A stretch of DNA of 64,000 nucleotides from Bdellovibrionales bacterium Ga0074137 (lineage in GTDB: Bacteria; Bdellovibrionota; Bdellovibrionia; Bdellovibrionales; JAMPXM01). The notes below the pieces were generated by a model. It saw only the letters and a program-made list of their open reading frames with translations, searched no databases and had not been told where the DNA came from. This document shows positions 1 through 64,000 of the stretch, piece by piece. How positions within the stretch are numbered: the stretch's first letter is position 1; every line of letters starts with the position of its first letter. The position numbers and the translations under genes are program-made. The stretch lies in contig LNDT01000013.1 in the NCBI GenBank assembly GCA_001464715.1, forward strand, positions 19,823-83,822, read 5' to 3'.

Positions 1-361
1 CTAAGGCCAGTGGTGCGCCTTGGATGACTGGGCCGGAGGGCGTGTTTCCTTGGTTGTCGCCACGGCTTGTTTGATCCCCGCCTCTTATGTTGATCGCGAC
101 GCGTTCGATATCGATGGTCGTCCGTCCGCCCGCGAGACCAAAACAGACGACGACGTCGGGTCTGAAATGATCCATCTCACTCTTTAAACGTTTGAAAGCT
201 CCATCGAAAGTTACTGGCAAGATTACGCCGCGGACATCAAGCGCTGACCCGCCGGGAACGAGCGTATGAAAGTCGCAAGAGTTTACGTGCTGAGCGATCA
301 GCGCGGAGGGATTTACTTTTTCATCGAGAAAAGGTTCAAAGCCTGAAACGAGAATCCGCAT
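1..361 (-). CDS. pcp: pyroglutamyl-peptidase I (pyrrolidone-carboxylate peptidase), N-terminal ~120 codons; gene runs off the left edge
   Basis: Not in the ORF track because it has no stop inside the window. My translation of the minus strand from ATG 361-359 gives MRILVSGFEPFLDEKVNPS...GVILPVTFDGAF...FRPDVVVCFGLAGGRTTIDIERVAINI... This has the GFxPF start and the ERVAIN catalytic-Glu region typical of Pcp. The ATG abuts the stop (362-364) of the upstream gene. Confidence 0.75.
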   Translation of the reverse strand, partial: MRILVSGFEPFLDEKVNPSALIAQHVNSCDFHTLVPGGSALDVRGVILPVTFDGAFKRLKSEMDHFRPDVVVCFGLAGGRTTIDIERVAINIRGGDQTSRGDNQGNTPSGPVIQGAPLAL

Positions 362-979
362 TCACCAGCATCCTTGCGCTTCAAGAAACGTCGCAAGCTC
401 GGGATTCTCAAGCTTTCGGGCCCCTTGAGCGAGTGAAATTTGTCCTGGCTTTGGCTGACCAAGATCACAGGGTTTTTTGTTAGTGAACTTGACCTGTTTA
501 ATTTGCTCATCGAGGCCCGCTTCCATCATCACTTGAATTGGCTGCAAACCAAGTCCGTCCAGCTGAAATGGATTCGCGCCGGCGCGAAGTAAAATATCAA
601 CCGTCTTTTCAAGCTTTACACCGCGGCCGAGTCCTACAAGCGCATACATCAGAGAAGCCAACCCATCTCGATCGGGCTTGTTGGGATCAGCCCCTTTTTC
701 AAGAAGCCATTGCACGGTTTCTGGATTCGAATGGCGACTCGCCATCATCAAGGCAGTAACACCCACCGATGACGTTTCATCGATTGGCTTTCCGCCCTGA
801 AGCATTCCTTCGAGGACTGGAATGTCTGCGGTTCTTGCCGCCAAGAACCACGGATCAGATCCCGGACTGTCCTCGGATGGCTTTTGAGTCGAAGCACACG
901 AGAGAGAAACTGTGACGACAAAAGCCGCGATCACGGCCCCCGCAAAAGTCCGCGAAGATTTTGTACTTGTGAATATCAC
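362..979 (-). CDS. ankyrin-repeat lipoprotein
   Basis: 205-aa ORF with a signal peptide and lipobox (VTVSLSC). ANK-type repeats are present (GVTALMMASRHSNPETVQWLLEKGADPN; DGLASLMYAL...LLRAGANP). Confidence 0.7.
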   Translation of the reverse strand: MIFTSTKSSRTFAGAVIAAFVVTVSLSCASTQKPSEDSPGSDPWFLAARTADIPVLEGMLQGGKPIDETSSVGVTALMMASRHSNPETVQWLLEKGADPNKPDRDGLASLMYALVGLGRGVKLEKTVDILLRAGANPFQLDGLGLQPIQVMMEAGLDEQIKQVKFTNKKPCDLGQPKPGQISLAQGARKLENPELATFLEAQGCW

Positions 980-3900
980 TAGAGATTCCTTCTGTACTGT
1001 CCGCCCACTTCATAAAGCGCTTGAGTCATCTGAAAAAGAGAACAAACGCGCGCCGCTGTCATCAGCGCTCCGAAGATATTTTCCCCGGCCAACGCCGCAT
1101 TTTTCAGAGCCGTCAGCGCAGAGTCGGACTCAGAGGCATGAGCCGACTGATATTTTCTTACGCGGTCGAGCTGCAAATTTTTTTCTTCGTAACTCGCGCG
1201 AGCCATTTCGATTTTTGGTGGCTCGTAGCCAGCCGCCAAAGTTTTTTGATTGATGAAAGTGTTGACGCCAATCACCGGCAGCTCGCCAGAATGTTTGAGA
1301 TGCTCATAAAGCATCGACTCGTCCTGAATTTTTCCGCGCTGGTATTGAGTTTCCATCGCACCCAAAACTCCGCCACGCTCGTTGAGGCGCATAAATTCTG
1401 AAAGGACTGCTTCTTCAACAAGGTCCGTGAGCTCTTCGAAGAAGAAAGACCCTTGCATCGGGTTCTCGTTCTTCGCCATTCCGAATTCTTTATTGATGAT
1501 AAGCTGGATCGCCATCGCGCGACGAACACTCTCTTCGGTCGGCGTTGTGATGGCCTCATCGTAAGCGTTTGTATGAAGGGAATTGCAATTGTCGTAAATC
1601 GCCAAAAGCGCTTGAAGCGAAGTTCGAATGTCGTTGAAGTCGATCTCTTGCGCGTGAAGAGACCTTCCGGAAGTTTGAATGTGGTACTTCAGTTTTTGCG
1701 AGCGATCTGCGCCCTGGTAAACGTCGCTCATTGCAATTGCCCAGATCCGGCGAGCCACACGACCAATCACAGAGTATTCAGGATCGAGTCCGTTAGAGAA
1801 GAAGAACGAAAGATTCGGGGCAAAATCATCAACCTTCATTCCACGCGAACGGTAATACTCGACAAAAGTAAATGCATTCGACAGCGTGAACGCCAGCTGC
1901 GAAATCGGATTCGCGCCGGCTTCAGCAATGTGGTAGCCCGAAATTGAAACAGAATAGAAATTTTTAATTTGCTGCTCGATGAAATACGACTGGATGTCGC
2001 CCATCATCTTCAATGCAAAATCGATCGAGAAGATGCACGTGTTCTGACCCTGATCTTCCTTTAAAATATCGGCCTGAACCGTGCCGCGCACATTTTGAAG
2101 CGTCCACGCTGAAACTTCGGCATGTTCCGTGGCCGAAAGTTTTCGACCGAGTTTCGTTTCTTTCAGGCCCACCTGCTGGTCGATCGCGGTGTTCATAAAA
2201 AACGCGAGAATCATTGGGGCAGGTCCATTGATCGTCATCGACACCGAAGTGTTCGGCGCACAAAGATCAAACCCCTCATAAAGCCGCTTCATATCGTCAA
2301 GAGTACAAATCGAAACACCCGACTCGCCGACTTTACCAAAAATATCGGGTCTCGTGTCAGGATCTTGTCCGTAGAGAGTCACTGAATCGAAAGCCGTCGA
2401 GAGACGATTGGCAGGCTGACCTTTGGCCAAATAATGAAACCGCGTGTTCGTTCGCTCCGGGGGGCCTTCCCCGGCAAACATGCGCGCAGGATCTTCACCG
2501 TCTCGCTTTAGCGGAAACACGCCGGCCGTAAATGGAAACTCGCCAGGCACATTTTCAAGTCTCAAAAACCGAACGCGGTCGCCCCAATCTTTTACTTTCG
2601 GGGTCGCGACACGGCGGATTTTTGTTCCTGAAAGACTTTGGCGTGTCATCGGCTGCTTGATTGATTTTCCGCGGACTTCGTAAACGTAGTCGTCGGCTTC
2701 ATAGCGGCGGATGAAATCATCCCAGGAATCAAGCTTTCGAAGCATTTCTTCGCCGAGGCTTTCGCGCCAAACTTTTAAGTTCTTTTCATCGACTTTGACC
2801 ACTTCACTTAAAGTTTGAGCGGCACCAAGCTTAGTTGCACTCATCGCCATCGATTCTGTGTCCGCTTTGTAGCGACGTACACTCGATGCGATTTCAGCCA
2901 AGTAGTTTTGTCTTTCGGGCGGAACGATGGTCGATCTCTTGACGCCTTTTACCCGAGACCGGTACTCGTCCGACAATTTCCAAAACAATTTCTTCTCAAC
3001 ATCGCCATTCTTCGCAGAAGCCTCACCAAGAGCTTCGCTCAAAGCAAAAAACAGCGAGTTACAGCCTTCATCGTTGAACTGCTGCGCCTGGGTAAGAAAC
3101 ACGGGAAGCCTTCGGTCCGCTTCGTCGCTGGGAGCTTCAAAGAGCTTTCTTGAACGACGAAACTGCTTGCGAACATCGCGAAGTGCATCCTGGGCGCCTC
3201 GGCGATCTGCTTTATTGATCGCGATGAGGTCCGCAAAATCAATCATATCGATTTTTTCAAGCTGCGACTGAGCACCGAATTCAGACGTCATCACATAGAG
3301 GGTCAAATCTGATAGTGTCGTGATTGCGTTCTGTGCCTGACCAATACCGCTCGTCTCGGCAATCAACAGATCAAAATCGTAAGCTTTCAAAAATTCGAGC
3401 ATCTTGGGAAGGCTTGCTGCGATTTCACTTCCAGATCCACGACTGGCCACCGACCGCATGAAAGCACCGGGCCGAGACAATGAGTTCATGCGAATGCGGT
3501 CACCTAAGAGTGCACCACCCGTCTTTCTTTTTGATGGATCAACGCACACGACGCCGACTTTGAAGTCAGGGTACGCGTTGAGTAGTCGCTGCAAAAGCTC
3601 ATCGACCAAAGAGGACTTTCCCGCCCCTCCGGTACCGGTGACACCCAGAACGAGCGGTGCCATTTTCGATTTGCGTTTGAATGTTTCAAGCCGTTTCAAG
3701 GTCTCCGAAGATATCTCGGGGTTTGAACTCGCCGACATTTCGATGGCCGTCAAAGCTTCACCGAGATCGCGACTTGGGATCATCGAATTCACTGACGACG
3801 CCCCGTTGGTCACGGGCTTTGAAGGTGATTTCGGTTTTTTCAATGGATCAAAATCACAGCCCTCGATGATTTGGTCGATCATACCTTCAAGACCAAGCTT

Positions 3901-4287
3901 TCGTCCGTCATCGGGATGAAAAATTTGAGCGATGCCGTAGGCCTCAAGCTCGCGTTTTTCATCGTAAACAATGACGCCGCCCCCACCTCCATAAATTCGC
4001 ACGTGGGAACTTCCAGCTTGGTCGAGCAAATCTTTGGCGTACTTAAAGTACTCCATGTGTCCACCTTGGTAACTCGAAAGACAGATTCCTTGAGCACCTT
4101 CTTGAAGAGCTGCCGTGACGACATCAAGTACCGAGCGGTTGTGTCCGAGGTGAATGACTTCGGCGCCGGCGTCTTGCAACAGACGCCTCATTAAATTGAT
4201 GCTGGCGTCGTGCCCATCAAACAGCGACGCGGCTGTGACAATACGAATGGCGTTTTTAGCTTTGTAGCGCGGCTTCGAAGTTTCCAT
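979..4287 (-). CDS. icmF: fused isobutyryl-CoA mutase (B12-binding domain + MeaB-like GTPase + mutase barrel)
   Basis: 1102-aa ORF. It has an N-terminal cobalamin-binding motif (DGHDASIN), a central P-loop (GVTGTGGAGKSS) and a C-terminal acyl-CoA mutase substrate domain. This three-part architecture is diagnostic of IcmF. Confidence 0.85.
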   Translation of the reverse strand: METSKPRYKAKNAIRIVTAASLFDGHDASINLMRRLLQDAGAEVIHLGHNRSVLDVVTAALQEGAQGICLSSYQGGHMEYFKYAKDLLDQAGSSHVRIYGGGGGVIVYDEKRELEAYGIAQIFHPDDGRKLGLEGMIDQIIEGCDFDPLKKPKSPSKPVTNGASSVNSMIPSRDLGEALTAIEMSASSNPEISSETLKRLETFKRKSKMAPLVLGVTGTGGAGKSSLVDELLQRLLNAYPDFKVGVVCVDPSKRKTGGALLGDRIRMNSLSRPGAFMRSVASRGSGSEIAASLPKMLEFLKAYDFDLLIAETSGIGQAQNAITTLSDLTLYVMTSEFGAQSQLEKIDMIDFADLIAINKADRRGAQDALRDVRKQFRRSRKLFEAPSDEADRRLPVFLTQAQQFNDEGCNSLFFALSEALGEASAKNGDVEKKLFWKLSDEYRSRVKGVKRSTIVPPERQNYLAEIASSVRRYKADTESMAMSATKLGAAQTLSEVVKVDEKNLKVWRESLGEEMLRKLDSWDDFIRRYEADDYVYEVRGKSIKQPMTRQSLSGTKIRRVATPKVKDWGDRVRFLRLENVPGEFPFTAGVFPLKRDGEDPARMFAGEGPPERTNTRFHYLAKGQPANRLSTAFDSVTLYGQDPDTRPDIFGKVGESGVSICTLDDMKRLYEGFDLCAPNTSVSMTINGPAPMILAFFMNTAIDQQVGLKETKLGRKLSATEHAEVSAWTLQNVRGTVQADILKEDQGQNTCIFSIDFALKMMGDIQSYFIEQQIKNFYSVSISGYHIAEAGANPISQLAFTLSNAFTFVEYYRSRGMKVDDFAPNLSFFFSNGLDPEYSVIGRVARRIWAIAMSDVYQGADRSQKLKYHIQTSGRSLHAQEIDFNDIRTSLQALLAIYDNCNSLHTNAYDEAITTPTEESVRRAMAIQLIINKEFGMAKNENPMQGSFFFEELTDLVEEAVLSEFMRLNERGGVLGAMETQYQRGKIQDESMLYEHLKHSGELPVIGVNTFINQKTLAAGYEPPKIEMARASYEEKNLQLDRVRKYQSAHASESDSALTALKNAALAGENIFGALMTAARVCSLFQMTQALYEVGGQYRRNL

Positions 4288-4373
4288 AGGCCCGGAAAAC
4301 TATCAGAAAACAATCAGTAAGGCGATAAAGCTGTCGCACACCCAGCGACTGCCGCGAGGCATTATCTAGCGCG

Positions 4374-5210
4374 CTAGCGGCCTTCGAATTTGGCGGGTCG
4401 GCCTTCGATAAAAGCTCGAACACCTTCGTTTTTATCTTCCGTCTTAAAGATTTCCCCAAACAGGGTCGCCTCTAGTTCAAGAGCCGCGGAAACCGACAGA
4501 CCCCGCCCCTCGTGAACCGACTTTTTGATCGACTTCAAGGCCAGTGGCGCCTGCTGCACCATGAGTGCCGCTGTTTCGAGTGCGGCCTTTAGCGCTTCAC
4601 CGTGGGGGACGACGCGAACGACAAGCCCCAAAGACATTGCCTGTTCGGCCGAAATCATCGCTCCTGTCATTGAAAGTTCCAGCGCCTTTGCTGTCCCCAC
4701 CCGGCGCGGAAGTCTTACAGTTCCGCCAAATCCTGGAATGAGGCCGAGTTTACATTCAGGAAGACCAAACTTTGCTTTTTCACTGGCGATGATCATGTCA
4801 CACGCCAGAGCCAGCTCAAGACCGCCGCCCAATGCAAATCCATTCACAGCTGCGATGACAGGTTTCGACATTTTCTCAAAACCAGAAAAAACCGCCTGGC
4901 CATCTTTTGCAAATTTCAAAGCGTCACCGGGCGACATTGCTTCGAAACCTTTGATATCGGCGCCAGCGACAAAAGCTTTTTCGCCTTTTCCGGTCAGCAC
5001 TAAGACACGCGCCGTCGGATCTGCATCGACGATTTCGATCAATTGAGCCAGCGAATTGAGGCTGTCGGCGTTCAGCGCGTTCAGTGCTTCCGGACGACTG
5101 AGTGTCGCGACCACGATGGGGCCCGCATCGCCAGAGGCAGTACCAGAGGCACCGGATAGACCTTCGCGAGTGACTTCAATATTTTTAAGATCGATCTTTC
5201 CTAGATTCAT
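4374..5210 (-). CDS. enoyl-CoA hydratase (crotonase family)
   Basis: 278 aa with the crotonase signature (VLTGKGEKAFVAGADI...AAVNGFALGGGLELALACD). Confidence 0.85.
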   Translation of the reverse strand: MNLGKIDLKNIEVTREGLSGASGTASGDAGPIVVATLSRPEALNALNADSLNSLAQLIEIVDADPTARVLVLTGKGEKAFVAGADIKGFEAMSPGDALKFAKDGQAVFSGFEKMSKPVIAAVNGFALGGGLELALACDMIIASEKAKFGLPECKLGLIPGFGGTVRLPRRVGTAKALELSMTGAMISAEQAMSLGLVVRVVPHGEALKAALETAALMVQQAPLALKSIKKSVHEGRGLSVSAALELEATLFGEIFKTEDKNEGVRAFIEGRPAKFEGR

Positions 5211-5237
5211 ACATCACCCTGCCGGCCGAAATAAATT

Positions 5238-6110
5238 TTAGTAAGTGTATACGCCGCGACCTGATTTTCTTCCAAGCCATCCCGCTTCGACGTATTTTAC
5301 AAGAAGCGGACACGGTCGGTACTTCGAATCTCCAAGACCGTCGTGAAGCACGTTCATGATCGCAAGACATGTGTCGAGACCGATAAAGTCCGCAAGCGTG
5401 AGTGGCCCCATCGGTTGATTTGTTCCAAGCTTCATCGCTTCATCAATGCCTTTTGGCTCCGCGATACCCTCGTACAATGCATAAAAAGCCTCGTTGATCA
5501 TGGGCATCAAAATGCGATTGACGATAAATCCCGGCATATCGCGACCTTCGATAAAAACCTTCCCCATTTTTTCCGCCAGAGCGGCCACTTGGGAAAAAGT
5601 TTCTTTCGACGTTTGAAGCCCACGGATTCCTTCAACCAATGTCATTAAAGGAACAGGATTCATAAAATGCATCCCTGCGACCTTTTCAGGACGCTTGGTC
5701 GCAGCAGCAATTTTAGTGATCGAAATTGAAGATGTGTTCGTGCAAAGCAAAGCTTCAGGTTTTGCGACTTTATCAAGTTCAGCGAAAATTTTAAGTTTTA
5801 GATCGACGTTCTCGGTCGCGGCTTCAACGATAATATCGCACGTGCTTAAGGCCGAAAGCTCGGTCGATGTTTTGATGCGGCCAAGAAGTTCAGTCTTGCC
5901 ACTTTCCGTCATCTTCTCTTTTTTGATCAATCGATCGCAGCTTCCGGCAATTGTTTTCATCCCGCGCTCAAGCGCCGCTGCCGAAACATCAACCATCAAA
6001 ACCGAAAGGCCACTTTGTGATGCGACTTGCGCAATTCCATTGCCCATTTGACCAGCGCCAACAACACCCAACATCGAAACCATAGAGTACCCCCTCGTTC
6101 GAAAAACCAA
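5238..6110 (-). CDS. hbd: 3-hydroxybutyryl-CoA / 3-hydroxyacyl-CoA dehydrogenase
   Basis: Rossmann motif GVVGAGQMGNGIAQV plus the 3HCDH C-terminal domain. The track ORF begins with a non-ATG codon. The internal ATG at 6083 (MVSMLGVVGAG) is the more likely start. Confidence 0.85.
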   Translation of the reverse strand: MVFRTRGYSMVSMLGVVGAGQMGNGIAQVASQSGLSVLMVDVSAAALERGMKTIAGSCDRLIKKEKMTESGKTELLGRIKTSTELSALSTCDIIVEAATENVDLKLKIFAELDKVAKPEALLCTNTSSISITKIAAATKRPEKVAGMHFMNPVPLMTLVEGIRGLQTSKETFSQVAALAEKMGKVFIEGRDMPGFIVNRILMPMINEAFYALYEGIAEPKGIDEAMKLGTNQPMGPLTLADFIGLDTCLAIMNVLHDGLGDSKYRPCPLLVKYVEAGWLGRKSGRGVYTY

Positions 6111-6145
6111 ATCTAGTTAACAAAGGGATTTGATCGGCTCAAGAC

Positions 6146-7393
6146 CTATTGAGGCACGTCAGGAGAAAAGCGTAAGACAAATTCAACGCGGTGGTTCTCG
6201 CTAGATGCTGATGTCGCCCCCGCCGTCGCGCCCAAGGGAGCCTCGCTCCACTCTTTAGTGAACATCAATATCGCTCGAAGTGAGCGTTTTAAAGCACCCG
6301 GCAAAATGTAGTACTGAAGACCGAGGCCCGCTTCATGGACAAGATCGCCAGAAATCTGGGTGTCGGGATCCAGAGCTTCGCCTCGAAAAAGAAATCCCCA
6401 TTTCAAAAACGGTTCGTACTCAAGATCAAAGCGAAGCGCTCGAAGTCGGCGCGTTCTTGCGTCTTGCAGAATTTCTCCGCCAAAGGCTTCTAGCTCAAAT
6501 CCAAAGCGACGATCGGTCGGGCTTCCTCGCCCTCCTTCGCCAATGACCCAATCCGAAACCATGTGAAGACCGCCAAAGCGCAGTCGCGAAGATTGATCGG
6601 GATCAAGTTCAGAAATTGTCGATGCTGTCGAGCCCGCGGGATGTGTTGAATCAGGTGTCGTGCGACCGACTTGGCCACTGGCCCCCCATCGCCACTGAAC
6701 TCGGTCCGTGCGCAAGCGATACTCCCACCGCGCCGTCATCCAAATCTCGCGATCGCGATCTTCTCCACCTTCACCATTGTGAACATACCAGTCCGAATAA
6801 AATCCTCCGGCCGAGACCGTATAACTTAATCCGACATCGCGAAGTCCAATCAAACCTCGCCGAAGAATCAAAGGTCTTAGCCATGAACGCTCGGATTCAT
6901 TTCCATCTTCAAGACCGAATGCGAGTGGAATCAGTCCAAAACGAAAACGCCCCCAGTTGCCACTGACGCCTGCGAAAGCATCGACCAAGGCGGGATCCGA
7001 TGATCGTTCGACATTTGAAAGCGGAGCATAGCGCTCGGGACGAGAAACGAGTGATCTTGTTCCGATAGAAATCTGCGCTTCAATTCCGGTTTGAATTAAA
7101 CCTGAAGGCGAATTCGTGGGCGATTCAGAAGTCCATCCCGTCCAGCGACCGCCAAAGCTTGCGCTCCCTTGAGAGAATCGCCCGTCTTTGGGATCTCTGT
7201 AGCTGGCACCTGTTTCGATCCATGGAGAGAGCCACTGAAATTCGCCCCAACGCTCGCGGCTCTCGCTGGCATTCGCGACGCCTGGCCGTGCGATAAAAAC
7301 AACGACCGCAAGGACCGCAAAACTGCAGATCGCCATCTCGACCAAAGAATAGAAATCGCCGGAATCGGTCCTATCTCGACGCATCAAACTCAT
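6146..7393 (-). CDS. hypothetical secreted / outer-membrane beta-barrel-like protein
   Basis: The track ORF runs to 7612 but overlaps the divergent gene. The internal ATG at 7393 (or 7384) precedes a signal-peptide-like segment (AICSFAVLAVVVFIARPGVANA). The sequence is Gly/Trp/Arg-rich with an alternating pattern, and I recognise no family. Confidence 0.45.
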   Translation of the reverse strand: MSLMRRDRTDSGDFYSLVEMAICSFAVLAVVVFIARPGVANASESRERWGEFQWLSPWIETGASYRDPKDGRFSQGSASFGGRWTGWTSESPTNSPSGLIQTGIEAQISIGTRSLVSRPERYAPLSNVERSSDPALVDAFAGVSGNWGRFRFGLIPLAFGLEDGNESERSWLRPLILRRGLIGLRDVGLSYTVSAGGFYSDWYVHNGEGGEDRDREIWMTARWEYRLRTDRVQWRWGASGQVGRTTPDSTHPAGSTASTISELDPDQSSRLRFGGLHMVSDWVIGEGGRGSPTDRRFGFELEAFGGEILQDARTRRLRALRFDLEYEPFLKWGFLFRGEALDPDTQISGDLVHEAGLGLQYYILPGALKRSLRAILMFTKEWSEAPLGATAGATSASSENHRVEFVLRFSPDVPQ

Positions 7394-7428
7394 GTCTTTC
7401 ACGTTACCGAGTGAAACTAGAGAGGTAA

Positions 7429-8763
7429 ATGCAGAAATTGATTTCGAGACCATACATATCGGCTTCAACGGCAATGCTCTCACTGTTGGCGACAGCGGTG
7501 ATTGTGACGTTTGGCCCGCCCACCGCGGCCGCCGATATTCCGGTATATCTAAAACACGACAGTCGTTTTCCCTCGGGCCTTCATCCGAAAACGTGGCTCG
7601 AAGCGCGCACAACTGAAACTCAGATTCAACGTTGGTTTCGCGTCGTCTCGGGTAAGACGTATGGGTGGCTCGCCGAAGACCATGTGCTTTCGCAGATCAA
7701 ACTCACATCGATTGCTCGCACGATTCGCGAAGAGCCCGACCGTTCGGCACCACAGATGGATTCGTTGAGAACAACGCGCATCCCAAAAGACTCACAAGTT
7801 ATCCTTCTTGAAATTCTGGGTTCGTGGTCAAGAATTCGTGTCTTAAGCGAAACGGCTCCCAACCATGACAGCTGGATTTTGAACGAAGCTCTTGTGCGCA
7901 ACAAAGGAAACCAGATTCAACGCGGATTTACATTCCAAGAGACTCCGCTCAGACTTGCGCCAAACTTCAAAAAACCACCGCACGACCGCTTCCCCGCTTT
8001 TAAGGAGATCGCCATCCTGAACACAATTCAGGCCGATGGCGTCTCGTGGATCGAAGTTCAAGCCGAACAGAGTTCCGTGTGGCTCGAGAGAAAAAATATT
8101 TGGCTCTCGCAAGATCTCAGTGATGGCACAGTTCGACCACTTCAGTCAGGTCTCGAACTTCGTTCGTCTCCCCTTCCCCATGCGGATGTCTTAAAACGCC
8201 TCGACGGAACGGAAACACTTAAGATCGTCGATTCAAAATACCTGCGCTGGGGAAAAGTTAAAATACCAGAGCACGGTTCGCTTTGGTGGCCGATCTCTGA
8301 GGACAAAACAGAAGGTCCCGACGCAATTCCACCGCTAAAACTTTCGACCGAAGATCTGGTGGGACGAAACATCTACGATATGGCGCTAAGTCCCTCGGTC
8401 CCGGGACTTCGTTTTGCCAGCGCGCGCGGACTTTTCCGAAGCCGCGACGGGATTGAATGGTCAATCATTCCAAAGTTTGATTCCGACAACTACCCCATCA
8501 GCGTAGCTAAGAATGGTCTTCTCTTTGTAGGCCCCTACGTTTCTGCCGATAACGGCGAAAAATTTGAACAGTGGATTCGGTGGGACCGCCTGATTGAAAC
8601 AATCAAACGCGGCACCGGATCGCCCCCAATGAAACTTCGTCTTTCTGCTCTAAAGTCCGTCGACGATGACGGAAACGCAATGGAGCTGGTGCTGGATGTC
8701 GGACGCTCAAAACCAGTTCGCATCGGAACAAGTGACCGTGGTTTGACCTGGAAGTTACTCTAA
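7429..8763 (+). CDS. secreted protein with Asp-box (BNR) repeats
   Basis: 444 aa with a signal peptide (LSLLATAVIVTFGPPTAAA). The C-terminal part has S-x-D-x-G-x-x-W Asp-boxes (SRDGIEWS, SADNGEKFEQW, TSDRGLTW). Confidence 0.5.
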   Translation: MQKLISRPYISASTAMLSLLATAVIVTFGPPTAAADIPVYLKHDSRFPSGLHPKTWLEARTTETQIQRWFRVVSGKTYGWLAEDHVLSQIKLTSIARTIREEPDRSAPQMDSLRTTRIPKDSQVILLEILGSWSRIRVLSETAPNHDSWILNEALVRNKGNQIQRGFTFQETPLRLAPNFKKPPHDRFPAFKEIAILNTIQADGVSWIEVQAEQSSVWLERKNIWLSQDLSDGTVRPLQSGLELRSSPLPHADVLKRLDGTETLKIVDSKYLRWGKVKIPEHGSLWWPISEDKTEGPDAIPPLKLSTEDLVGRNIYDMALSPSVPGLRFASARGLFRSRDGIEWSIIPKFDSDNYPISVAKNGLLFVGPYVSADNGEKFEQWIRWDRLIETIKRGTGSPPMKLRLSALKSVDDDGNAMELVLDVGRSKPVRIGTSDRGLTWKLL

Positions 8764-8788
8764 GCGGACTTTGGGATCTCTTCCGCCT

Positions 8789-9583
8789 TCACGGCCTTTG
8801 GTCACTTCGCGCTCTTACCTGAAGCTCTTCGTAGGCCATCACCATCGCCTGTCTTGTTCTCTCCAGAAGATCACCAACAGATGTGGCTTCCTTATCGAGC
8901 GGATAAATCGGATCCAAGACACGAACTCGAATAGTCCGGGTCAAATAGCCAAGATTCACAAGTAGTTTACCTTTCGGCAAAACCCGGTTGGCCCCTTCGA
9001 CGACGACCGGCACAATTGGGACGCCTGCGTTCACCGCGAAAATAAAAGGACCTTTTTTAAAAGGCGCAAGAACAGGATTCGCTTGTCTTGAGCCTTCTGG
9101 AGCGAGGGCATAAACGATGCCTTGTTTAAATTTCTCGGACGCCATTTCATAAATGCGGAACACTTCGCGCCGGTTCTCGCGCGCAATCGGCAGGCAACCT
9201 GAGACACGAATAGCGGGACCAAAAAATGGAATTTTAAAGAGCTCGATCTTTGCGCCGTACCGCACCAGGCGCCTCGAAGAACCCGTGATGGCCGGAATGT
9301 CGAAATGACTTTGATGATTGAAGGCGAGAACAGCTCCCCCAGAGGTCGGGATTTTTTCAAAACCTTCTGCCAAAACACGCACACCAAAATATCGAAGTAC
9401 AATCTGCGACCACAACCACATATGAAAAGTGATTTTCTCGTCCCGACCAAAAGCTCCGTAAATAATAACGGTCACGCTTGTTGCGATGGTCAGAATCGGA
9501 AGCAGAATAAAAACAAGGATCGCTCGGATAAAGGTGAAGATATACAGCGGGCTAAAGAGTTTCATTGGAAAGTCCCAGGACAC
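8789..9583 (-). CDS. plsC: 1-acyl-sn-glycerol-3-phosphate acyltransferase
   Basis: 264 aa with the acyltransferase H(X)4D motif (NHQSHFD) and a PEGSR block. The alternative start at ATG 9565 (MKLFSPL) is equally possible. Confidence 0.8.
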   Translation of the reverse strand: MSWDFPMKLFSPLYIFTFIRAILVFILLPILTIATSVTVIIYGAFGRDEKITFHMWLWSQIVLRYFGVRVLAEGFEKIPTSGGAVLAFNHQSHFDIPAITGSSRRLVRYGAKIELFKIPFFGPAIRVSGCLPIARENRREVFRIYEMASEKFKQGIVYALAPEGSRQANPVLAPFKKGPFIFAVNAGVPIVPVVVEGANRVLPKGKLLVNLGYLTRTIRVRVLDPIYPLDKEATSVGDLLERTRQAMVMAYEELQVRARSDQRP

Positions 9584-10679
9584 GCTCGCGGGCGCGTCGG
9601 CGCTGACGCTCTTTGTACTGATCGTGGGCCGTGGGGCCGGTCAGATTTTTCTGCCATGTCGCTTCGTCCATGATCTGGATTTCGAAGGGATAAAAAAATC
9701 GGAAAGATCTTTCAATCGCGCCGTGACCGATCGGCACTGCGATCAGCTTTCGATTGATGAACTTGATAAATCGGTGATCGGGCCCAGAGAACTGATTCAT
9801 CTTTTCTTTGAATTCCGCACGGCTCGAATGCTCTTCAAGACTTCGCTTGAGCCACTCCTCGATCACGGCCTCTGATATAGCCCCCGCCCCCGCTTGGGAG
9901 TGCTCGAGTTCCTCCATCGACTCCATGAAAAGGTTGAGAGGAAAAAGAGTGTTCGAGCTTTGATCAGGAATGATGTGCGGAAAACTTACGATGTTCGATT
10001 CGACCAGAAAACGAACGACACGAAATGAATCGAAGATATTTTTTGTAACGAACCGAACACCCAGCTTATCAAGTAATGTCAGCGCCACGCGCTCGGGACG
10101 CGCCAAAAGTTTGATGACCGACGACGCCGTTGTTTTAAATGGTTTTACTTCAAGTCTCTCAATTTCAATTCGTTCACTCGCGGAGACGAACGTCTTTCCG
10201 TCCTCGGTCACAATGCAAGCTTCGAGCGGTTTAAGAATTTGCTGCTGGATCTCGTCCCGGAATGCGGAAAACAGGTCATTTCTCAAATGCACATAAACGT
10301 GCATGACTTTTAACAGTGCGCACGCCCACTTTTGAAGATGAATGGTTGCAGGGTCTTTCCGGCTGGCGTGAATGAGAAGATCCGTAATGTCTTCAAGCTT
10401 CGTGGGGTCATGAAGCTCCGTCGGAATTTCTTCGCCCTCATCTAAAAGCTGCTCTCGAATCATCGCCAACGCGCGACCATGCGTCGCCCAGAGGTCAGCA
10501 ACCTGCGCCGGATCATCTAAATTGTAGCCGTAGGTTTGAACGAAATCGCGCGCCTGCTCGCGCGTGAAAATTTCAAGCCGCGCCAAATCCAAAGCCGATC
10601 GTCCACCGACGACACAATCAAGTGTCGCGCGGGAGAATGCGAACGGAGAAACCGAAAGTGGCTTTGAGGTCTGCGGCAT
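9552..10679 (-). CDS. divergent RelA/SpoT-like nucleotidyltransferase-fold protein (function unknown)
   Basis: 375 aa. The segment KPFKTTASSVIKLLARPE...LLDKLGVRFVTKN resembles the GRxKxxxSIxxKLxR...DxxGxR block. The segment FEIQIMDEATWQKNLTGPTAHDQYKERQ resembles the EhQIRT...H...YK block of alarmone-synthetase domains. The ORF is certain; the family assignment is tentative. Confidence 0.5.
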   Translation of the reverse strand: MPQTSKPLSVSPFAFSRATLDCVVGGRSALDLARLEIFTREQARDFVQTYGYNLDDPAQVADLWATHGRALAMIREQLLDEGEEIPTELHDPTKLEDITDLLIHASRKDPATIHLQKWACALLKVMHVYVHLRNDLFSAFRDEIQQQILKPLEACIVTEDGKTFVSASERIEIERLEVKPFKTTASSVIKLLARPERVALTLLDKLGVRFVTKNIFDSFRVVRFLVESNIVSFPHIIPDQSSNTLFPLNLFMESMEELEHSQAGAGAISEAVIEEWLKRSLEEHSSRAEFKEKMNQFSGPDHRFIKFINRKLIAVPIGHGAIERSFRFFYPFEIQIMDEATWQKNLTGPTAHDQYKERQRRRARERVLGLSNETL

Positions 10680-10690
10680 ATGCCGCTATC

Positions 10691-11356
10691 TTATTGGCAG
10701 CGAAAGAATTGGCAAGTCGGAACACGGAAATCACCGATCGACCCAGCAGCTCCTTGGCCACCGCCGTCCCAACGGCGCGTGTTGTCGTAGTCAAAGCGGC
10801 CGTAAAAAATGTCGCCGTTGAATGTACCCTCAAGCTCTACACTTCCGTACTCATCCGAGAATGTGATGTAGGCACGATTGCCTTGCACATATCCCGTCGC
10901 AGAAGTGAAAATGCGAGACAGAGCCGGAACAACTTCACCATTTGCATCGGGGCGCCCCGTGTACTCATCATAGACGGCAACAAACATTTTTGAATCTGCA
11001 CGTATGTTCATTTGAGTCGTGTTGGAAGGATTCAAAATTCCAGATTGAAGCTCAACACGCCCACCCAAGTACACTCCAGTTCCGCCGGAGGCATCTGAAG
11101 AAACGTAGCCCAAGACTTCCGGTGCCCAGCGCCCTTCAATAAATCCAGAGACTGAGTCTTGAAATGAATCCTGAGATGAGTTCCCACGAATATCACCATT
11201 CAACGTTATTCCTGCGGACTGCGCCCACTGGTTGTTGGGTGCGAGTGTCGCCTGGCTTCGATCGATCGGTGTTGCGCCTTGCTCTTTCGAGCAGCCCATC
11301 ACGGTCATCGCAAGAAGAAGCAGCGAGAACACTGAACGCGTTGTTAGACTTTTCAT
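10691..11356 (-). CDS. hypothetical lipoprotein
   Basis: 221 aa with a lipoprotein signal (LLLLAMTVMGCSKEQ). No family recognised. Confidence 0.55.
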   Translation of the reverse strand: MKSLTTRSVFSLLLLAMTVMGCSKEQGATPIDRSQATLAPNNQWAQSAGITLNGDIRGNSSQDSFQDSVSGFIEGRWAPEVLGYVSSDASGGTGVYLGGRVELQSGILNPSNTTQMNIRADSKMFVAVYDEYTGRPDANGEVVPALSRIFTSATGYVQGNRAYITFSDEYGSVELEGTFNGDIFYGRFDYDNTRRWDGGGQGAAGSIGDFRVPTCQFFRCQ

Positions 11357-11494
11357 TTCACACCTCTGACATAGGACTAGGGCAAGTCGTGGGCCAACGG
11401 AAATCCGTCCGTCGTGCCAACCATTTTGATCTGACGAGATTCAAAATTTGAAAGCCCATGATTGCAAACAGGTGACAAAACCTTCGACAGCCTT

Positions 11495-11511
11495 CGTCTC
11501 AAATTGAGACG
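11495..11511 (-). other. small hairpin (CGTCTCA-AAT-TGAGACG)
   Basis: 7-bp perfect inverted repeat read directly from the sequence, downstream of fadJ. Confidence 0.4.
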
Positions 11512-11525
11512 GCCTCGAACGAACA

Positions 11526-11556
11526 GAGCCGCTGCGGATTTGAATCCCAGCGGCTC
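11526..11556 (-). terminator. strong hairpin downstream of fadJ (possible terminator)
   Basis: GAGCCGCTG...CAGCGGCTC form 9-bp perfect arms. Five more inner pairs (GGATT/AATCC) are separated from them by a single bulged C. The hairpin lies about 70 nt after the fadJ stop on the minus strand, with no clean U-tract. Confidence 0.3.
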
Positions 11557-11577
11557 CTCGATTGGTATCTATATATG

Positions 11578-11611
11578 TATATGTCGGCATATATGTCGGC
11601 TATATGTCGGC
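11578..11611. repeat. 3 direct copies of TATATGTCGGC at 12- and 11-bp phasing
   Basis: Exact copies at 11578-11588, 11590-11600 and 11601-11611, in the intergenic region between the fadJ stop (11628) and the lipoprotein gene start (11356). Confidence 0.9.
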
Positions 11612-11627
11612 CAGACGTTGCAGGCTT

Positions 11628-13769
11628 CTACGAGTAGAACTTGCGGTCCGTTTTCGCCATGTTCTTGAGCGGCGTGCAGGGCTTAAACCGCTGCCCGTAT
11701 TTTCCAGCCAGGACTTCTAGCTCGTCGCAAATAAGCTTTGCGCCAACAGTGTCCGCATAACGCAAAAGTCCTCCACGAAACGGCGGAAAACCCGTCCCCG
11801 TGATCATCGCCAAATCCACTTCATCTGGAGTCTCAACGATACGCTCTTCGATCAATGAAAGAGCGGCTTCGTTGATCATCGGAAAGATTCCGCGACGGAT
11901 CGTCTCGTCCGCCGAAAGCTTGTCGGAAGGCGAAGAAAGACCAAGATCCGTGTAGACAGTTGTATCGATCTCAAGCTGCTTTCCCTTTTCGTCGTAGAGA
12001 TAAAAACCTTTTCGGTTCTTTTTCCCCAATCGCCCCGAGGCTGAAAGCTTCTTCATCACTGGCGGGATCATGATTCGTTCGCCCAATGACTCATTAAAGA
12101 TCTTTGAGACTTTAATGCAGACGTCGATACCGATCTCATCCATCAAAGTGAAAGGCCCCATCGGCATACCGAATTCTTTTTTGTACCGTCGATCGACGGT
12201 CTCAATCGACATTCCATCTTCAAGAAGCCACGCCGCTTCAATGAGGTAAGGAACCAAGATTCGGTTCACCAAAAAGCCCGGTCCATCTTTGACCACGACC
12301 GGAAGTTTCCCCATGCGCTTAGAGAGTTCAAAAATCGTCGCAACGGCTTCATCGCTCGACTTTTCACCGCGAATGACTTCGACCAAAGGCATTTTGTGAA
12401 CAGGATTAAAAAAGTGCATCCCGACAAAATTCGCCGGATTCGGATGCCCCTTGGCCATCTCTGTTACTGACAAGGAGGATGTATTGGTTGCAATCACACA
12501 CTCCGGCTTACAGTGTGCCGCCGTATCTGCGATCACTTTCTTTTTGATATTCATGTCTTCAACGATGGCTTCGATCACGACGTCAAGCTGACCGAATCCT
12601 GCAAAATCAAGCCCTCCTGAGACGCGAGACATCTTTCGATTGAATTCATACCGATCAATCTTTTTTCTTTTTACGAGCTTGTCCCACAGATCTCGCGCGT
12701 GCTTAAGACCTAAAGAAACGGCCGCATAATTGATATCCTTCATGCGAACATCGATACCCTTGTCGGCCGCGACGTACGCAATTCCGCCGCCCATTGTTCC
12801 CGCACCAAGAACCGCGAGACTCTTCACGGGACGCGCTTTCACGTCGCCCGAAACACCCGTCTTCTTTTTCACAGACTCCATCAAGTAAAAGACATTGATA
12901 AGGTTTTTAGAAACGTCTGTGACTGCGACTTCACAAAATCCATCAAGTTCTGTGGCCAAAGCTTTTTCGCGATTTGAAAAACCGTAGGTTTTTTCAATCA
13001 CGTCAATCGCCTTGAGCGGCGCAGGGTAATGTCCACCCGTTTGTTTTCTAGTTCCGTCTTTCCATTTGCCGATGACAAAGGATCTCGCCGGAGAAAGCTC
13101 CATCACAGCGCCCATGGCACCTTTTGGTTTAAAGCGCTTTACGCGCTTTCCCTTTGCAGCGACCTCGGAGGCCATTTTCAATGCGACTTCTTCCAAAGTC
13201 GACACATGGACAACACGGTCCACAAGCCCAAGCTTCTCGGCTTTTCGTGAATCGACCGCTTTACCTTGAACGATAATGTCCAATGCCGCTTGATATCCGA
13301 TCGCTCGCGGAAGCCGGACGCAGCCGCCAAAACCCGGAATAATTCCGAGTTTTACTTCGGGAAGACCGATTTTTGTCGACGGGTCATCACTTGCGATGCG
13401 GTAGTCGCAGGCGAGTGACATCTCACATCCCCCACCCATGCACGCACCGTGGATGGCCGCAATGACGGGAATTCTCATATCCTCTAGCAGATTAAAAATA
13501 TCGTGAGCCTTGGTTACGGCCACACGGTAGTCTTCGACTTTCTTCATTGCGCGAATCTCTTCGATGTCGGCGCCGGCAATGAAGATAGAAGGCTTTCTGG
13601 AAATAATCACGGCGGCTTTAAAGGGCCCAGCCGCCACTTCTTTCACGACCTCTTGAAGTCGAAACATCACGGGCGTTGAAAGCTTATTTACTTTCTCACC
13701 AACCAGATCGAGTTCGATCAAAGCGATGTCGCCCTTAGACACAAGCCGAATGGATTCTTGAATACTCAT
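11628..13769 (-). CDS. fadJ: fatty-acid oxidation complex alpha subunit (enoyl-CoA hydratase / 3-hydroxyacyl-CoA dehydrogenase)
   Basis: 713 aa with an N-terminal crotonase domain and a C-terminal 3HCDH domain (LGAGTMGGGIA). It lies downstream of a long thiolase, as in fadI-fadJ. Confidence 0.8.
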   Translation of the reverse strand: MSIQESIRLVSKGDIALIELDLVGEKVNKLSTPVMFRLQEVVKEVAAGPFKAAVIISRKPSIFIAGADIEEIRAMKKVEDYRVAVTKAHDIFNLLEDMRIPVIAAIHGACMGGGCEMSLACDYRIASDDPSTKIGLPEVKLGIIPGFGGCVRLPRAIGYQAALDIIVQGKAVDSRKAEKLGLVDRVVHVSTLEEVALKMASEVAAKGKRVKRFKPKGAMGAVMELSPARSFVIGKWKDGTRKQTGGHYPAPLKAIDVIEKTYGFSNREKALATELDGFCEVAVTDVSKNLINVFYLMESVKKKTGVSGDVKARPVKSLAVLGAGTMGGGIAYVAADKGIDVRMKDINYAAVSLGLKHARDLWDKLVKRKKIDRYEFNRKMSRVSGGLDFAGFGQLDVVIEAIVEDMNIKKKVIADTAAHCKPECVIATNTSSLSVTEMAKGHPNPANFVGMHFFNPVHKMPLVEVIRGEKSSDEAVATIFELSKRMGKLPVVVKDGPGFLVNRILVPYLIEAAWLLEDGMSIETVDRRYKKEFGMPMGPFTLMDEIGIDVCIKVSKIFNESLGERIMIPPVMKKLSASGRLGKKNRKGFYLYDEKGKQLEIDTTVYTDLGLSSPSDKLSADETIRRGIFPMINEAALSLIEERIVETPDEVDLAMITGTGFPPFRGGLLRYADTVGAKLICDELEVLAGKYGQRFKPCTPLKNMAKTDRKFYS

Positions 13770-13799
13770 AGATGCTGTCCCTTTTCCAATTCTTTAATA

Positions 13800-15167
13800 T
13801 CAAATTTCGTTTTGAATAATCATGGCGCCGCCCTGGCCGCCGCCAATGCAAAGTGTGGCTAAGCCAAATTCTTTTCCACTTCGCTTCAGCTGCTTCATCA
13901 ATGTCAAAACAAGGCGAGTTCCCGTTGTTCCCACAGGGTGCCCCAACGCGATCGCGCCGCCGTTGACGTTGAGCTTATCCATATCGATCCGGCCCACAGC
14001 CTTTGGAAGATCAAGTTTCTCTTGGGCAAACTTGTCACTTTCAAAAGCACGCGTGCAGGCAAGCACTTGAGCCGCGAAAGCTTCGTTGAGCTCGATCAAA
14101 TCCATATCTGCCAAAGTAAGGCCTGCACGGCGAAGCGCGATCGGCGTCGAATAAACCGGCCCCAGCCCCATGCGCTCAGGCTCTAAGCCAGCAAACGCGT
14201 AAGAAAGAATTCGAGCGATGGGTTTATAGCCAAGCGCTTCTGCTTTTTCTCGGCTCATAACAAGGACCATCGCGGCGCCATCAGTGATCGGGCAGGCATT
14301 ACCTGCCGTCACGGTTCCATTTTTGCGATCAAAAATCGGCTTTAATTTCGCAAGAGCTTCCATCGACTGCCCATCGCGAGGCCCGATGTCGAGCTCGACG
14401 ACTTCTTTGTACTGTGGAGGCAAAAACACTGGCGTAATTTCTGCGGCAAAGTTTCCGTTCTTTTGCGCTGCGACCGCTTTTTGGTGAGACGCTAAAGCAA
14501 ATCGGTCCTGCTCCTCCCGCGAGATGCTCCACTCTTTCGCCAAAAGTTCCGCAGTGTCTCCCATGTTTTTTCCAACAAAAGGATCCGTTAAACCTTCAAC
14601 GATGGCGATGCGTGGCTTGTAGGGAGCCTTCGCCATCGGGCTTGTCGTAAGTAAACCGACGATGGACTTTAAGTCAGCACCCACAAGACCTGCCAAAGCC
14701 TGGATCTGTTGGACCGGTGATCTTGCAGAACCCAGTGTCGCAATCGCTTTTGTAACTTCCGCAGAATAAATCAGTGGCATTTGCGACATGCTCTCGGTTC
14801 CGCCGGAAATGACGACGTCGGCAATTCCCGACTTAATTTTATCAAACGCGCCGCTGATGCTCTCCAAAGCGGACGCGCAGTTTCGGTGCACTGTGTGCGC
14901 GGAAACTTTTTGCGGAACTCCTGCGTTCAACGCAACGACGCGACCGATATTGACCGCGTCCGAAGGACTTCCTGTGTTTCCGATGATCACTTCATCAATC
15001 AAATTCACATCGAGATTCGTTCGAGCCAAAAGCTCTTTTAAGGCAATTCGCCCGAGCTCGGCGGGATGAACGGTTTTTAGTTTCGTGTCGGCTTTAGCGA
15101 ATGGTGTTCGGATTCCATCGACAATCACAACATCGCGCGGACTTTTGCTTTGCGGGGCTCTAGACAT
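13800..15167 (-). CDS. fadI: 3-ketoacyl-CoA thiolase (acetyl-CoA acyltransferase)
   Basis: 455 aa with the thiolase active-site regions (RNCASALESI; NVNGGAIALGHPVG; CIGGGQGGA). Confidence 0.8.
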   Translation of the reverse strand: MSRAPQSKSPRDVVIVDGIRTPFAKADTKLKTVHPAELGRIALKELLARTNLDVNLIDEVIIGNTGSPSDAVNIGRVVALNAGVPQKVSAHTVHRNCASALESISGAFDKIKSGIADVVISGGTESMSQMPLIYSAEVTKAIATLGSARSPVQQIQALAGLVGADLKSIVGLLTTSPMAKAPYKPRIAIVEGLTDPFVGKNMGDTAELLAKEWSISREEQDRFALASHQKAVAAQKNGNFAAEITPVFLPPQYKEVVELDIGPRDGQSMEALAKLKPIFDRKNGTVTAGNACPITDGAAMVLVMSREKAEALGYKPIARILSYAFAGLEPERMGLGPVYSTPIALRRAGLTLADMDLIELNEAFAAQVLACTRAFESDKFAQEKLDLPKAVGRIDMDKLNVNGGAIALGHPVGTTGTRLVLTLMKQLKRSGKEFGLATLCIGGGQGGAMIIQNEI

Positions 15168-15458
15168 ACGATCCTCCGGTAAACTTAAACGGTCGAAATT
15201 CTTACGCTTTTATTGTGAGAGCGAACCGGGCGCGAAGTCTCGTTCAATCTTCGATTTCAGGACAGCGTTTCATCGGTATTGTCAGTTTCGGCCTCTAAAC
15301 AGGCTAAAAATGAGGCACCTAGACGTGTAACCATCTAGGCCGTCTTCTTGAAGCGTCGCTTTGTTATGACGGCGCGATTTGACTTGGAGAACCGCGCTCC
15401 CTAGTCTCGAAGCCACGATGCTAACGCATAGCTGCATCGTAGCCTGAGGGAAGCACTT

Positions 15459-17822
15459 ATGTCTAAAGAGAAAACTCCAGAAGTACCCGACAAACCGAAG
15501 TCGAAAGAGAAAACACAGCTCGATCGCGACGCTCTTGATTATCACATGCGTCCAACGCCAGGAAAAGTCGAAGTCATTTCCAGTAAAGCAGTTTCCAGCG
15601 AGCGCGCCTTGTCGCTCGCCTACTCCCCAGGAGTCGCTGCCCCTTGTTTAGAGATCGCGAAAGATCCTGAAAAAGTTTACGACTACACGACCAAGGGAAA
15701 TCTTGTCGCTGTCATTACTAACGGCACCGCAGTCCTTGGTCTTGGAGACATTGGACCACTCGCCGGAAAACCCGTTATGGAGGGTAAAGGCGTTCTTTTT
15801 AAAATGTTCGCAAACATCAACGTGTTTGATCTCGAACTTGAAACGAAGTCCGTCGACGAATTTTGTGCAGCCGTAAAAGCGCTCGAACCCACTTTCGGTG
15901 GAATTAATCTTGAAGACATCAAAGCGCCCGAGTGTTTTGAAATCGAAGAGCGCTTAAAGCGCGAAATGAAAATTCCAGTCTTTCACGACGATCAGCACGG
16001 GACCGCCATCATTACCGGCGCAGCTTTACTCAACGCCTGTGAAGTGACGAACCGAAAGATGGGCGACATTAAGCTTGTGATGAACGGCGCTGGCGCCGCT
16101 TCGATTTCTTGCGGACGCATTTTTATGGCCCTCGGTGTTCGTCCTGAAAATATCATTATGTGTGACTCAAAAGGCGTCGTCTATAAGGGCCGAAAAGACG
16201 GCATGAACAAATACAAAGAGCAGTTCGCGGTCGATACCAAAGATCGCACTTTGACCGATGCACTGAAAGGCGCCGACGTCTTCGTGGGTCTTTCTGTGGC
16301 CGGAGCAATGACCGAAGAGATGTTAAAGGTCATGGCGAAGAACCCCATCATTTTCGCGATGGCCAATCCAGATCCTGAAATTGATCCGCCGACGGCGAAA
16401 CGAATTCGTCCGGACTGCATTATTGCAACAGGCCGTTCAGACTACGCGAACCAAGTGAACAACGTTCTTGGTTTCCCGTTCATTTTCCGAGGTGCGCTGG
16501 ACGTTCGAGCGACTCAGATCAATGAAGAAATGAAACTTGCGGCGGTTCGCGCTCTTGCAAAACTCGCCAAAGAAGAAGTCCCAGAAAAAGTTTCGGCCGC
16601 TTACGGCGGGCAAAGCTTTAGCTTTGGACCTGAGTACTTGATTCCAAAACCTTTCGACCCGCGTGTGCTCTTATGGGTGACTCCGGCGGTCGCGAAAGCG
16701 GCGATGGATTCGGGCGTTGCTGGAAAACCGATCGCGGATTTTCAAGCTTACCGTGACCGTCTTGAAGCGCTTCAAGGCGCCCGCACAGGTTTTGTTCGCT
16801 CGGTCATGCACCGGGTAAAAAATCAGGCCAAATCGTCCGGCAAAGATCTTCCGATTGTCGTTTTCCCGGAAGGTGCGTCGACAAAAATTTTAAAAGCGCT
16901 TCAGACCATCGTTCACGAAGGAATTATTCGTCCGGTACTTTTGGGTTACAAAGATCAGATCGCGGAACGAATGGATATTTTGGGTTTTGACGACCTAAAG
17001 AATCTTCCGATCGTTCACCCCTCGCAGCACCCAAAATACCGCGAGTACGTCGACAAACTTTACGACATGAGAAATCGCAAAGGTGTCATGGGTCGGGAAG
17101 CAGAACGCCTCATGGCTGATCCGGATTACTTCGCATCGATGATGGTCCACATGGGCGACGCTCATGCGCTTGTCACGGGGGCCACACAGAATTACTCGGA
17201 CTGCGTAAAACCAATTTTTGAAATCATCGGCGCGGGACAACGAAAAACAGCGAGCGGCCTCAATATGGTCCTCTTTAAAAACAAGATGCTGTTTTTCGCC
17301 GACACCGCCGTCAACATCAACCCAACCGCAGAACAGATTGCGACTATTGCAATTCATGCGGCACGCGTGGCCGAGTACTTTAAAATTCAACCGCGTATCG
17401 CGATGCTTTCTTACACGAACTTCCGTTCTCGCGGCGAAAGCCCCAGCAAAATGAAGCAGGCCGCAGAGATTGTGAAAAAACGGTATCCGCACCTCATCGT
17501 CGATGGCGAAATGCAGGCCGACACAGCGGTGAACCCCGACATCGTCGAGCGAATTTTTCCTTTCTGCGAAGTGAAAAACGGCGCCAATATTCTGATTTTC
17601 CCAAATCTCGATGCGGGAAATATCAGTTATAAGTTGGTTCAGCAGCTGGGTGGCGGCGAGGTTATCGGGCCTTTCCTCATGGGAATTCAAAAGCCCGCGA
17701 ATGTGCTTCAGCGCACCTGCACGGTCGACGATATCGTGAACACGGTCGCGCTCACGGCGCTAGAGGCTCAGGCCTTCATGGAAGCAAGCTCAACGTATCC
17801 AGGCCCCGGCGAACGTAGTTAG
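15459..17822 (+). CDS. maeB: NADP-dependent malic enzyme (malic enzyme + PTA-like domain)
   Basis: 787 aa with a malic-enzyme N-terminal half ([18 protein letters not shown]) and a phosphate-acetyltransferase-like C-terminal half. Confidence 0.85.
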
Positions 17823-17835
17823 GACCCACGGTCAC
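17823..17835 (-). repeat. 13-mer copy (plus strand reads GACCCACGGTCAC)
   Basis: Exact and intergenic. It starts 1 nt after the maeB stop codon (17820-17822). Confidence 0.95.
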
Positions 17836-17863
17836 CGATCAAAGCCGCCTTGGCTTTGGTCGG
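17835..17863 (+). terminator. hairpin after maeB (terminator-like, no immediate T-run)
   Basis: CCGATCAAAGCC-GCCTT-GGCTTTGGTCGG forms a 12-bp stem with one G-T pair. It starts at the last base of the 13-mer copy at 17823. Confidence 0.25.
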
Positions 17864-18058
17864 GTCCAGCTTCCAAGCTGCTGAAATATTATAGTTTTTC
17901 CCTGATTTGACGAACCTCTTGAATCTCGACCCAGACCTCTTCACAATTAGAAGAGGGGGACTCAAAACATCGGAAAACGAGACGTAACAACCCAACCGCT
18001 CTCTCAGCGCTGGGAATCGGGAAAAACTCTTCTCAAACCAAAAGAACGAATCGTTTGC

Positions 18059-19294
18059 GTGGGCGTCGGTTTAAAATCCGAAGTCTTCACCGAGTTAAAA
18101 GAAAGTCTCTTCGAGCTTGAAGAACTAGCTACCGCTGCCGGTGGCGAAGTCGTAGGTTCCATCACTCAAGTGCTTCAGGCGTACAACCCCGCCACTCTCA
18201 TCGGAACCGGAAAAGTTTCCGAAATTGGAGACCTCGTTCGCGAATCGCGCGCCAGTGTCGTCGCCGTTGATCATCAACTTTCGGGCGTTCAAATTCGAAA
18301 CTTAGAGAACGAGTGGAAAGTTCGCGTCGTCGATCGAAACCAAGTTATCTTAGACATTTTCGCTCAGCGCGCACAAACCTACGAAGGTAAACTTCAGGTT
18401 GAACTGGCACAGATGCTGGATCAATTGCCTCGCATGGTTGATGCGTGGATGGGGTCTTTGTCGAGACAAGGTGGCGGAATCGGAACACGCGGTCCCGGAG
18501 AATCGGCGCTTGAAATGGACCGTCGTCGAATTAAAGAACGCGTGAAGGCCATCAAAAAGCAACTCGACAACGTTCGTCAGCACCGATCCCAGCACCGTTC
18601 CTCAAGGCGAAGAAACCGCATTCCAAGTTTTGCTCTGATCGGCTACACGAACGCAGGCAAATCGACGATCCTCAATCAACTGACTCAATCGAACGTGCTT
18701 GCAAAGGATCAGCTCTTTGCGACGTTGGATCCTACGACCAGAAAAGTTCATCTGGACGGAGCACCTCCTTCGGTTGTGACCGACACCGTGGGTTTTATCC
18801 GTCGCCTCCCCACGAACTTGATTGAAGCTTTTAAAGCGACTCTCGAAGAATCCGCGGAAGCTGATATTTTGATTCACGTCATTGATCTGTCATCAGACCA
18901 AATGCAGACGCAGATTGAGGTCGTTGAAAAACTGATGATTGAATTCGGCTGGCAAGCAAAGCCCGTGATCCATGTCTTTAACAAGGTCGACCGCGCTGGG
19001 TTTGAAAAACAGTTCCAGGTAAAAGCATTTCCTAGGGTCTTTGCCAGTGGTCTCACGGGCGAAGGTATTGAACGCTTAAAGCGTCTGATGGTCGAACAGA
19101 TCGAAGCACTTTCCAATGAAGTCGAACTTTTCATTCCGAAGCTTTCTGAACACACGATTTTTGAAATCGGCCGTGAGACGACGATTTTGAAACGAGAGCA
19201 AGGTTCCAGCGGAACGCTTCTTCGAGTTAATTTGACGTCAGCTCTTTTGAACCGATGGAAAGAGTATCTCGTTACCGTCGATACCTTCGGATAG
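18059..19294 (+). CDS. hflX: GTPase HflX
   Basis: 411 aa with the HflX N-domain and a G-domain (GYTNAGKSTILNQLT, DTVGF). The GTG start at 18059 is the first canonical start in the open frame. Confidence 0.85.
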   Translation: MGVGLKSEVFTELKESLFELEELATAAGGEVVGSITQVLQAYNPATLIGTGKVSEIGDLVRESRASVVAVDHQLSGVQIRNLENEWKVRVVDRNQVILDIFAQRAQTYEGKLQVELAQMLDQLPRMVDAWMGSLSRQGGGIGTRGPGESALEMDRRRIKERVKAIKKQLDNVRQHRSQHRSSRRRNRIPSFALIGYTNAGKSTILNQLTQSNVLAKDQLFATLDPTTRKVHLDGAPPSVVTDTVGFIRRLPTNLIEAFKATLEESAEADILIHVIDLSSDQMQTQIEVVEKLMIEFGWQAKPVIHVFNKVDRAGFEKQFQVKAFPRVFASGLTGEGIERLKRLMVEQIEALSNEVELFIPKLSEHTIFEIGRETTILKREQGSSGTLLRVNLTSALLNRWKEYLVTVDTFG

Positions 19295-19299
19295 ATCAG

Positions 19300-20625
19300 A
19301 TGAAGATCGCGCGCGCTCGCTTCAATTTACTCTGCGCTGGGCTCGCGGCCGTAGGTTCAATCACCGCCTTGTCAACGGCGCTAGCCTCGACACCTCTCTG
19401 CACAGCTGATTTAGTGTCTCCAAAATGTGAGGACCTCACTCTTCAGCCGCTGGACCTTCGCAGAAACAGTAAAGAGGCCGACGGTGTCATCTTCAATTAT
19501 TTTCGCGCTTTGAACCCGAAGTATTCGGACGAAGTCAGAAACTTTGGGAAAATTTCAGATCCGCGGCTGGCGAAACGAGCACTCGATATCGCCGAAGACA
19601 TTCGGAAGTCCGCGATTTCCTACATTGCGAGAGGTCGCCCAGCATCGAAACTCTCCGCGGAAAATCGAGCTTTCATCGAGCGTCTTCGCACAGTCCAATT
19701 TCGCATCAAAGATGGGTTTTCGGCCGATTGTTATAAGACCGGCGACCCTGGCGTCCCGAATGCCGCCTACAATCCGCTGGAACACACGGTTTCGATTTGT
19801 AAATCGAGCCTTAGAGTCACTTCACAGTGGATCGCAGTGACCATTGCCCACGAACTGGGGCACGTTGTCAGTGCATGCTCCATGGCGAGCCCCCTAATAA
19901 GATTCAAAACCTCCAACCCTAAAATCGACAAATGTCTTTTTGGAGATCTGACCGAGTCTCAACGCACTGACGAAGAGAAAGAAATCGAGGGTTCTGGATC
20001 CGTGGGGTTTGTCGCTCAGCCCAGCTCCTACGCTGTGAATCACGAGCCCGAGTCGATGCGTGAGTTCATTCGGTGCAAAGCCGCCGAGGTGGTGTCGGGA
20101 AGCCAAGTGGCGAACCCCGAAGCCTACAAAGAGTTTAGTGCCTGCATTGAAGGACAGAACAGAACCGTCTATGAAAATTGGGCGGCCTTTGCGGCCCTGA
20201 GACTTGAATCCCTACCAAAAACACTGTCGCCCGAGCGACAAGCACTGGTCGATCAGGCCAAACAGGAAACACCATTTCGATGCTTTCGAAAAAACGAGGA
20301 GCAGTTTTCCGATAGCTTTGGCGGACATGTTTATTCAGCCTGGGCGACCGAAAAAAAAATGAAGCCAGAATCTTTTAGACTCGCACTGAATGATTTTGCT
20401 TCGATCCGCTGCCGCGAACGTCTCAGCGGCGAAGTATCAATGGACCGACTTCTCTACCCTACGCCGTCGGAAAGAATCGAAACTTTGATCCAAAACCCCA
20501 ACGCAGCAAAAATTCTTCAGTGCCAGATTCCGGTGGCGACCACGTGTCGACTTTCCGAAACTAGCTACGATTCGATCATTGCTCCGCCGACACAGCCAGC
20601 CTCACCGGTCCGAGTCCAGCAATGA
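19300..20625 (+). CDS. secreted Cys-rich protein with HExxH zinc-metallopeptidase motif
   Basis: ATG 19300 gives MKIARARFNLLCAGLAAVGSITALSTALA (signal peptide), 5 nt after the hflX stop. The motif is TIAHELGHVV, with many Cys residues. No family recognised. Confidence 0.55.
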   Translation: MKIARARFNLLCAGLAAVGSITALSTALASTPLCTADLVSPKCEDLTLQPLDLRRNSKEADGVIFNYFRALNPKYSDEVRNFGKISDPRLAKRALDIAEDIRKSAISYIARGRPASKLSAENRAFIERLRTVQFRIKDGFSADCYKTGDPGVPNAAYNPLEHTVSICKSSLRVTSQWIAVTIAHELGHVVSACSMASPLIRFKTSNPKIDKCLFGDLTESQRTDEEKEIEGSGSVGFVAQPSSYAVNHEPESMREFIRCKAAEVVSGSQVANPEAYKEFSACIEGQNRTVYENWAAFAALRLESLPKTLSPERQALVDQAKQETPFRCFRKNEEQFSDSFGGHVYSAWATEKKMKPESFRLALNDFASIRCRERLSGEVSMDRLLYPTPSERIETLIQNPNAAKILQCQIPVATTCRLSETSYDSIIAPPTQPASPVRVQQ

Positions 20626-21131
20626 AGTTTCAAAATACTCGCTTTAGTTTTCTGGTCATCTTTCTTTTTTCGATCGCAGCACACGCTGCGGGTCCGTCGA
20701 TGCCGAACGTGCCAGAGCGACTGCCAGAGCCACTGACAGCACCACGCACACTGCCAGACTTCGCATTTCGGATTTGTTTTAAAGGTCCCCACGCCCGCTG
20801 CTTCGAAGGACTCACCGCTCCTGGAAAAATCCGTCAGTACGGCGGTCGTACGGATTCCGAAGCCACTGTCTCGGCGGTGGTTCTTAAGAACCTGACCCTT
20901 GAAACTGAAACGGTTTTAAGAGCAGCTGAAGCTTCAGTTAAAAGCCTAGGATCCGCAGCTCAGCTTCGCTGCACGCAGCCCTTGAAGTTTCAGCTGCGAA
21001 CCCGCGAAGCCGTCGTTTGCTTAGATCAGCTTGAGGCTCAAGAAAAACTCTCAGCGAAAGCACCCAAAGTCCTTGGGCGCCTTCTTGCACTGATCGACAC
21101 ACTCTCACTCCAGTCAAAGCCAAAAAAGTAG
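20622..21131 (+). CDS. small secreted hypothetical protein
   Basis: 169 aa with a signal peptide (FLVIFLFSIAAHAAGP). Its start overlaps the upstream stop (ATGA). Confidence 0.5.
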   Translation: MKFQNTRFSFLVIFLFSIAAHAAGPSMPNVPERLPEPLTAPRTLPDFAFRICFKGPHARCFEGLTAPGKIRQYGGRTDSEATVSAVVLKNLTLETETVLRAAEASVKSLGSAAQLRCTQPLKFQLRTREAVVCLDQLEAQEKLSAKAPKVLGRLLALIDTLSLQSKPKK

Positions 21132-21137
21132 CGAGCG

Positions 21138-21626
21138 TTAACGTCCGCGAAGTCTCAGACGAGCTTCGCGGCGTTTTTTCGCGTCAGCATTTCGGCGCTT
21201 TTCATCTTCTGTTTCTAAGATGAGTGGCGCGACTGGAAGTGGGTTTCGTTTTTCATCAAGTGCGACGAATGAAAGATAGGCGCTGGCCGTGTGAAAGGTC
21301 TCACCAGTTCTTGGATTTTCAGCATCGATTCGGACTCCGACTTCCATCGACGTCTGACCCACATAATTGATGCTGGCTTTAAGATTCACTGTCCAGCCAA
21401 TCATCACGGGCTTCACAAACTGCAAATAGTCGATAGAAGCTGTCACGACAGGTAGCCTTGAGTGACGTTGTGCCGTGATGGCTCCGCAGATGTCGATCCA
21501 AGACATGATGACGCCGCCAAAAACACTTCCAAGAGCGTTCGTGTGCTGAGGTAAAACCATTTCTGTCATTGTTGTTTTGGATTCCGAAACTCGTCGGCCT
21601 TTGGACGAATCCACCGATGCACTCAT
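21138..21626 (-). CDS. acyl-CoA thioesterase (hotdog fold, YciA-like)
   Basis: 162 aa; MVLPQHTNALGSVFGGVIMSWID is typical of the 4HBT/YciA family. Confidence 0.75.
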   Translation of the reverse strand: MSASVDSSKGRRVSESKTTMTEMVLPQHTNALGSVFGGVIMSWIDICGAITAQRHSRLPVVTASIDYLQFVKPVMIGWTVNLKASINYVGQTSMEVGVRIDAENPRTGETFHTASAYLSFVALDEKRNPLPVAPLILETEDEKRRNADAKKRREARLRLRGR

Positions 21627-21770
21627 ACCAACACCTCAAAAGATAAAGACCAGATCGCTGTTTCTTCAGTCGCAACCTGGTCTTTACGTTTGGAACTATT
21701 TTATTCTAAGCGCAAGCTCTACGCGAGAAACTCCGCTCTCGCGCTTCCCTCTTCGGGACTCTTCTCGGAA

Positions 21771-22199
21771 TCAGATACCGAAAGCACCTACGTCGCCGTT
21801 ACCGCCCGAGCCGACGCCCGAACCGATATCTGTACGACTTGTTGCTGTCGAGCTACCAACGGAGAGATTCGAAGCCGCTGTCGCTGCCATACCAGAGACT
21901 GTCGTGCTACCAACAGGCATCGTGTTGACCGCAGAAGCTCCAGCTGGAATTTCGTTGCGAGTTGGCTGAGCTGGTTCGTTGTCCACGAATCCAAGGTGCG
22001 GCAGGCACCAAACGATAAGTTGAGCTCGCGATTTCACACTCATCTTCTTGTAGATGTTTGTGAGATGGAACTTAACCGTTTTCTCAGTTACGAAAAGTTG
22101 GTTCGCAACTTCCTTGTTCGACAATCCTTTAGAAACCAGTTCAGCAACTTCTGCTTCTCTGTTCGAAAGGCCCTTTTGAATCAACACATCTCTGAGCAT
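21771..22199 (-). CDS. LuxR-family HTH protein (stand-alone HTH + disordered tail)
   Basis: 142 aa. The N-terminal GerE/LuxR HTH is LSNREAEVAELVSKGLSNKEVANQLFVTEKTVKFHLTNIYKKM. The C-terminal half is low-complexity. Confidence 0.7.
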   Translation of the reverse strand: MLRDVLIQKGLSNREAEVAELVSKGLSNKEVANQLFVTEKTVKFHLTNIYKKMSVKSRAQLIVWCLPHLGFVDNEPAQPTRNEIPAGASAVNTMPVGSTTVSGMAATAASNLSVGSSTATSRTDIGSGVGSGGNGDVGAFGI

Positions 22200-22612
22200 C
22201 CTTGCTCCCTCCGCGCTTTGTGTTACTTAGAAATCCGAACCCGATTAAGGGCCTTCTTCTAACTCTTTGAAACTTACTAAAACTTCCCTCTAACAACTGA
22301 CTTAAAACCGATTCCGTTATCCAGCGAGCTCTTCAGCCTCTATCCTTAAGACCGGATGGACCCGCCGTTCGGTTAGTCGCGTCGCAATGAATGCTTGGCG
22401 CCCGACCTGTATTAAAGTCTGACAGGCTGTTGGGCCGTTTGCCAAGCCCCCATTTTAGACCTTCATCGAATTCTAGACTCGTCGACTGTCCTGGAGCCCT
22501 TACCAGACTCGACCAAAACTGTGAGCGCCCTTCTCAGCTTGGGTCTTAAGGCAAATGCTTGAAATGACTCTCGATCAATGGAACGCATTGTCGCAGTTTC
22601 GAAAAACGGGCT

Positions 22613-25045
22613 TTATTCTTTCGCTCCAACGCGAAGCTTAAGTCGCTGGACTATTTCATCCGTCGACATCGCCGCTACGGGCTCGACTCCGAAGACATCA
22701 TCTATTTGTCGACCCCACGTATGAACTTTCGCCCACAAAACAGAGAGACCTTCGTCGGCAATGGCTTCGGCCGCAGCTAGGAGTGCGCCCTTCGTGTCTC
22801 GACCTCGAAAACTTAAAACCCACTCGGTCGGCGAGGCCGAACATTCGATCTCATCAAAGATCTTAAGCTCAGCCCCTTCGCAGCTTCTGTCTCTTTCTCT
22901 GGGGCCATCGGCATTCCAAATTCGCAGAAGTTTAGCTTCTAGCCCTTTGAGAGAATTCGGCGGCTTCACTTCGAACCAATCGTAAACTCCAACCTGATCA
23001 GCGGACAAAATACTCGCATGCCGCACCGAAAGGCCTGCAGCCTGAAGCGTTCGGGCCATCTTCACAAAAAGACCAGCGCGATCCACGGACGTTTGAAAAC
23101 GCACCCAGACACGCCCTTCTTTGGAAAGCTTCAACACACGCACCGAGATATTTGGCTCGCGACCCACGGTCACGATGTCTTCAGCCAAAGTCTTCACAGG
23201 AATCGTTGCGACCAAGAAAGGATCTAAACGATCAAGCAGCGGCAAGAGTTCGCGACCGGCTTTAGACTCATCAAGTTTGCGCTCGAGCGAAGAAAGCATC
23301 TTCGCTTCAGGTCTCTCTAGAAATTCTACCAGCTCCGCCAAAAGCCGTTCTTTCCATGGAGTGTAGGCCTCACGGTTGGTGGCGCGAATGTCGACACACG
23401 TAAAAATCGCCAGCCGAAGAAGGCGTTTTCCTTCAATACCTTTAGCATGGAGTCGGCGCCAGGTTGTCGGATGCGCCGGATTTCCGCGGAAAGCCGCCAG
23501 CGAAAGCTCAAGATGGTTTTCAATGAGCCAAATCACTTCCAAGATCATCTCTTGAGAGAGCCCCCATTTTTCGAGATCGTTTCTTGCGATCATCACTGAC
23601 TTATCTGAGTGATCACCACCAGTGCCCTTTCCGACATCGTGATAAAGTGCGGTCCACCCTAGAATCTTCCACTCATCCCTAGAGAGTGCTTTTGCTATTC
23701 CCGAGAGCCGCCCCAGCGTTCCAGGCTTCTGGGCGACACGTTTCATCTCGCGAACCGCTTGCATCAAGTGCGCATCGACGGTGTACCGATGGTACTGATC
23801 GTGTTGAACGTAACCCACGATCTTTTTGAAATCAGTCACGGCCAAGTCGATCCACCGCGAACGAAAAAGAGCCAGTGTGACTTTGTCGTCTTGAAGCGGA
23901 TCGACCGCGCGAGACAAAAGTCGCCCCAAGGCCTCGTTCGCACGAGTTTTCTCAAGCTCACTTTTTCGCACGGCCGATCGGTAAAGTCGAAAGCCAGTGT
24001 CTCGCGCTTTCGCCTGAACCAGCACCGTGGGCTCCTTTTCAAGCCAGGCGGCAAGCTCGACAAATTCCATTTCTTTGGAATGAAACCTCTGAAGCTTAAC
24101 TTCTGAGATTTTGACGTGCTCAAAATCAACGTCGGCATAGAACGAAACGCGCGACAGGCCTTTTTGAATCTCTCGCATAAATTCGCGACTGGATGTGAAG
24201 CCAAACCACGTGGCGATGTCGGCCTGTTCGTGAGCACTCAAAAGATCGCCGCCACCATCAGACACCTGACTTCGAATTCGAGTCAGAAGAAAAAGTCGCC
24301 GGTAGTAATCATAGACATGAAGGGCATGCTCTCGCTCTGAGCTTAAAAATCTCTCCGGAAAAAGCTGACGCAGTTGAAGCGCTTGACCAAGATCGCGAAG
24401 ACCGCCGGGGCCATATTTAAGATTGGGCTCCAAGAAATTCGCGATCGAATCGTAGCGCTCGCCTCTTTGCTTTCGCTCGTCTTTAAGGGTTTTAAAAAAA
24501 CCACGCCGAACTTTTTTTAGCTTGGCTTTGACCTTCGAAATTCCCACCGCAAAGTGAGTCGCCGCGTCCTCGGTGAGCGGTTTTGCCAATAAAAGTGCAA
24601 GAACATCGAAAGCTTCTACACCTTTCATCCAATCGTCGCGGTCTTCAGGAGTTCGACTGCGGATTTTGATGCCAGCCTCTTGAGCTCGTCGTGTAACTTC
24701 GGCCGCCGCGGCTTCGTCGCCGATAAAAAGTAGATCAAGATCTGATTTTGGCGTCAATTCACCGCGGGCCCAACTTCCCAGAGCAATCGGTCGAGACCGC
24801 GCCCAGGCCGACGCCGAGGCCGCATCCTCTGTAAAGAACGCGATGATCGCTGATTCCAAGGCCAAGGTGAAAGCCGACAAATGAAGGGTCTCTGCCGCCT
24901 CTTCTTGCCCGTCGGGAACTGTTGACGGCGGCAAAAGGTGTTTTTTCGCTAGCTCTAAGATTTCATCTTTAGGCAGAAGAAATCGCGACCGCGAAGACAT
25001 CTTACTAATTGCGCCGGTTTCTAGCTTTGAAGTTCCTTTGTCCAC
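22613..25045 (-). CDS. glnD: [protein-PII] uridylyltransferase / uridylyl-removing enzyme
   Basis: 810 aa with an NTase motif (GSWARGELTPKSDLDLLF), an HD domain (LYHDVGKG) and two C-terminal ACT-like domains. The alternative start ATG 25000 would remove the overlap with mutS. Confidence 0.8.
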   Translation of the reverse strand: MDKGTSKLETGAISKMSSRSRFLLPKDEILELAKKHLLPPSTVPDGQEEAAETLHLSAFTLALESAIIAFFTEDAASASAWARSRPIALGSWARGELTPKSDLDLLFIGDEAAAAEVTRRAQEAGIKIRSRTPEDRDDWMKGVEAFDVLALLLAKPLTEDAATHFAVGISKVKAKLKKVRRGFFKTLKDERKQRGERYDSIANFLEPNLKYGPGGLRDLGQALQLRQLFPERFLSSEREHALHVYDYYRRLFLLTRIRSQVSDGGGDLLSAHEQADIATWFGFTSSREFMREIQKGLSRVSFYADVDFEHVKISEVKLQRFHSKEMEFVELAAWLEKEPTVLVQAKARDTGFRLYRSAVRKSELEKTRANEALGRLLSRAVDPLQDDKVTLALFRSRWIDLAVTDFKKIVGYVQHDQYHRYTVDAHLMQAVREMKRVAQKPGTLGRLSGIAKALSRDEWKILGWTALYHDVGKGTGGDHSDKSVMIARNDLEKWGLSQEMILEVIWLIENHLELSLAAFRGNPAHPTTWRRLHAKGIEGKRLLRLAIFTCVDIRATNREAYTPWKERLLAELVEFLERPEAKMLSSLERKLDESKAGRELLPLLDRLDPFLVATIPVKTLAEDIVTVGREPNISVRVLKLSKEGRVWVRFQTSVDRAGLFVKMARTLQAAGLSVRHASILSADQVGVYDWFEVKPPNSLKGLEAKLLRIWNADGPRERDRSCEGAELKIFDEIECSASPTEWVLSFRGRDTKGALLAAAEAIADEGLSVLWAKVHTWGRQIDDVFGVEPVAAMSTDEIVQRLKLRVGAKE
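23161..23173 (-). repeat. 13-mer copy (plus strand reads GACCCACGGTCAC)
   Basis: Exact, inside glnD. The coding strand reads GTG ACC GTG GGT C = V-T-V-G (EDIVTVGREPN). The coordinate was cross-checked from the ORF frame. Confidence 0.95.
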
Positions 25046-27864
25046 TCTGAGATCTTGCCCAAGGCTTCAAGCGGAGTCGAGCGATTGACATCAAAGCGCT
25101 CAATCTCTTTTAAAACTCCCTCAGCTTTTGGACTGATCGCTGGCCATGAAGGCGCGTCGAGGAGAAGCGAAAGCTGAGCACTTTGCGCAACTTTGGCAGA
25201 GCTCGTCGAAACGATGGGCTCGCGATGCACGACTCCGCTTGCAACACTTCCTTGAACGTCGCGAAGAATTCGCTCGGCCCGGTTTGTTACGGACAGCGGA
25301 AGTCCCGCAAGGCGCGCGACGTGAAGTCCGTACGACTGACCCGCCTCACCGTCCTTCAGGCGATGAAGGAATGTGATGACGCCGTCTTTTTCATGAATCG
25401 CCATGTGACAGTTCCTGATGCGATCGAAGTCTTTTTTTAGCGCCGTCAGTTCGTGATAGTGTGTTGCGAACATCGTGAGACATCGCTTTTGTTCGAGCAA
25501 ATGTTCAAGTATCGCTTGAGCAATGCTCAGACCGTCAAATGTCGAAGTTCCACGCCCGATCTCGTCAAGAACGACCAGCGTTCTTTCATTCGCGTCAGCC
25601 AAAAGCTCGGCTGTTTCTTTCATCTCAACCATGAATGTTGAAAGGCCTTCGGATAAGAAATCACTCGCACCGATGCGAGTTGCCACACGATCTAAAAGTG
25701 ATAACTCGGCTTCCCGGGCTGGAACAAAACTTCCGACCTGAGCCATGATGACAGCGATGGCCGCTTGCCTCATTAAGGTCGACTTACCCGCCATGTTCGG
25801 TCCTGTTAGAAGAAGGCACCCGCCTTCATCCATACTGATATCGTTTTCGACGAACGGTTTTGAAAGAGACTGTTCGACAACGGGATGCCGTGAACCTTTC
25901 AGTCTTAGGCCGACCGGCTGCGTGGAGCTTCGAAAACGAGGTCTTATGTAACGCTCTTCACTGGCGAGATGAGCCAAAGCCGACACGACATCAAGCTCTG
26001 CCAGACTCAAAGCAAAACGCATCAAAACTTTCGACTGACTGAGTACGAACTGAACAAGTTTTAAAAACTCTTCTTCTTCCAGCTTCAAACGCTTTTCCTG
26101 AGCCGAGATGACCTTGAGCTCGAGCTCGGAGAGTTCTTTCGTCGTGAAACGTTCGGCATTGGCCAGAGTTTGCTTTCGTTCGTAGCGATCCAACGGCACT
26201 CGTTCTTTGTGCGTATTCGTGATTTCGATCGAGTAGCCGAAGACATTGTTGTAGCGAACTTTGAGTGACGAAATACCGGTGAGTTCTTTTTCTCGGGCTT
26301 CAAGCTCCAGCACAAGACGATTTGAATTCGTCGACAATTCTATCAGCTCATCAAGCGCAGGACTTGCCCCAAGGCGAATCGCTCCGCCGTTTCGAACAAG
26401 AAGTGGCGGCTCTTCCACAATCACTCGCTCAATTTCTTTGACCACACTTGAAACTAGATCGGCTTCAGCCCTCGTAAATCCTTGCGACAAGCGCTCATCC
26501 ACAGATTGGGCCGCTTGCCAGCTGCTAAGGCCCGAAGCCAAAGATTGTGCTAGCGACAAGATGTCTCGTGGACCTCTTGATGGCTGACTGATTTTTCCCA
26601 GTCTTCTTGGAAGGTCACCGACGCCGGCCAACGCTTGCCGAAGACTTTTTCTGTTGAGATCACTTTGAACCCAAGTGCTCACCCGATCATGTCTTGCCGC
26701 GATCGCCGTCTCGTCATTGAGAGGGAACTGAAGCCATGACTTAAGAAGCCTCGCGCCCCCACTCGATTTCGTGCGGTCGATGGCTTGTAGCAAAGAACCT
26801 TGCCGCTCCCCTCGATTGGTTTCAAAGATTTCTAAATGCCGAAGTGTAGAGCCCGACAAAACCATGCGTCCTTCAAGACGTCGTTCTTCAAATGGCGTTA
26901 GAGAGTCGGCCCACACCTGCGCAGCACCACGGCCGCCGGTGGTTGAGACCGTGCTTGCATTGGAGAACTGCCCGATCGAATAAGCGAGAAGGCGACGAAC
27001 ACAGTCCGGACTGTTTTTATCGACCGTCGGCTCTATGATTTCTCCGTCAGCGGCGATCCATGAAAAATCATCTTGAGCTGTGAGAGAGGCACCCATTTTG
27101 TCGGCGAATTCTTTAATCTCGGGTCTGTCGGCATTGTCGCTGGATAAAACCCACTCAACAGCCTGAAGACTTCCCAAAAATTCTCGGCATCGATCTCGCG
27201 AAACGCCGCGGAAATAAAATCCTTCGCCCGTTGAGACGTCAAAAAATGCCAACGCTCCATCAGCGTCCCACGACGCCAAATAATTCGCGCTCGACGCATC
27301 TAAAGTTTCGTGGTCATAGACCATGCCAGGCGACAGCACGCGCGTGATCCCGCGCTTCACCAAGCCTTTAGCAAATTTCGGATCTTCCAACTGATCACAG
27401 ATCGCGACTTTGAAACCGGCGTGCAAAAGTTTATTGATGATGTTGGTGGCCGAATGATGAGGCACTCCGCACATCGGCGTTTCGTCTTGCGACTTTTTAT
27501 TGCGAGACGTGAGAGCGATGCCAAGGACGGGTGCCGCGAGTTCTGCGTCCCGGTGGAACATTTCAAAAAAATCACCCATGCGGAACAAAATAATCTTGTC
27601 CGGGTGCGCGGCCTTCACATCCCAGTACTGCTGCATTAAGGGCGTTATTCGCCCTGCGGGCGAGGGCGTTATTCGCCCTGCGGGCGAGGGCGTTATTCGC
27701 CCTGCGGGCGAGGGCGTTATTCGCCCATGAGGTGAGGACGACGAGGATTTCTGGAGACCCACGGTCACTTCGGAGCCCACTTCTGAATCAACTGCCATAC
27801 CGAATTCGATATCATCACCGGCGGGAGCTCTCCTCTCCCAATGCAGCGCAACAACACTAATCAT
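25021..27864 (-). CDS. mutS: DNA mismatch repair protein MutS (start uncertain)
   Basis: The conserved MutS core starts at ITPLMQQYW...GDFFEMF and includes the Walker A TGPNMAGKST. The track ORF runs to 27945. Candidate starts are ATG 27864 (GAAGG about 10 nt upstream), ATG 27798 and ATG 27636. Confidence 0.85.
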   Translation of the reverse strand: MISVVALHWERRAPAGDDIEFGMAVDSEVGSEVTVGLQKSSSSSPHGRITPSPAGRITPSPAGRITPSPAGRITPLMQQYWDVKAAHPDKIILFRMGDFFEMFHRDAELAAPVLGIALTSRNKKSQDETPMCGVPHHSATNIINKLLHAGFKVAICDQLEDPKFAKGLVKRGITRVLSPGMVYDHETLDASSANYLASWDADGALAFFDVSTGEGFYFRGVSRDRCREFLGSLQAVEWVLSSDNADRPEIKEFADKMGASLTAQDDFSWIAADGEIIEPTVDKNSPDCVRRLLAYSIGQFSNASTVSTTGGRGAAQVWADSLTPFEERRLEGRMVLSGSTLRHLEIFETNRGERQGSLLQAIDRTKSSGGARLLKSWLQFPLNDETAIAARHDRVSTWVQSDLNRKSLRQALAGVGDLPRRLGKISQPSRGPRDILSLAQSLASGLSSWQAAQSVDERLSQGFTRAEADLVSSVVKEIERVIVEEPPLLVRNGGAIRLGASPALDELIELSTNSNRLVLELEAREKELTGISSLKVRYNNVFGYSIEITNTHKERVPLDRYERKQTLANAERFTTKELSELELKVISAQEKRLKLEEEEFLKLVQFVLSQSKVLMRFALSLAELDVVSALAHLASEERYIRPRFRSSTQPVGLRLKGSRHPVVEQSLSKPFVENDISMDEGGCLLLTGPNMAGKSTLMRQAAIAVIMAQVGSFVPAREAELSLLDRVATRIGASDFLSEGLSTFMVEMKETAELLADANERTLVVLDEIGRGTSTFDGLSIAQAILEHLLEQKRCLTMFATHYHELTALKKDFDRIRNCHMAIHEKDGVITFLHRLKDGEAGQSYGLHVARLAGLPLSVTNRAERILRDVQGSVASGVVHREPIVSTSSAKVAQSAQLSLLLDAPSWPAISPKAEGVLKEIERFDVNRSTPLEALGKISEWTKELQS
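27640..27726 (-). repeat. perfect 24-bp tandem repeat x3.6 in the 5' region of mutS
   Basis: The plus-strand unit GGGCGTTATTCGCCCTGCGGGCGA occurs at 27640, 27664 and 27688, with a partial copy at 27712-27726, all identical. It encodes (GRITPSPA)x3 + GRITP. Each unit contains the palindrome GGGCG-TTATT-CGCCC. Confidence 0.95.
27756..27768 (-). repeat. 13-mer copy (plus strand reads GACCCACGGTCAC)
   Basis: Exact, in the mutS 5' extension. It reads V-T-V-G (GSEVTVGLQK), 30 bp from the 24-bp tandem repeat. Confidence 0.95.
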
Positions 27865-27935
27865 TGAACTAAAGCCTTCTAGAGCGAACGATCTCGATCT
27901 GAGGCCGCAAGCGACCACCATCCAAGGAGCCCGGG

Positions 27936-28586
27936 ATGCGCACAAATCGCCGAATTTTTACGCTCGTTCGACTGATCATCGGCATCAATATCGCCGTCTT
28001 TGTGGCGTGGCTCTACTCGGGATCTGGCGAAATCGATCGCGACCTAATGACAAACTATTTCCTCATCAGCTTTGAAGCCCTTCAAGAGGGGCGATACCTA
28101 GCACTTCTTGGGTCCGCCTTCTCACACAATATGCTTTTGCATGTGGCTCTAAATCTCTTCGTGCTGAACAGCTTCGGGCCCATCGTTGAAATGACTCTTG
28201 GTGCCCGACGATTTCTTGGATTTTATCTCGTGGCGAGCGTGGTGAGTTCCCTCTCGCATGCTCTCGTCTCAAACTACATTTTGCAGGAACCAAATCTTCC
28301 CGCTCTTGGTGCGTCCGGAGCGATCGCGGGACTTATTTTGTTGTTCTCACTTTTATTTCCAAAACAGAAGATTCTCATCCTCGGGATTATCCCCGTCCCC
28401 GCGTTTTTCGGAGCGCTACTTTTTATCGGTTTGGATCTTTGGGGCCTCAGCGCGCAAGCAAAAGGCGGCGGTCTTCCGATAGGCCACGGCGCCCATTTAG
28501 GAGGAGCGGCCGCGGGACTCGTCTACGGAATCTGGCTTCGCGCTGAAGCCAGTCGCCGCGAAAAATTGGACGACCTCAAGTCGTAG
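27936..28586 (+). CDS. rhomboid-family intramembrane serine protease
   Basis: 216 aa, polytopic, with a GASGAIAGL serine motif and HGAHLGG histidine motif. Confidence 0.8.
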   Translation: MRTNRRIFTLVRLIIGINIAVFVAWLYSGSGEIDRDLMTNYFLISFEALQEGRYLALLGSAFSHNMLLHVALNLFVLNSFGPIVEMTLGARRFLGFYLVASVVSSLSHALVSNYILQEPNLPALGASGAIAGLILLFSLLFPKQKILILGIIPVPAFFGALLFIGLDLWGLSAQAKGGGLPIGHGAHLGGAAAGLVYGIWLRAEASRREKLDDLKS

Positions 28587-28618
28587 CATTTTGAGCCGGA
28601 TGACTCTTTCGATGCTAC

Positions 28619-30874
28619 CTATTTCAGACGATCCCACAAATATCGATATTCACGAGCCGCTAGCGCCGCTTTTGACTCGAGCGTTGCGGCCCCGGCGTGC
28701 CCACCTTCGATATTTTCATAGTAAAGAACTGGGAGACCCATTTCTTTCATACGAGCGACCATACGCCTTGCATGACCTGGGTGAACACGGTCATCGCGAG
28801 TCGACGTTGTAATGAATGGCTCAGGATACTTTACTCCGGGTTTCAAATTCTGAAACGGCGAATACTTCTCAAGAAAAGTTCGCTCCGCAGGAATTTCCGG
28901 ATCTCCGTACTCACCCACCCACGAGGCACCTGCGAGAAGTTTATGAAAACGAAGCATATCTAGAAGCGGAACTTGGCAAAGAATTGCGTTAAATAAATCA
29001 GGTCGCTGAGTCATGGCGACTCCGGCCAAAAGACCACCGTTTGAGCCCCCTCTGAAACCTAAATGTGCGCTCGACGTTAAACCACTTTGAATCACGTGTT
29101 CTGCGACGGCGTAGAGATCGTCGAACGCATTCTGACGTTTTTCTTTCAAAGCAGCACGGTGCCACTTCGGTCCAAATTCGCCGCCGCCACGAATGTTCGC
29201 AACGACAAAAGCTCCGCCGCGCTCAAGCCACACTTTTCCTTGGGCTCCAAGGTAGTAAGGAACCGAGGGAATTTCAAAACCTCCGTATGCATTGATCACG
29301 GTCGGCGTCTTGCCTGACTTTCGATTTACACCTTTTGGAAGAACAAGAAAGTAAGGCACTTTCGTTCCGTCTTTACTAACAGCGTAGTGCGTTTCTACTT
29401 TCATCCCTAAAGCATTGAAACGTTTGGGACTTGATCGAAGAACTGAAAGGGTTCCCGATGCATCACCTAAATACATTTCATACGGCGTCAAAAAGTCCGA
29501 AAAGAACACTGTGAAATTGGTTTCATCGGAACTCGAAAATCCCATCGAGACGGAACCATTTCGGCTGGGGAGCTTCACGGGCTTCAATTTCCACTGGCCA
29601 ATATCAGCTTTGTTTTTTGGAGGAACTCTTTCAAGAAATGCCAACCGACCTCGGACATTGTCGAGATAAGAAATCAAAGCCCGTTCTTTTGTCGTCGAAA
29701 TTCCAGAAAATGTTTGCGTCGCTGAAGGTTCAAATACGGATTCAACCGCAATCGCCGCCGATGGATCTTTTTTCCAAATTTCAACATCGAAGGCGTAGGC
29801 TATTCCCGACTTTAAGGAATTCCCAAAAACCGTCGCGTCCTTTTTGATCGTGAAAAGCAGGAGGCCGTTCGACAGACCGACAATTTCACTTGTCAGCGGA
29901 AGTGGGATCTTCTCCCAGCTGTCATCATCTCTACGAACGTAATGCTCTCCCTCGTTGGAAGTAAGGTACCGAGATACCAAATCCACCTTCTGATCCACGG
30001 TCACCCCGTCTCGAACGTAAGTCGATCGAAGTGTGTCCGCCCAGACTCCGACGTCCGTGACCTCACCCTTAAAAATCACAGGAGTGCTCGCGAGATCCGT
30101 TCCCCGCTTCCAGAGCTTCAAAGTCATCGGATATCCGGCCTCCGTCACTGTGCCGGGTCCTGCGGGAGCGCCGACCCACAAAGTGTCATCATCGCGCCAA
30201 TCGATATTCATTTTGGCTTCAGGTAAAAAGATTCCGCCTTTGACGAAGTCTTTCGCCGCTAAGTCGAACTCGCGAACGACGATGGCATCGCCTCCTCCGC
30301 GTGAAAGATAAAGAAGGCAGCGATCCTGAATGTTCGGAGCACACTCAATACCTTTATAAACCCAAGACTCTTTTTCAGCTTTTGCAATCGCGTCGAGATC
30401 GAAAATCGTCTCCCAGACGTCGGAACCCATTTTAAATTCGGTCAGCGATTGGCTGCGATAAATTCCTTTTTGATTCTTTTCATCTTGCCAAAAATTGAAG
30501 ACGACCGCGGCTTTGCCTGAACCCCTCACTGAAATCGAAGGAATACGATCTTTGGCTTGGATAATCGTAAGTACGTCGGACTTGATATCGCGAAAAAGCT
30601 GATCTTGTCCAAGCCGAGCCTCCGACTCTTTATTTCTCGCCTCGACCCACTTCAATGCATCGACACCGTAAATATCCTCAAGCTCCAAAAAAGAATCCAA
30701 GCCCGCCACTCCCCCTGCATTACTTTTACCATCTCGACCATCCAGGCTTTCTCGCCCTTGACCCACGGTCACGCTGGGACCCGACTGGCATGATGCAAAA
30801 ACCACCAACGACACGCCGATTGAAAGTACGACGGTCGCCATCCTCTGACTCCAGAAACTAAACTGAGTTTTCAT
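28619..30874 (-). CDS. prolyl oligopeptidase family (S9A) serine peptidase, probable lipoprotein
   Basis: ATG 30874 gives MKTQFSFWSQRMATVVLSIGVSLVVFASC (lipobox). It has a beta-propeller N-terminal half and the catalytic GGSNGGLL. The track ORF extends to 30958. Confidence 0.8.
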   Translation of the reverse strand: MKTQFSFWSQRMATVVLSIGVSLVVFASCQSGPSVTVGQGRESLDGRDGKSNAGGVAGLDSFLELEDIYGVDALKWVEARNKESEARLGQDQLFRDIKSDVLTIIQAKDRIPSISVRGSGKAAVVFNFWQDEKNQKGIYRSQSLTEFKMGSDVWETIFDLDAIAKAEKESWVYKGIECAPNIQDRCLLYLSRGGGDAIVVREFDLAAKDFVKGGIFLPEAKMNIDWRDDDTLWVGAPAGPGTVTEAGYPMTLKLWKRGTDLASTPVIFKGEVTDVGVWADTLRSTYVRDGVTVDQKVDLVSRYLTSNEGEHYVRRDDDSWEKIPLPLTSEIVGLSNGLLLFTIKKDATVFGNSLKSGIAYAFDVEIWKKDPSAAIAVESVFEPSATQTFSGISTTKERALISYLDNVRGRLAFLERVPPKNKADIGQWKLKPVKLPSRNGSVSMGFSSSDETNFTVFFSDFLTPYEMYLGDASGTLSVLRSSPKRFNALGMKVETHYAVSKDGTKVPYFLVLPKGVNRKSGKTPTVINAYGGFEIPSVPYYLGAQGKVWLERGGAFVVANIRGGGEFGPKWHRAALKEKRQNAFDDLYAVAEHVIQSGLTSSAHLGFRGGSNGGLLAGVAMTQRPDLFNAILCQVPLLDMLRFHKLLAGASWVGEYGDPEIPAERTFLEKYSPFQNLKPGVKYPEPFITTSTRDDRVHPGHARRMVARMKEMGLPVLYYENIEGGHAGAATLESKAALAAREYRYLWDRLK
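29992..30004 (-). repeat. near copy of the 13-mer, 12/13 (GATCCACGGTCAC on + strand)
   Basis: Inside the S9 peptidase gene, same frame as the exact sense copies: V-T-V-D (RDGVTVDQKV). Confidence 0.8.
30760..30772 (-). repeat. 13-mer copy (plus strand reads GACCCACGGTCAC)
   Basis: Exact, in the S9 peptidase gene just after the lipobox Cys. It reads V-T-V-G (CQSGPSVTVGQGR). Confidence 0.95.
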
Positions 30875-30996
30875 AGGCTCCAGGCTCGGAGCGATTTCAC
30901 GATCCGTCAAGTGCCAAGCACTCGGATCATCGCCAAAGAATTCCCCTTGAAGTCTCAAGCTTACTAACGAATCCTATCGACGTAGGAGAGCCCACG

Positions 30997-32517
30997 ATGG
31001 AGCAAAATTCAAAGCCCGTAAAAGAACGAAAGCCAACAAAGTCGTTCGACTTAAAGCCTGGGGATCATATCCATTTCATGGGAATCTGCGGCACCGCAAT
31101 GGCTTCTCTGGCCGGCCTTCTTCACTCGCAAGGATATAAAATCACGGGATCTGACCAAAACGTTTATCCTCCGATGTCGACTCAACTTGAGTCTTTGGGA
31201 ATTAAGATTCTTTCTGGCTACAAACGCGAAAACCTGACACGAAATCCCGTAGGGACTCCGAACCTTGTTATCGTCGGAAACGTTATTTCTAGAAACTTCG
31301 AGGAAGCAGAAGCACTTCTCGAGAGCGATATTCCCTTCACAAGTCTTCCCCAGGCGATGGGTCAGATTGTCATCGGTCGTCGCCACTCGGTGGTCGTCGC
31401 CGGAACTCACGGCAAGACTACGACCACGGCGCTAAATTCGTATGTGGCCGAATCCCTAGGGCTCCATCCTGGATTCATGGTCGGTGGAATTCCAAAAAAC
31501 TTTGGGCAAAGTTACCGATTTGGTTCGGGCGATTGGTTCATTATCGAGGGCGACGAATACGATACGGCCTTCTTCGATAAGGTCCCAAAATTCATTCACT
31601 ATCGGCCGCGATCAGTGATTCTAAATTCGGTTGAATTTGACCACGCGGATATCTATAGGGATCTCGATCACGTTAAAGAAGCTTTTCTTATGTTGATCGA
31701 TCTGATTCCTGAGGGTGGACTTCTCATAGCTTGCGAGGATGAAGAGACAATCCGCGATCTTTTATCTCGTCGAAAAGAAAGTTTAGCGAAAAGAAATGTC
31801 AAAGTTGTAACTTTTGGTCTCACGCGCGGTGATCATCGAGCTGAGAATTTGGAAGCCGTTCCTGTCAAAGGGCTCGGTTCAAAAGAACAAGCTTTGCGCC
31901 TTGGAACACGTTTTTCCTACCGCGGTCAGAAAATCGACATCCCGATGATCGGCTCTTACAACGTAAAGAACGCTCTAGCGACGATAGCGCTATGGACGGA
32001 ACTGGGGCACCCAGCGTCCGAGATTGCTCCACGCCTTCTTGGCTTTGAAGGTGTAAAACGCCGTCAAGAAGTTCTGGGAACTCCCGGTGGCGTCACGGTG
32101 ATCGAGGATTTCGCGCACCACCCGACGGCCGTTCGAGAAACGATCCGCACTGTTCAAATGCAGTATCCGAAGTCCCACGTTTTTTCGATTTTTGAAGCGC
32201 GCTCGGCGACATCGCGCCGAAATGTTTTTCAAGACGAGTACGCAGCAGCTTTCATCGATGCAGGAACTCAAAGTCTTTTGCTGCCTCCACCCTTTAATCT
32301 TGCCGGCTTAAAAGAGGCCGATCGTTTTTCAACCGACGTACTCTTAAAACGACTGCATGATTCCAAAGTCGACGCGGTTCTTTTTGATGGAGTTGATTCC
32401 ATCGTAAAAAATGTCATCTCCCGTGCAAAACCCGGAGATGTCGTTCTCGTCATGTCCAATGGTGGCTTTGACGGAATCTATCAGAAGCTTCTGTCGAGCT
32501 TAGAAAGTGTTCGCTAA
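30997..32517 (+). CDS. mpl: UDP-N-acetylmuramate:L-alanyl-gamma-D-glutamyl-meso-DAP ligase (murein peptide ligase)
   Basis: 506 aa; HFMGICGTAMASLAGLL is the Mpl-type N-terminus. It has the Mur ligase central domain (GTHGKTTTT) and ends MSNGGFDGIYQKLL. Confidence 0.75.
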   Translation: MEQNSKPVKERKPTKSFDLKPGDHIHFMGICGTAMASLAGLLHSQGYKITGSDQNVYPPMSTQLESLGIKILSGYKRENLTRNPVGTPNLVIVGNVISRNFEEAEALLESDIPFTSLPQAMGQIVIGRRHSVVVAGTHGKTTTTALNSYVAESLGLHPGFMVGGIPKNFGQSYRFGSGDWFIIEGDEYDTAFFDKVPKFIHYRPRSVILNSVEFDHADIYRDLDHVKEAFLMLIDLIPEGGLLIACEDEETIRDLLSRRKESLAKRNVKVVTFGLTRGDHRAENLEAVPVKGLGSKEQALRLGTRFSYRGQKIDIPMIGSYNVKNALATIALWTELGHPASEIAPRLLGFEGVKRRQEVLGTPGGVTVIEDFAHHPTAVRETIRTVQMQYPKSHVFSIFEARSATSRRNVFQDEYAAAFIDAGTQSLLLPPPFNLAGLKEADRFSTDVLLKRLHDSKVDAVLFDGVDSIVKNVISRAKPGDVVLVMSNGGFDGIYQKLLSSLESVR

Positions 32518-33121
32518 AAAGTTCGACAACACGGCGCCAACTTTTTCCTTTTTGAAGAAGCTTACGGGACGGAACAAATCCTTGAGCTTCTAGCTGGTTC
32601 AAAGTGACGTAGTCTCTTACGGTTCTAAAGTGCCTTCCCCAATAAACACGCTTCGAGTAGGGACGTGCATCCCAAAATCCACGCTCCACTACGGCATCTC
32701 GGCCAGTATTCCCTCCCTTCCCTCCCTTCCCTCCCTTAACCCCCTTCCCTCGACCCACGGTCACCTTCCTTTGATCGGCGATTCTTCGGAATCCGACAGC
32801 TCTTGCGATCCCACCAGCGAGGCCCGAAATAAACCCCTTCCACTTGAGTGGCCGAGTCACTCTCAAATGAATGTGAATGTGGTTCCCAACATTGGCGAAC
32901 TTATAGATCGTAACTCCGTGACGTTCCGACATCCCGCGAATGAGCCGTTGAATCTTTGCTTCGTTCTTTAGAAGACTCATTCGGCCTCGCGCGAGCGAAC
33001 TACGCATCACCACGTGCATAGATTGGTACGACACCACGGGACGCCGTACTCGAACACTTCGGGTCGTTCGCTTTCCGGGATTAAAAACTTCAGGAGTAAG
33101 TTGGCGTTTGATTTTTTTCAT
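32450..33121 (-). CDS. HUH / Y1 tyrosine transposase-like protein (IS200/IS605 TnpA superfamily, RAYT-like), single copy
   Basis: It has HVVMRSS...IYKFANVGNHIHIHLRV (HUH motif) and RGFWDARPYSKRVY...RTVRDYVTLNQ (catalytic-Tyr Yxxx(N)(Q/P) block). A low-complexity insert lies between the two motifs and carries one 13-mer copy and a KGG x3 repeat. I saw no tnpB and no IS ends. The 3' end overlaps mpl convergently by 68 bp. The track ORF start is 33139; ATG 33121 (MKKIKRQL) is preferred. Confidence 0.6.
   Translation of the reverse strand: MKKIKRQLTPEVFNPGKRTTRSVRVRRPVVSYQSMHVVMRSSLARGRMSLLKNEAKIQRLIRGMSERHGVTIYKFANVGNHIHIHLRVTRPLKWKGFISGLAGGIARAVGFRRIADQRKVTVGRGKGVKGGKGGKGGNTGRDAVVERGFWDARPYSKRVYWGRHFRTVRDYVTLNQLEAQGFVPSRKLLQKGKSWRRVVELFSEHFLSSTEASDRFRQSHHWT
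32711..32737 (-). repeat. perfect 9-bp tandem repeat x3 (CCCTCCCTT on + strand) inside the Y1 gene
   Basis: Copies at 32711-32719, 32720-32728 and 32729-32737 are identical. They encode KGG-KGG-KGG and lie 14 nt from the 13-mer copy at 32752. Confidence 0.95.
32752..32764 (-). repeat. 13-mer copy (plus strand reads GACCCACGGTCAC)
   Basis: Exact, inside the Y1 transposase-like gene. It reads V-T-V-G (QRKVTVGRGKG). Confidence 0.95.
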
Positions 33122-33238
33122 GAGCCACACGCTCAGCAAATTCGAAACTGCGGTCCTTAGAAACGTAGCGAATCCTCACCAAAATCCGGGATCCTTAAGT
33201 CCGATTTACGAACCCTGTTGTTGGTCCGAGTCGCAGCC

Positions 33239-33251
33239 GTGACCGTGGGTC
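33239..33251 (+). repeat. 13-mer copy GTGACCGTGGGTC, array member 1
   Basis: Exact and intergenic, upstream of the Y1 gene start. Confidence 0.95.
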
Positions 33252-33271
33252 AGAAGATGGCTAGGTGTCGT

Positions 33272-33284
33272 GTGACCGTGGGTC
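33272..33284 (+). repeat. 13-mer copy GTGACCGTGGGTC, array member 2
   Basis: Exact and intergenic, 33 bp after member 1. Confidence 0.95.
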
Positions 33285-33296
33285 AAAGTTGAAGTG

Positions 33297-33309
33297 GTGA
33301 CCGTGGGTC
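33297..33309 (+). repeat. 13-mer copy GTGACCGTGGGTC, array member 3 (extends to palindrome GTGACCGTGGGTCAC)
   Basis: Exact, 25 bp after member 2. The next two bases (AC) complete 6-bp arms around a GTG centre. It overlaps the TGA stop (33308-33310) of the hydrolase gene. Confidence 0.95.
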
Positions 33310-34495
33310 ACTGGAGGGCGGTTTTTACTAAGGTGTGCAGGGCTGGTCGGAGCTGGAGGAAGCGTGTGTTCTTTCGAGTTGGGTGGACTCGATTCGATAA
33401 AATAGTGACCAATAAGTCGGATTTTGGATCGTACCACAGCGATGTTCCGGTAAAACCTGTGTGACCGATACTCGAAAGTGAAAACTTCGGTCCACACGAT
33501 GCGCTCCCTTTCGTTGGCATCATAAAACCCAAGGCCCAGTCGCCTTTTGACCTTGAAACGGCGCGGTCCAAAAATTTTCGTCCCGATAATGGCAATTTTG
33601 ATTTCATCCCGAGGTGAAGTTTTCTCAACTCAAGTCCGTAACGGCTCAAATCTCCGATGGGGCCGAAAAGACCAGCATGAGGCGCTATCCCCTTTAGACT
33701 CGACGTATTCTCATCGTGCACTTCACTTTTTAGACCCCGCTTACGCCACGTCGAATCGAATTCGGTGGGCGCAGTTTCCGAAACGCGGTCCTTATTCCAG
33801 ATGAGACCGGGCCGAGCAGCTCCGTCTCGCTTCAAATCATTTTTTGAAAGTGCATTATAGAAAGTAGATTTAAGACCAAGTCGCTCCTGAATTCTGGCGT
33901 ACTGCTCTGGAAATCCCATGAGACTTGAGCGTCTCAAAATTTCGCCGAGTAAAAAGAAATCCAAATCCGAATAGATCGCAGAACCTCGCTGCGCCTTCGA
34001 GATTTCTCCACTCCTCGCCCGTTTCCTCACGTCCCGAACGACCAAATCAAAGAGCAGCGTCCACGCCTCTTCATGAGTTCCAGGAGATTTTAAAGATACC
34101 TGCTTGTAAAATGGCTTCCACCACGTCATTCCCGCCGAGTGGCAGAGAAGGTCTCTGATCGTCAATCGGCCAAGCGGTGACCGTGGGTCCATGAGAGAGG
34201 GGGATGGGAGGAGTTCAGGGAGCCAGTTAACGACGGGGTCTTTTAAGGAGAGGTGACCTTCGTCGACTTCGATCATGGTGCTTGAGACTGACATCACGAT
34301 TTTTGTCAGCGAGGCCCAATCATAGATCTCCGACGTTTCACCGCAAGCGACGTCGATTCGAAGTTTTCCGCTCTCCCACGCCTGCAGTCGAAATCCCGGG
34401 GCTGCATCTTGCCACTGTGATCCATCTTTTGGATGAGTCCAATTGTCCAAAAGATTCAGAAACGACTTTTCGACCGGTCGAGCTCGACGTGACAT
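33308..34495 (-). CDS. beta-lactamase-family serine hydrolase (AmpH / DD-peptidase-like)
   Basis: 395 aa with the S-x-x-K motif (DWASLTKIV) and a class C / PBP4*-like fold. Its start overlaps the ldcA stop. Confidence 0.7.
   Translation of the reverse strand: MSRRARPVEKSFLNLLDNWTHPKDGSQWQDAAPGFRLQAWESGKLRIDVACGETSEIYDWASLTKIVMSVSSTMIEVDEGHLSLKDPVVNWLPELLPSPSLMDPRSPLGRLTIRDLLCHSAGMTWWKPFYKQVSLKSPGTHEEAWTLLFDLVVRDVRKRARSGEISKAQRGSAIYSDLDFFLLGEILRRSSLMGFPEQYARIQERLGLKSTFYNALSKNDLKRDGAARPGLIWNKDRVSETAPTEFDSTWRKRGLKSEVHDENTSSLKGIAPHAGLFGPIGDLSRYGLELRKLHLGMKSKLPLSGRKFLDRAVSRSKGDWALGFMMPTKGSASCGPKFSLSSIGHTGFTGTSLWYDPKSDLLVTILSNRVHPTRKNTRFLQLRPALHTLVKTALQ
34177..34189 (+). repeat. 13-mer copy GTGACCGTGGGTC
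   Basis: Exact, inside the AmpH-like hydrolase gene. The coding strand reads GAC CCA CGG TCA C = D-P-R-S (LMDPRSPLG). Confidence 0.95.
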
Positions 34496-35511
34496 TAGCG
34501 CACCGACTTCAGAGAAATTTCTTTTGGAAAAGAGACCGCTGTTTCTATTTCAATGGAGCTTGACCGAAGATCAATAACCGCTTCGGTGCCGATCGGAAAA
34601 ACGCGCTGACTGACACCGTGACCGCTGGCGATACCGCTCAAAACGGTAACGCCATTTTTCTGCGCCCAATCTTGAGCAAATCTTTCGATCACTGCGGAAA
34701 CTTTCGAGGACCCATCGGGCTCAAGCCCACCCAGAAATTCTCCAAAGACAATAGCCTTCGTTCGCCGCGACAAAACACCACTTTGAACAAGTTGTTCAAG
34801 CACGCGATCCACCCGGTAGCCACGCTCACCAAGCTCTTCAAAAAACACAATCTGACCCACGGTCACAGGATGAAGTGCCGTTCCAATCGCCGACGCGAAG
34901 GTCACCAAATTCCCACCCATCGTTCGCCCACGAAGGCGTTTCTCTTTCGGCACTCGAACTTTATTGAGCGATCTCAAACCCTCGTACAAAACTGTCGAAG
35001 TCTCACCGAATACAATTCGTCTCAGCTCTTCAACCTGAGCGTCGATAGGACGCGGCTTCAGATCACTCACAAGATTTGAATCGATACACCGACCGAGTCG
35101 GTCAAGAAGCGGCGCCTGAAGGCTTGGCCATTTCCAGGTTTGTGAAAGCCAAAGCTGGATGGTTGTCACATCACTAAAGCCCAATAGAATTTTTGAGTGC
35201 TTTGGTCTTTTCAATTTCATGAGCTGAGGCACAAGCCGAATAGATCCATAGCCGCCGCGAAGGCACCAGATCGCTTTTGAATCCTTCGCCAAAAGCGCAT
35301 TGGCCAAATGCTTCAGTCTTTTCTCATCGACATGACTTGCGATGACGTCCGCTCCAAAAAGATCTTTCGGAAGTCTCGCCTTAAGCCCCCAAGATTCAAG
35401 AAACTGAACCCCGGCTTCGACTTCAGCATCCGTCGGACGAAATCCGGGCGCAATCACATCGACAATATCGCCAGCTTTTAGAGCCGACCAACTTGCGTAT
35501 TTAGAGACCAC
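34495..35511 (-). CDS. ldcA: muramoyltetrapeptide LD-carboxypeptidase (peptidase S66)
   Basis: 338 aa with GDIVDVIAPG, the Ser nucleophile in GFSDVTT, FFEELGERGYRVDRVLEQL and the His in ASGHG. Confidence 0.75.
   Translation of the reverse strand: MVSKYASWSALKAGDIVDVIAPGFRPTDAEVEAGVQFLESWGLKARLPKDLFGADVIASHVDEKRLKHLANALLAKDSKAIWCLRGGYGSIRLVPQLMKLKRPKHSKILLGFSDVTTIQLWLSQTWKWPSLQAPLLDRLGRCIDSNLVSDLKPRPIDAQVEELRRIVFGETSTVLYEGLRSLNKVRVPKEKRLRGRTMGGNLVTFASAIGTALHPVTVGQIVFFEELGERGYRVDRVLEQLVQSGVLSRRTKAIVFGEFLGGLEPDGSSKVSAVIERFAQDWAQKNGVTVLSGIASGHGVSQRVFPIGTEAVIDLRSSSIEIETAVSFPKEISLKSVR
34854..34866 (-). repeat. 13-mer copy (plus strand reads GACCCACGGTCAC)
   Basis: Exact, inside ldcA. It reads V-T-V-G (LHPVTVGQIVFF). 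It is the only copy right of 33.2 kb in this orientation. Confidence 0.95.
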
Positions 35512-36931
35512 GGATATTTCCTTTCGGGATCAGATCGAGGCCGTGAAGTGACGTCGGATACTTTCCATCAAAGCAGGCAGCACAGAATCCACCATTTTCG
35601 CCGCGAACCGCCGTCATCAATCCCTCCATGCTCAAATACCTAAGCGTGTCGGCACCAACAAAAGCGCAGATTTCATTGACCGTCTGGCGGCTTGCGATCA
35701 GCTGTGATTTCTCAGGAGTGTCGACACCGTAATAACAAGGCCCTACTGTGGGAGGCGCTGCGATTCGAAGATGAACTTCTTTTGCGCCTGCGGCGCGCAC
35801 AAGTGAAATTATCTTTTTCGAAGTTGTTCCGCGGACAAGAGAGTCATCAAGAACGACAACTTTTTTTCCTTTCAACACAGCCTGCTGCGGGTTGAGCTTA
35901 ATCTTGACGCCAAAGTCGCGAATCGCTTGATGAGGTTGGATAAAGGTGCGGCCGATGTAGTGATTTCGAATAATTCCAAGCTCAAAGGGCTTTCCGCTTT
36001 CAACACTGTAGCCTAAGGCCGATGGAACGCCGCTATCTGGAACTGGAATGACGACATCAAAATCAATCGGAGCAGCTTCGCTGGCATCCTGGCGAGCTAA
36101 AAGCTGTCCCGCACGTTTACGAACTTCATAAACGCTCTCGCCAAATATAATTGAATCCGGGCGCGCGAAATAAACGTGTTCAAAGACGCAGGCCTTTCTT
36201 GGCTGAGGCGTGCCAAATTTGACCGAGTGTTCTCCTGTATCGTCGACCCACCAGATTTCTCCCGGCTCAATTTCGCGAACAAACTTAGCCCCGATCAGAT
36301 CAAACGCGCACGTTTCGCTGGCGACGACATAGGAATCAGCTCCGCCGGGATCTTTTAAACGCCCCAAAACCAACGGACGAAAACCCATCGGGTCCCGAGC
36401 GGCGATCATCGAGCGATGAGAAAGAACGGTGAAACTAAATGCACCTTCAAGCTGACTGAGCCCGGACTTCAAACATTCGATCAGATCCGATGAAGGATAC
36501 TTTGCGATCATGTGCAAAATGACTTCGGTATCATTGGTGCCTTGAAAAATCGAACCTTCGGCCTTCAACTTTTCCCTTAGAGGACCGGCATTGACGATAT
36601 TCCCGTTGTGAGCAACAGCGACAGGACCATTAGAAAGATTCGCCTGAAGAGGTTGAAAGTTGGCCATTTGATTCATGCCGGTCGTCGCATAGCGAACGTG
36701 ACCGATCGCGGCCCGTCCGGTGAGGCTATCGAGCGTCTGATCACTGAAGACTTCAGACACAAGACCAGGCCCCTTGTGAAGTCGCTGACTGGCTTCATCA
36801 AGAGTCACAATCCCTGCGGACTCTTGTCCTCGGTGCTGAATGGCATAGAGAGACAAGTAGGCCAAGCGACTGGCGTGTTGATGATTCCAAATTCCAATGA
36901 CTCCGCACTCGTCTTTAAAACTCTTCATCAA
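35501..36931 (-). CDS. purF: amidophosphoribosyltransferase
   Basis: 476 aa with the N-terminal CGVIGIW Ntn-amidotransferase motif and a PRTase domain ([13 protein letters not shown]). Confidence 0.9.
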
Positions 36932-39261
36932 TACTGTCTTTCAAATGAGAGATTTTTAAAGGCGCTGGACCATCCCGAGTCGTAGTCCATTTTCAATTCT
37001 AAAAGATTCACATCCAAAGTTCCTTCCGGATCGGTGTCCGAAGAAGATCCGGACTCGATTACAAAACGGTGACCGTGGGTCGTTCCAATCAAGTGAAGTG
37101 ACCGTGGGTCGCCGCCGTGAGAGGCGAACCGATTGCGAAGAGCTTCTAAGCTTTCAGTGCTTGAGATCAGGACTTCGTAGGAGACTTCACAAAACAAAGA
37201 TTCAGCAAAGCTCATCTTAGCCAGATCGGGCCTCGCAGCCTGGGTCGCTGAGCGACTGAGGCGAACGCCGATATTCTTTGAGATCGCCATTCGCGCCAAC
37301 GCGTAGCCAAGACCGAACTTACCAACCACACGAGTTGCCGAAATCGTATTCTCTGTAGCCGGAGAATGAGGCCCAACACCTTCGGTGAGCTTTCGGAGCG
37401 AAGTGACGAGGGCAGCGATTTCTTTTCCGTTCAGCGTCCCGAAAGCTCGAGGCCCTGTACTTTCCGGGCCCGTGACTTCTCCCATCGCGCCGCTGGTCCA
37501 GAGTTGTGGAAGCCGCAGCAAAAATACGTTTTCGCCTTCATGTACGAAATCGCTTTTTGGAAGTGAAGTGACCGTGGGTCGTAGGCCGACGACGCCAGTT
37601 GAAGGCGTTGGTGTGATCCCGCGACCTTCGGTTTCGTTATAAAAGCTGACGTTACCGCTGATGATCGGAGCCACTAGGCTTTCACAAATTTCGTTGAGGC
37701 CAGAAAGAGCTGCGACAAAAGAGCTCATCACCGGAACTCTTTCCGGATTTCCGAAATTCAAACAGTCCGTAACGGCCAGTGGCTCAAAACCTTTTGCCGC
37801 AAGCTCAAGGGCTGGAAATGCAACAGCATCAAGCCCCCCTTCTCTCGCATCAAGTCTCATCATTTGAGGCCGACACCCTAAAACAATTCCTAATCCCCGC
37901 CCAGAGTCCTTCAAGCGAATGACACCGACGGATTCGTGGCAATCGGCCGCCGTGGATGCTCCAACGTGACCGTCATATTGCCGAAAAATAAATTCCCGCG
38001 AACATCCTTGTGGAGATGAAAGTGCTGTCCTCAGCGAGGCACGAATATCTGCAGCACTTTCGCCAGCGATATCGGCGACACTAGCCACCCGGTTCGACGG
38101 CGTCCACGGTTCGAATGGTCGTTCGTACATCGGTGCATGCTCTGTCAAAAGCTCGGGATCGATCTCCGTAAGAAGATCTCCCTTCCAAAAAAGCTTCATC
38201 GTTTTTTTCGCTGTGACTTCGCCGATAGCGACGGCTTCAAGTCCCCAACGTTTAAACAATGCTTCCACATTAGAAAGTTTCGCTGGCTCCACAACCATCA
38301 ACATTCGCTCTTGGCTTTCGCTCAGGAGAATGTCCTCGGGTTGAAGCGTAGACTCGCGCAAAGGAACGCGGTCCAAATGTAGGTTGAAGCCGACGCCACC
38401 CTTGGATGCCATTTCAAAAGAAGATGAAGTAAGTCCTGCGGCGCCCATATCTTGTATCGCCACGACGAGATCTTGCTCCATCACTTCAAGACACGCCTCG
38501 ATCAAAAGCTTCTCAAAAAACGGATCTCCGATCTGAATTGTCGGACGTTTTTTTTCGGAGTCCTTTCCAAAACTTTCCGAAGCCATGCTCGCTCCGTGAA
38601 CGCCATCACGTCCCGTCTTGGCTCCTGCGTACACCACAAGATTTCCGACACCTTTGGCTTTCGACAAAAAGACTTTCTCGCCTTTTCTAAAAAGACCGAC
38701 GGCCATTGCATTCACGAGAACGTTTTTGTCATAGCTAGGATCGAATTCAGTCTGTCCTGTGATTGTCGGAACCCCGACCGGGTTACCATAACCACCGATA
38801 CCGCGAACAACTCCATCAACAATCTTTTCCATTCGTTCGGCCTGGGGACGTCCGAAACAAAGATAGTCTGCGACGGCGATCGGTCGCGCGCCCATCGTGA
38901 AAATATCGCGCAGGATACCACCGACACCCGTCGTGGCTCCTTGATAGGGCTCAATAAAACTTGGATGATTGTGGCTTTCGATTTTAAAGGCCACACGCTC
39001 GCCATCGCCAAGATCAACGACGCCGGCATTTTCGCCAAAGCTCTGAAGCACGCGCTCAGATTTATTGAATAGACCTTTTAAATGAACTCGCGAACTTTTG
39101 TACGAGCAGTGTTCGCTCCACATGGCCGAGAAAAGCGCCCACTCGACGCCCTGAGGCTCTCGCCCCAAAAGTCCGGCGATACGGCGATGCTCCGACTCAT
39201 TTAATCGGTAATGTTTTAGTTTTTCTTGGAGTTCTTTGTTGTCGCGCTGATCTTGCCCCAT
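36928..39261 (-). CDS. purL: phosphoribosylformylglycinamidine synthase subunit PurL (FGAM synthase II)
   Basis: Duplicated AIRS-type domains ([20 protein letters not shown]). ATG 39261 lies 6 nt after the purQ stop. The track ORF extends to 39315. Confidence 0.9.
37069..37081 (+). repeat. 13-mer copy GTGACCGTGGGTC
   Basis: Exact, at the purL 3' end. The coding strand reads G ACC CAC GGT CAC = T-H-G-H (IGTTHGHRF). Confidence 0.95.
37098..37110 (+). repeat. 13-mer copy GTGACCGTGGGTC
   Basis: Exact, in purL. It reads D-P-R-S (GGDPRSLHL) and sits in the 21-nt block AAGTGAAGTGACCGTGGGTCG (37091-37111). Confidence 0.95.
37568..37580 (+). repeat. 13-mer copy GTGACCGTGGGTC
   Basis: Exact, in purL. 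It reads GA CCC ACG GTC AC = P-T-V-T (LRPTVTSLP). The identical 21-nt block occurs at 37561-37581. Confidence 0.95.
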
Positions 39262-39266
39262 TTTTT

Positions 39267-39947
39267 CTAACTCCAAATCTCGAGAAGACGTCGCCCATCG
39301 GTACCGCCCATCCATTCATGAAATGCACGCTCGGGGTGCGGCATGAGGCCCGCCACATTACCATTTTCATTCGTTACACCGGCAATCGCAGCGATGGATC
39401 CATTGGGGTTGGCCTGGTACTCGAGCCAAATCTGGTCTCGATCTCGAAGCTCATTCAAACCGCTATCGTCGATCACGAATCGACCATCGGCGTGAGCGAT
39501 CGGAATACGAATTCCAGAGCCCGAGGGAAGACTTCCACCAAACACCGTGCGACTTCCAACTTTTTTTAAGTCCACCCATGAGTCAATAAATCGTCGGCCT
39601 GTGTTTCGCACTAAAGCCCCAGGTAAAAGACGAGCTTCGCACAATATCTGAAATCCATTGCAGATCCCAAGTATGGGCGTTCCGCGAACTGCCGCTTCGC
39701 GGACAGATTTCATGGCCACGGCACGCGCCGCCAAAGCGCCACTTCTTAAATAATCTCCGTAAGAAAAACCACCCGGCAGAATCAACGCAGAAAACTGCGC
39801 ACTGTCAAAGAGGTCCTCATGCCAAAGCCATATCGGTTCTGCTCCCGAAAGACCAACAGCCTCAAAAACATCCCGGTCACAATTCGTACCAGGAAACCGA
39901 ACAACACCGACTTTGGCTTTAGCCACGACGCACTTCGAATGTTTCAA
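39267..39947 (-). CDS. purQ: phosphoribosylformylglycinamidine synthase, glutaminase subunit
   Basis: 226 aa class I GATase ([13 protein letters not shown]). Confidence 0.9.
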
Positions 39948-40164
39948 TCAGCGTGTTGGCGAGTAAGCTTTCAGAAATTTTATTGGCCATCGTAAGGGCC
40001 GACGCATCGTTTTCTGCCTTCACTTTGAGTTCGATAAATCGGCCCACACGACAAGAAACCACGGGCTCACCTTCACGCTGCAAAGTTTCTTCAACGGCGC
40101 GTCCTTGAGTGTCCAGAACTTCACGGCGAGGCATAACGGTCACGCCAAACAAAAATTCCTTCAT
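39919..40164 (-). CDS. purS: phosphoribosylformylglycinamidine synthase subunit PurS
   Basis: 81-aa ORF in the purC-purS-purQ context with a PurS-like sequence (VLDTQGRAVEETL). Confidence 0.8.
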   Translation of the reverse strand: MKEFLFGVTVMPRREVLDTQGRAVEETLQREGEPVVSCRVGRFIELKVKAENDASALTMANKISESLLANTLIETFEVRRG

Positions 40165-40911
40165 CTACACACTTCCTTTTTTAAGTGTCGACTTAAGCCG
40201 AACACAGACTTCCCGGTACGCTTCTTCGACGCCACCAAGGTCTCGTCGAAACCGATCTTTATCCATTTTCTGTCCAGTGACTTTGTCCCAAAGTCGGCAA
40301 CAATCCGGTGAAATCTCGTCCGCCAGATAAAGTCGCCTATCGGCGTCGCGTCCGACTTCAATCTTGAAATCAACAAGATCAATTCCGGCGCGCTCCATCG
40401 TCGACTTTAGAACCTCATTCACTTTCAAACCAAAGCTTCGCAGTTCATCGAGTTCCGCCTTGGACCGGACCGTTTTTAACATCAGCGCTTGATCATCGCT
40501 CACGAACGGATCCGCCAAGGCGTCATCCTTGTAATAGAATTCCACCAAGGGTGCCTCGAGCGGCTTTCCCTCTTCGATTCCAAATTTCTTCGCCGTCGAA
40601 CCCGCCAAAATATTTCTCACGACGACTTCAAGCTTCACCATGTCCAATTTTTTGGTGACGATCGCCGTGGGTGGGATTTCCATCACCCGATGGGTCGTGA
40701 CACCTTTTGACTCGAGCTCCTCGTAAAGAAGCGCTGAAATCTCTCGGTTCAAGGCACCCTTTTGCTCAAAGCTCCCTCGCTTTTGAGCATTGAACGCGGT
40801 GAGCGAATCCTTAAACTCTTGCCAAAGAAGCTCGGGATGCCCAACGACGTCAAAAAGCTTCTTAGCCTTTCCGTCGTAAATTTCTTTTCCTTTTTTATAA
40901 CTCATTTCCAC
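40165..40911 (-). CDS. purC: SAICAR synthetase
   Basis: 248 aa with YDGKAKKLF and LADEISPDCCRLWD motifs. Confidence 0.9.
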   Translation of the reverse strand: MEMSYKKGKEIYDGKAKKLFDVVGHPELLWQEFKDSLTAFNAQKRGSFEQKGALNREISALLYEELESKGVTTHRVMEIPPTAIVTKKLDMVKLEVVVRNILAGSTAKKFGIEEGKPLEAPLVEFYYKDDALADPFVSDDQALMLKTVRSKAELDELRSFGLKVNEVLKSTMERAGIDLVDFKIEVGRDADRRLYLADEISPDCCRLWDKVTGQKMDKDRFRRDLGGVEEAYREVCVRLKSTLKKGSV

Positions 40912-42197
40912 AACCCCGCTCGCTCCAGCGTTTCGCGAATCGACTGCTGATGCTTTTTTCCGCTGAACACATTTAAAACGGCGTCTCGCGAAACCAATTT
41001 TGAAAGCACAGGATCTTTCAAAACAGCGTCTCGCATGTGCTCACCCGGCTTTAATCCGTGACTGAGTCTTTGTACTTCTTTGTAAGCATCTTCCCGCGAA
41101 AGTCCCGCAGCGACGACTTCGAGCAAAAGATGGGAACTAAATAAGAAACCTTGTGAAGCTTCCATGTTTTGCTTCATACGCTCGTGATCAACTTCAAGAT
41201 TTGAAACCAGTTCAGTCAGCTTAACCGCGGCATAGTGAGCAAGAATAAAGGCATCCGGCAAAATCACACGTTCCACCGAGGAGTGGCTGATATCTCGCTC
41301 GTGCCATAGCGCCATGTTCTCAAAAGAGGCCTGTGCATAGGAACGAAGGAGCCTTGCGACACCGGTGAGATTTTCAGCCGTGATCGGATTTTTTTTATGA
41401 GGCATCGCACTTGAGCCTTTTTGCCCTTTGGAAAAAGCTTCGGTGGCCTCCATGAGCTCTGTGCGCTGAAGATGTCGAAGTTCAACCGCCAAACGTTCAA
41501 CGCCACCGCCAAAAAGTGCCAGTGCACTAAAAACTTCAGCCGCACGATCACGGGGAATGACTTGAGTGGCAATCACTTCTGGAGAAAGTCCGAGCCGATG
41601 ACAAACACCAGCTTCGATGGAAGCCGGTAGCGCCGAGTAGGTTCCAACAGCGCCAGAAAGTTTTCCGATGGAAATTCGCTTTTGCGCCAGCGCCAAGCGC
41701 TCATCGTGCCGTTGAAATTCAGTCCAGAAACCCGCCATCTTCATTCCGAATGTGGTCGGTTCGGCATGCATGCCATGTGTTCGTCCAGCACACAAAGTTT
41801 CGGCTTCCTTTTGGGACAAGGCTTTGAGAGCGCGCGTGACGCCGCCGACCGCACTTCTCAAGACCGTGAGCGCCTCTCGCATCTGAAGGCTCAGCGCCGT
41901 GTCCAAAACATCGCTCGACGTCAATCCGAAATGGACCCAACGCCCCTCGGTACCAACGTTCTCTGCAACGTTTGATACAAAGGCAATGACGTCGTGCTTT
42001 GTCGTCTTCTCGATCTCTTCTATACGAGTGACAGTGAAGGTGCCTTTTTCTCGGATTTTTTTTGCAGCTTCGTGCGGAATAATTCCTTCTTCAGCTTGAA
42101 CCTCCGCAACCACTTTTTCAACTTCAAGCATCCAGTCGAATCGTCGCTCAGGGGCAAAAACGGCTCCCATCTCGGGCTTCGTGTAGCGAGCAATCAT
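40902..42197 (-). CDS. purB: adenylosuccinate lyase
   Basis: 431 aa with the fumarate-lyase signature (GSSAMPHKKNP). Confidence 0.9.
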   Translation of the reverse strand: MIARYTKPEMGAVFAPERRFDWMLEVEKVVAEVQAEEGIIPHEAAKKIREKGTFTVTRIEEIEKTTKHDVIAFVSNVAENVGTEGRWVHFGLTSSDVLDTALSLQMREALTVLRSAVGGVTRALKALSQKEAETLCAGRTHGMHAEPTTFGMKMAGFWTEFQRHDERLALAQKRISIGKLSGAVGTYSALPASIEAGVCHRLGLSPEVIATQVIPRDRAAEVFSALALFGGGVERLAVELRHLQRTELMEATEAFSKGQKGSSAMPHKKNPITAENLTGVARLLRSYAQASFENMALWHERDISHSSVERVILPDAFILAHYAAVKLTELVSNLEVDHERMKQNMEASQGFLFSSHLLLEVVAAGLSREDAYKEVQRLSHGLKPGEHMRDAVLKDPVLSKLVSRDAVLNVFSGKKHQQSIRETLERAGLWK

Positions 42198-43624
42198 GGC
42201 GCCGCCTCTTTCTGGTTTTTGGCGAACCGATTCTTAGTCAATTTCTTAAGAGAATATTTGAAACGCTCCAGTGGCCCGGCTTGAAGTCTGGCGACAGGAT
42301 CCCAACCGATTCTCATCGCTTCCAACTGATCGAGCCACGCAGATTCCATCTCGCGAAGGCCCCGAAGTCCTACACCAGGCCATGTTTCGGGTCCGGCAAA
42401 ACAAATGTTTTCAAGCCGCCCTCGCGCCGGAACTGAAGCCTCTCCGTAAAGAATGTGAGCCATTCTAATGGCCGGTGCGGTCAGCGCCAGCGGCGACGGC
42501 GAAACCCAAATCAGCTCACAGCCGACAAATCGGTCGGACAGAAGGCTCTGCACCAAAAGTCTTTGCTCGTCTCGGTATACGTGATCGACGCGAGCCCAGT
42601 AAGGAATTCTTGTCCAAACATCAAACACACGCATTTGCGGCGTCTGTTCGACAGCATCAAGCAGCACGACATTATCGTGAGTCCATGGTCGCTCAATAGA
42701 ACCGATGACCACCACATGTGGAGGCGTATGAGGAACTCGAGTCAGCGATCGCTCGGAAGAATTTTTCATCCCTCGAACGGCCAATCGATTTCTCCACCAT
42801 GCCATCAAAGGCTCGCTGGACCCCTTTTCGAAGAGTTCCTCCAAGGGAACATCAGGACCAACAAATTCAATACGGCTCGACTCTTCCTCAGAAATCATCC
42901 ACACAAGCGAGCGCGTGCGTTCGACATATGTACCCGCAACCGTCTTGAATTCGACTCGGTCAACGCGTCCATCGCTGAGTCGGATGGCGGAAATTTGTTC
43001 GGCCTCTAAAATCCTAACACCTGCACCCGACGCCGATTCGCGCCGAGCTCGCGCAATGGCATCCGCGCTCACTGATTTCTTAATGGGTTCTTCCCAAGGA
43101 AGTTTGAAATCAGTTTTCGACAGAAAACGCGCACCCGTGTTGTGAAGAAACTTTTCTCGAGAACTCAAACGCGACGAAACAAGACTCCGCGCAAGCGCTG
43201 TCGGCCAGCCTTTTTCAAGCGACTCTGCCGAGGTGCTATCGCCATTAATCCCATAGCGAATTCGAAGATGTGACGCGCCAGCGGACGCTCGACGTCCCCC
43301 GAAAGCGACGGGTCCACTCTCAAGCCAAACGGAAGCATGCTCCGTGCGAAGAGGTCGACCGTCTTTATCGACAGCTTCGCTTCCTTCAGTCTCCCACGGC
43401 AAAAACGGCCCCAGCCGGTCGCCCCATTCAATCTCGCTGTTGAAGGACGAGCCGCTAAGTTCAATGACTACAGTCTTCCAACCTTGAAGTGCCAAAGTCC
43501 GAGCGAGGCTGAGACCTCGTGTGTCGACCGAAACAATAATTACGTCAGCGACTTGAAGGGATGCCGTTTCGCCGGATTTCGTCCCAATGATTTTTGTCCC
43601 ACTTGCTGTCACAACGACCGCCAC
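42194..43624 (-). CDS. hypothetical protein embedded in the pur operon (degenerate dinucleotide-binding-like N-terminus)
   Basis: 476-aa ORF. Its start overlaps the 3' end of purN by 16 nt and its stop overlaps the purB start by 4 nt (ATGA). The N-terminus DVIIVSVDTRGLSLARTLALQGWKTVVIE resembles a Rossmann beta-alpha-beta unit but lacks GxGxxG. No family recognised. Confidence 0.55.
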   Translation of the reverse strand: MAVVVTASGTKIIGTKSGETASLQVADVIIVSVDTRGLSLARTLALQGWKTVVIELSGSSFNSEIEWGDRLGPFLPWETEGSEAVDKDGRPLRTEHASVWLESGPVAFGGRRASAGASHLRIRYGINGDSTSAESLEKGWPTALARSLVSSRLSSREKFLHNTGARFLSKTDFKLPWEEPIKKSVSADAIARARRESASGAGVRILEAEQISAIRLSDGRVDRVEFKTVAGTYVERTRSLVWMISEEESSRIEFVGPDVPLEELFEKGSSEPLMAWWRNRLAVRGMKNSSERSLTRVPHTPPHVVVIGSIERPWTHDNVVLLDAVEQTPQMRVFDVWTRIPYWARVDHVYRDEQRLLVQSLLSDRFVGCELIWVSPSPLALTAPAIRMAHILYGEASVPARGRLENICFAGPETWPGVGLRGLREMESAWLDQLEAMRIGWDPVARLQAGPLERFKYSLKKLTKNRFAKNQKEAAP

Positions 43625-44217
43625 TTCTCAATCGCATGCCGCACGAGGCGCTGCTCATCAATATGCACAAGTAGCTCTGCCTGTTGACTCGAAAGCTCGT
43701 CGCGCGTCTGAAACTGCGACGCCATAACGCTCATACGCTGAGAGACGATATTACCTGCATCAACGATTTCTGAAACTTCATGAACAGTCACTCCGCAATC
43801 ATCCTTTGCTGCCACGGCACGCGCGATACTTTCGAGGCCCGAAAATTTAGGAAGAATCGAAGGATGAACGTTCAAGATTTTTCCACTCCATTGCTCGACA
43901 AGGCCTTTTGGAATGACGTGCATGAATCCCAACAGAAAAACCAACTCGACCGAATGGCGCTCAAGTTCGATATTCACTGCCGCCCAATCGAGCGAAGTTT
44001 TTCCCGAAGAAAGAGTTTTCCGCGGAATTACAAATGTCGGCACTCCCGCCCGGCGGGCTTTTGCCAAAGCCGGCGCTTTTGAACTGGAAGAAATCACAAG
44101 CCTGATGTCGGCGACTGAGGACTCTAACACGGCAGACAAATTGGATCCTCGCCCCGAAACAAAAACACACCACCGAGGCGAGCGAAGGGAGAACATGCCC
44201 TCCGCCGAAGGAGCCAT
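43609..44217 (-). CDS. purN: phosphoribosylglycinamide formyltransferase
   Basis: 202 aa with VFVSGRGSNL, LLGFMHVIP and NVHPSILP motifs. Confidence 0.9.
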   Translation of the reverse strand: MAPSAEGMFSLRSPRWCVFVSGRGSNLSAVLESSVADIRLVISSSSKAPALAKARRAGVPTFVIPRKTLSSGKTSLDWAAVNIELERHSVELVFLLGFMHVIPKGLVEQWSGKILNVHPSILPKFSGLESIARAVAAKDDCGVTVHEVSEIVDAGNIVSQRMSVMASQFQTRDELSSQQAELLVHIDEQRLVRHAIEKWRSL

Positions 44218-45242
44218 CAGTACACCACCTGGGCCGACGCCCCAGAGTCGCTGGCCGCTTCAACCCGGCCCAACGGAATCGATCGAAAACCATGTTTTAA
44301 AATTACGGACTCAACGAATTGAACGTCGGCCGCTTTACAAACAAGCGCCATCCCGACACCGCAATTCAGCGTCTTCAACATTTCTTCGCGCGAAAGATGA
44401 GATCGATCCTGAACTTCAAGAAAAGCATCCGGCCAAGCCCAGTCTAAAAGCTTCACTTCAGTTCCGGCGGGAAGAACGCGAGGCAAATTTTCCATTCCTC
44501 CACCAGTGATGTGGGCGGCAGCATTCAACCGCTTTACCTTAGAAATTTCGAGCACTAAATTCACGTAAAGTGCTGTCGGCGTGAGAAGTGTATCGAGCCA
44601 CTTTGAGAGGTCATTTTCAAAAAGTTTTCGCAAGAGAGAAAAACCGTTCGAATGAAATCCCGAGCTTGAGATTCCAATCACGTGGTCGCCGATGGAAACT
44701 TTTTTTGGCCCCAGCATTTCATCTTCGTCCACAACACCGACCGAGAATCCGGCAGCATCAAAGTCGCCGGGCTTGTACACGCCGGGCATTTCGGCCGTTT
44801 CGCCGCCAATCAAAGCGCAGTTCACGCTGTTACAAGCCGTGCGAACGCCGCTCAAAAATTCTTTCGCCGCCTGAGGCTCCAGTTTTGAAGTTGCATAGTA
44901 ATCGAGAAAAAAGAGCGGCTCGGCTCCAGAACAAACAAGATCATTCACACACATCGCAACAAGATCTTGCGCCACTTCTGAGTAACGTTTGGCTTCGGCC
45001 GCTAAAAGAATCTTCGTTCCGATTCCATCCGTGGCAGCCACGAGGCAGGGTTTTTTCATGTGGCTAAACTGAGCGCGAAAAACGGCGGCAAAGCCCCCGA
45101 TGCCTGAAACAACTTGATCGGCTCGCGGTGTTTTTTGAGCCGAACCAACCGGTGCCGCGTCGTCGGATTCGACAAGCCAATCGACGAGTGAGTCGCCCGC
45201 TTCTACGTCGACTCCAGCATCACGATAAGAGAACTTCGACAT
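44217..45242 (-). CDS. purM: phosphoribosylformylglycinamidine cyclo-ligase (AIR synthetase)
   Basis: ATG 45242 gives MSKFSYRDAGVDVEAGD, the canonical PurM N-terminus. The track ORF starts at GTG 45317. Confidence 0.9.
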   Translation of the reverse strand: MSKFSYRDAGVDVEAGDSLVDWLVESDDAAPVGSAQKTPRADQVVSGIGGFAAVFRAQFSHMKKPCLVAATDGIGTKILLAAEAKRYSEVAQDLVAMCVNDLVCSGAEPLFFLDYYATSKLEPQAAKEFLSGVRTACNSVNCALIGGETAEMPGVYKPGDFDAAGFSVGVVDEDEMLGPKKVSIGDHVIGISSSGFHSNGFSLLRKLFENDLSKWLDTLLTPTALYVNLVLEISKVKRLNAAAHITGGGMENLPRVLPAGTEVKLLDWAWPDAFLEVQDRSHLSREEMLKTLNCGVGMALVCKAADVQFVESVILKHGFRSIPLGRVEAASDSGASAQVVY

Positions 45243-45452
45243 GACAAAACCTCGTGCCCCATATGAACCAGCTAGGCCTGAAGATGCAAGCTCTGCCTCT
45301 GTCGAACTGTTCGCCACTTCGGGTTGATTCCTTGGGTCGGGGGACGATTGATCTTCTCATTTTTGGGCGCTACCCTGAAGGGGTGGGAGTCGCGGAAAGC
45401 ATTAACGCTTTGCGCTACACGGGGGTCTCAAGTGAAGTCTTTGGGTCTATCG

Positions 45453-46271
45453 ATGGCGCGTTTTAAGGCCCGAGCTTTTTTGCAGGCCATTGCCACCACG
45501 GCGGCCCTCTGCCTTTGTCTTTGTCTTTTATCGCCGGCTCAAGCGAACGCAAACCTCGCGAGCGATGAGACTGCGACCGCAAGTTCCCGCCTTAATTTAC
45601 CGGAAGGGGTTTTAATTTCCCAGAGTGATGACTCCTACGACCCTTTCGCCGACTACTCGGAATTTGATGAAGCCGTCGACGAGGAAGAAGACTTAAACTT
45701 CTTCAGAAACGGTCGCCTTCTGACTTTGGGATTTCTCGGAGGTCTTCGAACTTGGACAGGTTCCCTAGGGAAAAACTACTCGAGCGACATGTCATTCGGT
45801 CTCTTTTTGTGCTACTTTTTTGACCTTCGATTCGCACTGCAGTTTGGATTTCTAACAAGTGACCATGTGCTTGCGGTTTCAGGATCCGGCTACACTCCGA
45901 TTCGGGGAAACGTGAATATCACCGACCTCGGTGCAAATTTAAAATACTATTTCAATACTCAAAACGTAACTCGCGGCCTTGCAGATCTGAACCCCTATCT
46001 CTTGGGTGGGTTCTCGCAAATTTATAGAACGACCACAGTTTCTGGGGAAACGGGCTTTGGTAAAGACCAAGCGTTTGCTTTTAATATCGGCGCCGGTATC
46101 GAGATCCCGGCCATGCGAAATAAGCTCTTTTTTGGAGCGCAGGCGATGTTTCAATATGTGATGTTCTCAAACGAGTCGAACGTTGTCGTCGATACCGATG
46201 AGATCCCGACGGGTGTCACCCTTAACGGCGATTCCTTTACGGTTTTAGGTGTTCTGGGCGTCAATTTCTAA
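45453..46271 (+). CDS. outer-membrane beta-barrel protein (OmpA-N/porin-like)
   Basis: ATG 45453 gives MARFKARAFLQAIATTAALCLCLCLLSPAQANA (signal peptide). It has alternating beta-strand patterns and a C-terminal ...GVLGVNF ending in Phe. Confidence 0.6.
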   Translation: MARFKARAFLQAIATTAALCLCLCLLSPAQANANLASDETATASSRLNLPEGVLISQSDDSYDPFADYSEFDEAVDEEEDLNFFRNGRLLTLGFLGGLRTWTGSLGKNYSSDMSFGLFLCYFFDLRFALQFGFLTSDHVLAVSGSGYTPIRGNVNITDLGANLKYYFNTQNVTRGLADLNPYLLGGFSQIYRTTTVSGETGFGKDQAFAFNIGAGIEIPAMRNKLFFGAQAMFQYVMFSNESNVVVDTDEIPTGVTLNGDSFTVLGVLGVNF

Positions 46272-46319
46272 AGGTCCAGTCCAGTCGAGTTCCCTGTTGG
46301 GAAGTCCGATAAAGACTGC

Positions 46320-49070
46320 GTGCTGAATTCAGTTTTCAAACGACATATTAAACCCTTAGCCGACGGCTTATCTCTTTTTTTGAGCGCCGTGATGGCGGGT
46401 CTTTTATTTTTTCCGAGCCCTGCATCGGCCCGCTGGGCCTCTATTGAATCAGCGCCGCTTCACATTGCTCGCCATGATCGGACTTTGAGTGTCGCGGAAG
46501 ATTCTTCTTGGACACTTCGAGGCGAACTTTTCCTTCGCCTCAATAACGAATCGGGGCAAAGCCTGCTCTCATCTTTTGAATTTCCAATCAGCGACAAACT
46601 CGAAACCATCAAAATTTCGGACATCGAGATTACGGAACCAAAACAAAAACCCCGAAAATTGCCGCTGACGGCACTTCTAATGAAAGAGGTCGATAAAAAA
46701 AGTTCTTTGGAAAACCGACTTTTTCTTCCTGATCAACGCCCCGTAATTCCCCTGGGCCAACTTGCGGTCGGCACTCTCGTAAAAATCAGCTACGAGATTG
46801 AACAGAAAAATCAGCGGATACCAGATCTTTTTTCCTACGACTTTCTTTGGGGCCGCGAGTACCCTGAGCTTGCTGGTATCCTCACATTCGAATCAAAGTC
46901 ACCGCTCTACCTCGACATTTCGAAAGCTGCTCAAAAACATCTCGCCTTGTCTCAAGGGCGGCTTCCCAATGGTCTGAATGTCTGGAAGGCAGAAATTAGA
47001 TCTCCACTTTATTTTAGACCAGAAAATGAATTGGGCGGTATTCTTTCAACAAATCTCATTCCACGAATCCAAGTCTCAAACAGAAATTCTTGGGCCAAAG
47101 TTGTCGAGACGCTTTCGCCCAGGTTTACGCTTCCAGAGTCCACGCCACTTCCAGCTTCGTTGATCGAAATCGTCGAAGCCGCGAAGGCAGTTCCGAAGTT
47201 CGAAAACAGAATCAATAAAATTATCGAACTCCTAAACCGAGCCGTCGCATCCGGAGGAGATTGGTCTGATGGCAATGAAGGCTTCACGCCTCTTCCACTG
47301 GCGATGACGTTGGCTTCGAAACAGGGAAGCAGCAAGGATCACGCTTTTACGACCGTGGTTGTCCTTCGAGCCCTCGGATATGCGGCCGATGTTGCATTGA
47401 TCTGGAAGCAATCGCCAACAGAAAAAATTTGGATTGAAGAGACACCCCGAACCCCATCACTCAAGCTTTTCAATCACGTCATGGTTCGTGTCGTTGATCG
47501 CGGACGTTTCCGGTACTTTGATCCAACGCACTCGGTTCCCTTTGGTGAGGGCTATTTGAGCGACGTCGCCGGATCGTGGGCGCTCACGTTGAACCCAAAA
47601 GGAAAAAACTTCGAGCGACTTTCAACCGAAACACCCATCGTGTCGCATATCAAGATCACGCAAAATCTTGATCTTCGACCCGATCAAAGCATCGTCGCTA
47701 CAGGAACGATTAAAATCGAAGGACCACTCTCGGCTGAACTGAAGCAGCTTTATTTCAATCGAGGCTCCTCAAACGTTGATCCTTACTTGAGATCACTTCT
47801 CGGACTGACTTTAAGAAGTGAAATTACTAATCCCACTCTCCAAGCAAACTCCGAGGATCGAAACGGCCACACCTTTGATTTGAATTTTTCCTACCTCGCC
47901 TCTGGCGCTCTTCGAACTTTTGGGCCGTATCGTGACTTTGACCTCGTTCCTCCGGGCCTTGCCGGTGTGCCACTGCTTGCGACGGACGACCGCGAGACTG
48001 ACGTCATAATGGCCAGAAATCTAACTCTCGAGACCGAGACCCGAATCATCGGCGGCGATGTATCGGACGAGGCGAATACGTCATGCATTGCTCTGGCTTC
48101 GTTCGCCTCCATCGTTCGTGAAACAAAAGCGCAGTCAGGCCTCTTTACAATCTCAGATCACATTCAGTTTAAAACTGATCGCATTTCGGCCGAGGCCATG
48201 AAGACGCCCGTATTTCGAAACGAAATTCAAAAGTACACAGAGTGTCTGACAAAATCCCGTGTTTCCGTTGGTCCAAGGCCCGCCTTTGAACGCTCCCCCG
48301 TTGGGCTCAGCCCCCGCGAGGTGACGGCGCTAAAAAAACCAATAGCATCCATGAACCTTCAAGACGTAAAAAATCTTGAGGAAATCGCAACACCTCAGCT
48401 TCAAAGTCTCATCAACACGAAAATTTGGCTCGCCACCCGCGAGATGCTTCGACGAAACACGAAGTCTCCCGCCGTCATGCTTGAATACTCTAACGCACTT
48501 CTTGAAACCGGGCGTGTGACAAGCGCAAATGGCGACGCCTTCCTTACAGATCACATCGCAGAAGCTGCGAAGCTGTTCGGCGCCGTCGGAATTCAAAAAG
48601 GCGCGAGCGCCAAAACTAATCGTGTTCATGCGACGATGCTCTTCGCAACGGGCCGTCTTAAAGAGGCTATCATCGCAACTCAAAATGCGATGACTCTTGA
48701 AAAAGGACAGGCTCGAGACGCCTTGTTTCTTGGGCAGCTTTACATGAAGCTTGGCGATACGTCGAAGTCACAAGAATGGCTGATGAAAGCGACCACGCTG
48801 GCCGGCTCTAAATCGACACGCCTAAGGGCCATAGAAATTTTCGCAGATTTACGCCTTTCCCAAAACCGCATCCCAGACTTTATTTCTCTCTACGGACAGG
48901 CCATCCGCGAATCGCCGACAAATGCATGGACCTATCACGAGTTCGCAAAAAAACTGCAAGGTCTCAAAATGTGGGATCAATCTCTCGAAAATTCGCGCCG
49001 GTCGCTGGGAATTTTGAAATTTCCAGAGGCGAGAGTCTCTTCTATACAGCCCCTGGAATTGTCTCTGTAG
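46320..49070 (+). CDS. large secreted protein, transglutaminase-like fold region plus C-terminal TPR-like repeats
   Basis: 916 aa with a GTG start and a signal-like N-terminus. The segment GSSKDHAFTTVVVLRALGYAADVAL resembles a transglutaminase core but has Ser where the catalytic Cys is expected. The C-terminal third is helical-repeat-like. Confidence 0.55.
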   Translation: MLNSVFKRHIKPLADGLSLFLSAVMAGLLFFPSPASARWASIESAPLHIARHDRTLSVAEDSSWTLRGELFLRLNNESGQSLLSSFEFPISDKLETIKISDIEITEPKQKPRKLPLTALLMKEVDKKSSLENRLFLPDQRPVIPLGQLAVGTLVKISYEIEQKNQRIPDLFSYDFLWGREYPELAGILTFESKSPLYLDISKAAQKHLALSQGRLPNGLNVWKAEIRSPLYFRPENELGGILSTNLIPRIQVSNRNSWAKVVETLSPRFTLPESTPLPASLIEIVEAAKAVPKFENRINKIIELLNRAVASGGDWSDGNEGFTPLPLAMTLASKQGSSKDHAFTTVVVLRALGYAADVALIWKQSPTEKIWIEETPRTPSLKLFNHVMVRVVDRGRFRYFDPTHSVPFGEGYLSDVAGSWALTLNPKGKNFERLSTETPIVSHIKITQNLDLRPDQSIVATGTIKIEGPLSAELKQLYFNRGSSNVDPYLRSLLGLTLRSEITNPTLQANSEDRNGHTFDLNFSYLASGALRTFGPYRDFDLVPPGLAGVPLLATDDRETDVIMARNLTLETETRIIGGDVSDEANTSCIALASFASIVRETKAQSGLFTISDHIQFKTDRISAEAMKTPVFRNEIQKYTECLTKSRVSVGPRPAFERSPVGLSPREVTALKKPIASMNLQDVKNLEEIATPQLQSLINTKIWLATREMLRRNTKSPAVMLEYSNALLETGRVTSANGDAFLTDHIAEAAKLFGAVGIQKGASAKTNRVHATMLFATGRLKEAIIATQNAMTLEKGQARDALFLGQLYMKLGDTSKSQEWLMKATTLAGSKSTRLRAIEIFADLRLSQNRIPDFISLYGQAIRESPTNAWTYHEFAKKLQGLKMWDQSLENSRRSLGILKFPEARVSSIQPLELSL

Positions 49071-49411
49071 ATCCAAAAGCGATCGAAGTGGCAGAAAGTC
49101 TATCGTTAGAATGTCTCAAGTACACGCGCGATGAGGAGCTACCGTTCCGAATTGCCGGATACGCAGCATTTTTAAAGGCACTCACCGGCGACTACGGTTC
49201 GTTAATAGCAACGCAATCCTATTTCTCCAAAGCCATTGAACGTGGTGCGAAAGATGATTGGGTGAAGGAGCGCCTCGCGGTTGCGAGCCAAGCCCTCGAG
49301 TCGCGTCGTCCGCTCAATTTTGTTTGGGCCGCATTTATCGAAAGTAAAAAGAGAAATCCTGCAGCCAGCGGTGTCTCACCAACGCCATCACAAATGAGTC
49401 CATCCCGCTAG
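48926..49411 (+). CDS. ORF in the -1 frame overlapping the end of the 916-aa gene; possible frameshifted continuation or small separate gene
   Basis: The 161-aa track ORF looks coding only from about 49030 onward (helical, TPR-like: FRIAGYAAFLKALTGDYGSLIATQSYFSKAIERG). There is no ATG after the upstream stop; GTG 49088 is a possible start. Confidence 0.3.
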   Translation: MDLSRVRKKTARSQNVGSISRKFAPVAGNFEISRGESLFYTAPGIVSVDPKAIEVAESLSLECLKYTRDEELPFRIAGYAAFLKALTGDYGSLIATQSYFSKAIERGAKDDWVKERLAVASQALESRRPLNFVWAAFIESKKRNPAASGVSPTPSQMSPSR

Positions 49412-50782
49412 CTCAGAAATGAACGCGAATAGCGCTGCAGCAAGACTCAGCGTTATTAAAAAGGGTGCGATGTAGCGAACAACAATTCTCCAGTGAGAAT
49501 AAAGCGTTTGAGTCACGAGCGAATCGTCATTCACAAACTCGTTGATCGCAGGACTTGCCTTTAGCTTACGAGAAAGTGCTAAGCAGAAAGCCAAAACTCC
49601 AATCGGCAATAAGACATTCACAACCACAGTGTCCCAGAGCGAAAAAAGGGATTGGCCGCGAACTGTCACGCCTTGAAGACCACTCGATGAGAGCGACGGA
49701 ATTGAGGCGCAAAGAACTGTGACCGTACCAACTATCCATCCCGCCCTCTCGCGCGAAACCTTTAAAACTTCAGTCACGTTGGCGACAAGCGCCTCTAACA
49801 AACCGATCGACGCTCCAAGAGCGCCAAGATAGAGACAAACAAAAAATGCCACGCCAAAAAACCAACCCGAATCGATTCCTTGAAGAAGCCTTGGAAGAGC
49901 TCGAAATAGGAGTTCGGGCCCGGAACCACCGAGGCTCATGCCAAGAATGGTCGGAAAAATAAGAAGGCCCGCAAACAGCGAAATCACTGTGTCTAAAGTC
50001 GCCACACGAAATCCAGCACTTGGAATATGGGTCTCTGGCTTGAGGTACGATCCAAAGGCGACCATTGTCCCCATGCCAACGGACAACGAGAAAAAGACAT
50101 GCCCCAGCGCGTGGAGTGGCGAATAGAGAGTGAGCTTTGTGAAGTCGGGATAAAACTGAAAACGTAAAGCCTCAACCGCCTGCCCCGTGGCCAATGATTT
50201 CACAACCAAAATCCCCAGAAGCACCACAAAAATGGGCATTATGTTTCCAACCCATTTCTCAATCCCCTCTTGCACACCCTTCACGACAATGACCAACGAC
50301 AAAAGAATGTGGACGCTCGCCAAAGCCAACTGCAAAAGGCCATTGTCTTTTAGAAGTTTGAGGCTTGAGTCGACATTTTCACCAGATGACAGAATGCTAC
50401 CGAAGGTGAATTGCATCAGAAAGTGCAGAACCCAGCCACTCACGACGGCGTAATAGGAGACTACTAAAAGACAACTCAGCGCCGCAAGAACACCGGCCCC
50501 AAAAGTGCGTCGGCCGATAATCCCGACTTCGTCGTTACGGTCCAGCACACGAAAGGCCGCAACGGATCCACGTCTTGTGATTTTCCCAAGCATTAACTCG
50601 CCAATGAGAATCGGTAGACCTATCAGCAGAACGAAGGCCACGTAGAGAAGAACAAAGGCACCGCCGCCATTTTCGACCGTCACAAACGGAAATCGCCACA
50701 AGTTTCCAAGACCCAGTGCCGAACCCACCGCCGCCAAATAAAAACCAAATCGCGTGCCCCAGAGTGAATCACGACGTGCCAT
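49388..50782 (-). CDS. sodium-dependent transporter, neurotransmitter:sodium symporter (NSS/SNF) family
   Basis: 464 aa with WGTRFGFYLAAVGSALGLGNLWRFPF at the N-terminus; polytopic. Confidence 0.85.
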   Translation of the reverse strand: MARRDSLWGTRFGFYLAAVGSALGLGNLWRFPFVTVENGGGAFVLLYVAFVLLIGLPILIGELMLGKITRRGSVAAFRVLDRNDEVGIIGRRTFGAGVLAALSCLLVVSYYAVVSGWVLHFLMQFTFGSILSSGENVDSSLKLLKDNGLLQLALASVHILLSLVIVVKGVQEGIEKWVGNIMPIFVVLLGILVVKSLATGQAVEALRFQFYPDFTKLTLYSPLHALGHVFFSLSVGMGTMVAFGSYLKPETHIPSAGFRVATLDTVISLFAGLLIFPTILGMSLGGSGPELLFRALPRLLQGIDSGWFFGVAFFVCLYLGALGASIGLLEALVANVTEVLKVSRERAGWIVGTVTVLCASIPSLSSSGLQGVTVRGQSLFSLWDTVVVNVLLPIGVLAFCLALSRKLKASPAINEFVNDDSLVTQTLYSHWRIVVRYIAPFLITLSLAAALFAFISELAGWTHL

Positions 50783-50785
50783 CGC

Positions 50786-52159
50786 CTACGCGTTCTCCCC
50801 ACGGTTACGACCCGAACCCATACAGAAAATACGAATCGGCACACCTTGAAGGTCCCATTGCTCTTGAATGCGTTTTGCCAAAAAACGCCGGTAGCTCTTC
50901 GTTACTCCATCGGGATGGTTTGCAAAAGCGATGAAGGCCGGTGGCCGCTGATGCGTCTGAGTCAGGTAGTAAAACTTGATATTCGTTGTCGCCCAGACAG
51001 GTGCTGGCGCTTGGCGAATGACATTTGTGAAGAAGTCATTGAGCTCGCCCGTCGGGATTCTGATCGCTAACTTCTCTTCCATAAGCGCAATGGCTTCAAA
51101 GAGATCTTCCAACCCGCGTCCGGTTTTCGCCGACGTGAATACGATGGGAACGTCAGGAAAAAAATGAAACTCTTCTTCGATCCGGGTTTTAAACCACGAG
51201 CGATATTGTGGCTTCTCGCGCTCTCCTAAATCCGATTTGTTAGCCACGACGATCACGGCCTTGTGCGCATCCAGTGCTGACTCAAGAATTTTCGCATCTT
51301 GGTCTGTAGGCCCAATAACTCCGTCGACCACGAGCAAAACAAGATCTGCTCTTCGAATGGCATCTTGAGACTTAAACGCAGAGATAATCTCGACGTCTTC
51401 TTCCCGCTTTGCCGACCGACGAAGACCAGCCGTGTCGATGAGAACAAACTTTCGATCGTTGTAAACAAGCTCGGTATCGACGGAATCAACGGTCGTTCCC
51501 GCTACTTCCGAAACAAGAAGTCTATGTTCACCCAAAAGATTATTGCAAAGTGAGCTTTTACCGACGTTGGGCTTTCCCACCATGGCAAGCTTTAGTCCGT
51601 CTCGAATAGTGTGCTCAGTCTGTTTCACCTGCGAAACAATCCATTCCAGCACCTCGTCCATGCCAAGCCGCATTTCGACACTGGCCGCGATCAATGGAAC
51701 GCCAAACTCATAAAACTCTGCTTTTGAAAGCTCGAGATCATGACTGCGGTCGAGTTTATTGATCATGATGACAAAGGGTTTTCCGGTCTCGTTGGCAATG
51801 CGAATGAGATCTCGATCCTCCGGCAAAAGTCCCGCTCGGCCATCCATGACGACAATCAAATGATCGACGCTCGAGAGAAACTCAATCACTTGCTCACGAA
51901 TCAGCTGCGAAAAAAGATCATTGGCTTCCGTCAAACCACCCGTATCAATGACATCAAATTTGACGCCCCAAACTTCTGCCGGCTCAATGAGTATGTCTCG
52001 GGTCACGCCGGGCTGGTTTTTGACGACAGCTTTTCGCGAGTCCGTCAGATAGTTGAACAACGTCGATTTTCCGACGTTCGGACGCCCAATGATCGCAACC
52101 CGCGACGTGGGACGATAGGCTTTAAAAAGTGATTCACTCTTTGACGACGACATAACCAA
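50786..52159 (-). CDS. der: ribosome-associated GTPase Der (EngA)
   Basis: 457 aa with two tandem G-domains (GRPNVGKSTLFN; GKPNVGKSSLCN) and a KH-like C-terminus. Confidence 0.9.
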   Translation of the reverse strand: MVMSSSKSESLFKAYRPTSRVAIIGRPNVGKSTLFNYLTDSRKAVVKNQPGVTRDILIEPAEVWGVKFDVIDTGGLTEANDLFSQLIREQVIEFLSSVDHLIVVMDGRAGLLPEDRDLIRIANETGKPFVIMINKLDRSHDLELSKAEFYEFGVPLIAASVEMRLGMDEVLEWIVSQVKQTEHTIRDGLKLAMVGKPNVGKSSLCNNLLGEHRLLVSEVAGTTVDSVDTELVYNDRKFVLIDTAGLRRSAKREEDVEIISAFKSQDAIRRADLVLLVVDGVIGPTDQDAKILESALDAHKAVIVVANKSDLGEREKPQYRSWFKTRIEEEFHFFPDVPIVFTSAKTGRGLEDLFEAIALMEEKLAIRIPTGELNDFFTNVIRQAPAPVWATTNIKFYYLTQTHQRPPAFIAFANHPDGVTKSYRRFLAKRIQEQWDLQGVPIRIFCMGSGRNRGENA

Positions 52160-53069
52160 GTTCCTTCAACATTCGCTTATTCTTCGTCCAGCCTTCGCGA
52201 ACGTCGACATGCAAATCGAGATAAATTTTTGATCCAATGAGCTTCTCGATCGCTTTACGGGCGTCGGTTCCAATTTTTTTTATGTTTGAGGCCTTAGCTC
52301 CGATCACAATCGCTTTGTGGGCTGTTCTCTCAACGACAATCTCGGCGTAGATTTTCGTGACGTCGCCCTCGGCCTCTGGCTCCTGAAATTTCACAATCCG
52401 GATAGCAAGCCCATAGGGGACTTCTTGTCGAGTGTGCTGAAAACAAGCCTCTCTGATAAATTCCGCCGAAAGCTTTCGAATGGTCTCCGTCGTCAAAAGC
52501 TCTTCATCATAAAGAGGCGCTTCCGCTTTCGGCAGAAGAGGAATCAAACGCGATACGACTTCGTCGCGCGCTTCTTCTTCTCTTTTTAAGGCCGATATCG
52601 TGATGAAGGGGGCTTTTGTTGCAACAAGCACCGGTAAGCACTTCGGCGCACGCTCGCCAGTGATGAGATCCGCTTTTGTAACGACAACTGTGAATGGCTT
52701 CCCAGACTCGGTCGCCATTTGAATCAAACGTGCGGCTGTTGTGTCGGTCGTGTCGGCGCCTAAAACCACCAACACCACATCGGCCCGAACAATCACATCA
52801 CCGACTTCGTCTTTCAAAAAAGAATTAATGCCAGAGGTTGATTCGATCGTGCCTGGAGCATCGACGAAAACTATCTGTACTTCGTCGTTTGAGAAAAGTC
52901 CGTGAATACGTCCTCTGGTTGTCTGGGGTTTTTCAGAAACTATCGAAATTTTTTCGCCAAGAATGGCGTTCATGAGCGTGCTTTTACCGGCGTTAGGTTC
53001 GCCCAAAAGCGCTACGAAACCGGCACGGTAGTTTGAGTTCACAATTTTTCGGCCACGGTCTTTAATCAC
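52134..53069 (-). CDS. era: GTPase Era
   Basis: 311 aa with a G-domain (GEPNAGKSTLMN) and a KH domain. Confidence 0.9.
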   Translation of the reverse strand: MIKDRGRKIVNSNYRAGFVALLGEPNAGKSTLMNAILGEKISIVSEKPQTTRGRIHGLFSNDEVQIVFVDAPGTIESTSGINSFLKDEVGDVIVRADVVLVVLGADTTDTTAARLIQMATESGKPFTVVVTKADLITGERAPKCLPVLVATKAPFITISALKREEEARDEVVSRLIPLLPKAEAPLYDEELLTTETIRKLSAEFIREACFQHTRQEVPYGLAIRIVKFQEPEAEGDVTKIYAEIVVERTAHKAIVIGAKASNIKKIGTDARKAIEKLIGSKIYLDLHVDVREGWTKNKRMLKELGYVVVKE

Positions 53070-53791
53070 GTCTCATCACCTATCTTCACTCTCTCAGAAT
53101 TCTGCTGCACCACTTCAAGAGCGGCCCTGGCCGCATCTTGTTCGGCTGCTTTTTTACTTTTTCCTTCACCGCGTGCAATTTCACTTTCGCCAAAGCTCAC
53201 CGAAACTCTGAAACTGCGGCTGTGAGCAGGTCCGAACTCATCGATAGCGGCATAGATTGGCGTGAGTCCTTTTTCTTCGTGCGACCATTCTTGAAGTCTC
53301 GTCTTGTAGTCCCGTTCAAAATCGAGCGCCGTGGTCCTTAAACTTGTGATTTCTTCGGTAAAAAGATCATTGATCACTTTTTCTGCTGCTTCAAAACCAG
53401 AGTCCGAAAAAATGGCTCCTATCAAGGCCTCCAGGCCACATGCCAAAATTCGGGGCTTGGCAGATCCACCGGTTTTAACTTCGCCGCGTCCCAATTTCAG
53501 TCGATCCTGAAGACCAAGACGAATCGAAATCGCAGCCAATCGCTCTTCATTGACCAAACTCGCTCGACGTTTCGAAAGAGTTCCTTCATTTTCGGAGGGA
53601 AATTCGCGCATGAGTCTGGCACTTAAAACTGCACTCAAAACCGCATCTCCCAAGAACTCGAGACGTTCGTTGTCGTCGATCCCGGTCGACACCGATGCAT
53701 CGGCCCGACGCTCGTTTGCAAACGACTTGTGAGTGAGCGCCACTTCAAGCCAGCGCGGGTCTTTGAAAATATGCAGATTAGCGACTTTCAC
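53066..53791 (-). CDS. rnc: ribonuclease III
   Basis: 241 aa with the RNase III signature ERLEFLGDAVL and a C-terminal dsRBD. Confidence 0.9.
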   Translation of the reverse strand: MKVANLHIFKDPRWLEVALTHKSFANERRADASVSTGIDDNERLEFLGDAVLSAVLSARLMREFPSENEGTLSKRRASLVNEERLAAISIRLGLQDRLKLGRGEVKTGGSAKPRILACGLEALIGAIFSDSGFEAAEKVINDLFTEEITSLRTTALDFERDYKTRLQEWSHEEKGLTPIYAAIDEFGPAHSRSFRVSVSFGESEIARGEGKSKKAAEQDAARAALEVVQQNSERVKIGDET

Positions 53792-55137
53792 AAAGACACT
53801 TCGCCTTCAAACCAACCATCCATCCGACCCGCCGTCGGGGCAACAAAAGCACCCAACTTCAAAGCGACTTCGGTTCCAGGCTTAAGTGATGCCTCCGTGA
53901 ATCGCGCTCGAACATTCCAATAATCTTTCGTGATAAACCGAACATAGTCTCCGCGACTCTCTGACAGCGCGAGACCCTGCGCACTCTCGCCAACTTTAAT
54001 CGTTGCACTTTCATTGTAGCGCGCTCTGGAAAGTTCACGCACGAGCTGAGCCCGGCGGCGTCTAACGTCCAATGGAACTGATCCTTCTAGTGCAATCGCC
54101 TTCGTCCCTGGCCGCTCGCTATAGGGAAAAACATGAATTCTTGTCCATGGAAGTTGAGACAACCGGTGGTAAGTGTCTTGAAACTCTTCTTCCGTTTCGC
54201 CCGGAAATCCCACGATCAAGTCCAGGCCAACAAATGCTCCAGAAAGCTCTACCGCGATCGAGGTCAAGACGCGCTCGACATCTTCGGCCGAGTAACGTCG
54301 ACGCATTCGCTTTAAGGTCTCGGTGTTGGCACTTTGAATCGAAAGATGAAAATGGCGACAAAGTTTTGGCTCCGACCGATAGAGCCCCATCAAACGAGGG
54401 CTGAGCTCGACAGGTTCAAGACTGGATATTCGAATGCGGGGAATTTTCGTCTCTCGGCAGATGCGCTCAACGAGATCATCCAAACCTTGGACTTTCGCTT
54501 CCGAACTATCTTCGTAGTCGGCAATGTGAACGCCCGTAATCACGACTTCTTTGGCGCCCGACACTTCAAGCTCACGCACCCGATGAATAAGCCTTGAGAC
54601 TGGAATGCTTCTCGATTTTCCACGCGCGAACGGGATCACGCAGTATGAGCAAAAGCTGTTACACCCGTCTTGAATTTTCAAAAACGAACGAGTGTGATCA
54701 GCTTCAAGTCCTCCGCCCTCTTCAAGATCATCTTTTCTGAAAATATTAGAGCGGAATACTTTTGAATCCAGTGTTCCTTTAAAGAGGCGATCAATCAGAT
54801 CTTCGATCTGTCCTTTGTGCGAATTTGCGACCACCAGGTCCGCGCCCGGAAGCGTATCGAAAACGCCGCCGTCGACCTGCGCCCCACACCCGGTGACGAC
54901 GACTTTTGAAAGCGGCTCTTGAGACTTTATCTGCCGGACTTTACGGGCGGCTTCTTTGGTCGCCTCACTCGTTACGGCACACGTGTTGAGAACATGGACG
55001 CGAGGTTTTGAGGAAGATAAGCCCAAGCCGTCGGCCTTAGGCCGAAGACGATTCTCAAGAAGGCCCGTGTCATACGTGTTCACTTTGCAGCCCCACGTAT
55101 GGAAAACGAAATCGTATCTCGACGTCATGGAATCCAA
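53788..55137 (-). CDS. mtaB: radical-SAM methylthiotransferase, MtaB-like
   Basis: 449 aa with a UPF0004 N-domain (FHTWGCKVNTYDTG), a radical-SAM cluster motif (CNSFCSYCVIP) and a TRAM-like C-terminus. The subfamily call (MtaB versus MiaB/RimO) is tentative. Confidence 0.65.
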   Translation of the reverse strand: MDSMTSRYDFVFHTWGCKVNTYDTGLLENRLRPKADGLGLSSSKPRVHVLNTCAVTSEATKEAARKVRQIKSQEPLSKVVVTGCGAQVDGGVFDTLPGADLVVANSHKGQIEDLIDRLFKGTLDSKVFRSNIFRKDDLEEGGGLEADHTRSFLKIQDGCNSFCSYCVIPFARGKSRSIPVSRLIHRVRELEVSGAKEVVITGVHIADYEDSSEAKVQGLDDLVERICRETKIPRIRISSLEPVELSPRLMGLYRSEPKLCRHFHLSIQSANTETLKRMRRRYSAEDVERVLTSIAVELSGAFVGLDLIVGFPGETEEEFQDTYHRLSQLPWTRIHVFPYSERPGTKAIALEGSVPLDVRRRRAQLVRELSRARYNESATIKVGESAQGLALSESRGDYVRFITKDYWNVRARFTEASLKPGTEVALKLGAFVAPTAGRMDGWFEGEVSL

Positions 55138-56270
55138 CCGCCACCCAAAAGTTGTGACTCCCGATAAAACACGGCGGCTTGCCCTGGGGTCACGGATCTC
55201 ACCGGTTCTTCGAATTCGATCTCAAGTTCATCCGAAGATTTGCGATGCACTCGAGCGAACGCACCTTTATGAGCATATCGAATTTTTACTTTAAGCCGCT
55301 CACCATCTTCGATCTCACCAAGAAACCGTGCATCTTTCACAGTCACATTTGTTGAGAAAAGGCAGGACTCTTCTCCAACCCAAACATCTCGTGTCACAGG
55401 GTCGATTTTAAAGACAAAAAGCGGACTCTCGGTTTCAGTGCGGTCCGCGCGAGTCGCAAGACCAAGACCTTTGCGCTGGCCATAGGTAAATCCGTGGATC
55501 CCATCGTGACGAGCCAAGACCTCTCCTGAAGGGTGAAGTCGAATGTTACCTGCGAGAAGTTTTTCTCGGCCAACCTGACTTTCGATGAAGTTCGTATATC
55601 CTTGGGTGCCGACAAAACAAATTCCGGTGGAGTCCTTTTTCCTTGCAATCAAAAGACCTTTTTCTTCTGCGATATTTCGAACTTCGGATTTGTTGAGGTG
55701 TCCGATCGGAAACATAAGTCGAGGCACAACCGATGGATCAATCGTGAACAAAAAGTAAGTCTGATCCTTCCAGCTATCGTCGCTGGTGACAATCATCGGA
55801 CGACCATCTTTTCCAGGTTCAATTTTCGCGTAATGACCGGTCGCTAAAAAATCACAGTCGAGCTCTTTCATCCTTGTGACCAGATGATCGAACTTCAGAA
55901 ACGTGTTGCAGTTGACACAGGGAAGTGGCGTTTTTCCCTCGAGGTAGCCGGCGACAAATGGGTCTATGACAGTCGCTTTAAACTTCGCTTCACAGTTAGC
56001 AACGTAGAAAGGAAAACCAAATCGGTCGGCCACCGCACGCGCGTCGTCCACATCAAGACTTGAGCAGCATGTGCCGTTTCCTTCAACGATGTCACACGAC
56101 GTGTAGTCCCAGACCTGCATCGTGACGCCGACGACATCAAATCCCTGCTCGACCAAAAGTGCAGCGGCCACCGACGAGTCGACGCCGCCACTCATTGCGA
56201 CAAGAACACGGCGCCGACGGCCATCGGGACCTACGGGGCTTCTATCGACAAAATCAGAAAATTCATTCAT
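55125..56270 (-). CDS. mnmA: tRNA 2-thiouridine(34) synthase
   Basis: ATG 56270 gives MNEFSDF... It has the PP-loop VLVAMSGGVDSSVAA. The start shares one base with the upstream stop (TGATG). Confidence 0.9.
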   Translation of the reverse strand: MNEFSDFVDRSPVGPDGRRRRVLVAMSGGVDSSVAAALLVEQGFDVVGVTMQVWDYTSCDIVEGNGTCCSSLDVDDARAVADRFGFPFYVANCEAKFKATVIDPFVAGYLEGKTPLPCVNCNTFLKFDHLVTRMKELDCDFLATGHYAKIEPGKDGRPMIVTSDDSWKDQTYFLFTIDPSVVPRLMFPIGHLNKSEVRNIAEEKGLLIARKKDSTGICFVGTQGYTNFIESQVGREKLLAGNIRLHPSGEVLARHDGIHGFTYGQRKGLGLATRADRTETESPLFVFKIDPVTRDVWVGEESCLFSTNVTVKDARFLGEIEDGERLKVKIRYAHKGAFARVHRKSSDELEIEFEEPVRSVTPGQAAVFYRESQLLGGGWIP

Positions 56271-57550
56271 CACGAGACCTGCTCTTCTGTCGGACTTGGG
56301 TGCCAATTGCGAAGTCCGCGGAGCCTTGTCACAACGCGCTTCAAAGTCTCAATGAAGAGTTCAATCTCTTCCCGCGTTGTCGACCAACCAAGACCGACAC
56401 GAAGTGAACATTGGGCTTCTTCGCGCGTCAGACCCATCGCAAGGAGAACCGGTGATGGCTCGGGACTTCCCGAGCTACATGCGGCTCCCGTCGATACTGA
56501 AAATCCGTCCATGTCGAGACTCATTAGCAATGTTTCACCGTCGGTTCCCGGAAGAAGCAAACTCGACGTCGATGCCACGCGCGGACTTTCCAAACACGTG
56601 ATCGAAGCTTCGGGAATTTCCAAAAGAACGCGCGACTCAAAATAGTTGCGAAGCTCACGTATTGTCTCGGCTCGTCCTTCGACTTCATCGGATCGCGAAC
56701 ACATAAATCCCAGCGAAGCGATGCTCAAAATATTTTCGGTCCCACCGCGACGATGGCGCTCTTGGCCTCCACCATAAACAAGCGGGTCGAGTGGGGCTCC
56801 ACGTGCGGAGTACAAAACACCCGCTCCACGAAGCGCATAGAATTTGTGACCAGCGAACGACGCATAGTCCACCCCAAGTTCCTTCACATCAACTTTGATT
56901 TTTCCCAGCGCTTGAACGGCGTCCGTGTGGACAAGAGCACCGACGGTTTTCGCAGCACGTGTGATTTCTTTGATCGGCTGAATCACTCCGGTTTCGTTAT
57001 TGACGAGCATAAAACTAACTAGAACCGTTTCGTTAGGGCGTAGTCTCGCTTCGACGTCCTTTTCGTTCACGCGGCCAGATCTATCGACGGGCACAAGTTC
57101 GACGTCGTAACCTTCAAGCTTCAGAGCGTCGAAAGTTCGACGCAAACTTGGATGCTCAAGGGCCGACGAAAGAATGTGGCGCCTCGGATCACCTTTCTTT
57201 TGAAGCGCCGACAGCGCACCACGAACCGCCATCGTGTTCGACTCGGAACCACAGGATGTAAAAATAGTTTCGAGCGAACTTGCTCCGATCATTTTTGAAA
57301 CTGAATCGCGAGCTTCGCGAAGACGCGTCTTTGGACCACGGCCGTGCTGATGAATGGAGCTTGGGTTACCCCAATCCAGGGCCCATGACGAAAGCTTCGT
57401 CAAAACGGCCGAATCGGGCGGCGTCGTCGCATTGTGATCCAAGTAAACACGGTCCGACGTTCGGCCAAGCGCTGTCCGAGCTTGATCCAGTGCTTGGTCT
57501 GAAGCCGGGGAATTCAGGGATTGTTTGGAACTTCGCGTTAGAGTCGTCAT
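56270..57550 (-). CDS. cysteine desulfurase (class V aminotransferase, NifS/IscS-like)
   Basis: It has the PLP-Lys region SFAGHKF and the catalytic Cys loop STGAACSSG. The preferred start is ATG 57550 (MTTLTRSS). Confidence 0.85.
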   Translation of the reverse strand: MTTLTRSSKQSLNSPASDQALDQARTALGRTSDRVYLDHNATTPPDSAVLTKLSSWALDWGNPSSIHQHGRGPKTRLREARDSVSKMIGASSLETIFTSCGSESNTMAVRGALSALQKKGDPRRHILSSALEHPSLRRTFDALKLEGYDVELVPVDRSGRVNEKDVEARLRPNETVLVSFMLVNNETGVIQPIKEITRAAKTVGALVHTDAVQALGKIKVDVKELGVDYASFAGHKFYALRGAGVLYSARGAPLDPLVYGGGQERHRRGGTENILSIASLGFMCSRSDEVEGRAETIRELRNYFESRVLLEIPEASITCLESPRVASTSSLLLPGTDGETLLMSLDMDGFSVSTGAACSSGSPEPSPVLLAMGLTREEAQCSLRVGLGWSTTREEIELFIETLKRVVTRLRGLRNWHPSPTEEQVS

Positions 57551-57641
57551 GATCGGTCGCAAAGTAGCACAATCTGGGTGGTTTTCTCAAAGTAAACGAG
57601 CCCAAATAAGCCGATTGATCAGGTCGGCCCAAACGCCTCAA

Positions 57642-59621
57642 ATGGCCCCTCTTCGAGACTCGACCAAAGATGGTCCAGTTCAGACCAGATTCCTCAATGG
57701 GAACGGCAAGTTGGCCGATAAATTGGACATGGTACCTGCCCCCTCATGGCGCGATCAGTTCAAGATCGACGATAAAATTTTGAAGAGTTTTTGGGGCGAC
57801 TTCTCCCAAAGCTCTCCAATTCGCGCTTCGGAACTCACCGAAGCCGGTGCCGCTTCATCGACCGAGTTCGTTTTGTGGTGCATTCGCGAAGGTCATTTCT
57901 CAGAGGAAGCGTTTCTCCGCTACCAGTCAAAAGCCTGCGATATTCCCGTGGTCAGCGGCTCATTTTTCGAAGCACCGATCGACCATGACTTCTGGAATCG
58001 TGTCCGAGATCTTCATCCATGGACGAGCGACTGCCTTCCTCTAACAGAGTGGGATGGAATTCTTTTGGTCGCCTCCGTGTGGCCGACACAAACTTTTAAA
58101 GCATCACTTCACCACCGACTTGTGCTTGCAACTCCGACGCAGCTTCGTGAATTTCACAAACTACTTCAGAGTAAATCCACGGCGACCGTGCCAGCGACTC
58201 CGAATGTGCCAGCCACGCCGGCTGAGCCTAGAGAGCCGGCCGTACCAGCGGCGCCGGCTGAGTCGGCCGCGTTGGAAGTTTCTTCTGAAGCTGACAACGG
58301 CGATCCGTTCGCAAGTCTAAGTCGATCTTTGGGTCTGAGTGAATCCAGCGAAGATTCACCCGCGCACTCCGAGGGCGAGGCCGCGTCCGAAGAAGCTCCC
58401 GAAGGACTCATAATCCCGGAAGGTCTCTCGTTTAGTTCGGAAGAAATCTCACGCCTCGATCTGAACCAAGAGCCCGCGGCTGAATTGTCTTTAGAACCAG
58501 AACCGGACTCGGCGCCAAAACCGGAACCGGTGCCAGAGCCTATCGTTCTAGCTCCGCCGAAAAGTGCGGAACCAAAAGTGGCACCCAAAGCTGAAACAAA
58601 ATCTCCGCCACCACCTCCGCCACCTGTCATGCCGTTCTCGCCAGTCGTAACGCCCGATGCACCGGCCATGGTAAAACCTGTCGCTCCGAAAGCGCCACCA
58701 CCACCTCCGCCGGTCAATTTTTCCCTAGAGAAAAACACGCCTGTGGGTCAGCAGGTCGCGCCCACGAAACCACCAGCAGAAGCGACAGTTGTTGTTTCTG
58801 CTGACGACGTGATTGATCACGCGGGCGACGCCCCAAATGTACCTTCGACTTCTCCTGAAGCGACTGCGGAGACGCCAAAGGTACGGCGCCCTCTTTTTGA
58901 ACCAAGCTCCAGTGAGAAGCCGGCATCTCCCGCCACAAAGTCTGTTTCGGGCGGAGCGGCCGCACCACCTCCAAGTGTGACGCAAACTGGAACTGCAACA
59001 CGAGCGCGGCGTTTAGAATCAACACCGCTCACAAGCTTTTTTGGTCCGGGCGGACTGTCTCCAAATCCTGTGAACGCAAAATCCGCCGTGCGCTCGGCAC
59101 CAGCTTCTCCGAAATACTCAAACCACGTCATTTCGCTTGGAAAAATTGAACCGGTTCACCTCGATCAGTGCACCACTGTCGATGAAGCCGGCGCTCAGGC
59201 ACTTCTTCAAGTTTGCAATATTTTTGAAACCGGAATGATTCTCTTATTTAAAGACGGCACACTTCAGCCCTGGAAGTGGACAGACTTACTACTGTCAGTA
59301 AAAGGCGATAGTCCCGATGACATCGATCTTCGTGAACCCAGCATCTTCAAAGTCGTCTTCAGAACCGCAAAACCCTACCACGGCTATGTTGTTACGAGCA
59401 CAGTGAACCAAAAATTCTTCAACGAATTCAATCGTGGTCTTCTGCCAAAGCACGCGACCGCTATTCCAATTATGATCGATGGTCGAATGGGCGGAATGAT
59501 CTTGGGAATTACAAACGCGAAAATCGATTACCGACAAAGCCTAAGGCTCATGGAGCGACTTGGATTTGATCTGGCGCGTGTCTTCAAAATGCTCCGCGGA
59601 TCGGTCGCTAAAGCCAGCTAA
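57642..59621 (+). CDS. hypothetical three-part protein: GspE/MshE-N-like N-terminus, long Pro-rich linker, GAF-like C-terminus
   Basis: The ATG 57642 start is tentative. The N-terminal region (EEAFLRYQSKACDIPVV...DCLPLTEWDGILLVASVWP) resembles T2SSE_N-type domains. About 300 aa are P/A/E/S-rich. The C-terminal ~150 aa are globular. Domain calls are made by eye only. Confidence 0.45.
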   Translation: MAPLRDSTKDGPVQTRFLNGNGKLADKLDMVPAPSWRDQFKIDDKILKSFWGDFSQSSPIRASELTEAGAASSTEFVLWCIREGHFSEEAFLRYQSKACDIPVVSGSFFEAPIDHDFWNRVRDLHPWTSDCLPLTEWDGILLVASVWPTQTFKASLHHRLVLATPTQLREFHKLLQSKSTATVPATPNVPATPAEPREPAVPAAPAESAALEVSSEADNGDPFASLSRSLGLSESSEDSPAHSEGEAASEEAPEGLIIPEGLSFSSEEISRLDLNQEPAAELSLEPEPDSAPKPEPVPEPIVLAPPKSAEPKVAPKAETKSPPPPPPPVMPFSPVVTPDAPAMVKPVAPKAPPPPPPVNFSLEKNTPVGQQVAPTKPPAEATVVVSADDVIDHAGDAPNVPSTSPEATAETPKVRRPLFEPSSSEKPASPATKSVSGGAAAPPPSVTQTGTATRARRLESTPLTSFFGPGGLSPNPVNAKSAVRSAPASPKYSNHVISLGKIEPVHLDQCTTVDEAGAQALLQVCNIFETGMILLFKDGTLQPWKWTDLLLSVKGDSPDDIDLREPSIFKVVFRTAKPYHGYVVTSTVNQKFFNEFNRGLLPKHATAIPIMIDGRMGGMILGITNAKIDYRQSLRLMERLGFDLARVFKMLRGSVAKAS

Positions 59622-59626
59622 AGACT

Positions 59627-60103
59627 TTAAGAGCGAAGACTCTTATAGCTCGCCCGCCACTCTGGCGGACCAGAAAACTCAAAAGTCCAAACACGAAACT
59701 TCTTCGTCCAATCGGCCGTTTCGCCACCGACCCCAAATTGCTCAAGACGAGACGCCCATTCAATCATAACAAAACGTCGTTCGGGTTCGCCCGACTCTAA
59801 AAAAATGTCATTCACGATGTCCCAAAATCCAATGGACTCAAGATCGTCGGCGGATTCAAGTCGGTCGAGATCAAAATGGTCAATCGTTCCACGAATACCT
59901 TCGTACCGGGTGTGGAGGGCGAATGAAGGAGACGCGGCATCGCTGGCCCCAAGTACATCAGCGACTTTTGAAACAAAAGCTGTTTTACCTGATCCCATCG
60001 GTCCTTTAAGAAAAATGAGCTTAGGCTTTTCGAAAAAAAGCTCGGGTGCCGCCCACTCCAGCGCGAAATTTGAAAGCTGAGCCAACGTCTTTAATTCCAA
60101 CAT
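59627..60103 (-). CDS. tsaE: tRNA t6A37 biosynthesis ATPase TsaE (YjeE)
   Basis: ATG 60103 lies 5 nt after the glmM stop. It has the P-loop GPMGSGKTAFV and the HFDLDRL block. The track ORF extension to 60361 overlaps glmM and is rejected. Confidence 0.8.
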   Translation of the reverse strand: MLELKTLAQLSNFALEWAAPELFFEKPKLIFLKGPMGSGKTAFVSKVADVLGASDAASPSFALHTRYEGIRGTIDHFDLDRLESADDLESIGFWDIVNDIFLESGEPERRFVMIEWASRLEQFGVGGETADWTKKFRVWTFEFSGPPEWRASYKSLRS

Positions 60104-60107
60104 GGAA

Positions 60108-61538
60108 TTAGGAAAGTTCTTTTTCAAGAAGGCCCGCAATTTCTTCCGCAAATCGCGAGATCTCTTGTCGGTTCGGCCCTTCGACAAGAACCCGAATGAC
60201 GGGCTCCGTTCCCGAGAAACGTACGAACACGCGTCCCTCTCCGCGAAGCTTTTTTTCAACATCGGCGACAAGCTCTTTGTAACCTTTGATATTCGAAAGT
60301 TCTTCGCGTCGGCGAACGCGTGTATTGATAAGAACCTGCGGCATATCGACCATTTTTTCATTGAGTGAAGAGAGAGTTTCTCCGGTCGATTTCATCACAG
60401 CCAAAACATTCAAACCCGCAATCACTCCATCACCGGTCGTCGAATGCTCTAAGAAAATAATGTGGCCAGACTGTTCGCCCCCCAAGAGGTACCCGTTTTT
60501 TCGCATTTCTTCGACGACGTGTTTGTCACCAACGTCAGTGCGAATGACATTAATTCCGCTCTCGCGCAAAAGTTTATCCAGTCCGAAATTCGACATCTGT
60601 GTCGCAACCACAGTGTTTTTCGGAAGTCGCCCCTGCTTTTTCATATGGACGGCGCAAATCGCAAGAATGTGGTCTCCATTCACCACATGACCTTTGTCAT
60701 CGACCATCACGATTCGATCGGCATCCCCGTCAAACGCAATACCGACATCCGCGCGATATTGCTGAACGGCCTCAGCCACCCGAGCTGGGTACAGAGCACC
60801 CGCTTTGTCGTTGATGTTAAAACCGTTCGGTTGATTTCCAAGGACAATGCACTCAGCACCAAGCTCTCCAAAAATAGCAGGCGCTACTTTGTAGCTCGCA
60901 CCATTCGCGCAATCGAGAACAATGCGAAGACCATCCAGGGTGTACTCTAACGGAAATGCATTCTTCGCATAGACGATGTAGCGGCCGTCGGCATCTTCGA
61001 TCCGCTTCGATCGACCAATCTGCTGCGCCCCGGCCAACATTGAATTGAGATCCGACTCGAAAACCAAGTTCTCGATCTCGCGCTCCATCGAGTCCGGGAT
61101 CTTGTAACCGTCGGGACCAAATATTTTGATTCCGTTATCCATGTACGCATTGTGACTGGCTGAGATCACGATGCCAGCGTCCGCCCGCATGTTTCGAGTC
61201 AGAAATCCAATCCCCGGTGTCGGAAGCGGCCCCACCAGCTGAACGTGGACGCCCATCGAGTTCAATCCCGACGTCAGTGCCAGCTCCACCATGTAACCCG
61301 AAATACGAGTGTCTTTACCAATGACAACTTTTGGAACTGTGTTTCGCGTCGGCTGCCGGCGAAGAAGATGTCCCATCGCTTGGCCAACCTTCATAACAAT
61401 ATCCGGTGTCATCGGGAATTGATTGGCGGTGCCGCGAATTCCGTCGGTACCGAAAAGTCGTCGGGCCTTTCCGTCGTACTTTGTCGTTGGTTCGGATTTC
61501 AAAACTGGCGTCTTATTGTCGACAACTTTTTTGCTCAT
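60108..61538 (-). CDS. glmM: phosphoglucosamine mutase
   Basis: 476 aa with FGTDGIRG and the active-site Ser loop SASHNAYMDNGIK. Confidence 0.9.
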   Translation of the reverse strand: MSKKVVDNKTPVLKSEPTTKYDGKARRLFGTDGIRGTANQFPMTPDIVMKVGQAMGHLLRRQPTRNTVPKVVIGKDTRISGYMVELALTSGLNSMGVHVQLVGPLPTPGIGFLTRNMRADAGIVISASHNAYMDNGIKIFGPDGYKIPDSMEREIENLVFESDLNSMLAGAQQIGRSKRIEDADGRYIVYAKNAFPLEYTLDGLRIVLDCANGASYKVAPAIFGELGAECIVLGNQPNGFNINDKAGALYPARVAEAVQQYRADVGIAFDGDADRIVMVDDKGHVVNGDHILAICAVHMKKQGRLPKNTVVATQMSNFGLDKLLRESGINVIRTDVGDKHVVEEMRKNGYLLGGEQSGHIIFLEHSTTGDGVIAGLNVLAVMKSTGETLSSLNEKMVDMPQVLINTRVRRREELSNIKGYKELVADVEKKLRGEGRVFVRFSGTEPVIRVLVEGPNRQEISRFAEEIAGLLEKELS

Positions 61539-62056
61539 TTTTTTTCGACACCTTTTTCAATCTTCTTTGCTGGGACCTTTTCAGAGGTCTTTTCTATTCT
61601 TTTCTCGATCGCGTCGGTCTCTAACGGCTCACTCGGAACGGCGGTGGCTCTTGCGGGACTCAAAACAACATCCAGTGTTGGGGGGTCGACAGATACGACC
61701 TTAACACCGAAGGGCACTTCAATACTCTTGGTCTGAATGACACTTTTTATGCGAGTTTTCGGAGCTGTGACTTCTGATTTCGTTAAATCAAAAGTGATGG
61801 AGCCAGGGCTCTGCGCAAACTTTTTAAGCGCGGTTCTCGGACCAGAAACTTTGACCGACACTTTTCGCTCACCTTGCTTTGACTCAATTTGCGTGGCCTT
61901 CGGCAATAGAAATTCGACATCCATATCCTTTGTCAGCATGAAGTCGCGGCGACCCAAGATCGTCACCCAAAGAATCAAAGTTACAAATAAAGAAACGAGC
62001 TTGTAGCTTCCGTTATCAAAAATCCAATCTTTCCAACCCGACGTTCTTTTCATCAT
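61535..62056 (-). CDS. cdaR: YbbR-domain protein (CdaA regulator CdaR-like)
   Basis: 173 aa with an N-terminal TM helix and a YbbR-like repeat, located between cdaA and glmM as in the conserved cdaA-cdaR-glmM operon. Confidence 0.65.
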   Translation of the reverse strand: MMKRTSGWKDWIFDNGSYKLVSLFVTLILWVTILGRRDFMLTKDMDVEFLLPKATQIESKQGERKVSVKVSGPRTALKKFAQSPGSITFDLTKSEVTAPKTRIKSVIQTKSIEVPFGVKVVSVDPPTLDVVLSPARATAVPSEPLETDAIEKRIEKTSEKVPAKKIEKGVEKK

Positions 62057-62853
62057 GCAGGATTCACCTGGGGGCGATAGCGGAGCCCCAATGCTTCATA
62101 GAGCCTGCGGCGCAGAGCCGCGTGATCCAAGTCGTGCATCAACTGGCCACTCTCGACGACGCCCACACGATTGCTCTCTTCGCTGACGACGATAACGATC
62201 GCATCTGTTTCTTCGGTGAGTCCGATCGCAGCCCGGTGGCGTGTCCCAAGGTTTTTATCCAAAGCTGGGTTTTTTGAAAGCGGAAGAAAGCATCCCGCCG
62301 CAAAAAGACGACCGTTTCGAACAATCACCGCGCCGTCATGAAGCGGCGACGTTGGAAGAAAAACTGAAAATAAAATTTCAGAACTGATCGATGCGTCCAT
62401 CTCGGTTCCGACTTCAATAAAGTACTCGAGGTTAATCTCTTTTTCGATAACGATCAGAGCGCCCATGTGTTTCTGTGCAAGGCCCACAGCGCCCTTTGAG
62501 ATCTCCTCAACAATGTGGGTTTCTTCTACATGCGAGGCGCCCGTGAAAAATGGATTGGATCCAATGTGCGCCAGCGCGCGACGAATTTCACCTTGAAACA
62601 AAATCACGACGATCAAAAAGAGGTTGTTGAAGAACTTTTCTAAAATCCAATTGAAAGTAAAAAGCTCAAGCCAAATGCTTCCCAAGTAAGCGATCGCAAG
62701 GATACCCAGGCCCGAAAGCATCTGGACAGTCCCCGTGTGACGAATCAAAACTAGGACGCGGTAAACAACCACCCAAACAAGAGCCATATCGAGCAGATCG
62801 CGAACGCGAAGCTGCCCGAAAATGAACTGCAAATTATCCCAGATTGATTCCAC
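62053..62853 (-). CDS. cdaA: diadenylate cyclase (DisA_N / DAC domain), membrane-anchored
   Basis: 266 aa with three N-terminal TM helices and DAC motifs (HDGAVIV, GTRHRAA). Confidence 0.85.
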   Translation of the reverse strand: MESIWDNLQFIFGQLRVRDLLDMALVWVVVYRVLVLIRHTGTVQMLSGLGILAIAYLGSIWLELFTFNWILEKFFNNLFLIVVILFQGEIRRALAHIGSNPFFTGASHVEETHIVEEISKGAVGLAQKHMGALIVIEKEINLEYFIEVGTEMDASISSEILFSVFLPTSPLHDGAVIVRNGRLFAAGCFLPLSKNPALDKNLGTRHRAAIGLTEETDAIVIVVSEESNRVGVVESGQLMHDLDHAALRRRLYEALGLRYRPQVNPA

Positions 62854-62868
62854 TTAAGACCTACCGAC

Positions 62869-64000
62869 TCACGCTGGGGCCGGCTTACTGAAAGGGTTCG
62901 GCGTGTCGCTGGCGAGCTCCGCTTCCTCTTTCTCTTCTTTGTCTTTCATCTCTTTGGCTGCGAGATCGAGTTCGACTTTGAGGCCCGCACCTTTGTCGCT
63001 GCGGTCGCGCTTAAGATCTTCCCACGTTGAACCTTTGATCAGGCGATCGACTTCCGCGCCATCGATAGTCTCGAGTTCTAAAAGCGCCTGCGCCATGCGC
63101 TCAAGGGCACCCGCATTGTCGCGCAAAATTTGTTTCGCCTTCTCGTAGCCGTTATTGACGATGCGGTAAACCTCGCGGTCGATCTCTTCCGCCTTCGCGT
63201 CCGAGTACTCCCGCTGGCTTCCCTGCTGCATTCCTAAGAACACAGGGCCTTCGCGCTTTTCGTAAGCCAAGGGACCCAAATTCGACATCCCCCACTCGGT
63301 CACCATGCGGCGAGCCATCTCGGTCGCACGTTCAATATCGTTACCTGCGCCCGTTGTGTAATCGGTGAAAATCAATTCTTCCGCGGCACGTCCGCCAAAC
63401 AAAACTGCAATTTCGCTTTCGGCCTGAGATTTTGAGAAACTCAACCGATCTTTTTCAGGAAGCATCATCGTGAGGCCCAGGGCCATTCCGCGAGGGATGA
63501 TTGTCACTTTGTGAATCGGATCTGTTTTTGGAACCATACGATTCACCAGTGCGTGGCCCGCTTCGTGGTACGCGGTATTCTTTTTCTCGTCGTCTGAAAT
63601 GACCATCGACTTTCGCTCGGCACCCATCATGACTTTGTCGCGTGCGAATTCGAAATCTTCCATCGTGAGCTTCGACTTGTTGAAGCGAGCCGCATTCAAT
63701 GCCGCCTCGTTCACAAGGTTCTCAAGGTCAGCTCCGGCAAACCCCGGCGTACCACGCGCCACGCGGTCAAGATCGACGTCGCTTGCCATTGGAGTCTTTC
63801 GTCCGTGCACATCAAGAATTTTTCTTCGACCAGCGACATCTGGTTTATTCACGACAACGCGACGATCGAATCGACCGGGACGAAGCAGCGCCGGATCAAG
63901 AACATCCGGACGGTTTGTCGCAGCGATCAAGATGACACCTTCACTCGATTCAAAACCATCCATCTCAACAAGCATCTGGTTCAGAGTTTGTTCACGTTCA
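62869..64000 (-). CDS. ftsH: ATP-dependent zinc metalloprotease FtsH, C-terminal part (gene continues past right edge)
   Basis: It has the zinc motif HEAGHAL in the M41 protease domain and the AAA second region of homology. The frame stays open upstream of the track's Met to the window end ([16 protein letters not shown]). Confidence 0.9.

What the first reader, a model, noticed from the sequence alone, without database searches (positions are those of the whole stretch)
17823..37580. Thirteen perfect copies of the 13-mer GTGACCGTGGGTC in 20 kb, none in the other 44 kb
Exact copies start at plus-strand positions 17823, 23161, 27756, 30760, 32752, 33239, 33272, 33297, 34177, 34854, 37069, 37098 and 37568. 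One 12/13 copy starts at 29992. For a fixed 13-mer on both strands of 64 kb, the chance expectation is about 2x64000/4^13 = 0.002.

Nine of the 13 lie inside unrelated housekeeping ORFs: glnD, mutS, the S9 peptidase, the Y1 gene, the AmpH-like hydrolase, ldcA and purL (three copies). Classical extragenic REP/BIME elements, CRISPR repeats and IS termini do not sit inside ORFs like this.

Spacing shrinks toward about 33.2 kb. From the left the gaps are 5338, 4595, 2236, 768, 1992, 487, 33 and 25 bp. To the right they are 880, 677, 2215, 29 and 470 bp, and then nothing for 26 kb. Density therefore peaks at an intergenic triple array next to an HUH/Y1 transposase-like gene.

Thirteen perfect copies against only one or two degenerate ones implies very recent spread or active maintenance. 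I know of no described system that combines a short exact word, intragenic location, local clustering and polarity.
Basis: seen in the sequence. Interest (0 to 1): 0.9.

Follow-up and report, generated by a model that had tools for sequence, protein, structure and literature searches.

The report
Oriented 13-base word around Y1 nuclease gene
A 13-base DNA word is repeated on both sides of a single REP-transposase-like (HUH/Y1) nuclease gene, always pointing away from it, mostly inside neighbouring housekeeping genes, and it has stayed letter-perfect across species; this is an unusual local version of the known REP/RAYT repeat system.

Summary
There are 13 exact copies of GTGACCGTGGGTC and one 12/13 copy in 20 kb, and none in 53 kb of flanking DNA.

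Copies upstream of the Y1 gene (32450-33121, minus strand) are antisense to it, and copies inside or downstream of it are sense. Across 14 Y1 loci, 44 of 46 copies obey this rule.

The Y1 protein has intact HUH and Tyr motifs, and its model best matches the E. coli REP-associated transposase (4ER8).

Two other species share this gene order at about 77% DNA identity. They keep the word exact at the same positions, so the copies are maintained, not recently spread.

A more distant syntenic relative has only two copies: one just upstream of Y1 and one inside it. A relative with Y1 in a different neighbourhood has nine oriented copies there. The window's own copy of that neighbourhood has no Y1 and no copies.

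New copies arise in two ways: by in-frame insertion, and by replacement that leaves gene length unchanged. There is no excess of degenerate copies.

Best reading: this is a REPtron-like system in which a divergent RAYT-like nuclease has a minimal 13-nt cognate word. Its local, polar and mostly intragenic spread is new. The mechanism of spread is inferred, not shown.

The parts
32450..33121 (-). Y1/HUH nuclease gene (223 aa, protein P0001), the centre of the system
   Evidence: Residues H81, H83, Y171 and N175 are invariant in 15 homologues. The family profile hits IS608 TnpA at E=1.4e-3 with the HUH and Y motifs aligned. The AlphaFold model (pLDDT 74.8) best matches 4ER8, the E. coli REP-associated tyrosine transposase (E=1e-4, rmsd 2.9 A). 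The gene sits in the same gene order in L023, L027 and L115.
32752..32764 (-). [quoted passage not shown]
   Evidence: The copy is exact in L023 and L027. An in-gene copy lies 358-412 nt after the start codon in W, L028, L029 and L115. It falls in a low-confidence surface loop of the model, residues 118-144.
33239..33309 (+). Three direct copies (33239, 33272, 33297), 118-188 bp upstream of Y1 and antisense to it; the last overlaps the beta-lactamase-like stop codon
   Evidence: An antisense copy 10-300 bp upstream of Y1 is present in every locus of the clade with at least 42% Y1 identity. These intergenic copies are less well conserved between species than the intragenic ones.
34177..34189 (+). 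Copy inside the beta-lactamase/AmpH-like gene, antisense to the gene (peptide DPRSP)
   Evidence: Exact in L023 and L027. The outgroup L115 has unrelated sequence at this site.
34854..34866 (-). Copy inside ldcA (peptide VTVGQ), the one copy that breaks the polarity rule
   Evidence: Exact, and on the same strand, in L023 and L027. It replaces four codons with no change in length: IHP-VTVG-QIV here against IHP-NSAD-QIL in L115, and HA-PAG-SIL in PDB 1ZL0.
37069..37110 (+). Two direct copies (37069 and 37098) in the C-terminal part of purL, antisense to the gene (peptides DPRSL and TTHGH)
   Evidence: Both are exact in L023 and L027. L115 reads HGG-LASA-LHLLG-TVGGS over the same length.
37568..37580 (+). 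Copy in purL (peptide RPTVT), the outermost copy on the upstream side
   Evidence: L115 has an 8/13 match of the same length at this site. The site aligns to a variable loop of PDB 3VIU.
30760..30772 (-). Copy in the S9 peptidase gene just after the lipoprotein signal peptide (peptide VTVGQ)
   Evidence: Exact in L023, with an indel directly on its 3' side.
29992..30004 (-). Variant copy GTGACCGTGGATC (12/13) in the S9 peptidase gene (peptide VTVDQ)
   Evidence: The same variant is conserved at the orthologous site in L023.
27756..27768 (-). Copy in the mutS leader or N-terminal ORF extension
   Evidence: Exact in L023, where it lies 57 bp upstream of the called mutS start.
23161..23173 (-). 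Copy in glnD between the HD and ACT domains (peptide VTVGR)
   Evidence: L023 has GTGAGCGTGGGTA (11/13) at this site.
17823..17835 (-). Outermost downstream copy, intergenic, starting 1 bp after the stop codon of the malic-enzyme/PTA gene
   Evidence: It lies 15.3 kb from the Y1 start and still has the orientation the rule predicts.
32709..32751 (-). 9-bp x 4.8 purine-rich tandem repeat abutting the 3' edge of the in-gene copy; it encodes the variable GKGG insert of Y1
   Evidence: The insert differs in length and sequence in P0001, P0002 and P0003 and is absent from more distant homologues.
27639..27726 (-). Perfect 24-bp x 3.7 tandem repeat 30 bp from the 3' side of the copy at 27756
   Evidence: It is absent at the orthologous place in L023.

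Best explanation
RTGACCGTGGGTC is the cognate DNA word of the single-copy HUH/Y1 nuclease encoded at 32450-33121. It is the functional counterpart of a REP sequence, and the nuclease is a divergent relative of REP-associated tyrosine transposases.

The ancestral core is a REPtron-like unit. One copy lies just upstream of the gene, antisense to it. One copy lies inside the gene, sense to it, in a surface loop between the HUH and Tyr motifs.

From that core, copies have been seeded outward into neighbouring DNA. Each lies on the strand on which the word reads 5'->3' away from the gene. Some arrived as short in-frame insertions. Others replaced existing sequence without changing its length, in tolerant loops, leaders and spacers. 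Once installed they are kept letter-perfect.

Shown: the link to Y1, the polarity, the local restriction, the conservation, and the two modes of origin.

Inferred: the Y1 enzyme recognises the word on single-stranded DNA, cuts at or near its 3' edge, acts preferentially in cis, and is itself responsible for installing and/or restoring the copies.
For: 1. Y1 is a RAYT-like HUH enzyme with catalytic residues intact. JGI annotates some of its homologues as 'REP element-mobilizing transposase RayT'.

2. Polarity: 44 of 46 copies in 14 Y1 loci are antisense upstream and sense in or downstream (binomial p about 1.5e-11, though some loci are closely related). The rule holds in three unrelated gene neighbourhoods: W, L028 and L029.

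3. Dependence on Y1 in cis: L029 carries Y1 between an acyltransferase gene and an SH3-domain gene and has 9 oriented copies. The orthologous block in the window's own genome (window 3233-14287) has no Y1 and no copies.

4. Local restriction: no copies in 53 kb of flanking DNA. Among 497 kb around 80 more distant Y1 genes the word (at most one mismatch) occurs only directly upstream of Y1 in the seven loci of the 41-44% identity group, apart from one isolated one-mismatch hit.

5. Minimal core: L115 has the same gene order and a Y1 that is 51% identical, but carries only the upstream and in-gene copies.

6. Maintenance: motif columns are 97.6% identical against 72.5% for flanks. Nine of 12 copies are exact in L023 and 6 of 9 in all three species, against backgrounds of 6.3% and 0.87%.

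7. All-or-none: there is no excess of copies with 2-4 mismatches.

8. Mobility: the Mpl protein of L012 has a clean 44-aa in-frame insertion carrying three copies. There are also insertions at the ldcA 5' end in L023 and L027, and several in L029 relative to the empty site.

9. Indels and the window's two highest-scoring tandem repeats sit on the 3' side of copies.

10. Literature: RAYT genes are always flanked by inverted REPs (PMC2817692). In-frame REPs inside tnpA_REP between HUH and Y, and in other genes, are described (PMC6006769).
Against: - There is no biochemistry. Nothing here shows that Y1 binds or cuts the word.
- The word lacks the canonical 5' GT[AG]G. Its hairpin is only 4 bp (-1.8 kcal/mol, no better than shuffles).
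- The Y motif is Y-x3-NQ, not the class-2 Y-x3-NP. No NCBIfam RAYT model matches.
- Classical REPs are extragenic and scattered genome-wide in hundreds of copies. Here most copies are intragenic and all are within 15 kb of the gene.
- Several copies replace exactly four codons between conserved anchors. No known Y1 cut-and-paste reaction does this.
- Strict cross-species conservation fits selection for a host function at least as well as selfish spread.
- The rest of the genome could not be examined.
Confidence: 0.6

Rival explanations
1. The copies are a host-selected array of polar protein-binding sites, comparable to Ter, KOPS or Chi but local. The Y1 protein, or another factor, uses the oriented words to direct or stop a DNA-tracking process toward or away from this point. 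Point mutation creates the copies and selection keeps them; the enzyme does not install them.
For: - Strict two-sided polarity about one point.
- Letter-perfect conservation at orthologous sites, including synonymous positions.
- Length-neutral replacement of existing codons.
- The exception in ldcA and the 12/13 variant in the S9 peptidase gene are themselves conserved.
Against: - There is no gradient of partial sites, which gradual evolution of binding sites should leave.
- Sites in the outgroup share only 3-8 of 13 bases, so there is no selectable path from them.
- Some copies clearly arrive as insertions carrying several copies at once.
- The array re-forms around Y1 in unrelated gene neighbourhoods and is absent from the same neighbourhood without Y1.
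- GC skew does not change sign here, so this is not a chromosomal origin or terminus.
Confidence: 0.25
2. The word is over-represented genome-wide (like uptake signals, HIP1 or Chi), and the cluster next to Y1 is coincidental.
For: - The same 12-mer occurs in many tandem arrays in Lujinxingia vulgaris, a distant predatory bacterium.
- Only part of the source genome could be inspected.
Against: - There are 13 copies in 20 kb and none in 53 kb of adjoining DNA.
- The flip in orientation sits on Y1 in three unrelated gene neighbourhoods.
- There is a presence/absence match with Y1 at the L029/L117 locus.
- A scan of one genome for each of 185,579 species for two close copies found only one Bdellovibrionales contig.
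Confidence: 0.04
3. The repeat reflects a recurring peptide (VTVG) or an assembly or chimera artefact, not a DNA-level element.
For: All six gene-sense copies are in the frame that encodes VTVG or VTVD.
Against: - Four intragenic copies are antisense to their genes and lie in three different frames.
- Four more copies (17823, 33239, 33272, 33297) are intergenic or overlap a stop codon, and the 'mutS' copy at 27756 is probably in the leader.
- Synonymous positions are conserved.
- One of the three sense frames contains TGA, so the frame bias is partly forced.
- The copies are present in independent assemblies from different samples.
Confidence: 0.01

Closest known systems
REPtron: a REP-associated tyrosine transposase (RAYT / TnpA_REP) gene with its cognate REP sequences
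   Same: - A single-copy, vertically inherited HUH/Y1 gene.
- The gene is flanked by its repeat in inverted orientation.
[quoted passage not shown] 2018.
- There are occasional in-frame copies in other genes.
- The best structural match of the protein is E. coli RAYT bound to a REP hairpin (4ER8).
   Different: - The word is 13 nt with a 4-bp stem and has no GT[AG]G.
- Copies are not REPIN doublets.
- Most copies are intragenic.
- All copies seen lie within 15 kb of the gene, with strict side-specific strand polarity.
- Several arose with no change in length.
- The Y motif is Y-x3-NQ, and no curated RAYT model matches.
IS200/IS605 family (IS608, ISDra2) TnpA with subterminal hairpins
   Same: - The same HUH/Y1 fold and catalytic residues.
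- The family acts on single-stranded DNA and cuts next to a short specific sequence, with orientation tied to one strand.
   Different: - There is no multi-copy element, no left- and right-end hairpins in direct orientation, and no tnpB.
- The gene keeps its position across species.
- Orientation flips at the gene, not at the replication origin or terminus.
Rickettsia palindromic elements (RPE): selfish repeats inserted in frame in protein-coding genes (from my own knowledge, Ogata et al. 2000)
   Same: Short repeats are tolerated in frame inside housekeeping genes, in surface loops. An example here is the 44-aa insert in Mpl of L012.
   Different: - RPEs are 100-150 bp, dispersed genome-wide, and have no linked transposase gene.
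- They show no polarity around a locus.
Polar chromosomal words: KOPS pointing to dif, Chi, and Ter sites around tus or rtp (from my own knowledge)
   Same: - Short non-palindromic words whose orientation reverses at one point.
- They are tolerated inside genes.
- In the Ter systems the gene for the binding protein lies next to its sites.
   Different: - Those words track replication arms over megabases, and the flip coincides with a switch in GC skew. Here GC skew is constant.
- Here the array spans 20 kb and moves with the Y1 gene.

Membership tests
REP/RAYT (REPtron) | Encodes an HUH/Y1 protein with the HUH metal site and the catalytic Tyr | tested here: met
   H81, H83, Y171 and N175 are invariant. 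The profile aligns HUH and Y to IS608 TnpA at E=1.4e-3. The model matches 4ER8 at E=1e-4 with rmsd 2.9 A.
REP/RAYT (REPtron) | Gene flanked by at least two cognate repeats in inverted orientation (Nunvar 2010) | tested here: met
   The antisense copies at 33239-33309 and the sense copy at 32752 bracket the 5' half of the gene. The same holds in L028, L029 and L115. Definition from PMC2817692.
REP/RAYT (REPtron) | Repeat is a palindromic hairpin with a 5' GT[AG]G at its foot | tested here: not met
   The word begins RTGA. Its stem is 4 bp and the fold energy is -1.8 kcal/mol, reached by 40 of 200 shuffles. Quentin 2018 does accept atypical, weakly structured repeats for subclass 2.6 and class 3.
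REP/RAYT (REPtron) | Repeats are extragenic and dispersed genome-wide in high copy number | tested here: not met
   At least 8 of 13 copies are intragenic. There are none in 53 kb of flanking DNA. The whole genome was not available, so the total copy number is unknown.
REP/RAYT (REPtron) | Class-2 sequence signature Y-x3-NP, or a match to a curated RAYT model | tested here: not met
   The motif is DYVTLNQ, i.e. Y-x3-NQ. NCBIfam gives only a weak IS200 hit at 16 bits against a cut-off of 55. Pfam Y1_Tnp scores 21.3 bits against a cut-off of 23.
REP/RAYT (REPtron) | Single-copy gene, vertically inherited, with the repeat co-varying with the protein clade | tested here: met
   There is one Y1 gene in the window. 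Gene order is shared by W, L023, L027 and L115. The word is present with Y1 at 42% identity or more and absent at 39% or less. Position -1 is G or A depending on lineage.
IS200/IS605 insertion sequence | Multi-copy mobile unit with left- and right-end hairpins on one strand, often with tnpB | tested here: not met
   There is a single gene, inverted flanking copies and no tnpB-like ORF nearby.
Replication-linked polar words (KOPS, Chi, Ter) | Orientation switch coincides with the replication origin or terminus (sign change in GC skew) | tested here: not met
   GC skew is negative in 61 of the 63 sliding windows and shows no sustained sign change; cumulative skew is monotonic apart from one step near 15-17 kb.
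Uptake-signal or HIP-like genome-wide words | Roughly uniform density along the genome | tested here: not met
   0.65 copies per kb over 20 kb, against 0 in 53 kb.

The most novel reading that the evidence does not exclude
The Y1 nuclease writes its own 13-nt recognition word into neighbouring DNA. It does this directionally (3'-ward along each strand from a two-copy core) and often without changing the length of the target. It then keeps the copies perfect. This would be a cis-acting, templated sequence drive that builds a polar array of single-strand processing sites inside essential genes. No such activity is described for any HUH enzyme.
Probability: 0.25. Interest if true: 0.85.

Novelty: new variant of a known kind. 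Interest (0 to 1): 0.65.

Why it matters
What RAYT-type nucleases do, and how their repeats spread, is still unsettled. In the classical systems hundreds of REPs are scattered over the genome, which hides any direction or order in the process.

Here the system is reduced to a 13-nt word, one gene and a dozen copies. Their positions, strands and ages can be read off directly:
- a two-copy core;
- outward, strand-specific seeding;
- natural with-gene and without-gene versions of the same locus;
- both insertion and length-neutral replacement.

That makes concrete predictions testable with oligonucleotides and one purified protein: which strand is recognised, cleavage at the 3' edge, and action in cis. 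It also shows that essential genes (purL, ldcA, glnD) can carry conserved, non-coding-driven 13-mers that constrain their codons.

Tried and rejected
- Literature search for the word and its reverse complement: one irrelevant primer hit.
- Chromosomal origin or terminus: rejected, because GC skew is constant.
- Transcription-linked or lagging-strand-linked orientation: rejected. Genes on both sides are mostly on the minus strand and the whole window lies in one replication arm, yet the word flips strand at Y1.
- Longer conserved element around the word: none. Only a purine at -1 and a mildly purine-rich 3' flank.
- Stable hairpin: weak, not distinguishable from shuffles.
- Own repeats around more distant Y1 genes (39% identity or less): none found. 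Two apparent 24-bp arrays next to such genes are coding repeats in neighbouring proteins.
- Tandem repeats as a general 3'-side signature: seen for the window's two highest-scoring tandem repeats, but not reproduced in other loci.
- Exact-protein look-ups for purL (longest ORF) and for the right-end ORF returned nothing, so the window could be extended only to the left.
- The hits in Plantibacter, Nocardia, Streptomyces and Ramlibacter were not examined. They are probably chance tandem repeats in high-GC genomes.
Full report
**Observation.** GTGACCGTGGGTC occurs 13 times exactly in the window, at the coordinates given, against 0 expected. With up to two mismatches only two more sites appear: the 12/13 copy at 29992 and a chance-level site at 8732. 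Copies with 2, 3 or 4 mismatches occur at the numbers expected from shuffles (1/16/133 against 1.6/15/114). The family is therefore all-or-none. It is the only strongly over-represented 10- to 12-mer in the 64 kb.

All six copies left of about 33.1 kb are on the minus strand, and seven of the eight to the right are on the plus strand.

No conserved sequence extends beyond the word, except that the first base is always a purine (23 G and 13 A among 36 copies from ten loci). The word can form a 4-bp hairpin (GACC/GGTC with a GTG loop), but this is weak at -1.8 kcal/mol.

**Genes.** The region encodes these proteins:
- malic enzyme/PTA, and HflX;
- GlnD, MutS, an S9 peptidase, and an Mpl/MurC-like ligase;
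- a 223-aa Y1 protein (32450-33121, minus strand);
- a beta-lactamase-like protein, LdcA, PurF, and small PurL.

Eight copies are clearly intragenic. The 'mutS' copy is probably in the leader. Two copies of the triple array are intergenic, and the third overlaps a stop codon. The copy at 17823 starts one base after a stop codon.

All six gene-sense copies are in the frame that reads VTVG or VTVD. Antisense copies use all three frames.

GC skew is negative in all but two of the sliding windows and never shows a sustained sign change, so the centre is not a chromosomal origin or terminus.

**Authenticity.** Window 31118-44495 is identical to JGI metagenome contig 3300002461|AADWTP_10006182. Window 1-14287 is identical to part of AADWTP_10001508. 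The Y1 protein is also in NCBI WGS LNFM01. The organism is a Bdellovibrionales/Oligoflexia-type bacterium, judging from the names attached to homologues and related contigs.

**The Y1 protein.**
- Pfam and NCBIfam give only sub-threshold IS200/Y1_Tnp hits.
- Forty-one homologues were found. Several carry PF01797, and JGI names some of them 'REP element-mobilizing transposase RayT'.
- In a 15-sequence alignment the HUH histidines (H81, H83), Y171 and N175 are invariant.
- The family profile aligns these residues to IS608 TnpA (E=1.4e-3).
- An AlphaFold model (pLDDT 74.8, core above 90) matches E. coli RAYT bound to a REP hairpin best (4ER8, E=1.1e-4, rmsd 2.9 A). IS608 and ISDra2 TnpA follow.
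- The Y motif is Y-x3-NQ. This differs from class 2 (Y-x3-NP) and class 1 (Y-x3-Q) of Quentin et al. 2018.
- The in-gene copy of the word encodes (V/M)TVGR. This peptide is shared by the closer homologues P0002-P0008 and lies just before the invariant GFW, in a loop the model leaves disordered (residues 118-144). P0001-P0003 have a variable insert immediately after it.

**Comparative evidence: conservation.** L023 (Y1 76% identical) and L027 (72%) come from other samples and share the window's gene order at about 77% DNA identity. A three-way alignment shows the word exact at orthologous positions:
- all three purL sites, the ldcA site (including its 'wrong' strand), the beta-lactamase-like site and the Y1 site, in all three species;
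- the S9 peptidase and mutS-leader sites in W and L023;
- the 12/13 variant in both W and L023.

Motif columns are 97.6% identical against 72.5% for the 36-nt flanks. Only 6.3% of 13-nt windows are fully conserved between W and L023, and 0.87% in all three. The observed values are 9 of 12 and 6 of 9. So the copies are old and maintained. The intergenic triple array is the least conserved part.

**Comparative evidence: link to Y1.** L028 (58% identity, next to the mraZ/ftsI gene cluster) and L029 (54%, thiolase/acyltransferase/SH3 neighbourhood) carry Y1 in unrelated contexts. They have 8 and 9 copies (at most one mismatch). The copies are antisense upstream of Y1 and sense inside or downstream of it.

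Over 14 loci, 44 of 46 copies obey this rule.

The L029 neighbourhood also exists in the window's own genome (window 3233-14287). There the acyltransferase and SH3 genes are adjacent, there is no Y1, and there are no copies. This is a natural with/without control.

L115 (51% identity, same gene order as the window, about 70% DNA identity) has just two copies, one 11 bp upstream and one in the gene. The clade at 42-49% identity has only the upstream copy. Y1 genes at 39% identity or less have none.

**How copies arise.** Using L115 as outgroup, several sites are replacements of equal length between conserved anchors:
- ldcA: IHP-VTVG-QIV against IHP-NSAD-QIL;
- purL: [10 protein letters not shown] against HGG-LASA-LHL;
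- purL: GLRP-TVT-S against GLRP-SVD-H.

At the four equal-length sites, L115 shares only 3-8 of the 13 bases. Solved homologues confirm that these are ordinary loops.

Other copies are insertions:
- a 44-aa in-frame insert with three copies in Mpl of a Bdellovibrionales MAG, in a protein otherwise highly conserved;
- one or two copies at the ldcA 5' end in L023 and L027;
- several L029 copies relative to the empty site.

Whether L115 lost copies or the W group gained them cannot be decided from one outgroup. The different sets in L012, L028 and L029 show that gains do occur.

**Interpretation.** The anatomy is that of a REPtron: a RAYT-like gene bracketed by inverted copies of its cognate repeat, with one copy in frame inside the gene. 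Nunvar 2010 and Quentin 2018 describe both features. I therefore read the word as the recognition site of this Y1 nuclease.

Geometrically, on each side the word lies on the strand whose 5'->3' direction leads away from the gene. This is what one expects if each of the two core copies spawns new copies 3'-ward on its own strand. It also fits a process that starts at the gene and exposes or tracks that strand outward. That step is inference.

Indels and the window's two highest-scoring tandem repeats abut the 3' edge of copies. This hints at DNA breakage or stalling there, but the pattern was not reproduced in other loci.

Length-neutral replacement and strict conservation are not explained by known Y1 chemistry. 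They keep open a host-selected polar-site function. The two views are not mutually exclusive.

**Novelty.** The kind is known (REP/RAYT). The variant is not described: a minimal 13-nt word with no GT[AG]G, mostly intragenic, confined to about 15 kb either side of the gene, strictly polar, conserved across species, and partly created without indels.

A search of papers found no mention of the word and no RAYT work on Bdellovibrio-like bacteria.

Noticed in passing
L002, L003, L005, L011 and 12 further loci of Lujinxingia vulgaris TMQ2: A distant predatory bacterium (Bradymonadales) carries the same 12-mer, TGACCGTGGGTC, in many intergenic tandem arrays of 22-23-bp units (up to 16 units) on at least 9 scaffolds. 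In L011 one array starts about 70 bp from a class-2-like Y1 ORF (NHLHIVL ... YVLLNPVKAGLV) that is only about 24% identical to the window's Y1. Array orientation there does not follow the polarity rule.
   Followed up: partly
window 3233-14287 (= L117 1-11055): This block is the empty-site counterpart of the Y1 locus of L029: the same thiolase / ECH-3HCDH / acyltransferase / SH3 genes, but no Y1. Two 2-mismatch relics of the 12-mer core lie close to where Y1 would sit, at window 9619-9630 (TGATCGTGGGCC) and 8733-8744 (TGACCGTGGTTT). Their number in L117 is not above chance (4 hits against about 1.75 expected, my own estimate).
   Followed up: partly
window 27639-27726: A perfect 24-bp x 3.7 tandem repeat (AGGGCGTTATTCGCCCTGCGGGCG) lies in the mutS leader or ORF extension, 30 bp from the 3' side of a copy of the word. 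It is absent from L023.
   Followed up: partly
window 32709-32751, and 34190-34225: Purine-rich tracts directly follow two copies: (GGGAGGGAA)n after the in-gene copy, and gagagagggggatgggaggag after the beta-lactamase-like copy. Over 36 copies the 3' flank is about 63% purine, against about 50% on the 5' side.
   Followed up: partly
L115 9990-10003 and L031 9990-10003: In these relatives the upstream copy abuts the Y1 start codon (GACCCACGGTCATG). The mRNA would therefore carry the complement of the word as a small hairpin directly before AUG, which might allow translational autoregulation.
   Followed up: no
L012 604-682: The Mpl ligase of a Bdellovibrionales MAG tolerates a 44-aa insertion made of three copies of the word plus spacers (GPTVT / RPTVT / GPTVT). 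Flanking protein sequence is highly conserved between L012 and the window's Mpl.
   Followed up: yes
L053 9126-9620 and L077 10880-11130: There are 24-bp-period arrays next to distant Y1 genes. They proved to be coding repeats (proline-rich and VIPQPTST repeats) in neighbouring genes and are unrelated to the word.
   Followed up: yes

Follow-up and report, generated by a model that had tools for sequence, protein, structure and literature searches.

Our analyses were carried out on a stretch of 64,000 nt from Bdellovibrionales bacterium Ga0074137 (LNDT01000013.1, positions 19,823-83,822, forward strand), referred to below as the window, in which a 13-nt word, GTGACCGTGGGTC, recurs in and between genes of diverse functions (viz. 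glnD, mutS, ldcA, purL, and genes for an S9 peptidase, an AmpH-like protein and a Y1/HUH protein). The identities of the host genes proposed in a first-pass annotation of this DNA are borne out by Pfam. The window contains 13 exact copies and 2 variants of the word, where approximately none is expected, and a 10-mer of the word is found 15 times against an expectation of 0.06. One of the variants (29992-30004, GGATC) carries a single mismatch and the other (8732) matches the first 10 bases only. Eight of the 13 exact copies (in ~73 kb of this genome) are intragenic and five are non-coding; their flanks are not conserved, and the 13 nt are all that the copies have in common. Positions and some characteristics of these features are summarized in Table 1. 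The third copy upstream of the Y1 gene directly abuts the stop codon of ampH, whose TGA consists of a T followed by GA, the first two bases of the word's reverse complement. At the place of this upstream triplet, the related loci L003 and L007 carry two or three perfect or degenerate sites.

Searched for in the literature, the word and its core gave chance matches to primers only, and a scan of the whole window against Rfam gave zero matches. The sites matS, parS, KOPS, and Chi were rejected as candidates, since their consensus sequences do not fit and, within one replichore, the word is present on either strand. Nor was a fork trap or a replication terminus retained as a reading, the GC skew being uniformly negative with no switch in the window.

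The protein encoded by the Y1/HUH gene resembles the RAYTs (REP-associated tyrosine transposases) in its catalytic residues and predicted structure. H81 and H83 of its HUH motif and Tyr171 are invariant in 14 homologues, its profile matches IS608 TnpA across both motifs, its predicted fold also matches IS608 TnpA, and Foldseek matches the model to the E. coli RAYT 4ER8 (rmsd 2.8 A over 159 columns). The protein scores 21.3 bits with Pfam Y1_Tnp (PF01797), under the 23-bit cut-off, and lacks a match to NCBIfam NF047646 (REP_Tyr_transpos), with which its homologues reach 20-22 bits against a cut-off of 80. The word is held in a loop (residues 117-144) that is modeled with pLDDT < 50, and homologues have V/M-T-V-G at the equivalent point. 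The 3' end of the gene overlaps a murC-like gene, and a promoter scan upstream of the gene in the window found no consensus promoter. The locus is syntenic in the window, L003, L007, and L009. In the metagenome-assembled genome (MAG) JADJOF01, Y1 paralogues share 61-92% amino acid identity, and their similarity stops at the stop codon and ~100 nt upstream; MAGs other than the genome of the window carry at least 16 Y1 paralogues.

Table 1. Copies of the word and the Y1/HUH gene in the window.
Feature	Position	Strand	Characteristics
Degenerate copy GTGACCGTGGTTT	8732..8744	+	3' end of SH3-domain gene, frame S-D-R-G-L
Word, intergenic	17823..17835	-	Directly past stop codon of malic-enzyme/PTA gene; outermost exact copy
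Word in glnD	23161..23173	-	Sense, V-T-V-G; specific to the window's lineage
Word in mutS 5' leader	27756..27768	-	Non-coding; same place conserved in L003 (10753)
Variant word GTGACCGTGGATC in S9 peptidase	29992..30004	-	Sense, V-T-V-D; conserved in L003
Word in S9 peptidase	30760..30772	-	Sense, V-T-V-G; length-variable linker past lipoprotein Cys
Y1/HUH gene, RAYT-like	32450..33121	-	223 aa from ATG at 33121; array centre
Word within Y1 gene	32752..32764	-	Sense, V-T-V-G; disordered loop between HUH motif and catalytic Tyr
Three direct copies (33239, 33272, 33297)	33239..33309	+	Upstream of Y1 gene, antisense to it
Word in AmpH-like beta-lactamase-fold gene	34177..34189	+	Antisense, D-P-R-S
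Word in ldcA	34854..34866	-	Sense, V-T-V-G; variable x-T-x-G loop, constant length; sole polarity-breaking copy
Word in purL C-terminus	37069..37081	+	Antisense, T-H-G-H
Word in purL C-terminus	37098..37110	+	Antisense, D-P-R-S
Word in purL	37568..37580	+	Antisense, P-T-V-T

Constraint on the word at the DNA level

The intragenic copies were compared among three species (the window, L003, and L007) whose synonymous sites are near saturation. Inside the word, third-codon positions are identical in 59 of 59 cases as against 53% outside it, the corresponding values for four-fold sites being 50 of 50 and 43% (P ~4e-19), and seven of the eight intragenic sites are identical in all taxa, versus 4.6% of other 13-nt windows. 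The codon preceding the purL copy at 37069..37081 differs among the species (ACG, TCG, or GTG), with its third-position G kept. A constraint on the word at the level of the DNA, as the first-pass annotation had argued, is strongly supported by these observations.

The opposite possibility, that V-T-V-G and the other peptides are conserved protein motifs of which the word is a by-product, retains a negligible probability and was ruled out by the tests which that annotation had named. The T and the G of the x-T-x-G loop of LdcA are semi-conserved, but V-T-V-G itself is found in only 3 of 120 LdcA orthologues, which are exactly the word-bearing genomes, and is absent from the other 117. The same DNA is moreover present in four different peptides as well as in the non-coding copies, its third-codon positions are all fixed, and every V-T-V-G, D-P-R-S, P-T-V-T, and T-H-G-H peptide in the open reading frames (ORFs) of the window is spelled by the word.

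Origin and reading frames of the intragenic copies

Acquisition by substitution had been suggested for the copies in ldcA and the purL C-terminus, and comparison with three outgroups upholds it, no change of length being found; the length is also unchanged at the third purL site and in ampH and glnD. At the three purL sites, ldcA, and ampH, the outgroups match the word at 3-8 of 13 nt (3-4 at ampH) and align without a gap. They carry LASA, AANE, or NMAS, of equal length, at purL 37098..37110, and RPSVD/E, with 8 of 13 nt matching, at purL 37568..37580. The glnD site of L003 reads GTGAGCGTGGGTA (V-S-V-G), again of equal length. On these alignments, substitution with unaltered length is confirmed as the origin of the copies in purL (three sites), ldcA (site ldcA-216), ampH, and glnD. 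Two sites of the related locus L098, in the hyp391 and SH3 genes, are likewise unchanged in length relative to outgroups, and at L098 the codons GGA GGG CGA GGA AGC have been recoded to GGT GAC CGT GGG TCG at the cost of one amino acid change. The sites occupied by the word are variable in orthologues. Low-complexity segments that look inserted had also been described around the copies in mutS, the S9 peptidase, and the Y1 gene; the S9 linker and the Y1 loop are indeed length-variable or disordered, but the mutS copy is not coding. The length relation to orthologues is ambiguous at the S9 linker, at the Y1 loop, and at the ldcA N-terminus of L003 and L007.

All six sense copies in ORFs, two of them in the S9 peptidase gene, are read in the single frame GTG ACC GTG GGT/GAT, as was first described, but one of the six, that of mutS, had to be reassigned, leaving five intragenic sense copies. 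The mutS orthologue begins MTPLMQQYW and the start of mutS in the window is the ATG of MQQYW, so that the copy at 27756-27768, ~45 codons upstream of the real start, lies in the leader and is not intragenic. The peptides of the four antisense copies, viz. D-P-R-S (ampH and purL), T-H-G-H, and P-T-V-T (both purL), were reproduced. No full copy in the window takes the D-R-G frame, described at first as never used, but the partial copy at 8732 is read in it, and full copies at related loci are read as N-D-R-G-S (rsmH of L008) and G-D-R-G-S (L098). Codon usage in the window predicts V-T-V-G and D-R-G-S in a ratio of 72:28, under which five V-T-V-G in five has P ~0.19, and the V-T-V-G frame is used at about 9 of 11-12 independent sense sites. 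Given this codon usage and the D-R-G-S counter-examples, the exclusive V-T-V-G frame is not significant as a signal; the use of a single frame by the sense copies results from the TGA stop in one frame, codon usage in the others, and small numbers.

Association of the word with the Y1 gene

The Y1 gene, treated in the first-pass annotation as one host among several, is the centre of the word system. Twelve of the 13 exact copies are located within 14.4 kb and none in the other ~59 kb (of ~73 kb of this genome), a clustering with P < 1e-6, or 1.6e-4 with tandem copies collapsed. The word again clusters round a Y1 gene at L008, L030, and L098, which are three other genomic contexts, and L098 has its Y1 gene at the position equivalent to that of the degenerate copy at 8732..8744 in the window. 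The syntenic loci L095 and L096, which have no Y1 gene, contain no word at up to 2 mismatches, save for one chance 2-mismatch match in L095. The array also shows a polarity: upstream of the Y1 gene the word runs antisense to it, and within the gene or downstream its orientation is sense. In the window's clade 15 of 16 sites follow this rule, as do 17 of 17 exact copies in the independent contexts L008, L030, and L098. The Y1 gene is flanked on both sides by the word in inverted orientation in the window, L003, L007, L008, L009, and L098, the copies of L009 being upstream and internal only.

Among the closest homologues of the Y1 gene, ~19 of 30 (12 of them among the 16 paralogues examined in one MAG) have the word or a loop variant (up to 2 mismatches) at a fixed distance upstream and antisense to the gene, in the form GGTGACCG[T/A]GGGTCTAC, ~30-60 nt ahead of the start codon. 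The G-to-A change of the variant in the S9 peptidase gene is seen again upstream of Y1 genes. Arrays are not universal: most of the 16 paralogues of JADJOF01 have a single upstream copy only. A triple word is found at L092 past a flagellin gene and before a terminator, with no Y1 gene within 6.7 kb. The k-mers enriched near more distant Y1 homologues (L067, L052, L050, L021, and L040) are ordinary tandem repeats, and no dispersed words were seen among them.

Comparison with known systems and interpretation

A REPtron consists of a RAYT (TnpA-REP) gene with its cognate REP/REPIN sequences on either side (Nunvar 2010, PMC2817692; Ton-Hoang 2012; Quentin 2018, PMC6006769). The present locus shares with it an apparently vertically inherited Y1 HUH gene at a syntenic position, one small palindromic word on both sides of the gene in opposite orientations, and an in-frame copy of the word placed between the HUH and Tyr motifs of the gene itself, a feature reported for subclass 2.4. 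The upstream copy of the paralogues, GTAG-ACCCNCGGT, further resembles the "GTAG foot" of REPs, although GTAG is found in these promoter-proximal copies only. The differences are also considerable: the word has 13 nt and a 4-bp stem, whereas REPs are imperfect palindromes of 20-40 nt with a 5' GT[AG]G foot; its copies are mostly intragenic, and in the available DNA lie within ~15 kb of the gene, whereas canonical REPs are extragenic, dispersed over the genome, and high in copy number; the array is polar in place of REPIN doublets; and the Y1 protein falls under the thresholds of curated families. The IS200/IS605 elements have in common with the locus the TnpA Y1 fold, its catalytic residues, and a small hairpin adjoining the gene. 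Unlike these elements, however, the Y1 locus has no conserved left or right ends and is syntenic and apparently vertically inherited in the window's clade, and the diverged JADJOF01 paralogues have the promoter-proximal word alone in common.

Palindromic elements of Rickettsia were reportedly described by Ogata in 2000. Both these elements and intragenic REPs (Di Nocera 2013, PMC3733652) resemble the word in residing in functional genes with the frame intact, preferably in linkers, loops, and termini, and in that N-terminal cases are often non-coding, as is the mutS copy. They differ in adding 20-30 or more residues, whereas the word was acquired by substitution with length unchanged at no fewer than 8 sites, and its copies are letter-perfect across species with near-saturated synonymous sites. 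DNA uptake sequences (USS/DUS; Findlay and Redfield 2009, PMC2817400) are likewise short exact words accommodated in coding sequence, with frames set by stop codons and codon preference, a location at poorly conserved residues, and an origin by point substitution. They are, however, spread over the genome at a roughly even, high density and neither tied to a gene nor polar, in contrast to the word, which is both, and they rely on a competence machinery, of which no sign was seen here. Clusters of sites are known by the gene of the protein that binds them, as for parS in spo0J and TerB at tus. By analogy, the word may be likened to such clusters in its exact sites within coding sequence, its conservation as DNA, its polarity, and the location of one site at, or inside, the gene for the protein presumed to bind it; the Y1 protein belongs to a different family, and the GC skew of the window lacks a switch.

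The reading that we favor, and regard as reasonably probable, is that the word is a putative cognate site of the Y1 (HUH) protein, the gene and the words together forming a REPtron-like unit with a short-range polar array, whose intragenic copies were mostly born by substitution and then constrained as DNA. On this best reading the array of the unit is minimal, polar, confined locally, and placed for the most part within genes. The Y1 protein would bind or nick the word, probably when this is folded, in single-stranded DNA, into a small GACC-GTG-GGTC hairpin, and the array, whose density falls off with distance from the gene, would owe its existence to this interaction. Most intragenic copies arose where they now stand, through nucleotide substitutions in codons of low conservation and with protein length kept, and a few, in length-variable linkers or loops, possibly by insertion; once formed, a copy is held invariant by constraint on the DNA itself. 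One sense frame is closed by TGA, and among the remaining frames the choice follows codon usage. Point mutations that were then fixed by selection may account for the copies, or else a process linked to the enzyme. "Peel and paste" transposition by HUH enzymes inserts DNA, and gains without change of length are left unexplained by it. It is conceivable, though rather unlikely, that a Y1/HUH-coupled activity rewrites flanking patches, essential genes included, into the word, in cis, outward, and with length kept (a local, polar, templated writing), or that selection has built a new polar chromosomal cis-element round a domesticated transposase. Either version would explain why arrays of the same polarity arise anew at each location of the gene, and why 5-10 of 13 bases have been replaced at single sites whose copies are afterwards letter-perfect.

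Several other explanations of the array have to be weighed against a Y1 cognate site. The word could be the site of some other host factor (a regulator or a nucleoid or segregation protein), the Y1 gene being only one of its targets or regulated by it, and the array a host cis-element comparable to the parS or Ter clusters near or inside the gene of the protein that binds them. The polarity of the array, the strong conservation of sites in both orientations, and the overlap of the paralogues' upstream copy with a promoter-like TTGACC-N17-TAGACC would all suit such a site; however, the word is present only where the Y1 gene is, and follows it into four unrelated neighbourhoods with no other gene in common. 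We regard this explanation as unlikely. A similarly low, slightly smaller likelihood is given to Y1-mediated local hopping of a miniature element that was later accommodated in frame, as in Rickettsia palindromic elements or intragenic REPs. Hopping has precedents in the literature (PMC3733652, PMC6006769), copy density does drop with distance from the gene, and copies at the S9 linker, the Y1 loop, the ldcA N-terminus (L003, L007), and the L098 acyltransferase termini lie in indel-bearing segments, but an insertion of 13 nt would shift the reading frame, the copies share nothing outside the 13 nt, and the sites of unchanged length described above (three in purL, ldcA, ampH, glnD, and the L098 hyp391 and SH3 sites) speak against it.

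A genome-wide word of the DNA-uptake type, or one spread by another molecular drive, of which the window would be a dense patch, is very improbable. The word is short, exact, and common in coding sequence, and its codon-preference frames and poorly conserved residues are both reported for uptake sequences (PMC2817400), yet its concentration in 14.4 kb, its absence from the syntenic L095 and L096, and its ties to, and polarity about, the Y1 gene are not those of a genome-wide word. We attach hardly any more weight, indeed marginally less, to an RNA element, i.e., a small mRNA hairpin conserved as such. An action in RNA is assumed for many REPs (PMC3733652), and copies at gene ends, such as 17823 and the triple copy before the terminator at L092, would fit. 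The word is found, however, in both orientations relative to transcription, with the loop and the 5' GT equally conserved in each, Rfam has no match, and the hairpin is weak: its 4-bp stem has -2 to -3 kcal/mol, which by z-score does not improve on shuffled sequence, and no compensatory stem changes were seen. For the same reasons, viz. a weak hairpin that shuffles equal, a structure-based argument for the word was discarded.

In purL, ldcA, glnD, and the S9 peptidase gene, both synonymous and non-synonymous positions are fixed by a DNA word and not by the protein, which bears on dN/dS analyses and on models of repeat-proteome co-evolution. A REPtron-like unit at this locus would extend RAYT/REP systems to the Bdellovibrionota in an unusual form, its word being reduced to 13 nt and its array short-range, polar, and made up largely of intragenic copies. 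What RAYTs do has been asked for a long time, and an array that re-forms in four neighbourhoods, mostly without insertion, may provide a compact test system for the action of a Y1 protein near its own gene. In a metagenome scan for tandem words, 4 of 6 matches were unrelated coding or tandem repeats in which the word is present by chance, and the Y1 product of the window is encoded as an exact copy on two metagenome contigs.

Constraint on the word at the DNA level

The 64-kb window contains 15 occurrences of the 10-mer GTGACCGTGG, where 0.06 are expected, and 13 of these 15 belong to the exact 13-mer GTGACCGTGGGTC. No further copies with up to two mismatches were found in the window, indicating that the word is unusually sharp. 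The host genes named in the first-pass annotation agree with Pfam assignments for glnD, mutS, the S9 peptidase, the beta-lactamase-fold AmpH-like gene, ldcA, and purL, and the Y1 gene gives a weak match to Y1_Tnp. A stretch of 14.4 kb around the Y1 gene holds 12 of the 13 exact copies, and none is found in the remaining ~59 kb, which include a 9-kb extension beyond the window (P <1e-6; 1.6e-4 once tandem copies are collapsed).

Searches with the exact Y1 protein and homologues of it led to word-bearing syntenic contigs, L003 and L007, of two other species. Their proteins are 75–94% identical to those of the window and third-codon agreement at identical amino acids is only 43–63%, hence synonymous sites are near saturation. 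The 13-mer is present at orthologous positions across these species in the S9 gene (both sites), the Y1 gene, ampH, ldcA, and purL (all three sites). Third-codon positions are identical in 59 of 59 cases inside the word vs. 53% outside, four-fold degenerate sites in 50 of 50 vs. 43% (P ~4e-19), and 13-nt windows are identical in all taxa at 7 of the 8 word sites vs. 4.6% outside. The codon preceding the word at purL residue 745 is ACG, TCG, or GTG in different species, so that the amino acid changes while the G of the word is kept. The proposal, made from the sequence alone, that selection or templating acts at the DNA level is strongly supported by the invariant third-codon positions, which place the constraint on the DNA.

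Every instance of V-T-V-G, D-P-R-S, P-T-V-T, and T-H-G-H in the window ORFs is spelled by the word. The alternative that the word is a by-product of protein conservation, for which the first-pass annotation had suggested looking for V-T-V-G in orthologues that lack the 13-mer, is ruled out by LdcA: among 120 orthologues V-T-V-G is limited to the three word-bearing genomes, and the site is elsewhere a variable x-T-x-G loop of constant length.

Origin and reading frames of the intragenic copies

The word is missing at these sites in all three syntenic outgroups (L009, L095, and L096). The alignments are gap-free at the three purL sites, ldcA, and ampH, where outgroup DNA matches only 3–8 of the 13 bases, and in glnD a relative carries GTGAGCGTGGGTA (V-S-V-G) with length unchanged. 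At an independent locus, comparison of L098, a Y1 locus in another neighbourhood, with the window's own genome reveals a change from G-G-R-G-S to G-D-R-G-S, in which GGA GGG CGA GGA AGC is recoded to GGT GAC CGT GGG TCG and the serine codon family is switched. The ungapped sites and this recoding indicate that substitution in place produced most of the intragenic copies, an origin already suggested for ldcA and the purL C-terminus and borne out there by the outgroup alignments. Three further segments had been thought to look inserted; the S9 lipoprotein linker and the Y1 loop (disordered in the model, pLDDT below 50) are length-variable and insertion is possible in them, as it is at the ldcA N-terminus of L003 and L007 and the termini of the L098 acyltransferase, but the mutS copy is non-coding. 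Fixation by selection on point mutations and production by an enzyme-linked process both fit the data, in which 5–10 of the 13 bases are replaced without change of length.

The mutS word lies in the leader, ~45 codons upstream of the start codon in the window. In a related species the orthologue opens with MTPLMQQYW. The window protein starts at the ATG encoding the first residue of MQQYW, and its ORF reaches the MutS_I domain at residue 101. The word adjoins a perfect 24-nt tandem repeat and its position is conserved in the relative. Every repeat unit contains a GGGCG...CGCCC hairpin, L003 has two copies of the repeat, and its translation in the mutS frame mimics a PSPAGRIT peptide repeat.

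Translation of the ORFs reproduced the reported frames, viz. GTG ACC GTG GGT/GAT for every sense copy, and D-P-R-S (twice), T-H-G-H, and P-T-V-T for the four antisense copies. The claim that the D-R-G frame is never used reflects a small sample. Codon usage in the window predicts V-T-V-G and D-R-G-S at 72:28, under which V-T-V-G in 5 of 5 sense copies has P ~0.19, and the D-R-G frame is found in the degenerate copy at 8732 (S-D-R-G-L) and in full copies in rsmH of L008 (N-D-R-G-S) and in L098 (G-D-R-G-S). Over independent sites the ratio is ~9 to 2–3, which fits this expectation. Apart from two points, viz. the mutS copy and whether the frame rule is significant, the first-pass observation is essentially right. 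TGA shuts one sense frame and the remaining frames are taken in proportion to codon usage, with intragenic copies probably arising at codons that the host protein can spare; the same frame logic has been reported for DNA uptake sequences (PMC2817400). The TGA stop of the AmpH-like gene consists of T and GA, the first two bases of the word's reverse complement, so that the "forbidden" frame is a real stop there; this overlap is kept in L003.

Association with the Y1 gene and polarity of the arrays

The system is centred on the Y1 gene, which is more than one host among others. The purL-to-mutS synteny is kept and the Y1 gene is missing in L095 and L096, in which the word was not found within two mismatches, bar one chance two-mismatch match in L095; L009 has the Y1 gene, and its copies number only two, immediately upstream of the gene and within it. 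A scan of species-representative genomes identified 477 Y1 relatives, almost all in Bdellovibrionota MAGs. The sequence GGTGACCG[T/A]GGGTCTAC (at most two mismatches) is located ~30–60 nt before the start codon, antisense to the gene, in ~19 of the 30 closest relatives, among them 12 of the 16 examined paralogues of one MAG (61–92% mutually identical), and was not found in control regions. In these upstream copies the GACC/GGTC arms are constant and the middle loop base is variable, and the Y1 gene has its internal word (V/M-T-V-G) at a conserved position, after the HUH motif and before the catalytic Tyr.

Copies upstream of the Y1 start are antisense to the gene, and internal or downstream copies are sense, at 15 of 16 sites in the window's clade, lineage-specific gains included, the exception being the ldcA copy. 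All exact copies follow this rule at the Y1 loci L008 (cell-division cluster, 6/6), L030 (another neighbourhood, 2/2), and L098 (beta-oxidation genes, 9/9), or 17 of 17 when pooled (P ~8e-6), and in L008 the polarity tracks the Y1 gene and not host-gene orientation. GC skew is uniform over the window, hence replication direction does not explain the orientation switch. Arrays of the same polarity and short range form anew around the gene in each of its neighbourhoods; cis-preferential action of the Y1 protein would be a plausible cause of the short range.

Residues H81, H83, and Y171 are invariant in the Y1 homologues, and the family profile matches IS608 TnpA over both motifs. The AlphaFold model, whose core is confident (pLDDT 85–92), matches IS608 and ISDra2 TnpA; its best superposition is with 4ER8, the E. 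coli REP-associated tyrosine transposase (rmsd 2.8 A, 159 columns). The protein reaches the curated threshold of neither Pfam Y1_Tnp nor NCBIfam REP_Tyr_transpos. It therefore belongs to a divergent Y1 HUH clade that would act like a RAYT, outside the curated membership.

The MAG JADJOF01 (Bdellovibrionales; L011–L038) harbours at least 16 dispersed Y1 paralogues of 61–92% amino-acid identity. The layout TTGACC-N17-(G)TAGACCCNCGGTCACC-N20-35-ATG is common to 13 of 16 and, unlike an insertion sequence, their similarity ends at the stop codon. L007 combines perfect intragenic copies with upstream sites that are all degenerate (three of three). The Y1 gene and a murC-like ligase gene converge, and their 3' ends share 68 nt; L003 and L007 have this overlap too.

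Relation to REPtrons and other loci

The word is most likely the cognate site of the Y1 protein, with which it would form a REPtron-like unit. From IS608 TnpA and the E. coli RAYT we infer that the protein would recognise the GACC-GTG-GGTC hairpin and a 5' GT in single-stranded DNA. The hairpin is weak and no compensatory changes were seen in it. One stem pair is lost in a variant with G-to-A at position 11 (GGATC). Its repeated occurrence in several genomes, both within the S9 gene and upstream of Y1 genes, suggests that a second form of the site is tolerated. REPtrons have already been described; here, however, the word is minimal (13 nt), and its copies are mostly intragenic and derive mostly from substitution and not insertion. 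Copies at orthologous positions agree to the letter between species whose synonymous sites are near saturation, the array has a short range and a strict polarity, and the lineage is Bdellovibrionota. Our literature search found no paper with the word in this context or linking Bdellovibrio with REPs. The finding is best described as a variant within the RAYT/REP kind whose still unexplained feature is an array that is polar and local and that substitution has largely written.

The left part of the window has its orthologous counterpart in L098. In this part the window genome has no Y1 gene and only a degenerate 10/13 copy, at the exact junction that the Y1 gene occupies in L098; a second Y1 locus may have been lost here, leaving the copy as its relic. 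A 391-aa gene of L098 starts with ATGACCGTGGGTTCAGTGACCGTGGGTC (M-T-V-G-S-V-T-V-G-L), in which the near-copy ATGACCGTGGGTT, one base away from an ATG-type variant, supplies the start codon and is followed in tandem by an exact copy. Three exact copies spaced 23–26 nt apart lie between the stop of a flagellin gene and its terminator in L092, a 130-kb contig of 53% GC with no Y1 gene within 6.7 kb on the readable side, and a comparable tandem group is present in L093 (64% GC). Unrelated tandem repeats are seen at several distant Y1 homologues (periods 24, 8, and 12 nt, one irregular), three of them within a few hundred bases of the homologue and that of L052 ~7 kb off.

Coordinates of word copies, repeats, and associated features
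Feature	Locus	Position	Remark
Partial copy	window	8732	first 10 bases only
Same copy (degenerate), full extent	window	8732-8744	GTGACCGTGGTTT; between acyltransferase and SH3-domain genes
Perfect 24-nt tandem repeat	window	27639-27726	AGGGCGTTATTCGCCCTGCGGGCG; 3.7 copies; mutS leader, just downstream of word
One-mismatch copy	window	29992-30004	GGATC variant; S9 gene
GGATC variant	L003	~5335-5347	
GGATC variant	L007	~9929-9941	
GGATC variant	L011		
GGATC variant	L022		
Y1/murC-like overlap	window	32450-32517	
AmpH-like stop/word overlap	window	33297-33310	
AmpH-like stop/word overlap	L003	5305-5318	
Y1 paralogue	L098	7937-8530	own 9-copy array; acyltransferase/SH3 junction
Start of 391-aa gene	L098	9964-9995	
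Three exact copies	L092	458-519	LNFM01000286.1
Unrelated tandem repeat	L067	10891-11117	
Unrelated tandem repeat	L050	9726-9760	
Unrelated tandem repeat	L052	14889-14971	
Unrelated tandem repeat	L040	325-460

Follow-up and report, generated by a model that had tools for sequence, protein, structure and literature searches.

Eukaryotic MSH6 and MSH3 have disordered N-terminal regions of hundreds of residues, which carry defined motifs (PIP box, PWWP). Coding variable-number tandem repeats (VNTRs) of bacteria have usually been reported in surface or secreted proteins, and a hairpin lying between direct repeats is a classic substrate for hairpin-assisted replication slippage. The mechanism of quasipalindrome template-switch mutagenesis has been reviewed (PMC7202029). 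In mutL of Salmonella and E. coli, three 6-bp in-frame repeats act as a genetic switch (Chen et al. 2010, PMC2955026).

The mutS gene of an uncultured Bdellovibrio relative, found in a 64-kb stretch of DNA (64,000 nucleotides, here called the window), carries a 24-bp tandem array that resembles each of these systems in part. Like the mutL switch, it is a short in-frame tandem repeat in a mismatch-repair gene, with a copy number that would be altered by slipped-strand mispairing. The mutL repeat, however, lies in a conserved functional region where loss of one unit inactivates the protein, whereas the mutS unit is 24 bp long and lies in a nonconserved tail predicted to be disordered; its last copy regenerates the domain boundary, and relatives with one to four copies keep intact MutS genes. 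With coding minisatellites and VNTRs the array shares a unit that is a multiple of 3, near-perfect copies, a number that differs between close relatives and predicted disorder in a segment rich in Pro, Ser, Gly, Thr and Arg, so that it can be classed as a coding VNTR in a disordered segment. It differs from them in having a housekeeping DNA-repair gene as its host and in a unit that extends over the first two residues of a conserved domain. As in hairpin-assisted slippage and quasipalindrome template switching, short direct repeats enclose an inverted repeat that can form a stable hairpin, duplicated units are the ones with perfect palindromes, and a change at one paired position is matched at the other; for mutS the evidence is comparative sequence, and the association of hairpin with duplication may reflect either causal direction. 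Like MSH6 and MSH3, this MutS-family protein has a flexible extension ahead of the mismatch-binding domain, but its tail has 51 residues and none of their motifs, and no homology is implied.

The repeat at the border of MutS domain I

The array lies within a single long mutS open reading frame (ORF; 25021 to 27945, minus strand). The translation contains both the Phe-X-Glu mismatch-contact motif (RMGDFFEMF) and the Walker A motif (GPNMAGKST), and it matches Pfam families PF01624 (1.5e-40), PF05192 (1.4e-38), PF05190 (1.6e-22) and PF00488 (2.6e-79). We found 4206 homologues at E ≤ 1e-50, and the best 120 of these, where named by the source, are called MutS. Residues G75, D76, F77 and E79 are invariant in an alignment of 52 MutS sequences (alignment A3). 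Connector domain II (PF05188) gave no match at E ≤ 1e-3 and most close relatives also lack a precomputed match; the protein has the length for this region, and residues 170 to 280 are predicted to fold well (pLDDT of about 90). By its motifs and its other domain matches, the window protein is a canonical bacterial MutS (MutS1).

TRF returned the array as the top-scoring tandem repeat of the window (period 24 bp, 100% matches, score 176). Three exact full units start at 27640, 27664 and 27688, against 0.00 expected from shuffles. In the coding sense the unit reads GGG CGA ATA ACG CCC TCG CCC GCA (GRITPSPA), and the array translates as SPH-GRITPSPA-GRITPSPA-GRITPSPA-GRITP-LMQQYW. Both the perfect 24-bp repeat and the reading of three GRITPSPA units followed by GRITP-LMQQYW, as put forward in the original prediction, are thus borne out by the mutS ORF. 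Ahead of the perfect copies, TCA CCT CAT (SPH) matches the TCG CCC GCA (SPA) of the perfect units, so the array amounts to four units in an S-P-x-G-R-I-T-P register (Table 1). Several of the unit codons are rare (ATA, 0.05; GGG, 0.14; GCA, 0.18), and ACGCCC recurs every 24 bp along the array as a 6-bp direct repeat. The units are contiguous, without spacers, which rules out a CRISPR.

Position 1 of the Pfam MutS_I profile aligns to the Thr of the last TP, in agreement with the proposal that the last unit supplies the start of the mismatch-binding domain. This T52 and the following P53 are invariant in alignment A3, and in the AlphaFold2 model helix 1 (residues 53 to 64) starts at P53. The array duplicates the gene's own junction between tail and domain I, as had been proposed. 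A 13-mer copy of the unit claimed 30 bp further upstream is absent: no unit 13-mer with at most one mismatch occurs on either strand between 27300 and 28200 outside the array, a search with all 10- to 15-mers of the unit on both strands, mismatches allowed, did not find it, and the window holds no exact unit match of at least 11 nt outside the array. The sequence about 35 to 60 bp upstream of the array is in fact an unrelated imperfect 12-bp tandem.

Counted from ATG 27798, the tail reads MAVDSEVGSEVTVGLQKSSSSSPH-(GRITPSPA)x3-GRI and is followed by TPLMQQYW of domain I. Residues 1 to 51 have a pLDDT of 41 to 52 and no secondary structure in the AlphaFold2 model, and this 51-residue N-terminal tail is predicted to be disordered. 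It has no recognisable motifs beyond S/T-P-x-x-like turns. Among relatives, the segment ahead of domain I varies from 4 to 85 residues.

Table 1. Features of the mutS 5' region in the window
Feature	Position	Strand	Basis or remark
Proposed mutS coding sequence, 925 aa, MutS domains I, III, IV and V	25021..27798	-	
Perfect 24-bp tandem array, 3.7 copies	27639..27726	-	TRF; exact matches versus shuffles
Hairpin B, (A)GGGCG-AATAA-CGCCC(T), four copies; codons G-R-I-T-P	27640..27726	-	
ACG (Thr), first residue of MutS domain I (TPLMQQYW)	27643..27645	-	Pfam MutS_I profile position 1
Hairpin A, TCGCCC-GCA-GGGCGA, three copies; 6-bp stem, GNA triloop; codons S-P-A-G-R	27649..27711	-	
Degenerate fifth unit head TCACCTCAT, from an older unit	27727..27735	-	Sequence; L001 has two diverged units in identical register
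Imperfect 12-bp tandem TCAGAAGTGGGC/TCCGAAGTGACC (SEVG SEVT)	27763..27786	-	35 bp upstream of array
Most likely mutS start codon, ATG	27796..27798	-	Conserved ATG; clade TA signature; non-coding-like upstream
-10-like element, TGaTATCGA, 7 nt upstream of ATG 27798	27806..27814	-	Identical in L001 and L004
ATG of public gene call, 947-aa product	27862..27864	-	Probably not the start
Divergent rhomboid-family gene with AAGGAG Shine-Dalgarno	27936..28586	+	Borders 137-bp intergenic region; synteny in relatives

The start codon of mutS

Translation of mutS most likely begins at ATG 27798. This codon is kept as ATG in L001, the closest relative, and in L004, and the peptide that it opens resembles, by eye, the N termini of L074 to L076, where an upstream stop pins down the start. 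A TA at -15 to -12 and no Shine-Dalgarno (SD) sequence were found at 61 of the 65 loci with a single candidate ATG. Among the window candidates, this clade TA signature fits only ATG 27798, with TA at -13. No SD precedes ATG 27798, so the mRNA may have no leader or almost none. Scanning 27500 to 28050 for sigma-70 promoters and terminators gave no match, and a -35 box fits the conserved GCATTGG/GCGTTGAC blocks poorly, since their distance of 22 to 24 nt from the -10-like element is excessive.

ATG 27864 and TTG 27945 are also in frame with mutS and are less probable candidate starts. ATG 27864 is probably not the true start. Its equivalent in L004 is ACG, and substitutions in the segment from 27799 to 27864 number 5/5/4, 5/8/5 and 7/7/4 by codon position, compared with 14/6/71 in domain I, where 71 of 91 differences fall at position 3. 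The segment is without third-position bias, and its non-synonymous codon differences far exceed the synonymous ones.

Six loci (L074 to L076, L098, L005 and L097) have an in-frame TAA or TAG one to three codons before the tail ATG. No in-frame stop interrupts the tails of the loci that we read (roughly 20 to 50 codons each), and all indels come in multiples of 3. The best reading is that the repeat array is translated as part of the mutS tail.

Unit number and hairpins in relatives

Comparison of the mutS 5' ends of relatives, which the original prediction had suggested, revealed homologous units that number from one to four and follow the pattern [SP][PTA][AG]GR[ILM]TP. On this comparison, the 24-bp unit is an old feature of a Bdellovibrionales subclade. 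L076, L075 and L074 have one, two and three TP-ending units, respectively, and differ by exactly 24 and 24 nt. L097 has one unit and L005 has three, with a 45-nt difference, and L001 has two to the window's four, with indels of 12 and 51 nt. All of these indels keep the frame, as had been claimed for copy-number change at this locus. The claim of recent expansion also stood: the window copies are perfect, whereas L001 (92% identical at the amino acid level) has only two units, which share 75% identity. Window copies this uniform imply that the jump from two to four units was recent in this lineage.

In a set of 90 mutS genes, tandem repeats scoring at least 40 showed about 9-fold enrichment in tails relative to gene bodies. 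Independent 12-bp KLTP duplications distinguish L077 from L008 and P0023 from L007. In P0021/L102 (KLTP-PKMTP), a 15-bp duplication is old and diverged and lacks a hairpin. In searches for a conspecific with another copy number, the best match was only 74% at the amino acid level among GTDB representatives and only 63% among JGI metagenomes, and exact-protein look-ups with mutS and the rhomboid gene led to the source assembly and, besides it, to just one short contig of a re-assembly, which ends before the array.

The unit contains two hairpins, A and B, which compete for the GGGCG arm and are mutually exclusive. Hairpin B had been noted in the original prediction as the palindrome GGGCG-TTATT-CGCCC and is present four times, against 0.06 expected; hairpin A had been missed and occurs three times (27649 to 27663, 27673 to 27687 and 27697 to 27711, plus-strand positions), against 0.10 expected. 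In relatives, hairpin B is found in unit 0 of L001 only. Predicted DNA folds gave -6.2 kcal/mol for hairpin A and -7.0 kcal/mol for hairpin B, and the fold of the whole array had a z score of -3.9 against shuffles. The RNA fold of the tail region was no better than that of shuffles (z = -1.5), and we therefore dropped the idea of exceptional mRNA structure across the whole region. Neither palindrome has dispersed copies outside the array in the 64-kb window, so the unit is neither REP-like nor a mobile element. With permissive E-values, Rfam yielded nothing beyond chance snoRNA matches (E ~0.7).

The paired positions of hairpin A covary. The covariation score was 0.291, compared with 0.125 ± 0.039 in shuffles, and was reached by none of 500 shuffles, although the units are related and the shuffle statistics overstate its significance. 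The score was at most 0.174 once the hairpin partner was slid. Compensatory pairs in relatives were UA/CG at columns 1 and 15 and CG/GC/AU at columns 4 and 12. Predicted hairpin DNA stability was -5.7 to -7.1 kcal/mol where the unit is duplicated but only -0.9 to -2.7 kcal/mol in the four single-copy relatives that we folded (L095, L096, L097 and L004). Perfect hairpins are confined to genomes with a duplicated unit, a link drawn from about three independent duplicated lineages and about five single-copy ones.

Origin and possible effects of the array

We consider it probable that the array is translated, as an in-frame coding minisatellite of the disordered MutS N terminus, and that it expanded recently by hairpin-assisted slippage and is tolerated. 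This reading builds directly on the repeat, its frame, the homologous units of varying number, the predicted disorder and the hairpin covariation. Each unit offers a stable inverted repeat flanked by direct repeats, and we infer that slippage acted on it: the GC-rich hairpin A, together with the competing hairpin, would promote replication slippage between the ACGCCC repeats, and unit copies would be repeatedly gained and lost by slipped-strand mispairing. The correction range of bacterial MutS excludes 24-nt loops. The TP of the unit opens domain I, and an intact domain would follow the last copy after each duplication. Extra copies would be tolerated because they merely lengthen the tail while domain I is regenerated by the last copy, and unit number would be nearly neutral.

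The rare codons and compensatory stem changes could instead signal selection on nucleic-acid structure. In that case the unit hairpin would be a functional DNA or RNA structure in the 5' coding region, with a copy number that tunes MutS dosage, an account that we think unlikely. It might join the rare ATA, GGG and CGA codons in slowing early elongation, or it might mask an internal ribosome-binding site. Consistent with such selection, the compensatory changes fall at two stem positions that are synonymous third positions of Gly and Arg codons, and for this peptide under window codon usage the chance of a perfect stem is about 0.002. In L001, moreover, GGAGG arises from the loop and right arm and is followed, after 4 nt, by an in-frame ATG (GR-M-TP) that a public caller took as the start, and many Bdellovibrionota MutS proteins begin exactly at MTPLM. 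This GGAGG-N4-ATG arrangement, however, is found in L001 alone; the window has ATA, not ATG, before the TP and no SD. In single-copy relatives (L095, L096, L097, L098 and L004) the hairpin has decayed, so that its conservation does not follow that of the peptide; the regional RNA fold is unexceptional, and Rfam holds no match. Templated quasipalindrome correction would yield the same covariation without selection (PMC7202029).

We give still less credence to the proposal that the unit is a selected hairpin module at the mutS start, possibly on a leaderless mRNA, which sets the amount of MutS. Such a module could act by early-elongation pausing (ATA, GGG and CGA codons plus the stem) or by a gated internal start before the TP, and tuning of MutS expression by unit number is possible.

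It is likewise improbable that the repeat exists but its 3.7 copies are a short-read product or a mixed-population consensus. The copy number was taken from short-read metagenome assemblies (JGI 3300002461 / LNFM01), and an independent MEGAHIT contig from a same-project run ends 25 nt short of the array and departs from the window by one 12-bp unit in the vicinity. The difference lies in the 12-bp tandem, which has an extra in-frame unit (SEVT) in the independent assembly; the first unit of this tandem is missing in L001. Against an artefact, the 947-aa product was found on two contigs (47,304 and 96,619 bp), which are not necessarily separate assembly runs, the 88-bp array lies within the span of single reads, and independent genomes have two to three distinguishable copies of the unit, so multi-copy states are real.

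A contingency or mutator role had also been raised, in which gain and loss of units would reversibly shift MutS activity and mutation rate, as with the 6-bp repeats of Salmonella mutL. Switches that depend on in-frame repeat number have a precedent among mismatch-repair genes (PMC2955026), unit number has plainly shifted during evolution, and the nearby 12-bp repeat differs between two same-project assemblies. We nevertheless regard such a switch as very doubtful. A unit of eight codons causes no frameshift and toggles nothing: unlike the repeats of phase-variable contingency loci, it follows the start codon within the ORF, and its indels keep the frame. Unlike the mutL repeat, it lies N-terminal to Pfam domain I, in a nonconserved tail with a pLDDT below 52 that is predicted to be disordered, and not in the catalytic domain. 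The last unit always restores TPLMQQYW, and relatives with one, two, three or four units keep full-length, highly conserved and otherwise intact MutS genes, as expected if the alleles are functional.

The original prediction had made the role of the repeats depend on the start codon, and the disordered extension that it described stands with ATG 27798; its other option, a start at ATG 27636 (MQQYW...) or at the codon before the TP with the repeats as untranslated hairpins over the ribosome-binding region, is highly improbable, for although public annotations of P0008, P0009, P0014 and P0001 start at MQQYW or MTPLM and the hairpins lie immediately upstream, the TP is invariant in 52 of 52 sequences of the MutS alignment and marks the beginning of Pfam domain I, ATG 27636 has neither an SD nor the clade TA at -15 to -12, the tails read without stops and with indels in multiples of 3, stops cluster just upstream of the tail ATGs, and an SD-sequestering leader finds in the window neither an ATG after the hairpin nor an Rfam family to match it.

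The array has the look of a variant in protein length that is prone to slippage and tolerated, rather than of a mutator switch. If it is an ordinary coding minisatellite, it would be a clean natural example of a domain-boundary duplication tolerated through regeneration by the last copy, and its hairpin-plus-direct-repeat unit would be a ready-made substrate for testing hairpin-assisted slippage. The public mutS start calls in the clade, which disagree between the window (27864) and its relatives (MQQYW or MTPLM), would then be correctable. If unit number altered MutS dosage or activity, it would place a graded, in-frame "mutability dial" beside the known on/off mutator routes. Were the unit a selected module, relatives of predatory bacteria would have a heritable and reversible mismatch-repair dial, one that would be invisible to mismatch repair because 24-nt loops escape MutS.

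The repeat array and its host gene

On the minus strand, the 24-bp array sits inside a single long open reading frame that encodes a canonical MutS with Pfam domains I, III, IV and V. Homologues at E ≤ 1e-50 numbered 4206, and among the best 120 listed, those bearing names were MutS. Translated, the array and its flanks give ...SSSSSPH GRITPSPA GRITPSPA GRITPSPA GRITP LMQQYW.... Three exact full units were present, and dinucleotide shuffles yielded none. Position 1 of the MutS_I profile falls on the T of the last TP, and this T and P, which open domain I, were invariant across 52 aligned homologues, bearing out the original prediction that the array duplicates the junction between domain I and the N-terminal stretch ahead of it (the tail). 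The palindrome reported in each unit, GGGCG-TTATT-CGCCC, occurred four times against 0.06 expected. The observation as a whole was real, except that the 13-mer copy said to lie 30 bp upstream was absent: within 27300-28200, no stretch of 13 nt from the unit recurred outside the array even with one mismatch allowed, and no exact match of 11 nt or more occurred elsewhere in the whole window. What lies about 35 to 60 bp upstream of the array is a different, imperfect tandem.

Positions of the features in the window
Feature	Position	Description
MutS reading frame	25021-27945	minus strand
24-bp array	27639-27726	perfect, 3.7 copies, 100% matches; score 176, the window's highest (TRF)
SEVG/SEVT tandem	27763-27786	imperfect, 12 bp
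ATG at MQQYW	27636	TA at −11 and −2, off pattern
ATG favoured here	27798	TA at −13, inside TGaTATCGA; identical in L001 and L004
ATG of the public call	27864	TA at −17 and −7, off pattern
Conserved blocks	27815-27875	TTAGTTCAA.G..TAG.GTTGTTGCG..GCATTGG..GAGGAG, kept in window, L001 and L004
Overlap of mutS 3′ end with GlnD-like gene	25021-25045	25 nt; longest uridylyltransferase ORF, GTG 25045
Further tandem repeat	32709-32751	TTCCCTCCC × 4.8, 82% matches
Further tandem repeat	11578-11611	11- to 12-bp unit × 2.9, 95% matches

The 947-aa product counted from ATG 27864 is present in public collections (NCBI WGS LNFM01 and JGI metagenome 3300002461), and the best match among GTDB species representatives was 74% at the amino acid level. 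The names carried by its homologues assign it to Bdellovibrionota/Bdellovibrionales. The closest relatives were Logan assemblies, namely loci L001 to L003 (92%), L004 (81%), and L074 to L076, L095 to L098 and L005 (71 to 75%). Most relatives fetched retained the order S9 peptidase, rhomboid, mutS, glnD-like gene; L102 runs from peptidase to mutS without the rhomboid gene. Calls for the GlnD-like gene in relatives include both overlapping and nonoverlapping arrangements with mutS.

The mutS start codon and the tail

The public mutS call is probably 22 codons too long, since four lines of evidence favour ATG 27798. This ATG was kept in L001 and L004, and the equivalent of ATG 27864 is ACG in L004. 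Among the three pairs formed by the window, L001 and L004, substitutions in 27799-27864 fell at codon positions one, two and three as 5/5/4, 5/8/5 and 7/7/4, with nonsynonymous to synonymous codon differences of 8:1, 9:3 and 9:1; for the matching pairs, the first 600 nt of domain I gave 14/6/71, 29/20/99 and 22/18/103. The segment also holds fully conserved nucleotide blocks, and it behaves like regulatory DNA rather than coding sequence. Six other loci had an in-frame stop one to three codons ahead of the tail ATG (TAA in L074 to L076 and L098, TAG in L005 and L097), and their N-terminal peptides (MANLDLE..GPKP, MTDFDLE..GPKP) resembled those of the window (MAVDSEV..VGLQK) and L001 (MSLEIDVTVGPQK). 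Finally, the upstream region (27799-27935 in the window) was compared in about 90 related loci. In 65 of these, all Bdellovibrionota, a single in-frame ATG was available; 61 of the 65 had a TA dinucleotide beginning between −15 and −12 relative to the mutS start, and Shine-Dalgarno cores were almost absent. The TA is placed like a −10 element, which suggests that mutS mRNA may be leaderless or near-leaderless across the phylum. The start, originally considered ambiguous, thus tilts to ATG 27798, which would put the repeats inside the protein; the other two candidates misfit the TA pattern.

Public mutS starts in the clade are inconsistent (P0001, P0008, P0009, P0014 and L004), being ATG 27864 in the window, MTPLM in L001 and MQQYW in several MAGs. 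In L004 the call begins at a GTG, overlapping the rhomboid call and cutting it short. The blocks in 27815-27875 are conserved better than the neighbouring coding tail and may form an operator or promoter shared with the rhomboid gene, which is divergently oriented; they fitted no −35 spacing.

Judged from sequence, the repeats are translated. The tails read in subclade loci (about 20 to 50 codons each) were open in frame, with stops concentrated just 5′ of the tail ATGs, and all indels between relatives were multiples of three (24 + 24 nt in L076/L075/L074, 45 nt in L097 versus L005, and 12 + 51 nt in L001 versus the window). An AlphaFold2 model built on a 52-sequence alignment gave residues 1 to 51 a pLDDT of 41 to 52 and no secondary structure, helix 1 starting at P53 of TPLMQQYW. 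Tails of relatives span 4 to 85 low-complexity residues, several with other short repeats.

A view over a short time scale comes from an independent reassembly contig of the same project (L101, positions 1-202; ENA ERZ922819, run SRR2905836), which was identical to the window over 27751-27940 save one additional in-frame 12-bp unit, CTCCGAAGTGAC, adding SEVT. The difference suggests that the tail repeats either vary within the population or assemble unstably. The contig breaks off 25 nt short of the array, whose copy number rests on short-read assemblies, the 947-aa product being recorded on contigs of two lengths.

Unit number and a hairpin across the subclade

Homologous units, [SP][PTA][AG]GR[ILM]TP, were found across the subclade in varying number; the unit itself is old, its copy number not.

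Units ahead of LMQQYW (counted as TP-ending units) and hairpin A in the window and related loci
Locus	Residues	Units	Hairpin A
L076	KLTP	1
L075	KLTP-PTAGRLTP	2	CCGACC-GCA-GGTCGG
L074	KLTP-PTAGRLTP-STAGRLTP	3	CCGACC-GCA-GGTCGG
L097	AEGRITP	1
L005	AGRIPP-PAGGRITP-PAGGRITP	3	CCGGCC-GGA-GGCCGG, two copies
L095	STAGRMTP	1
L001	SPEGRIAP-SPGGRMTP	2 (75% identical DNA)	TCGCCC-GGA-GGGCGA
Window	SPHGRITP + 3 × SPAGRITP	4 (three perfect)	TCGCCC-GCA-GGGCGA

With two units in L001 and four in the window, their ancestor therefore already had two, one of which was recently multiplied and made uniform in the window lineage; the original reading of a 5′-end duplication with recent expansion was right. A 12-bp KLTP unit was duplicated independently at the same junction in two other lineages (L077 versus L008/P0031, and P0023 versus L007). 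In a set of 90 mutS genes, tandem repeats with scores of at least 40 were about ninefold denser in tails (3 in 7.2 kb) than in gene bodies (about 10 in 209 kb): repeats build up where the protein tolerates length change.

A second cluster of repeats occupies the C-terminal linker (nt ~2340-2480) of L001, L004, L006, L012, L034, L049 and L054, and also of L060, which has the strongest (mutS nt ~2375-2434, 18 bp × 3.3, 97% identity). In L004, a repeat of 12-bp units (PESR-PELR-PESR, 3160-3215) directly precedes GRVTP, so one tail position has produced repeats of differing period.

Each window unit also carries, over its S-P-A-G-R codons, a hairpin absent from the original prediction (hairpin A; three copies against 0.10 expected), with a 6-bp stem and a GNA triloop, which competes with the GGGCG-AATAA-CGCCC palindrome for one arm. 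Double changes preserve the pairing in relatives. In an alignment of 14 units, 82% of cells pair, with compensatory pairs at columns 1-15 and 4-12, and the covariation score was 0.291 against 0.125 ± 0.039 for shuffles (0/500 reached it) and at most 0.174 with the partner slid. Because the units are related and come from about three duplicated and five single-copy lineages, these statistics are suggestive, not conclusive. The varying stem partners are synonymous third positions of Gly and Arg codons. Predicted DNA stability was −5.7 to −7.1 kcal/mol in every duplicated-unit genome and −0.9 to −2.7 kcal/mol in L095, L096, L097 and L004, the four single-copy relatives that were folded; L098 lacks the loop codon entirely. 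The array folded with z = −3.9 against shuffles as single-stranded DNA and only −1.5 as RNA in context.

Origin of the array and the switch question

The reading with the best support is that of a coding minisatellite within a disordered tail. Slippage during replication, between 6-bp direct repeats (ACGCCC) on either side of the stable hairpin, would create and resize the array, which would be tolerated because the tail can vary in length and the final unit always restores the TP opening domain I. Loops of 24 nt exceed what bacterial MutS repairs, and mutS therefore cannot police its own repeat.

Selection on the units as nucleic acid, for instance to tune MutS output, is unlikely. The compensatory stem changes, the rare codons of the window's unit (GGG, GCA and ATA at 0.14, 0.18 and 0.05 of their families) and a GGAGG-N4-ATG arrangement in L001 make such a role conceivable; templated correction of quasipalindromes could also produce the covariation with no selection involved (PMC7202029). 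The proposed on/off contingency or mutator switch is unsupported, because copy-number change is in frame and outside the conserved domains, and genomes with one to four units all keep intact, strongly constrained MutS genes. The nearest precedent, the 6-bp mutL repeats of Salmonella, lies in a functional region where loss of one unit inactivates the protein (PMC2955026), which does not apply to the mutS array. As a coding minisatellite, the array adds one more case to a class of feature already known, with a tidy comparative history and a hairpin of mild interest.
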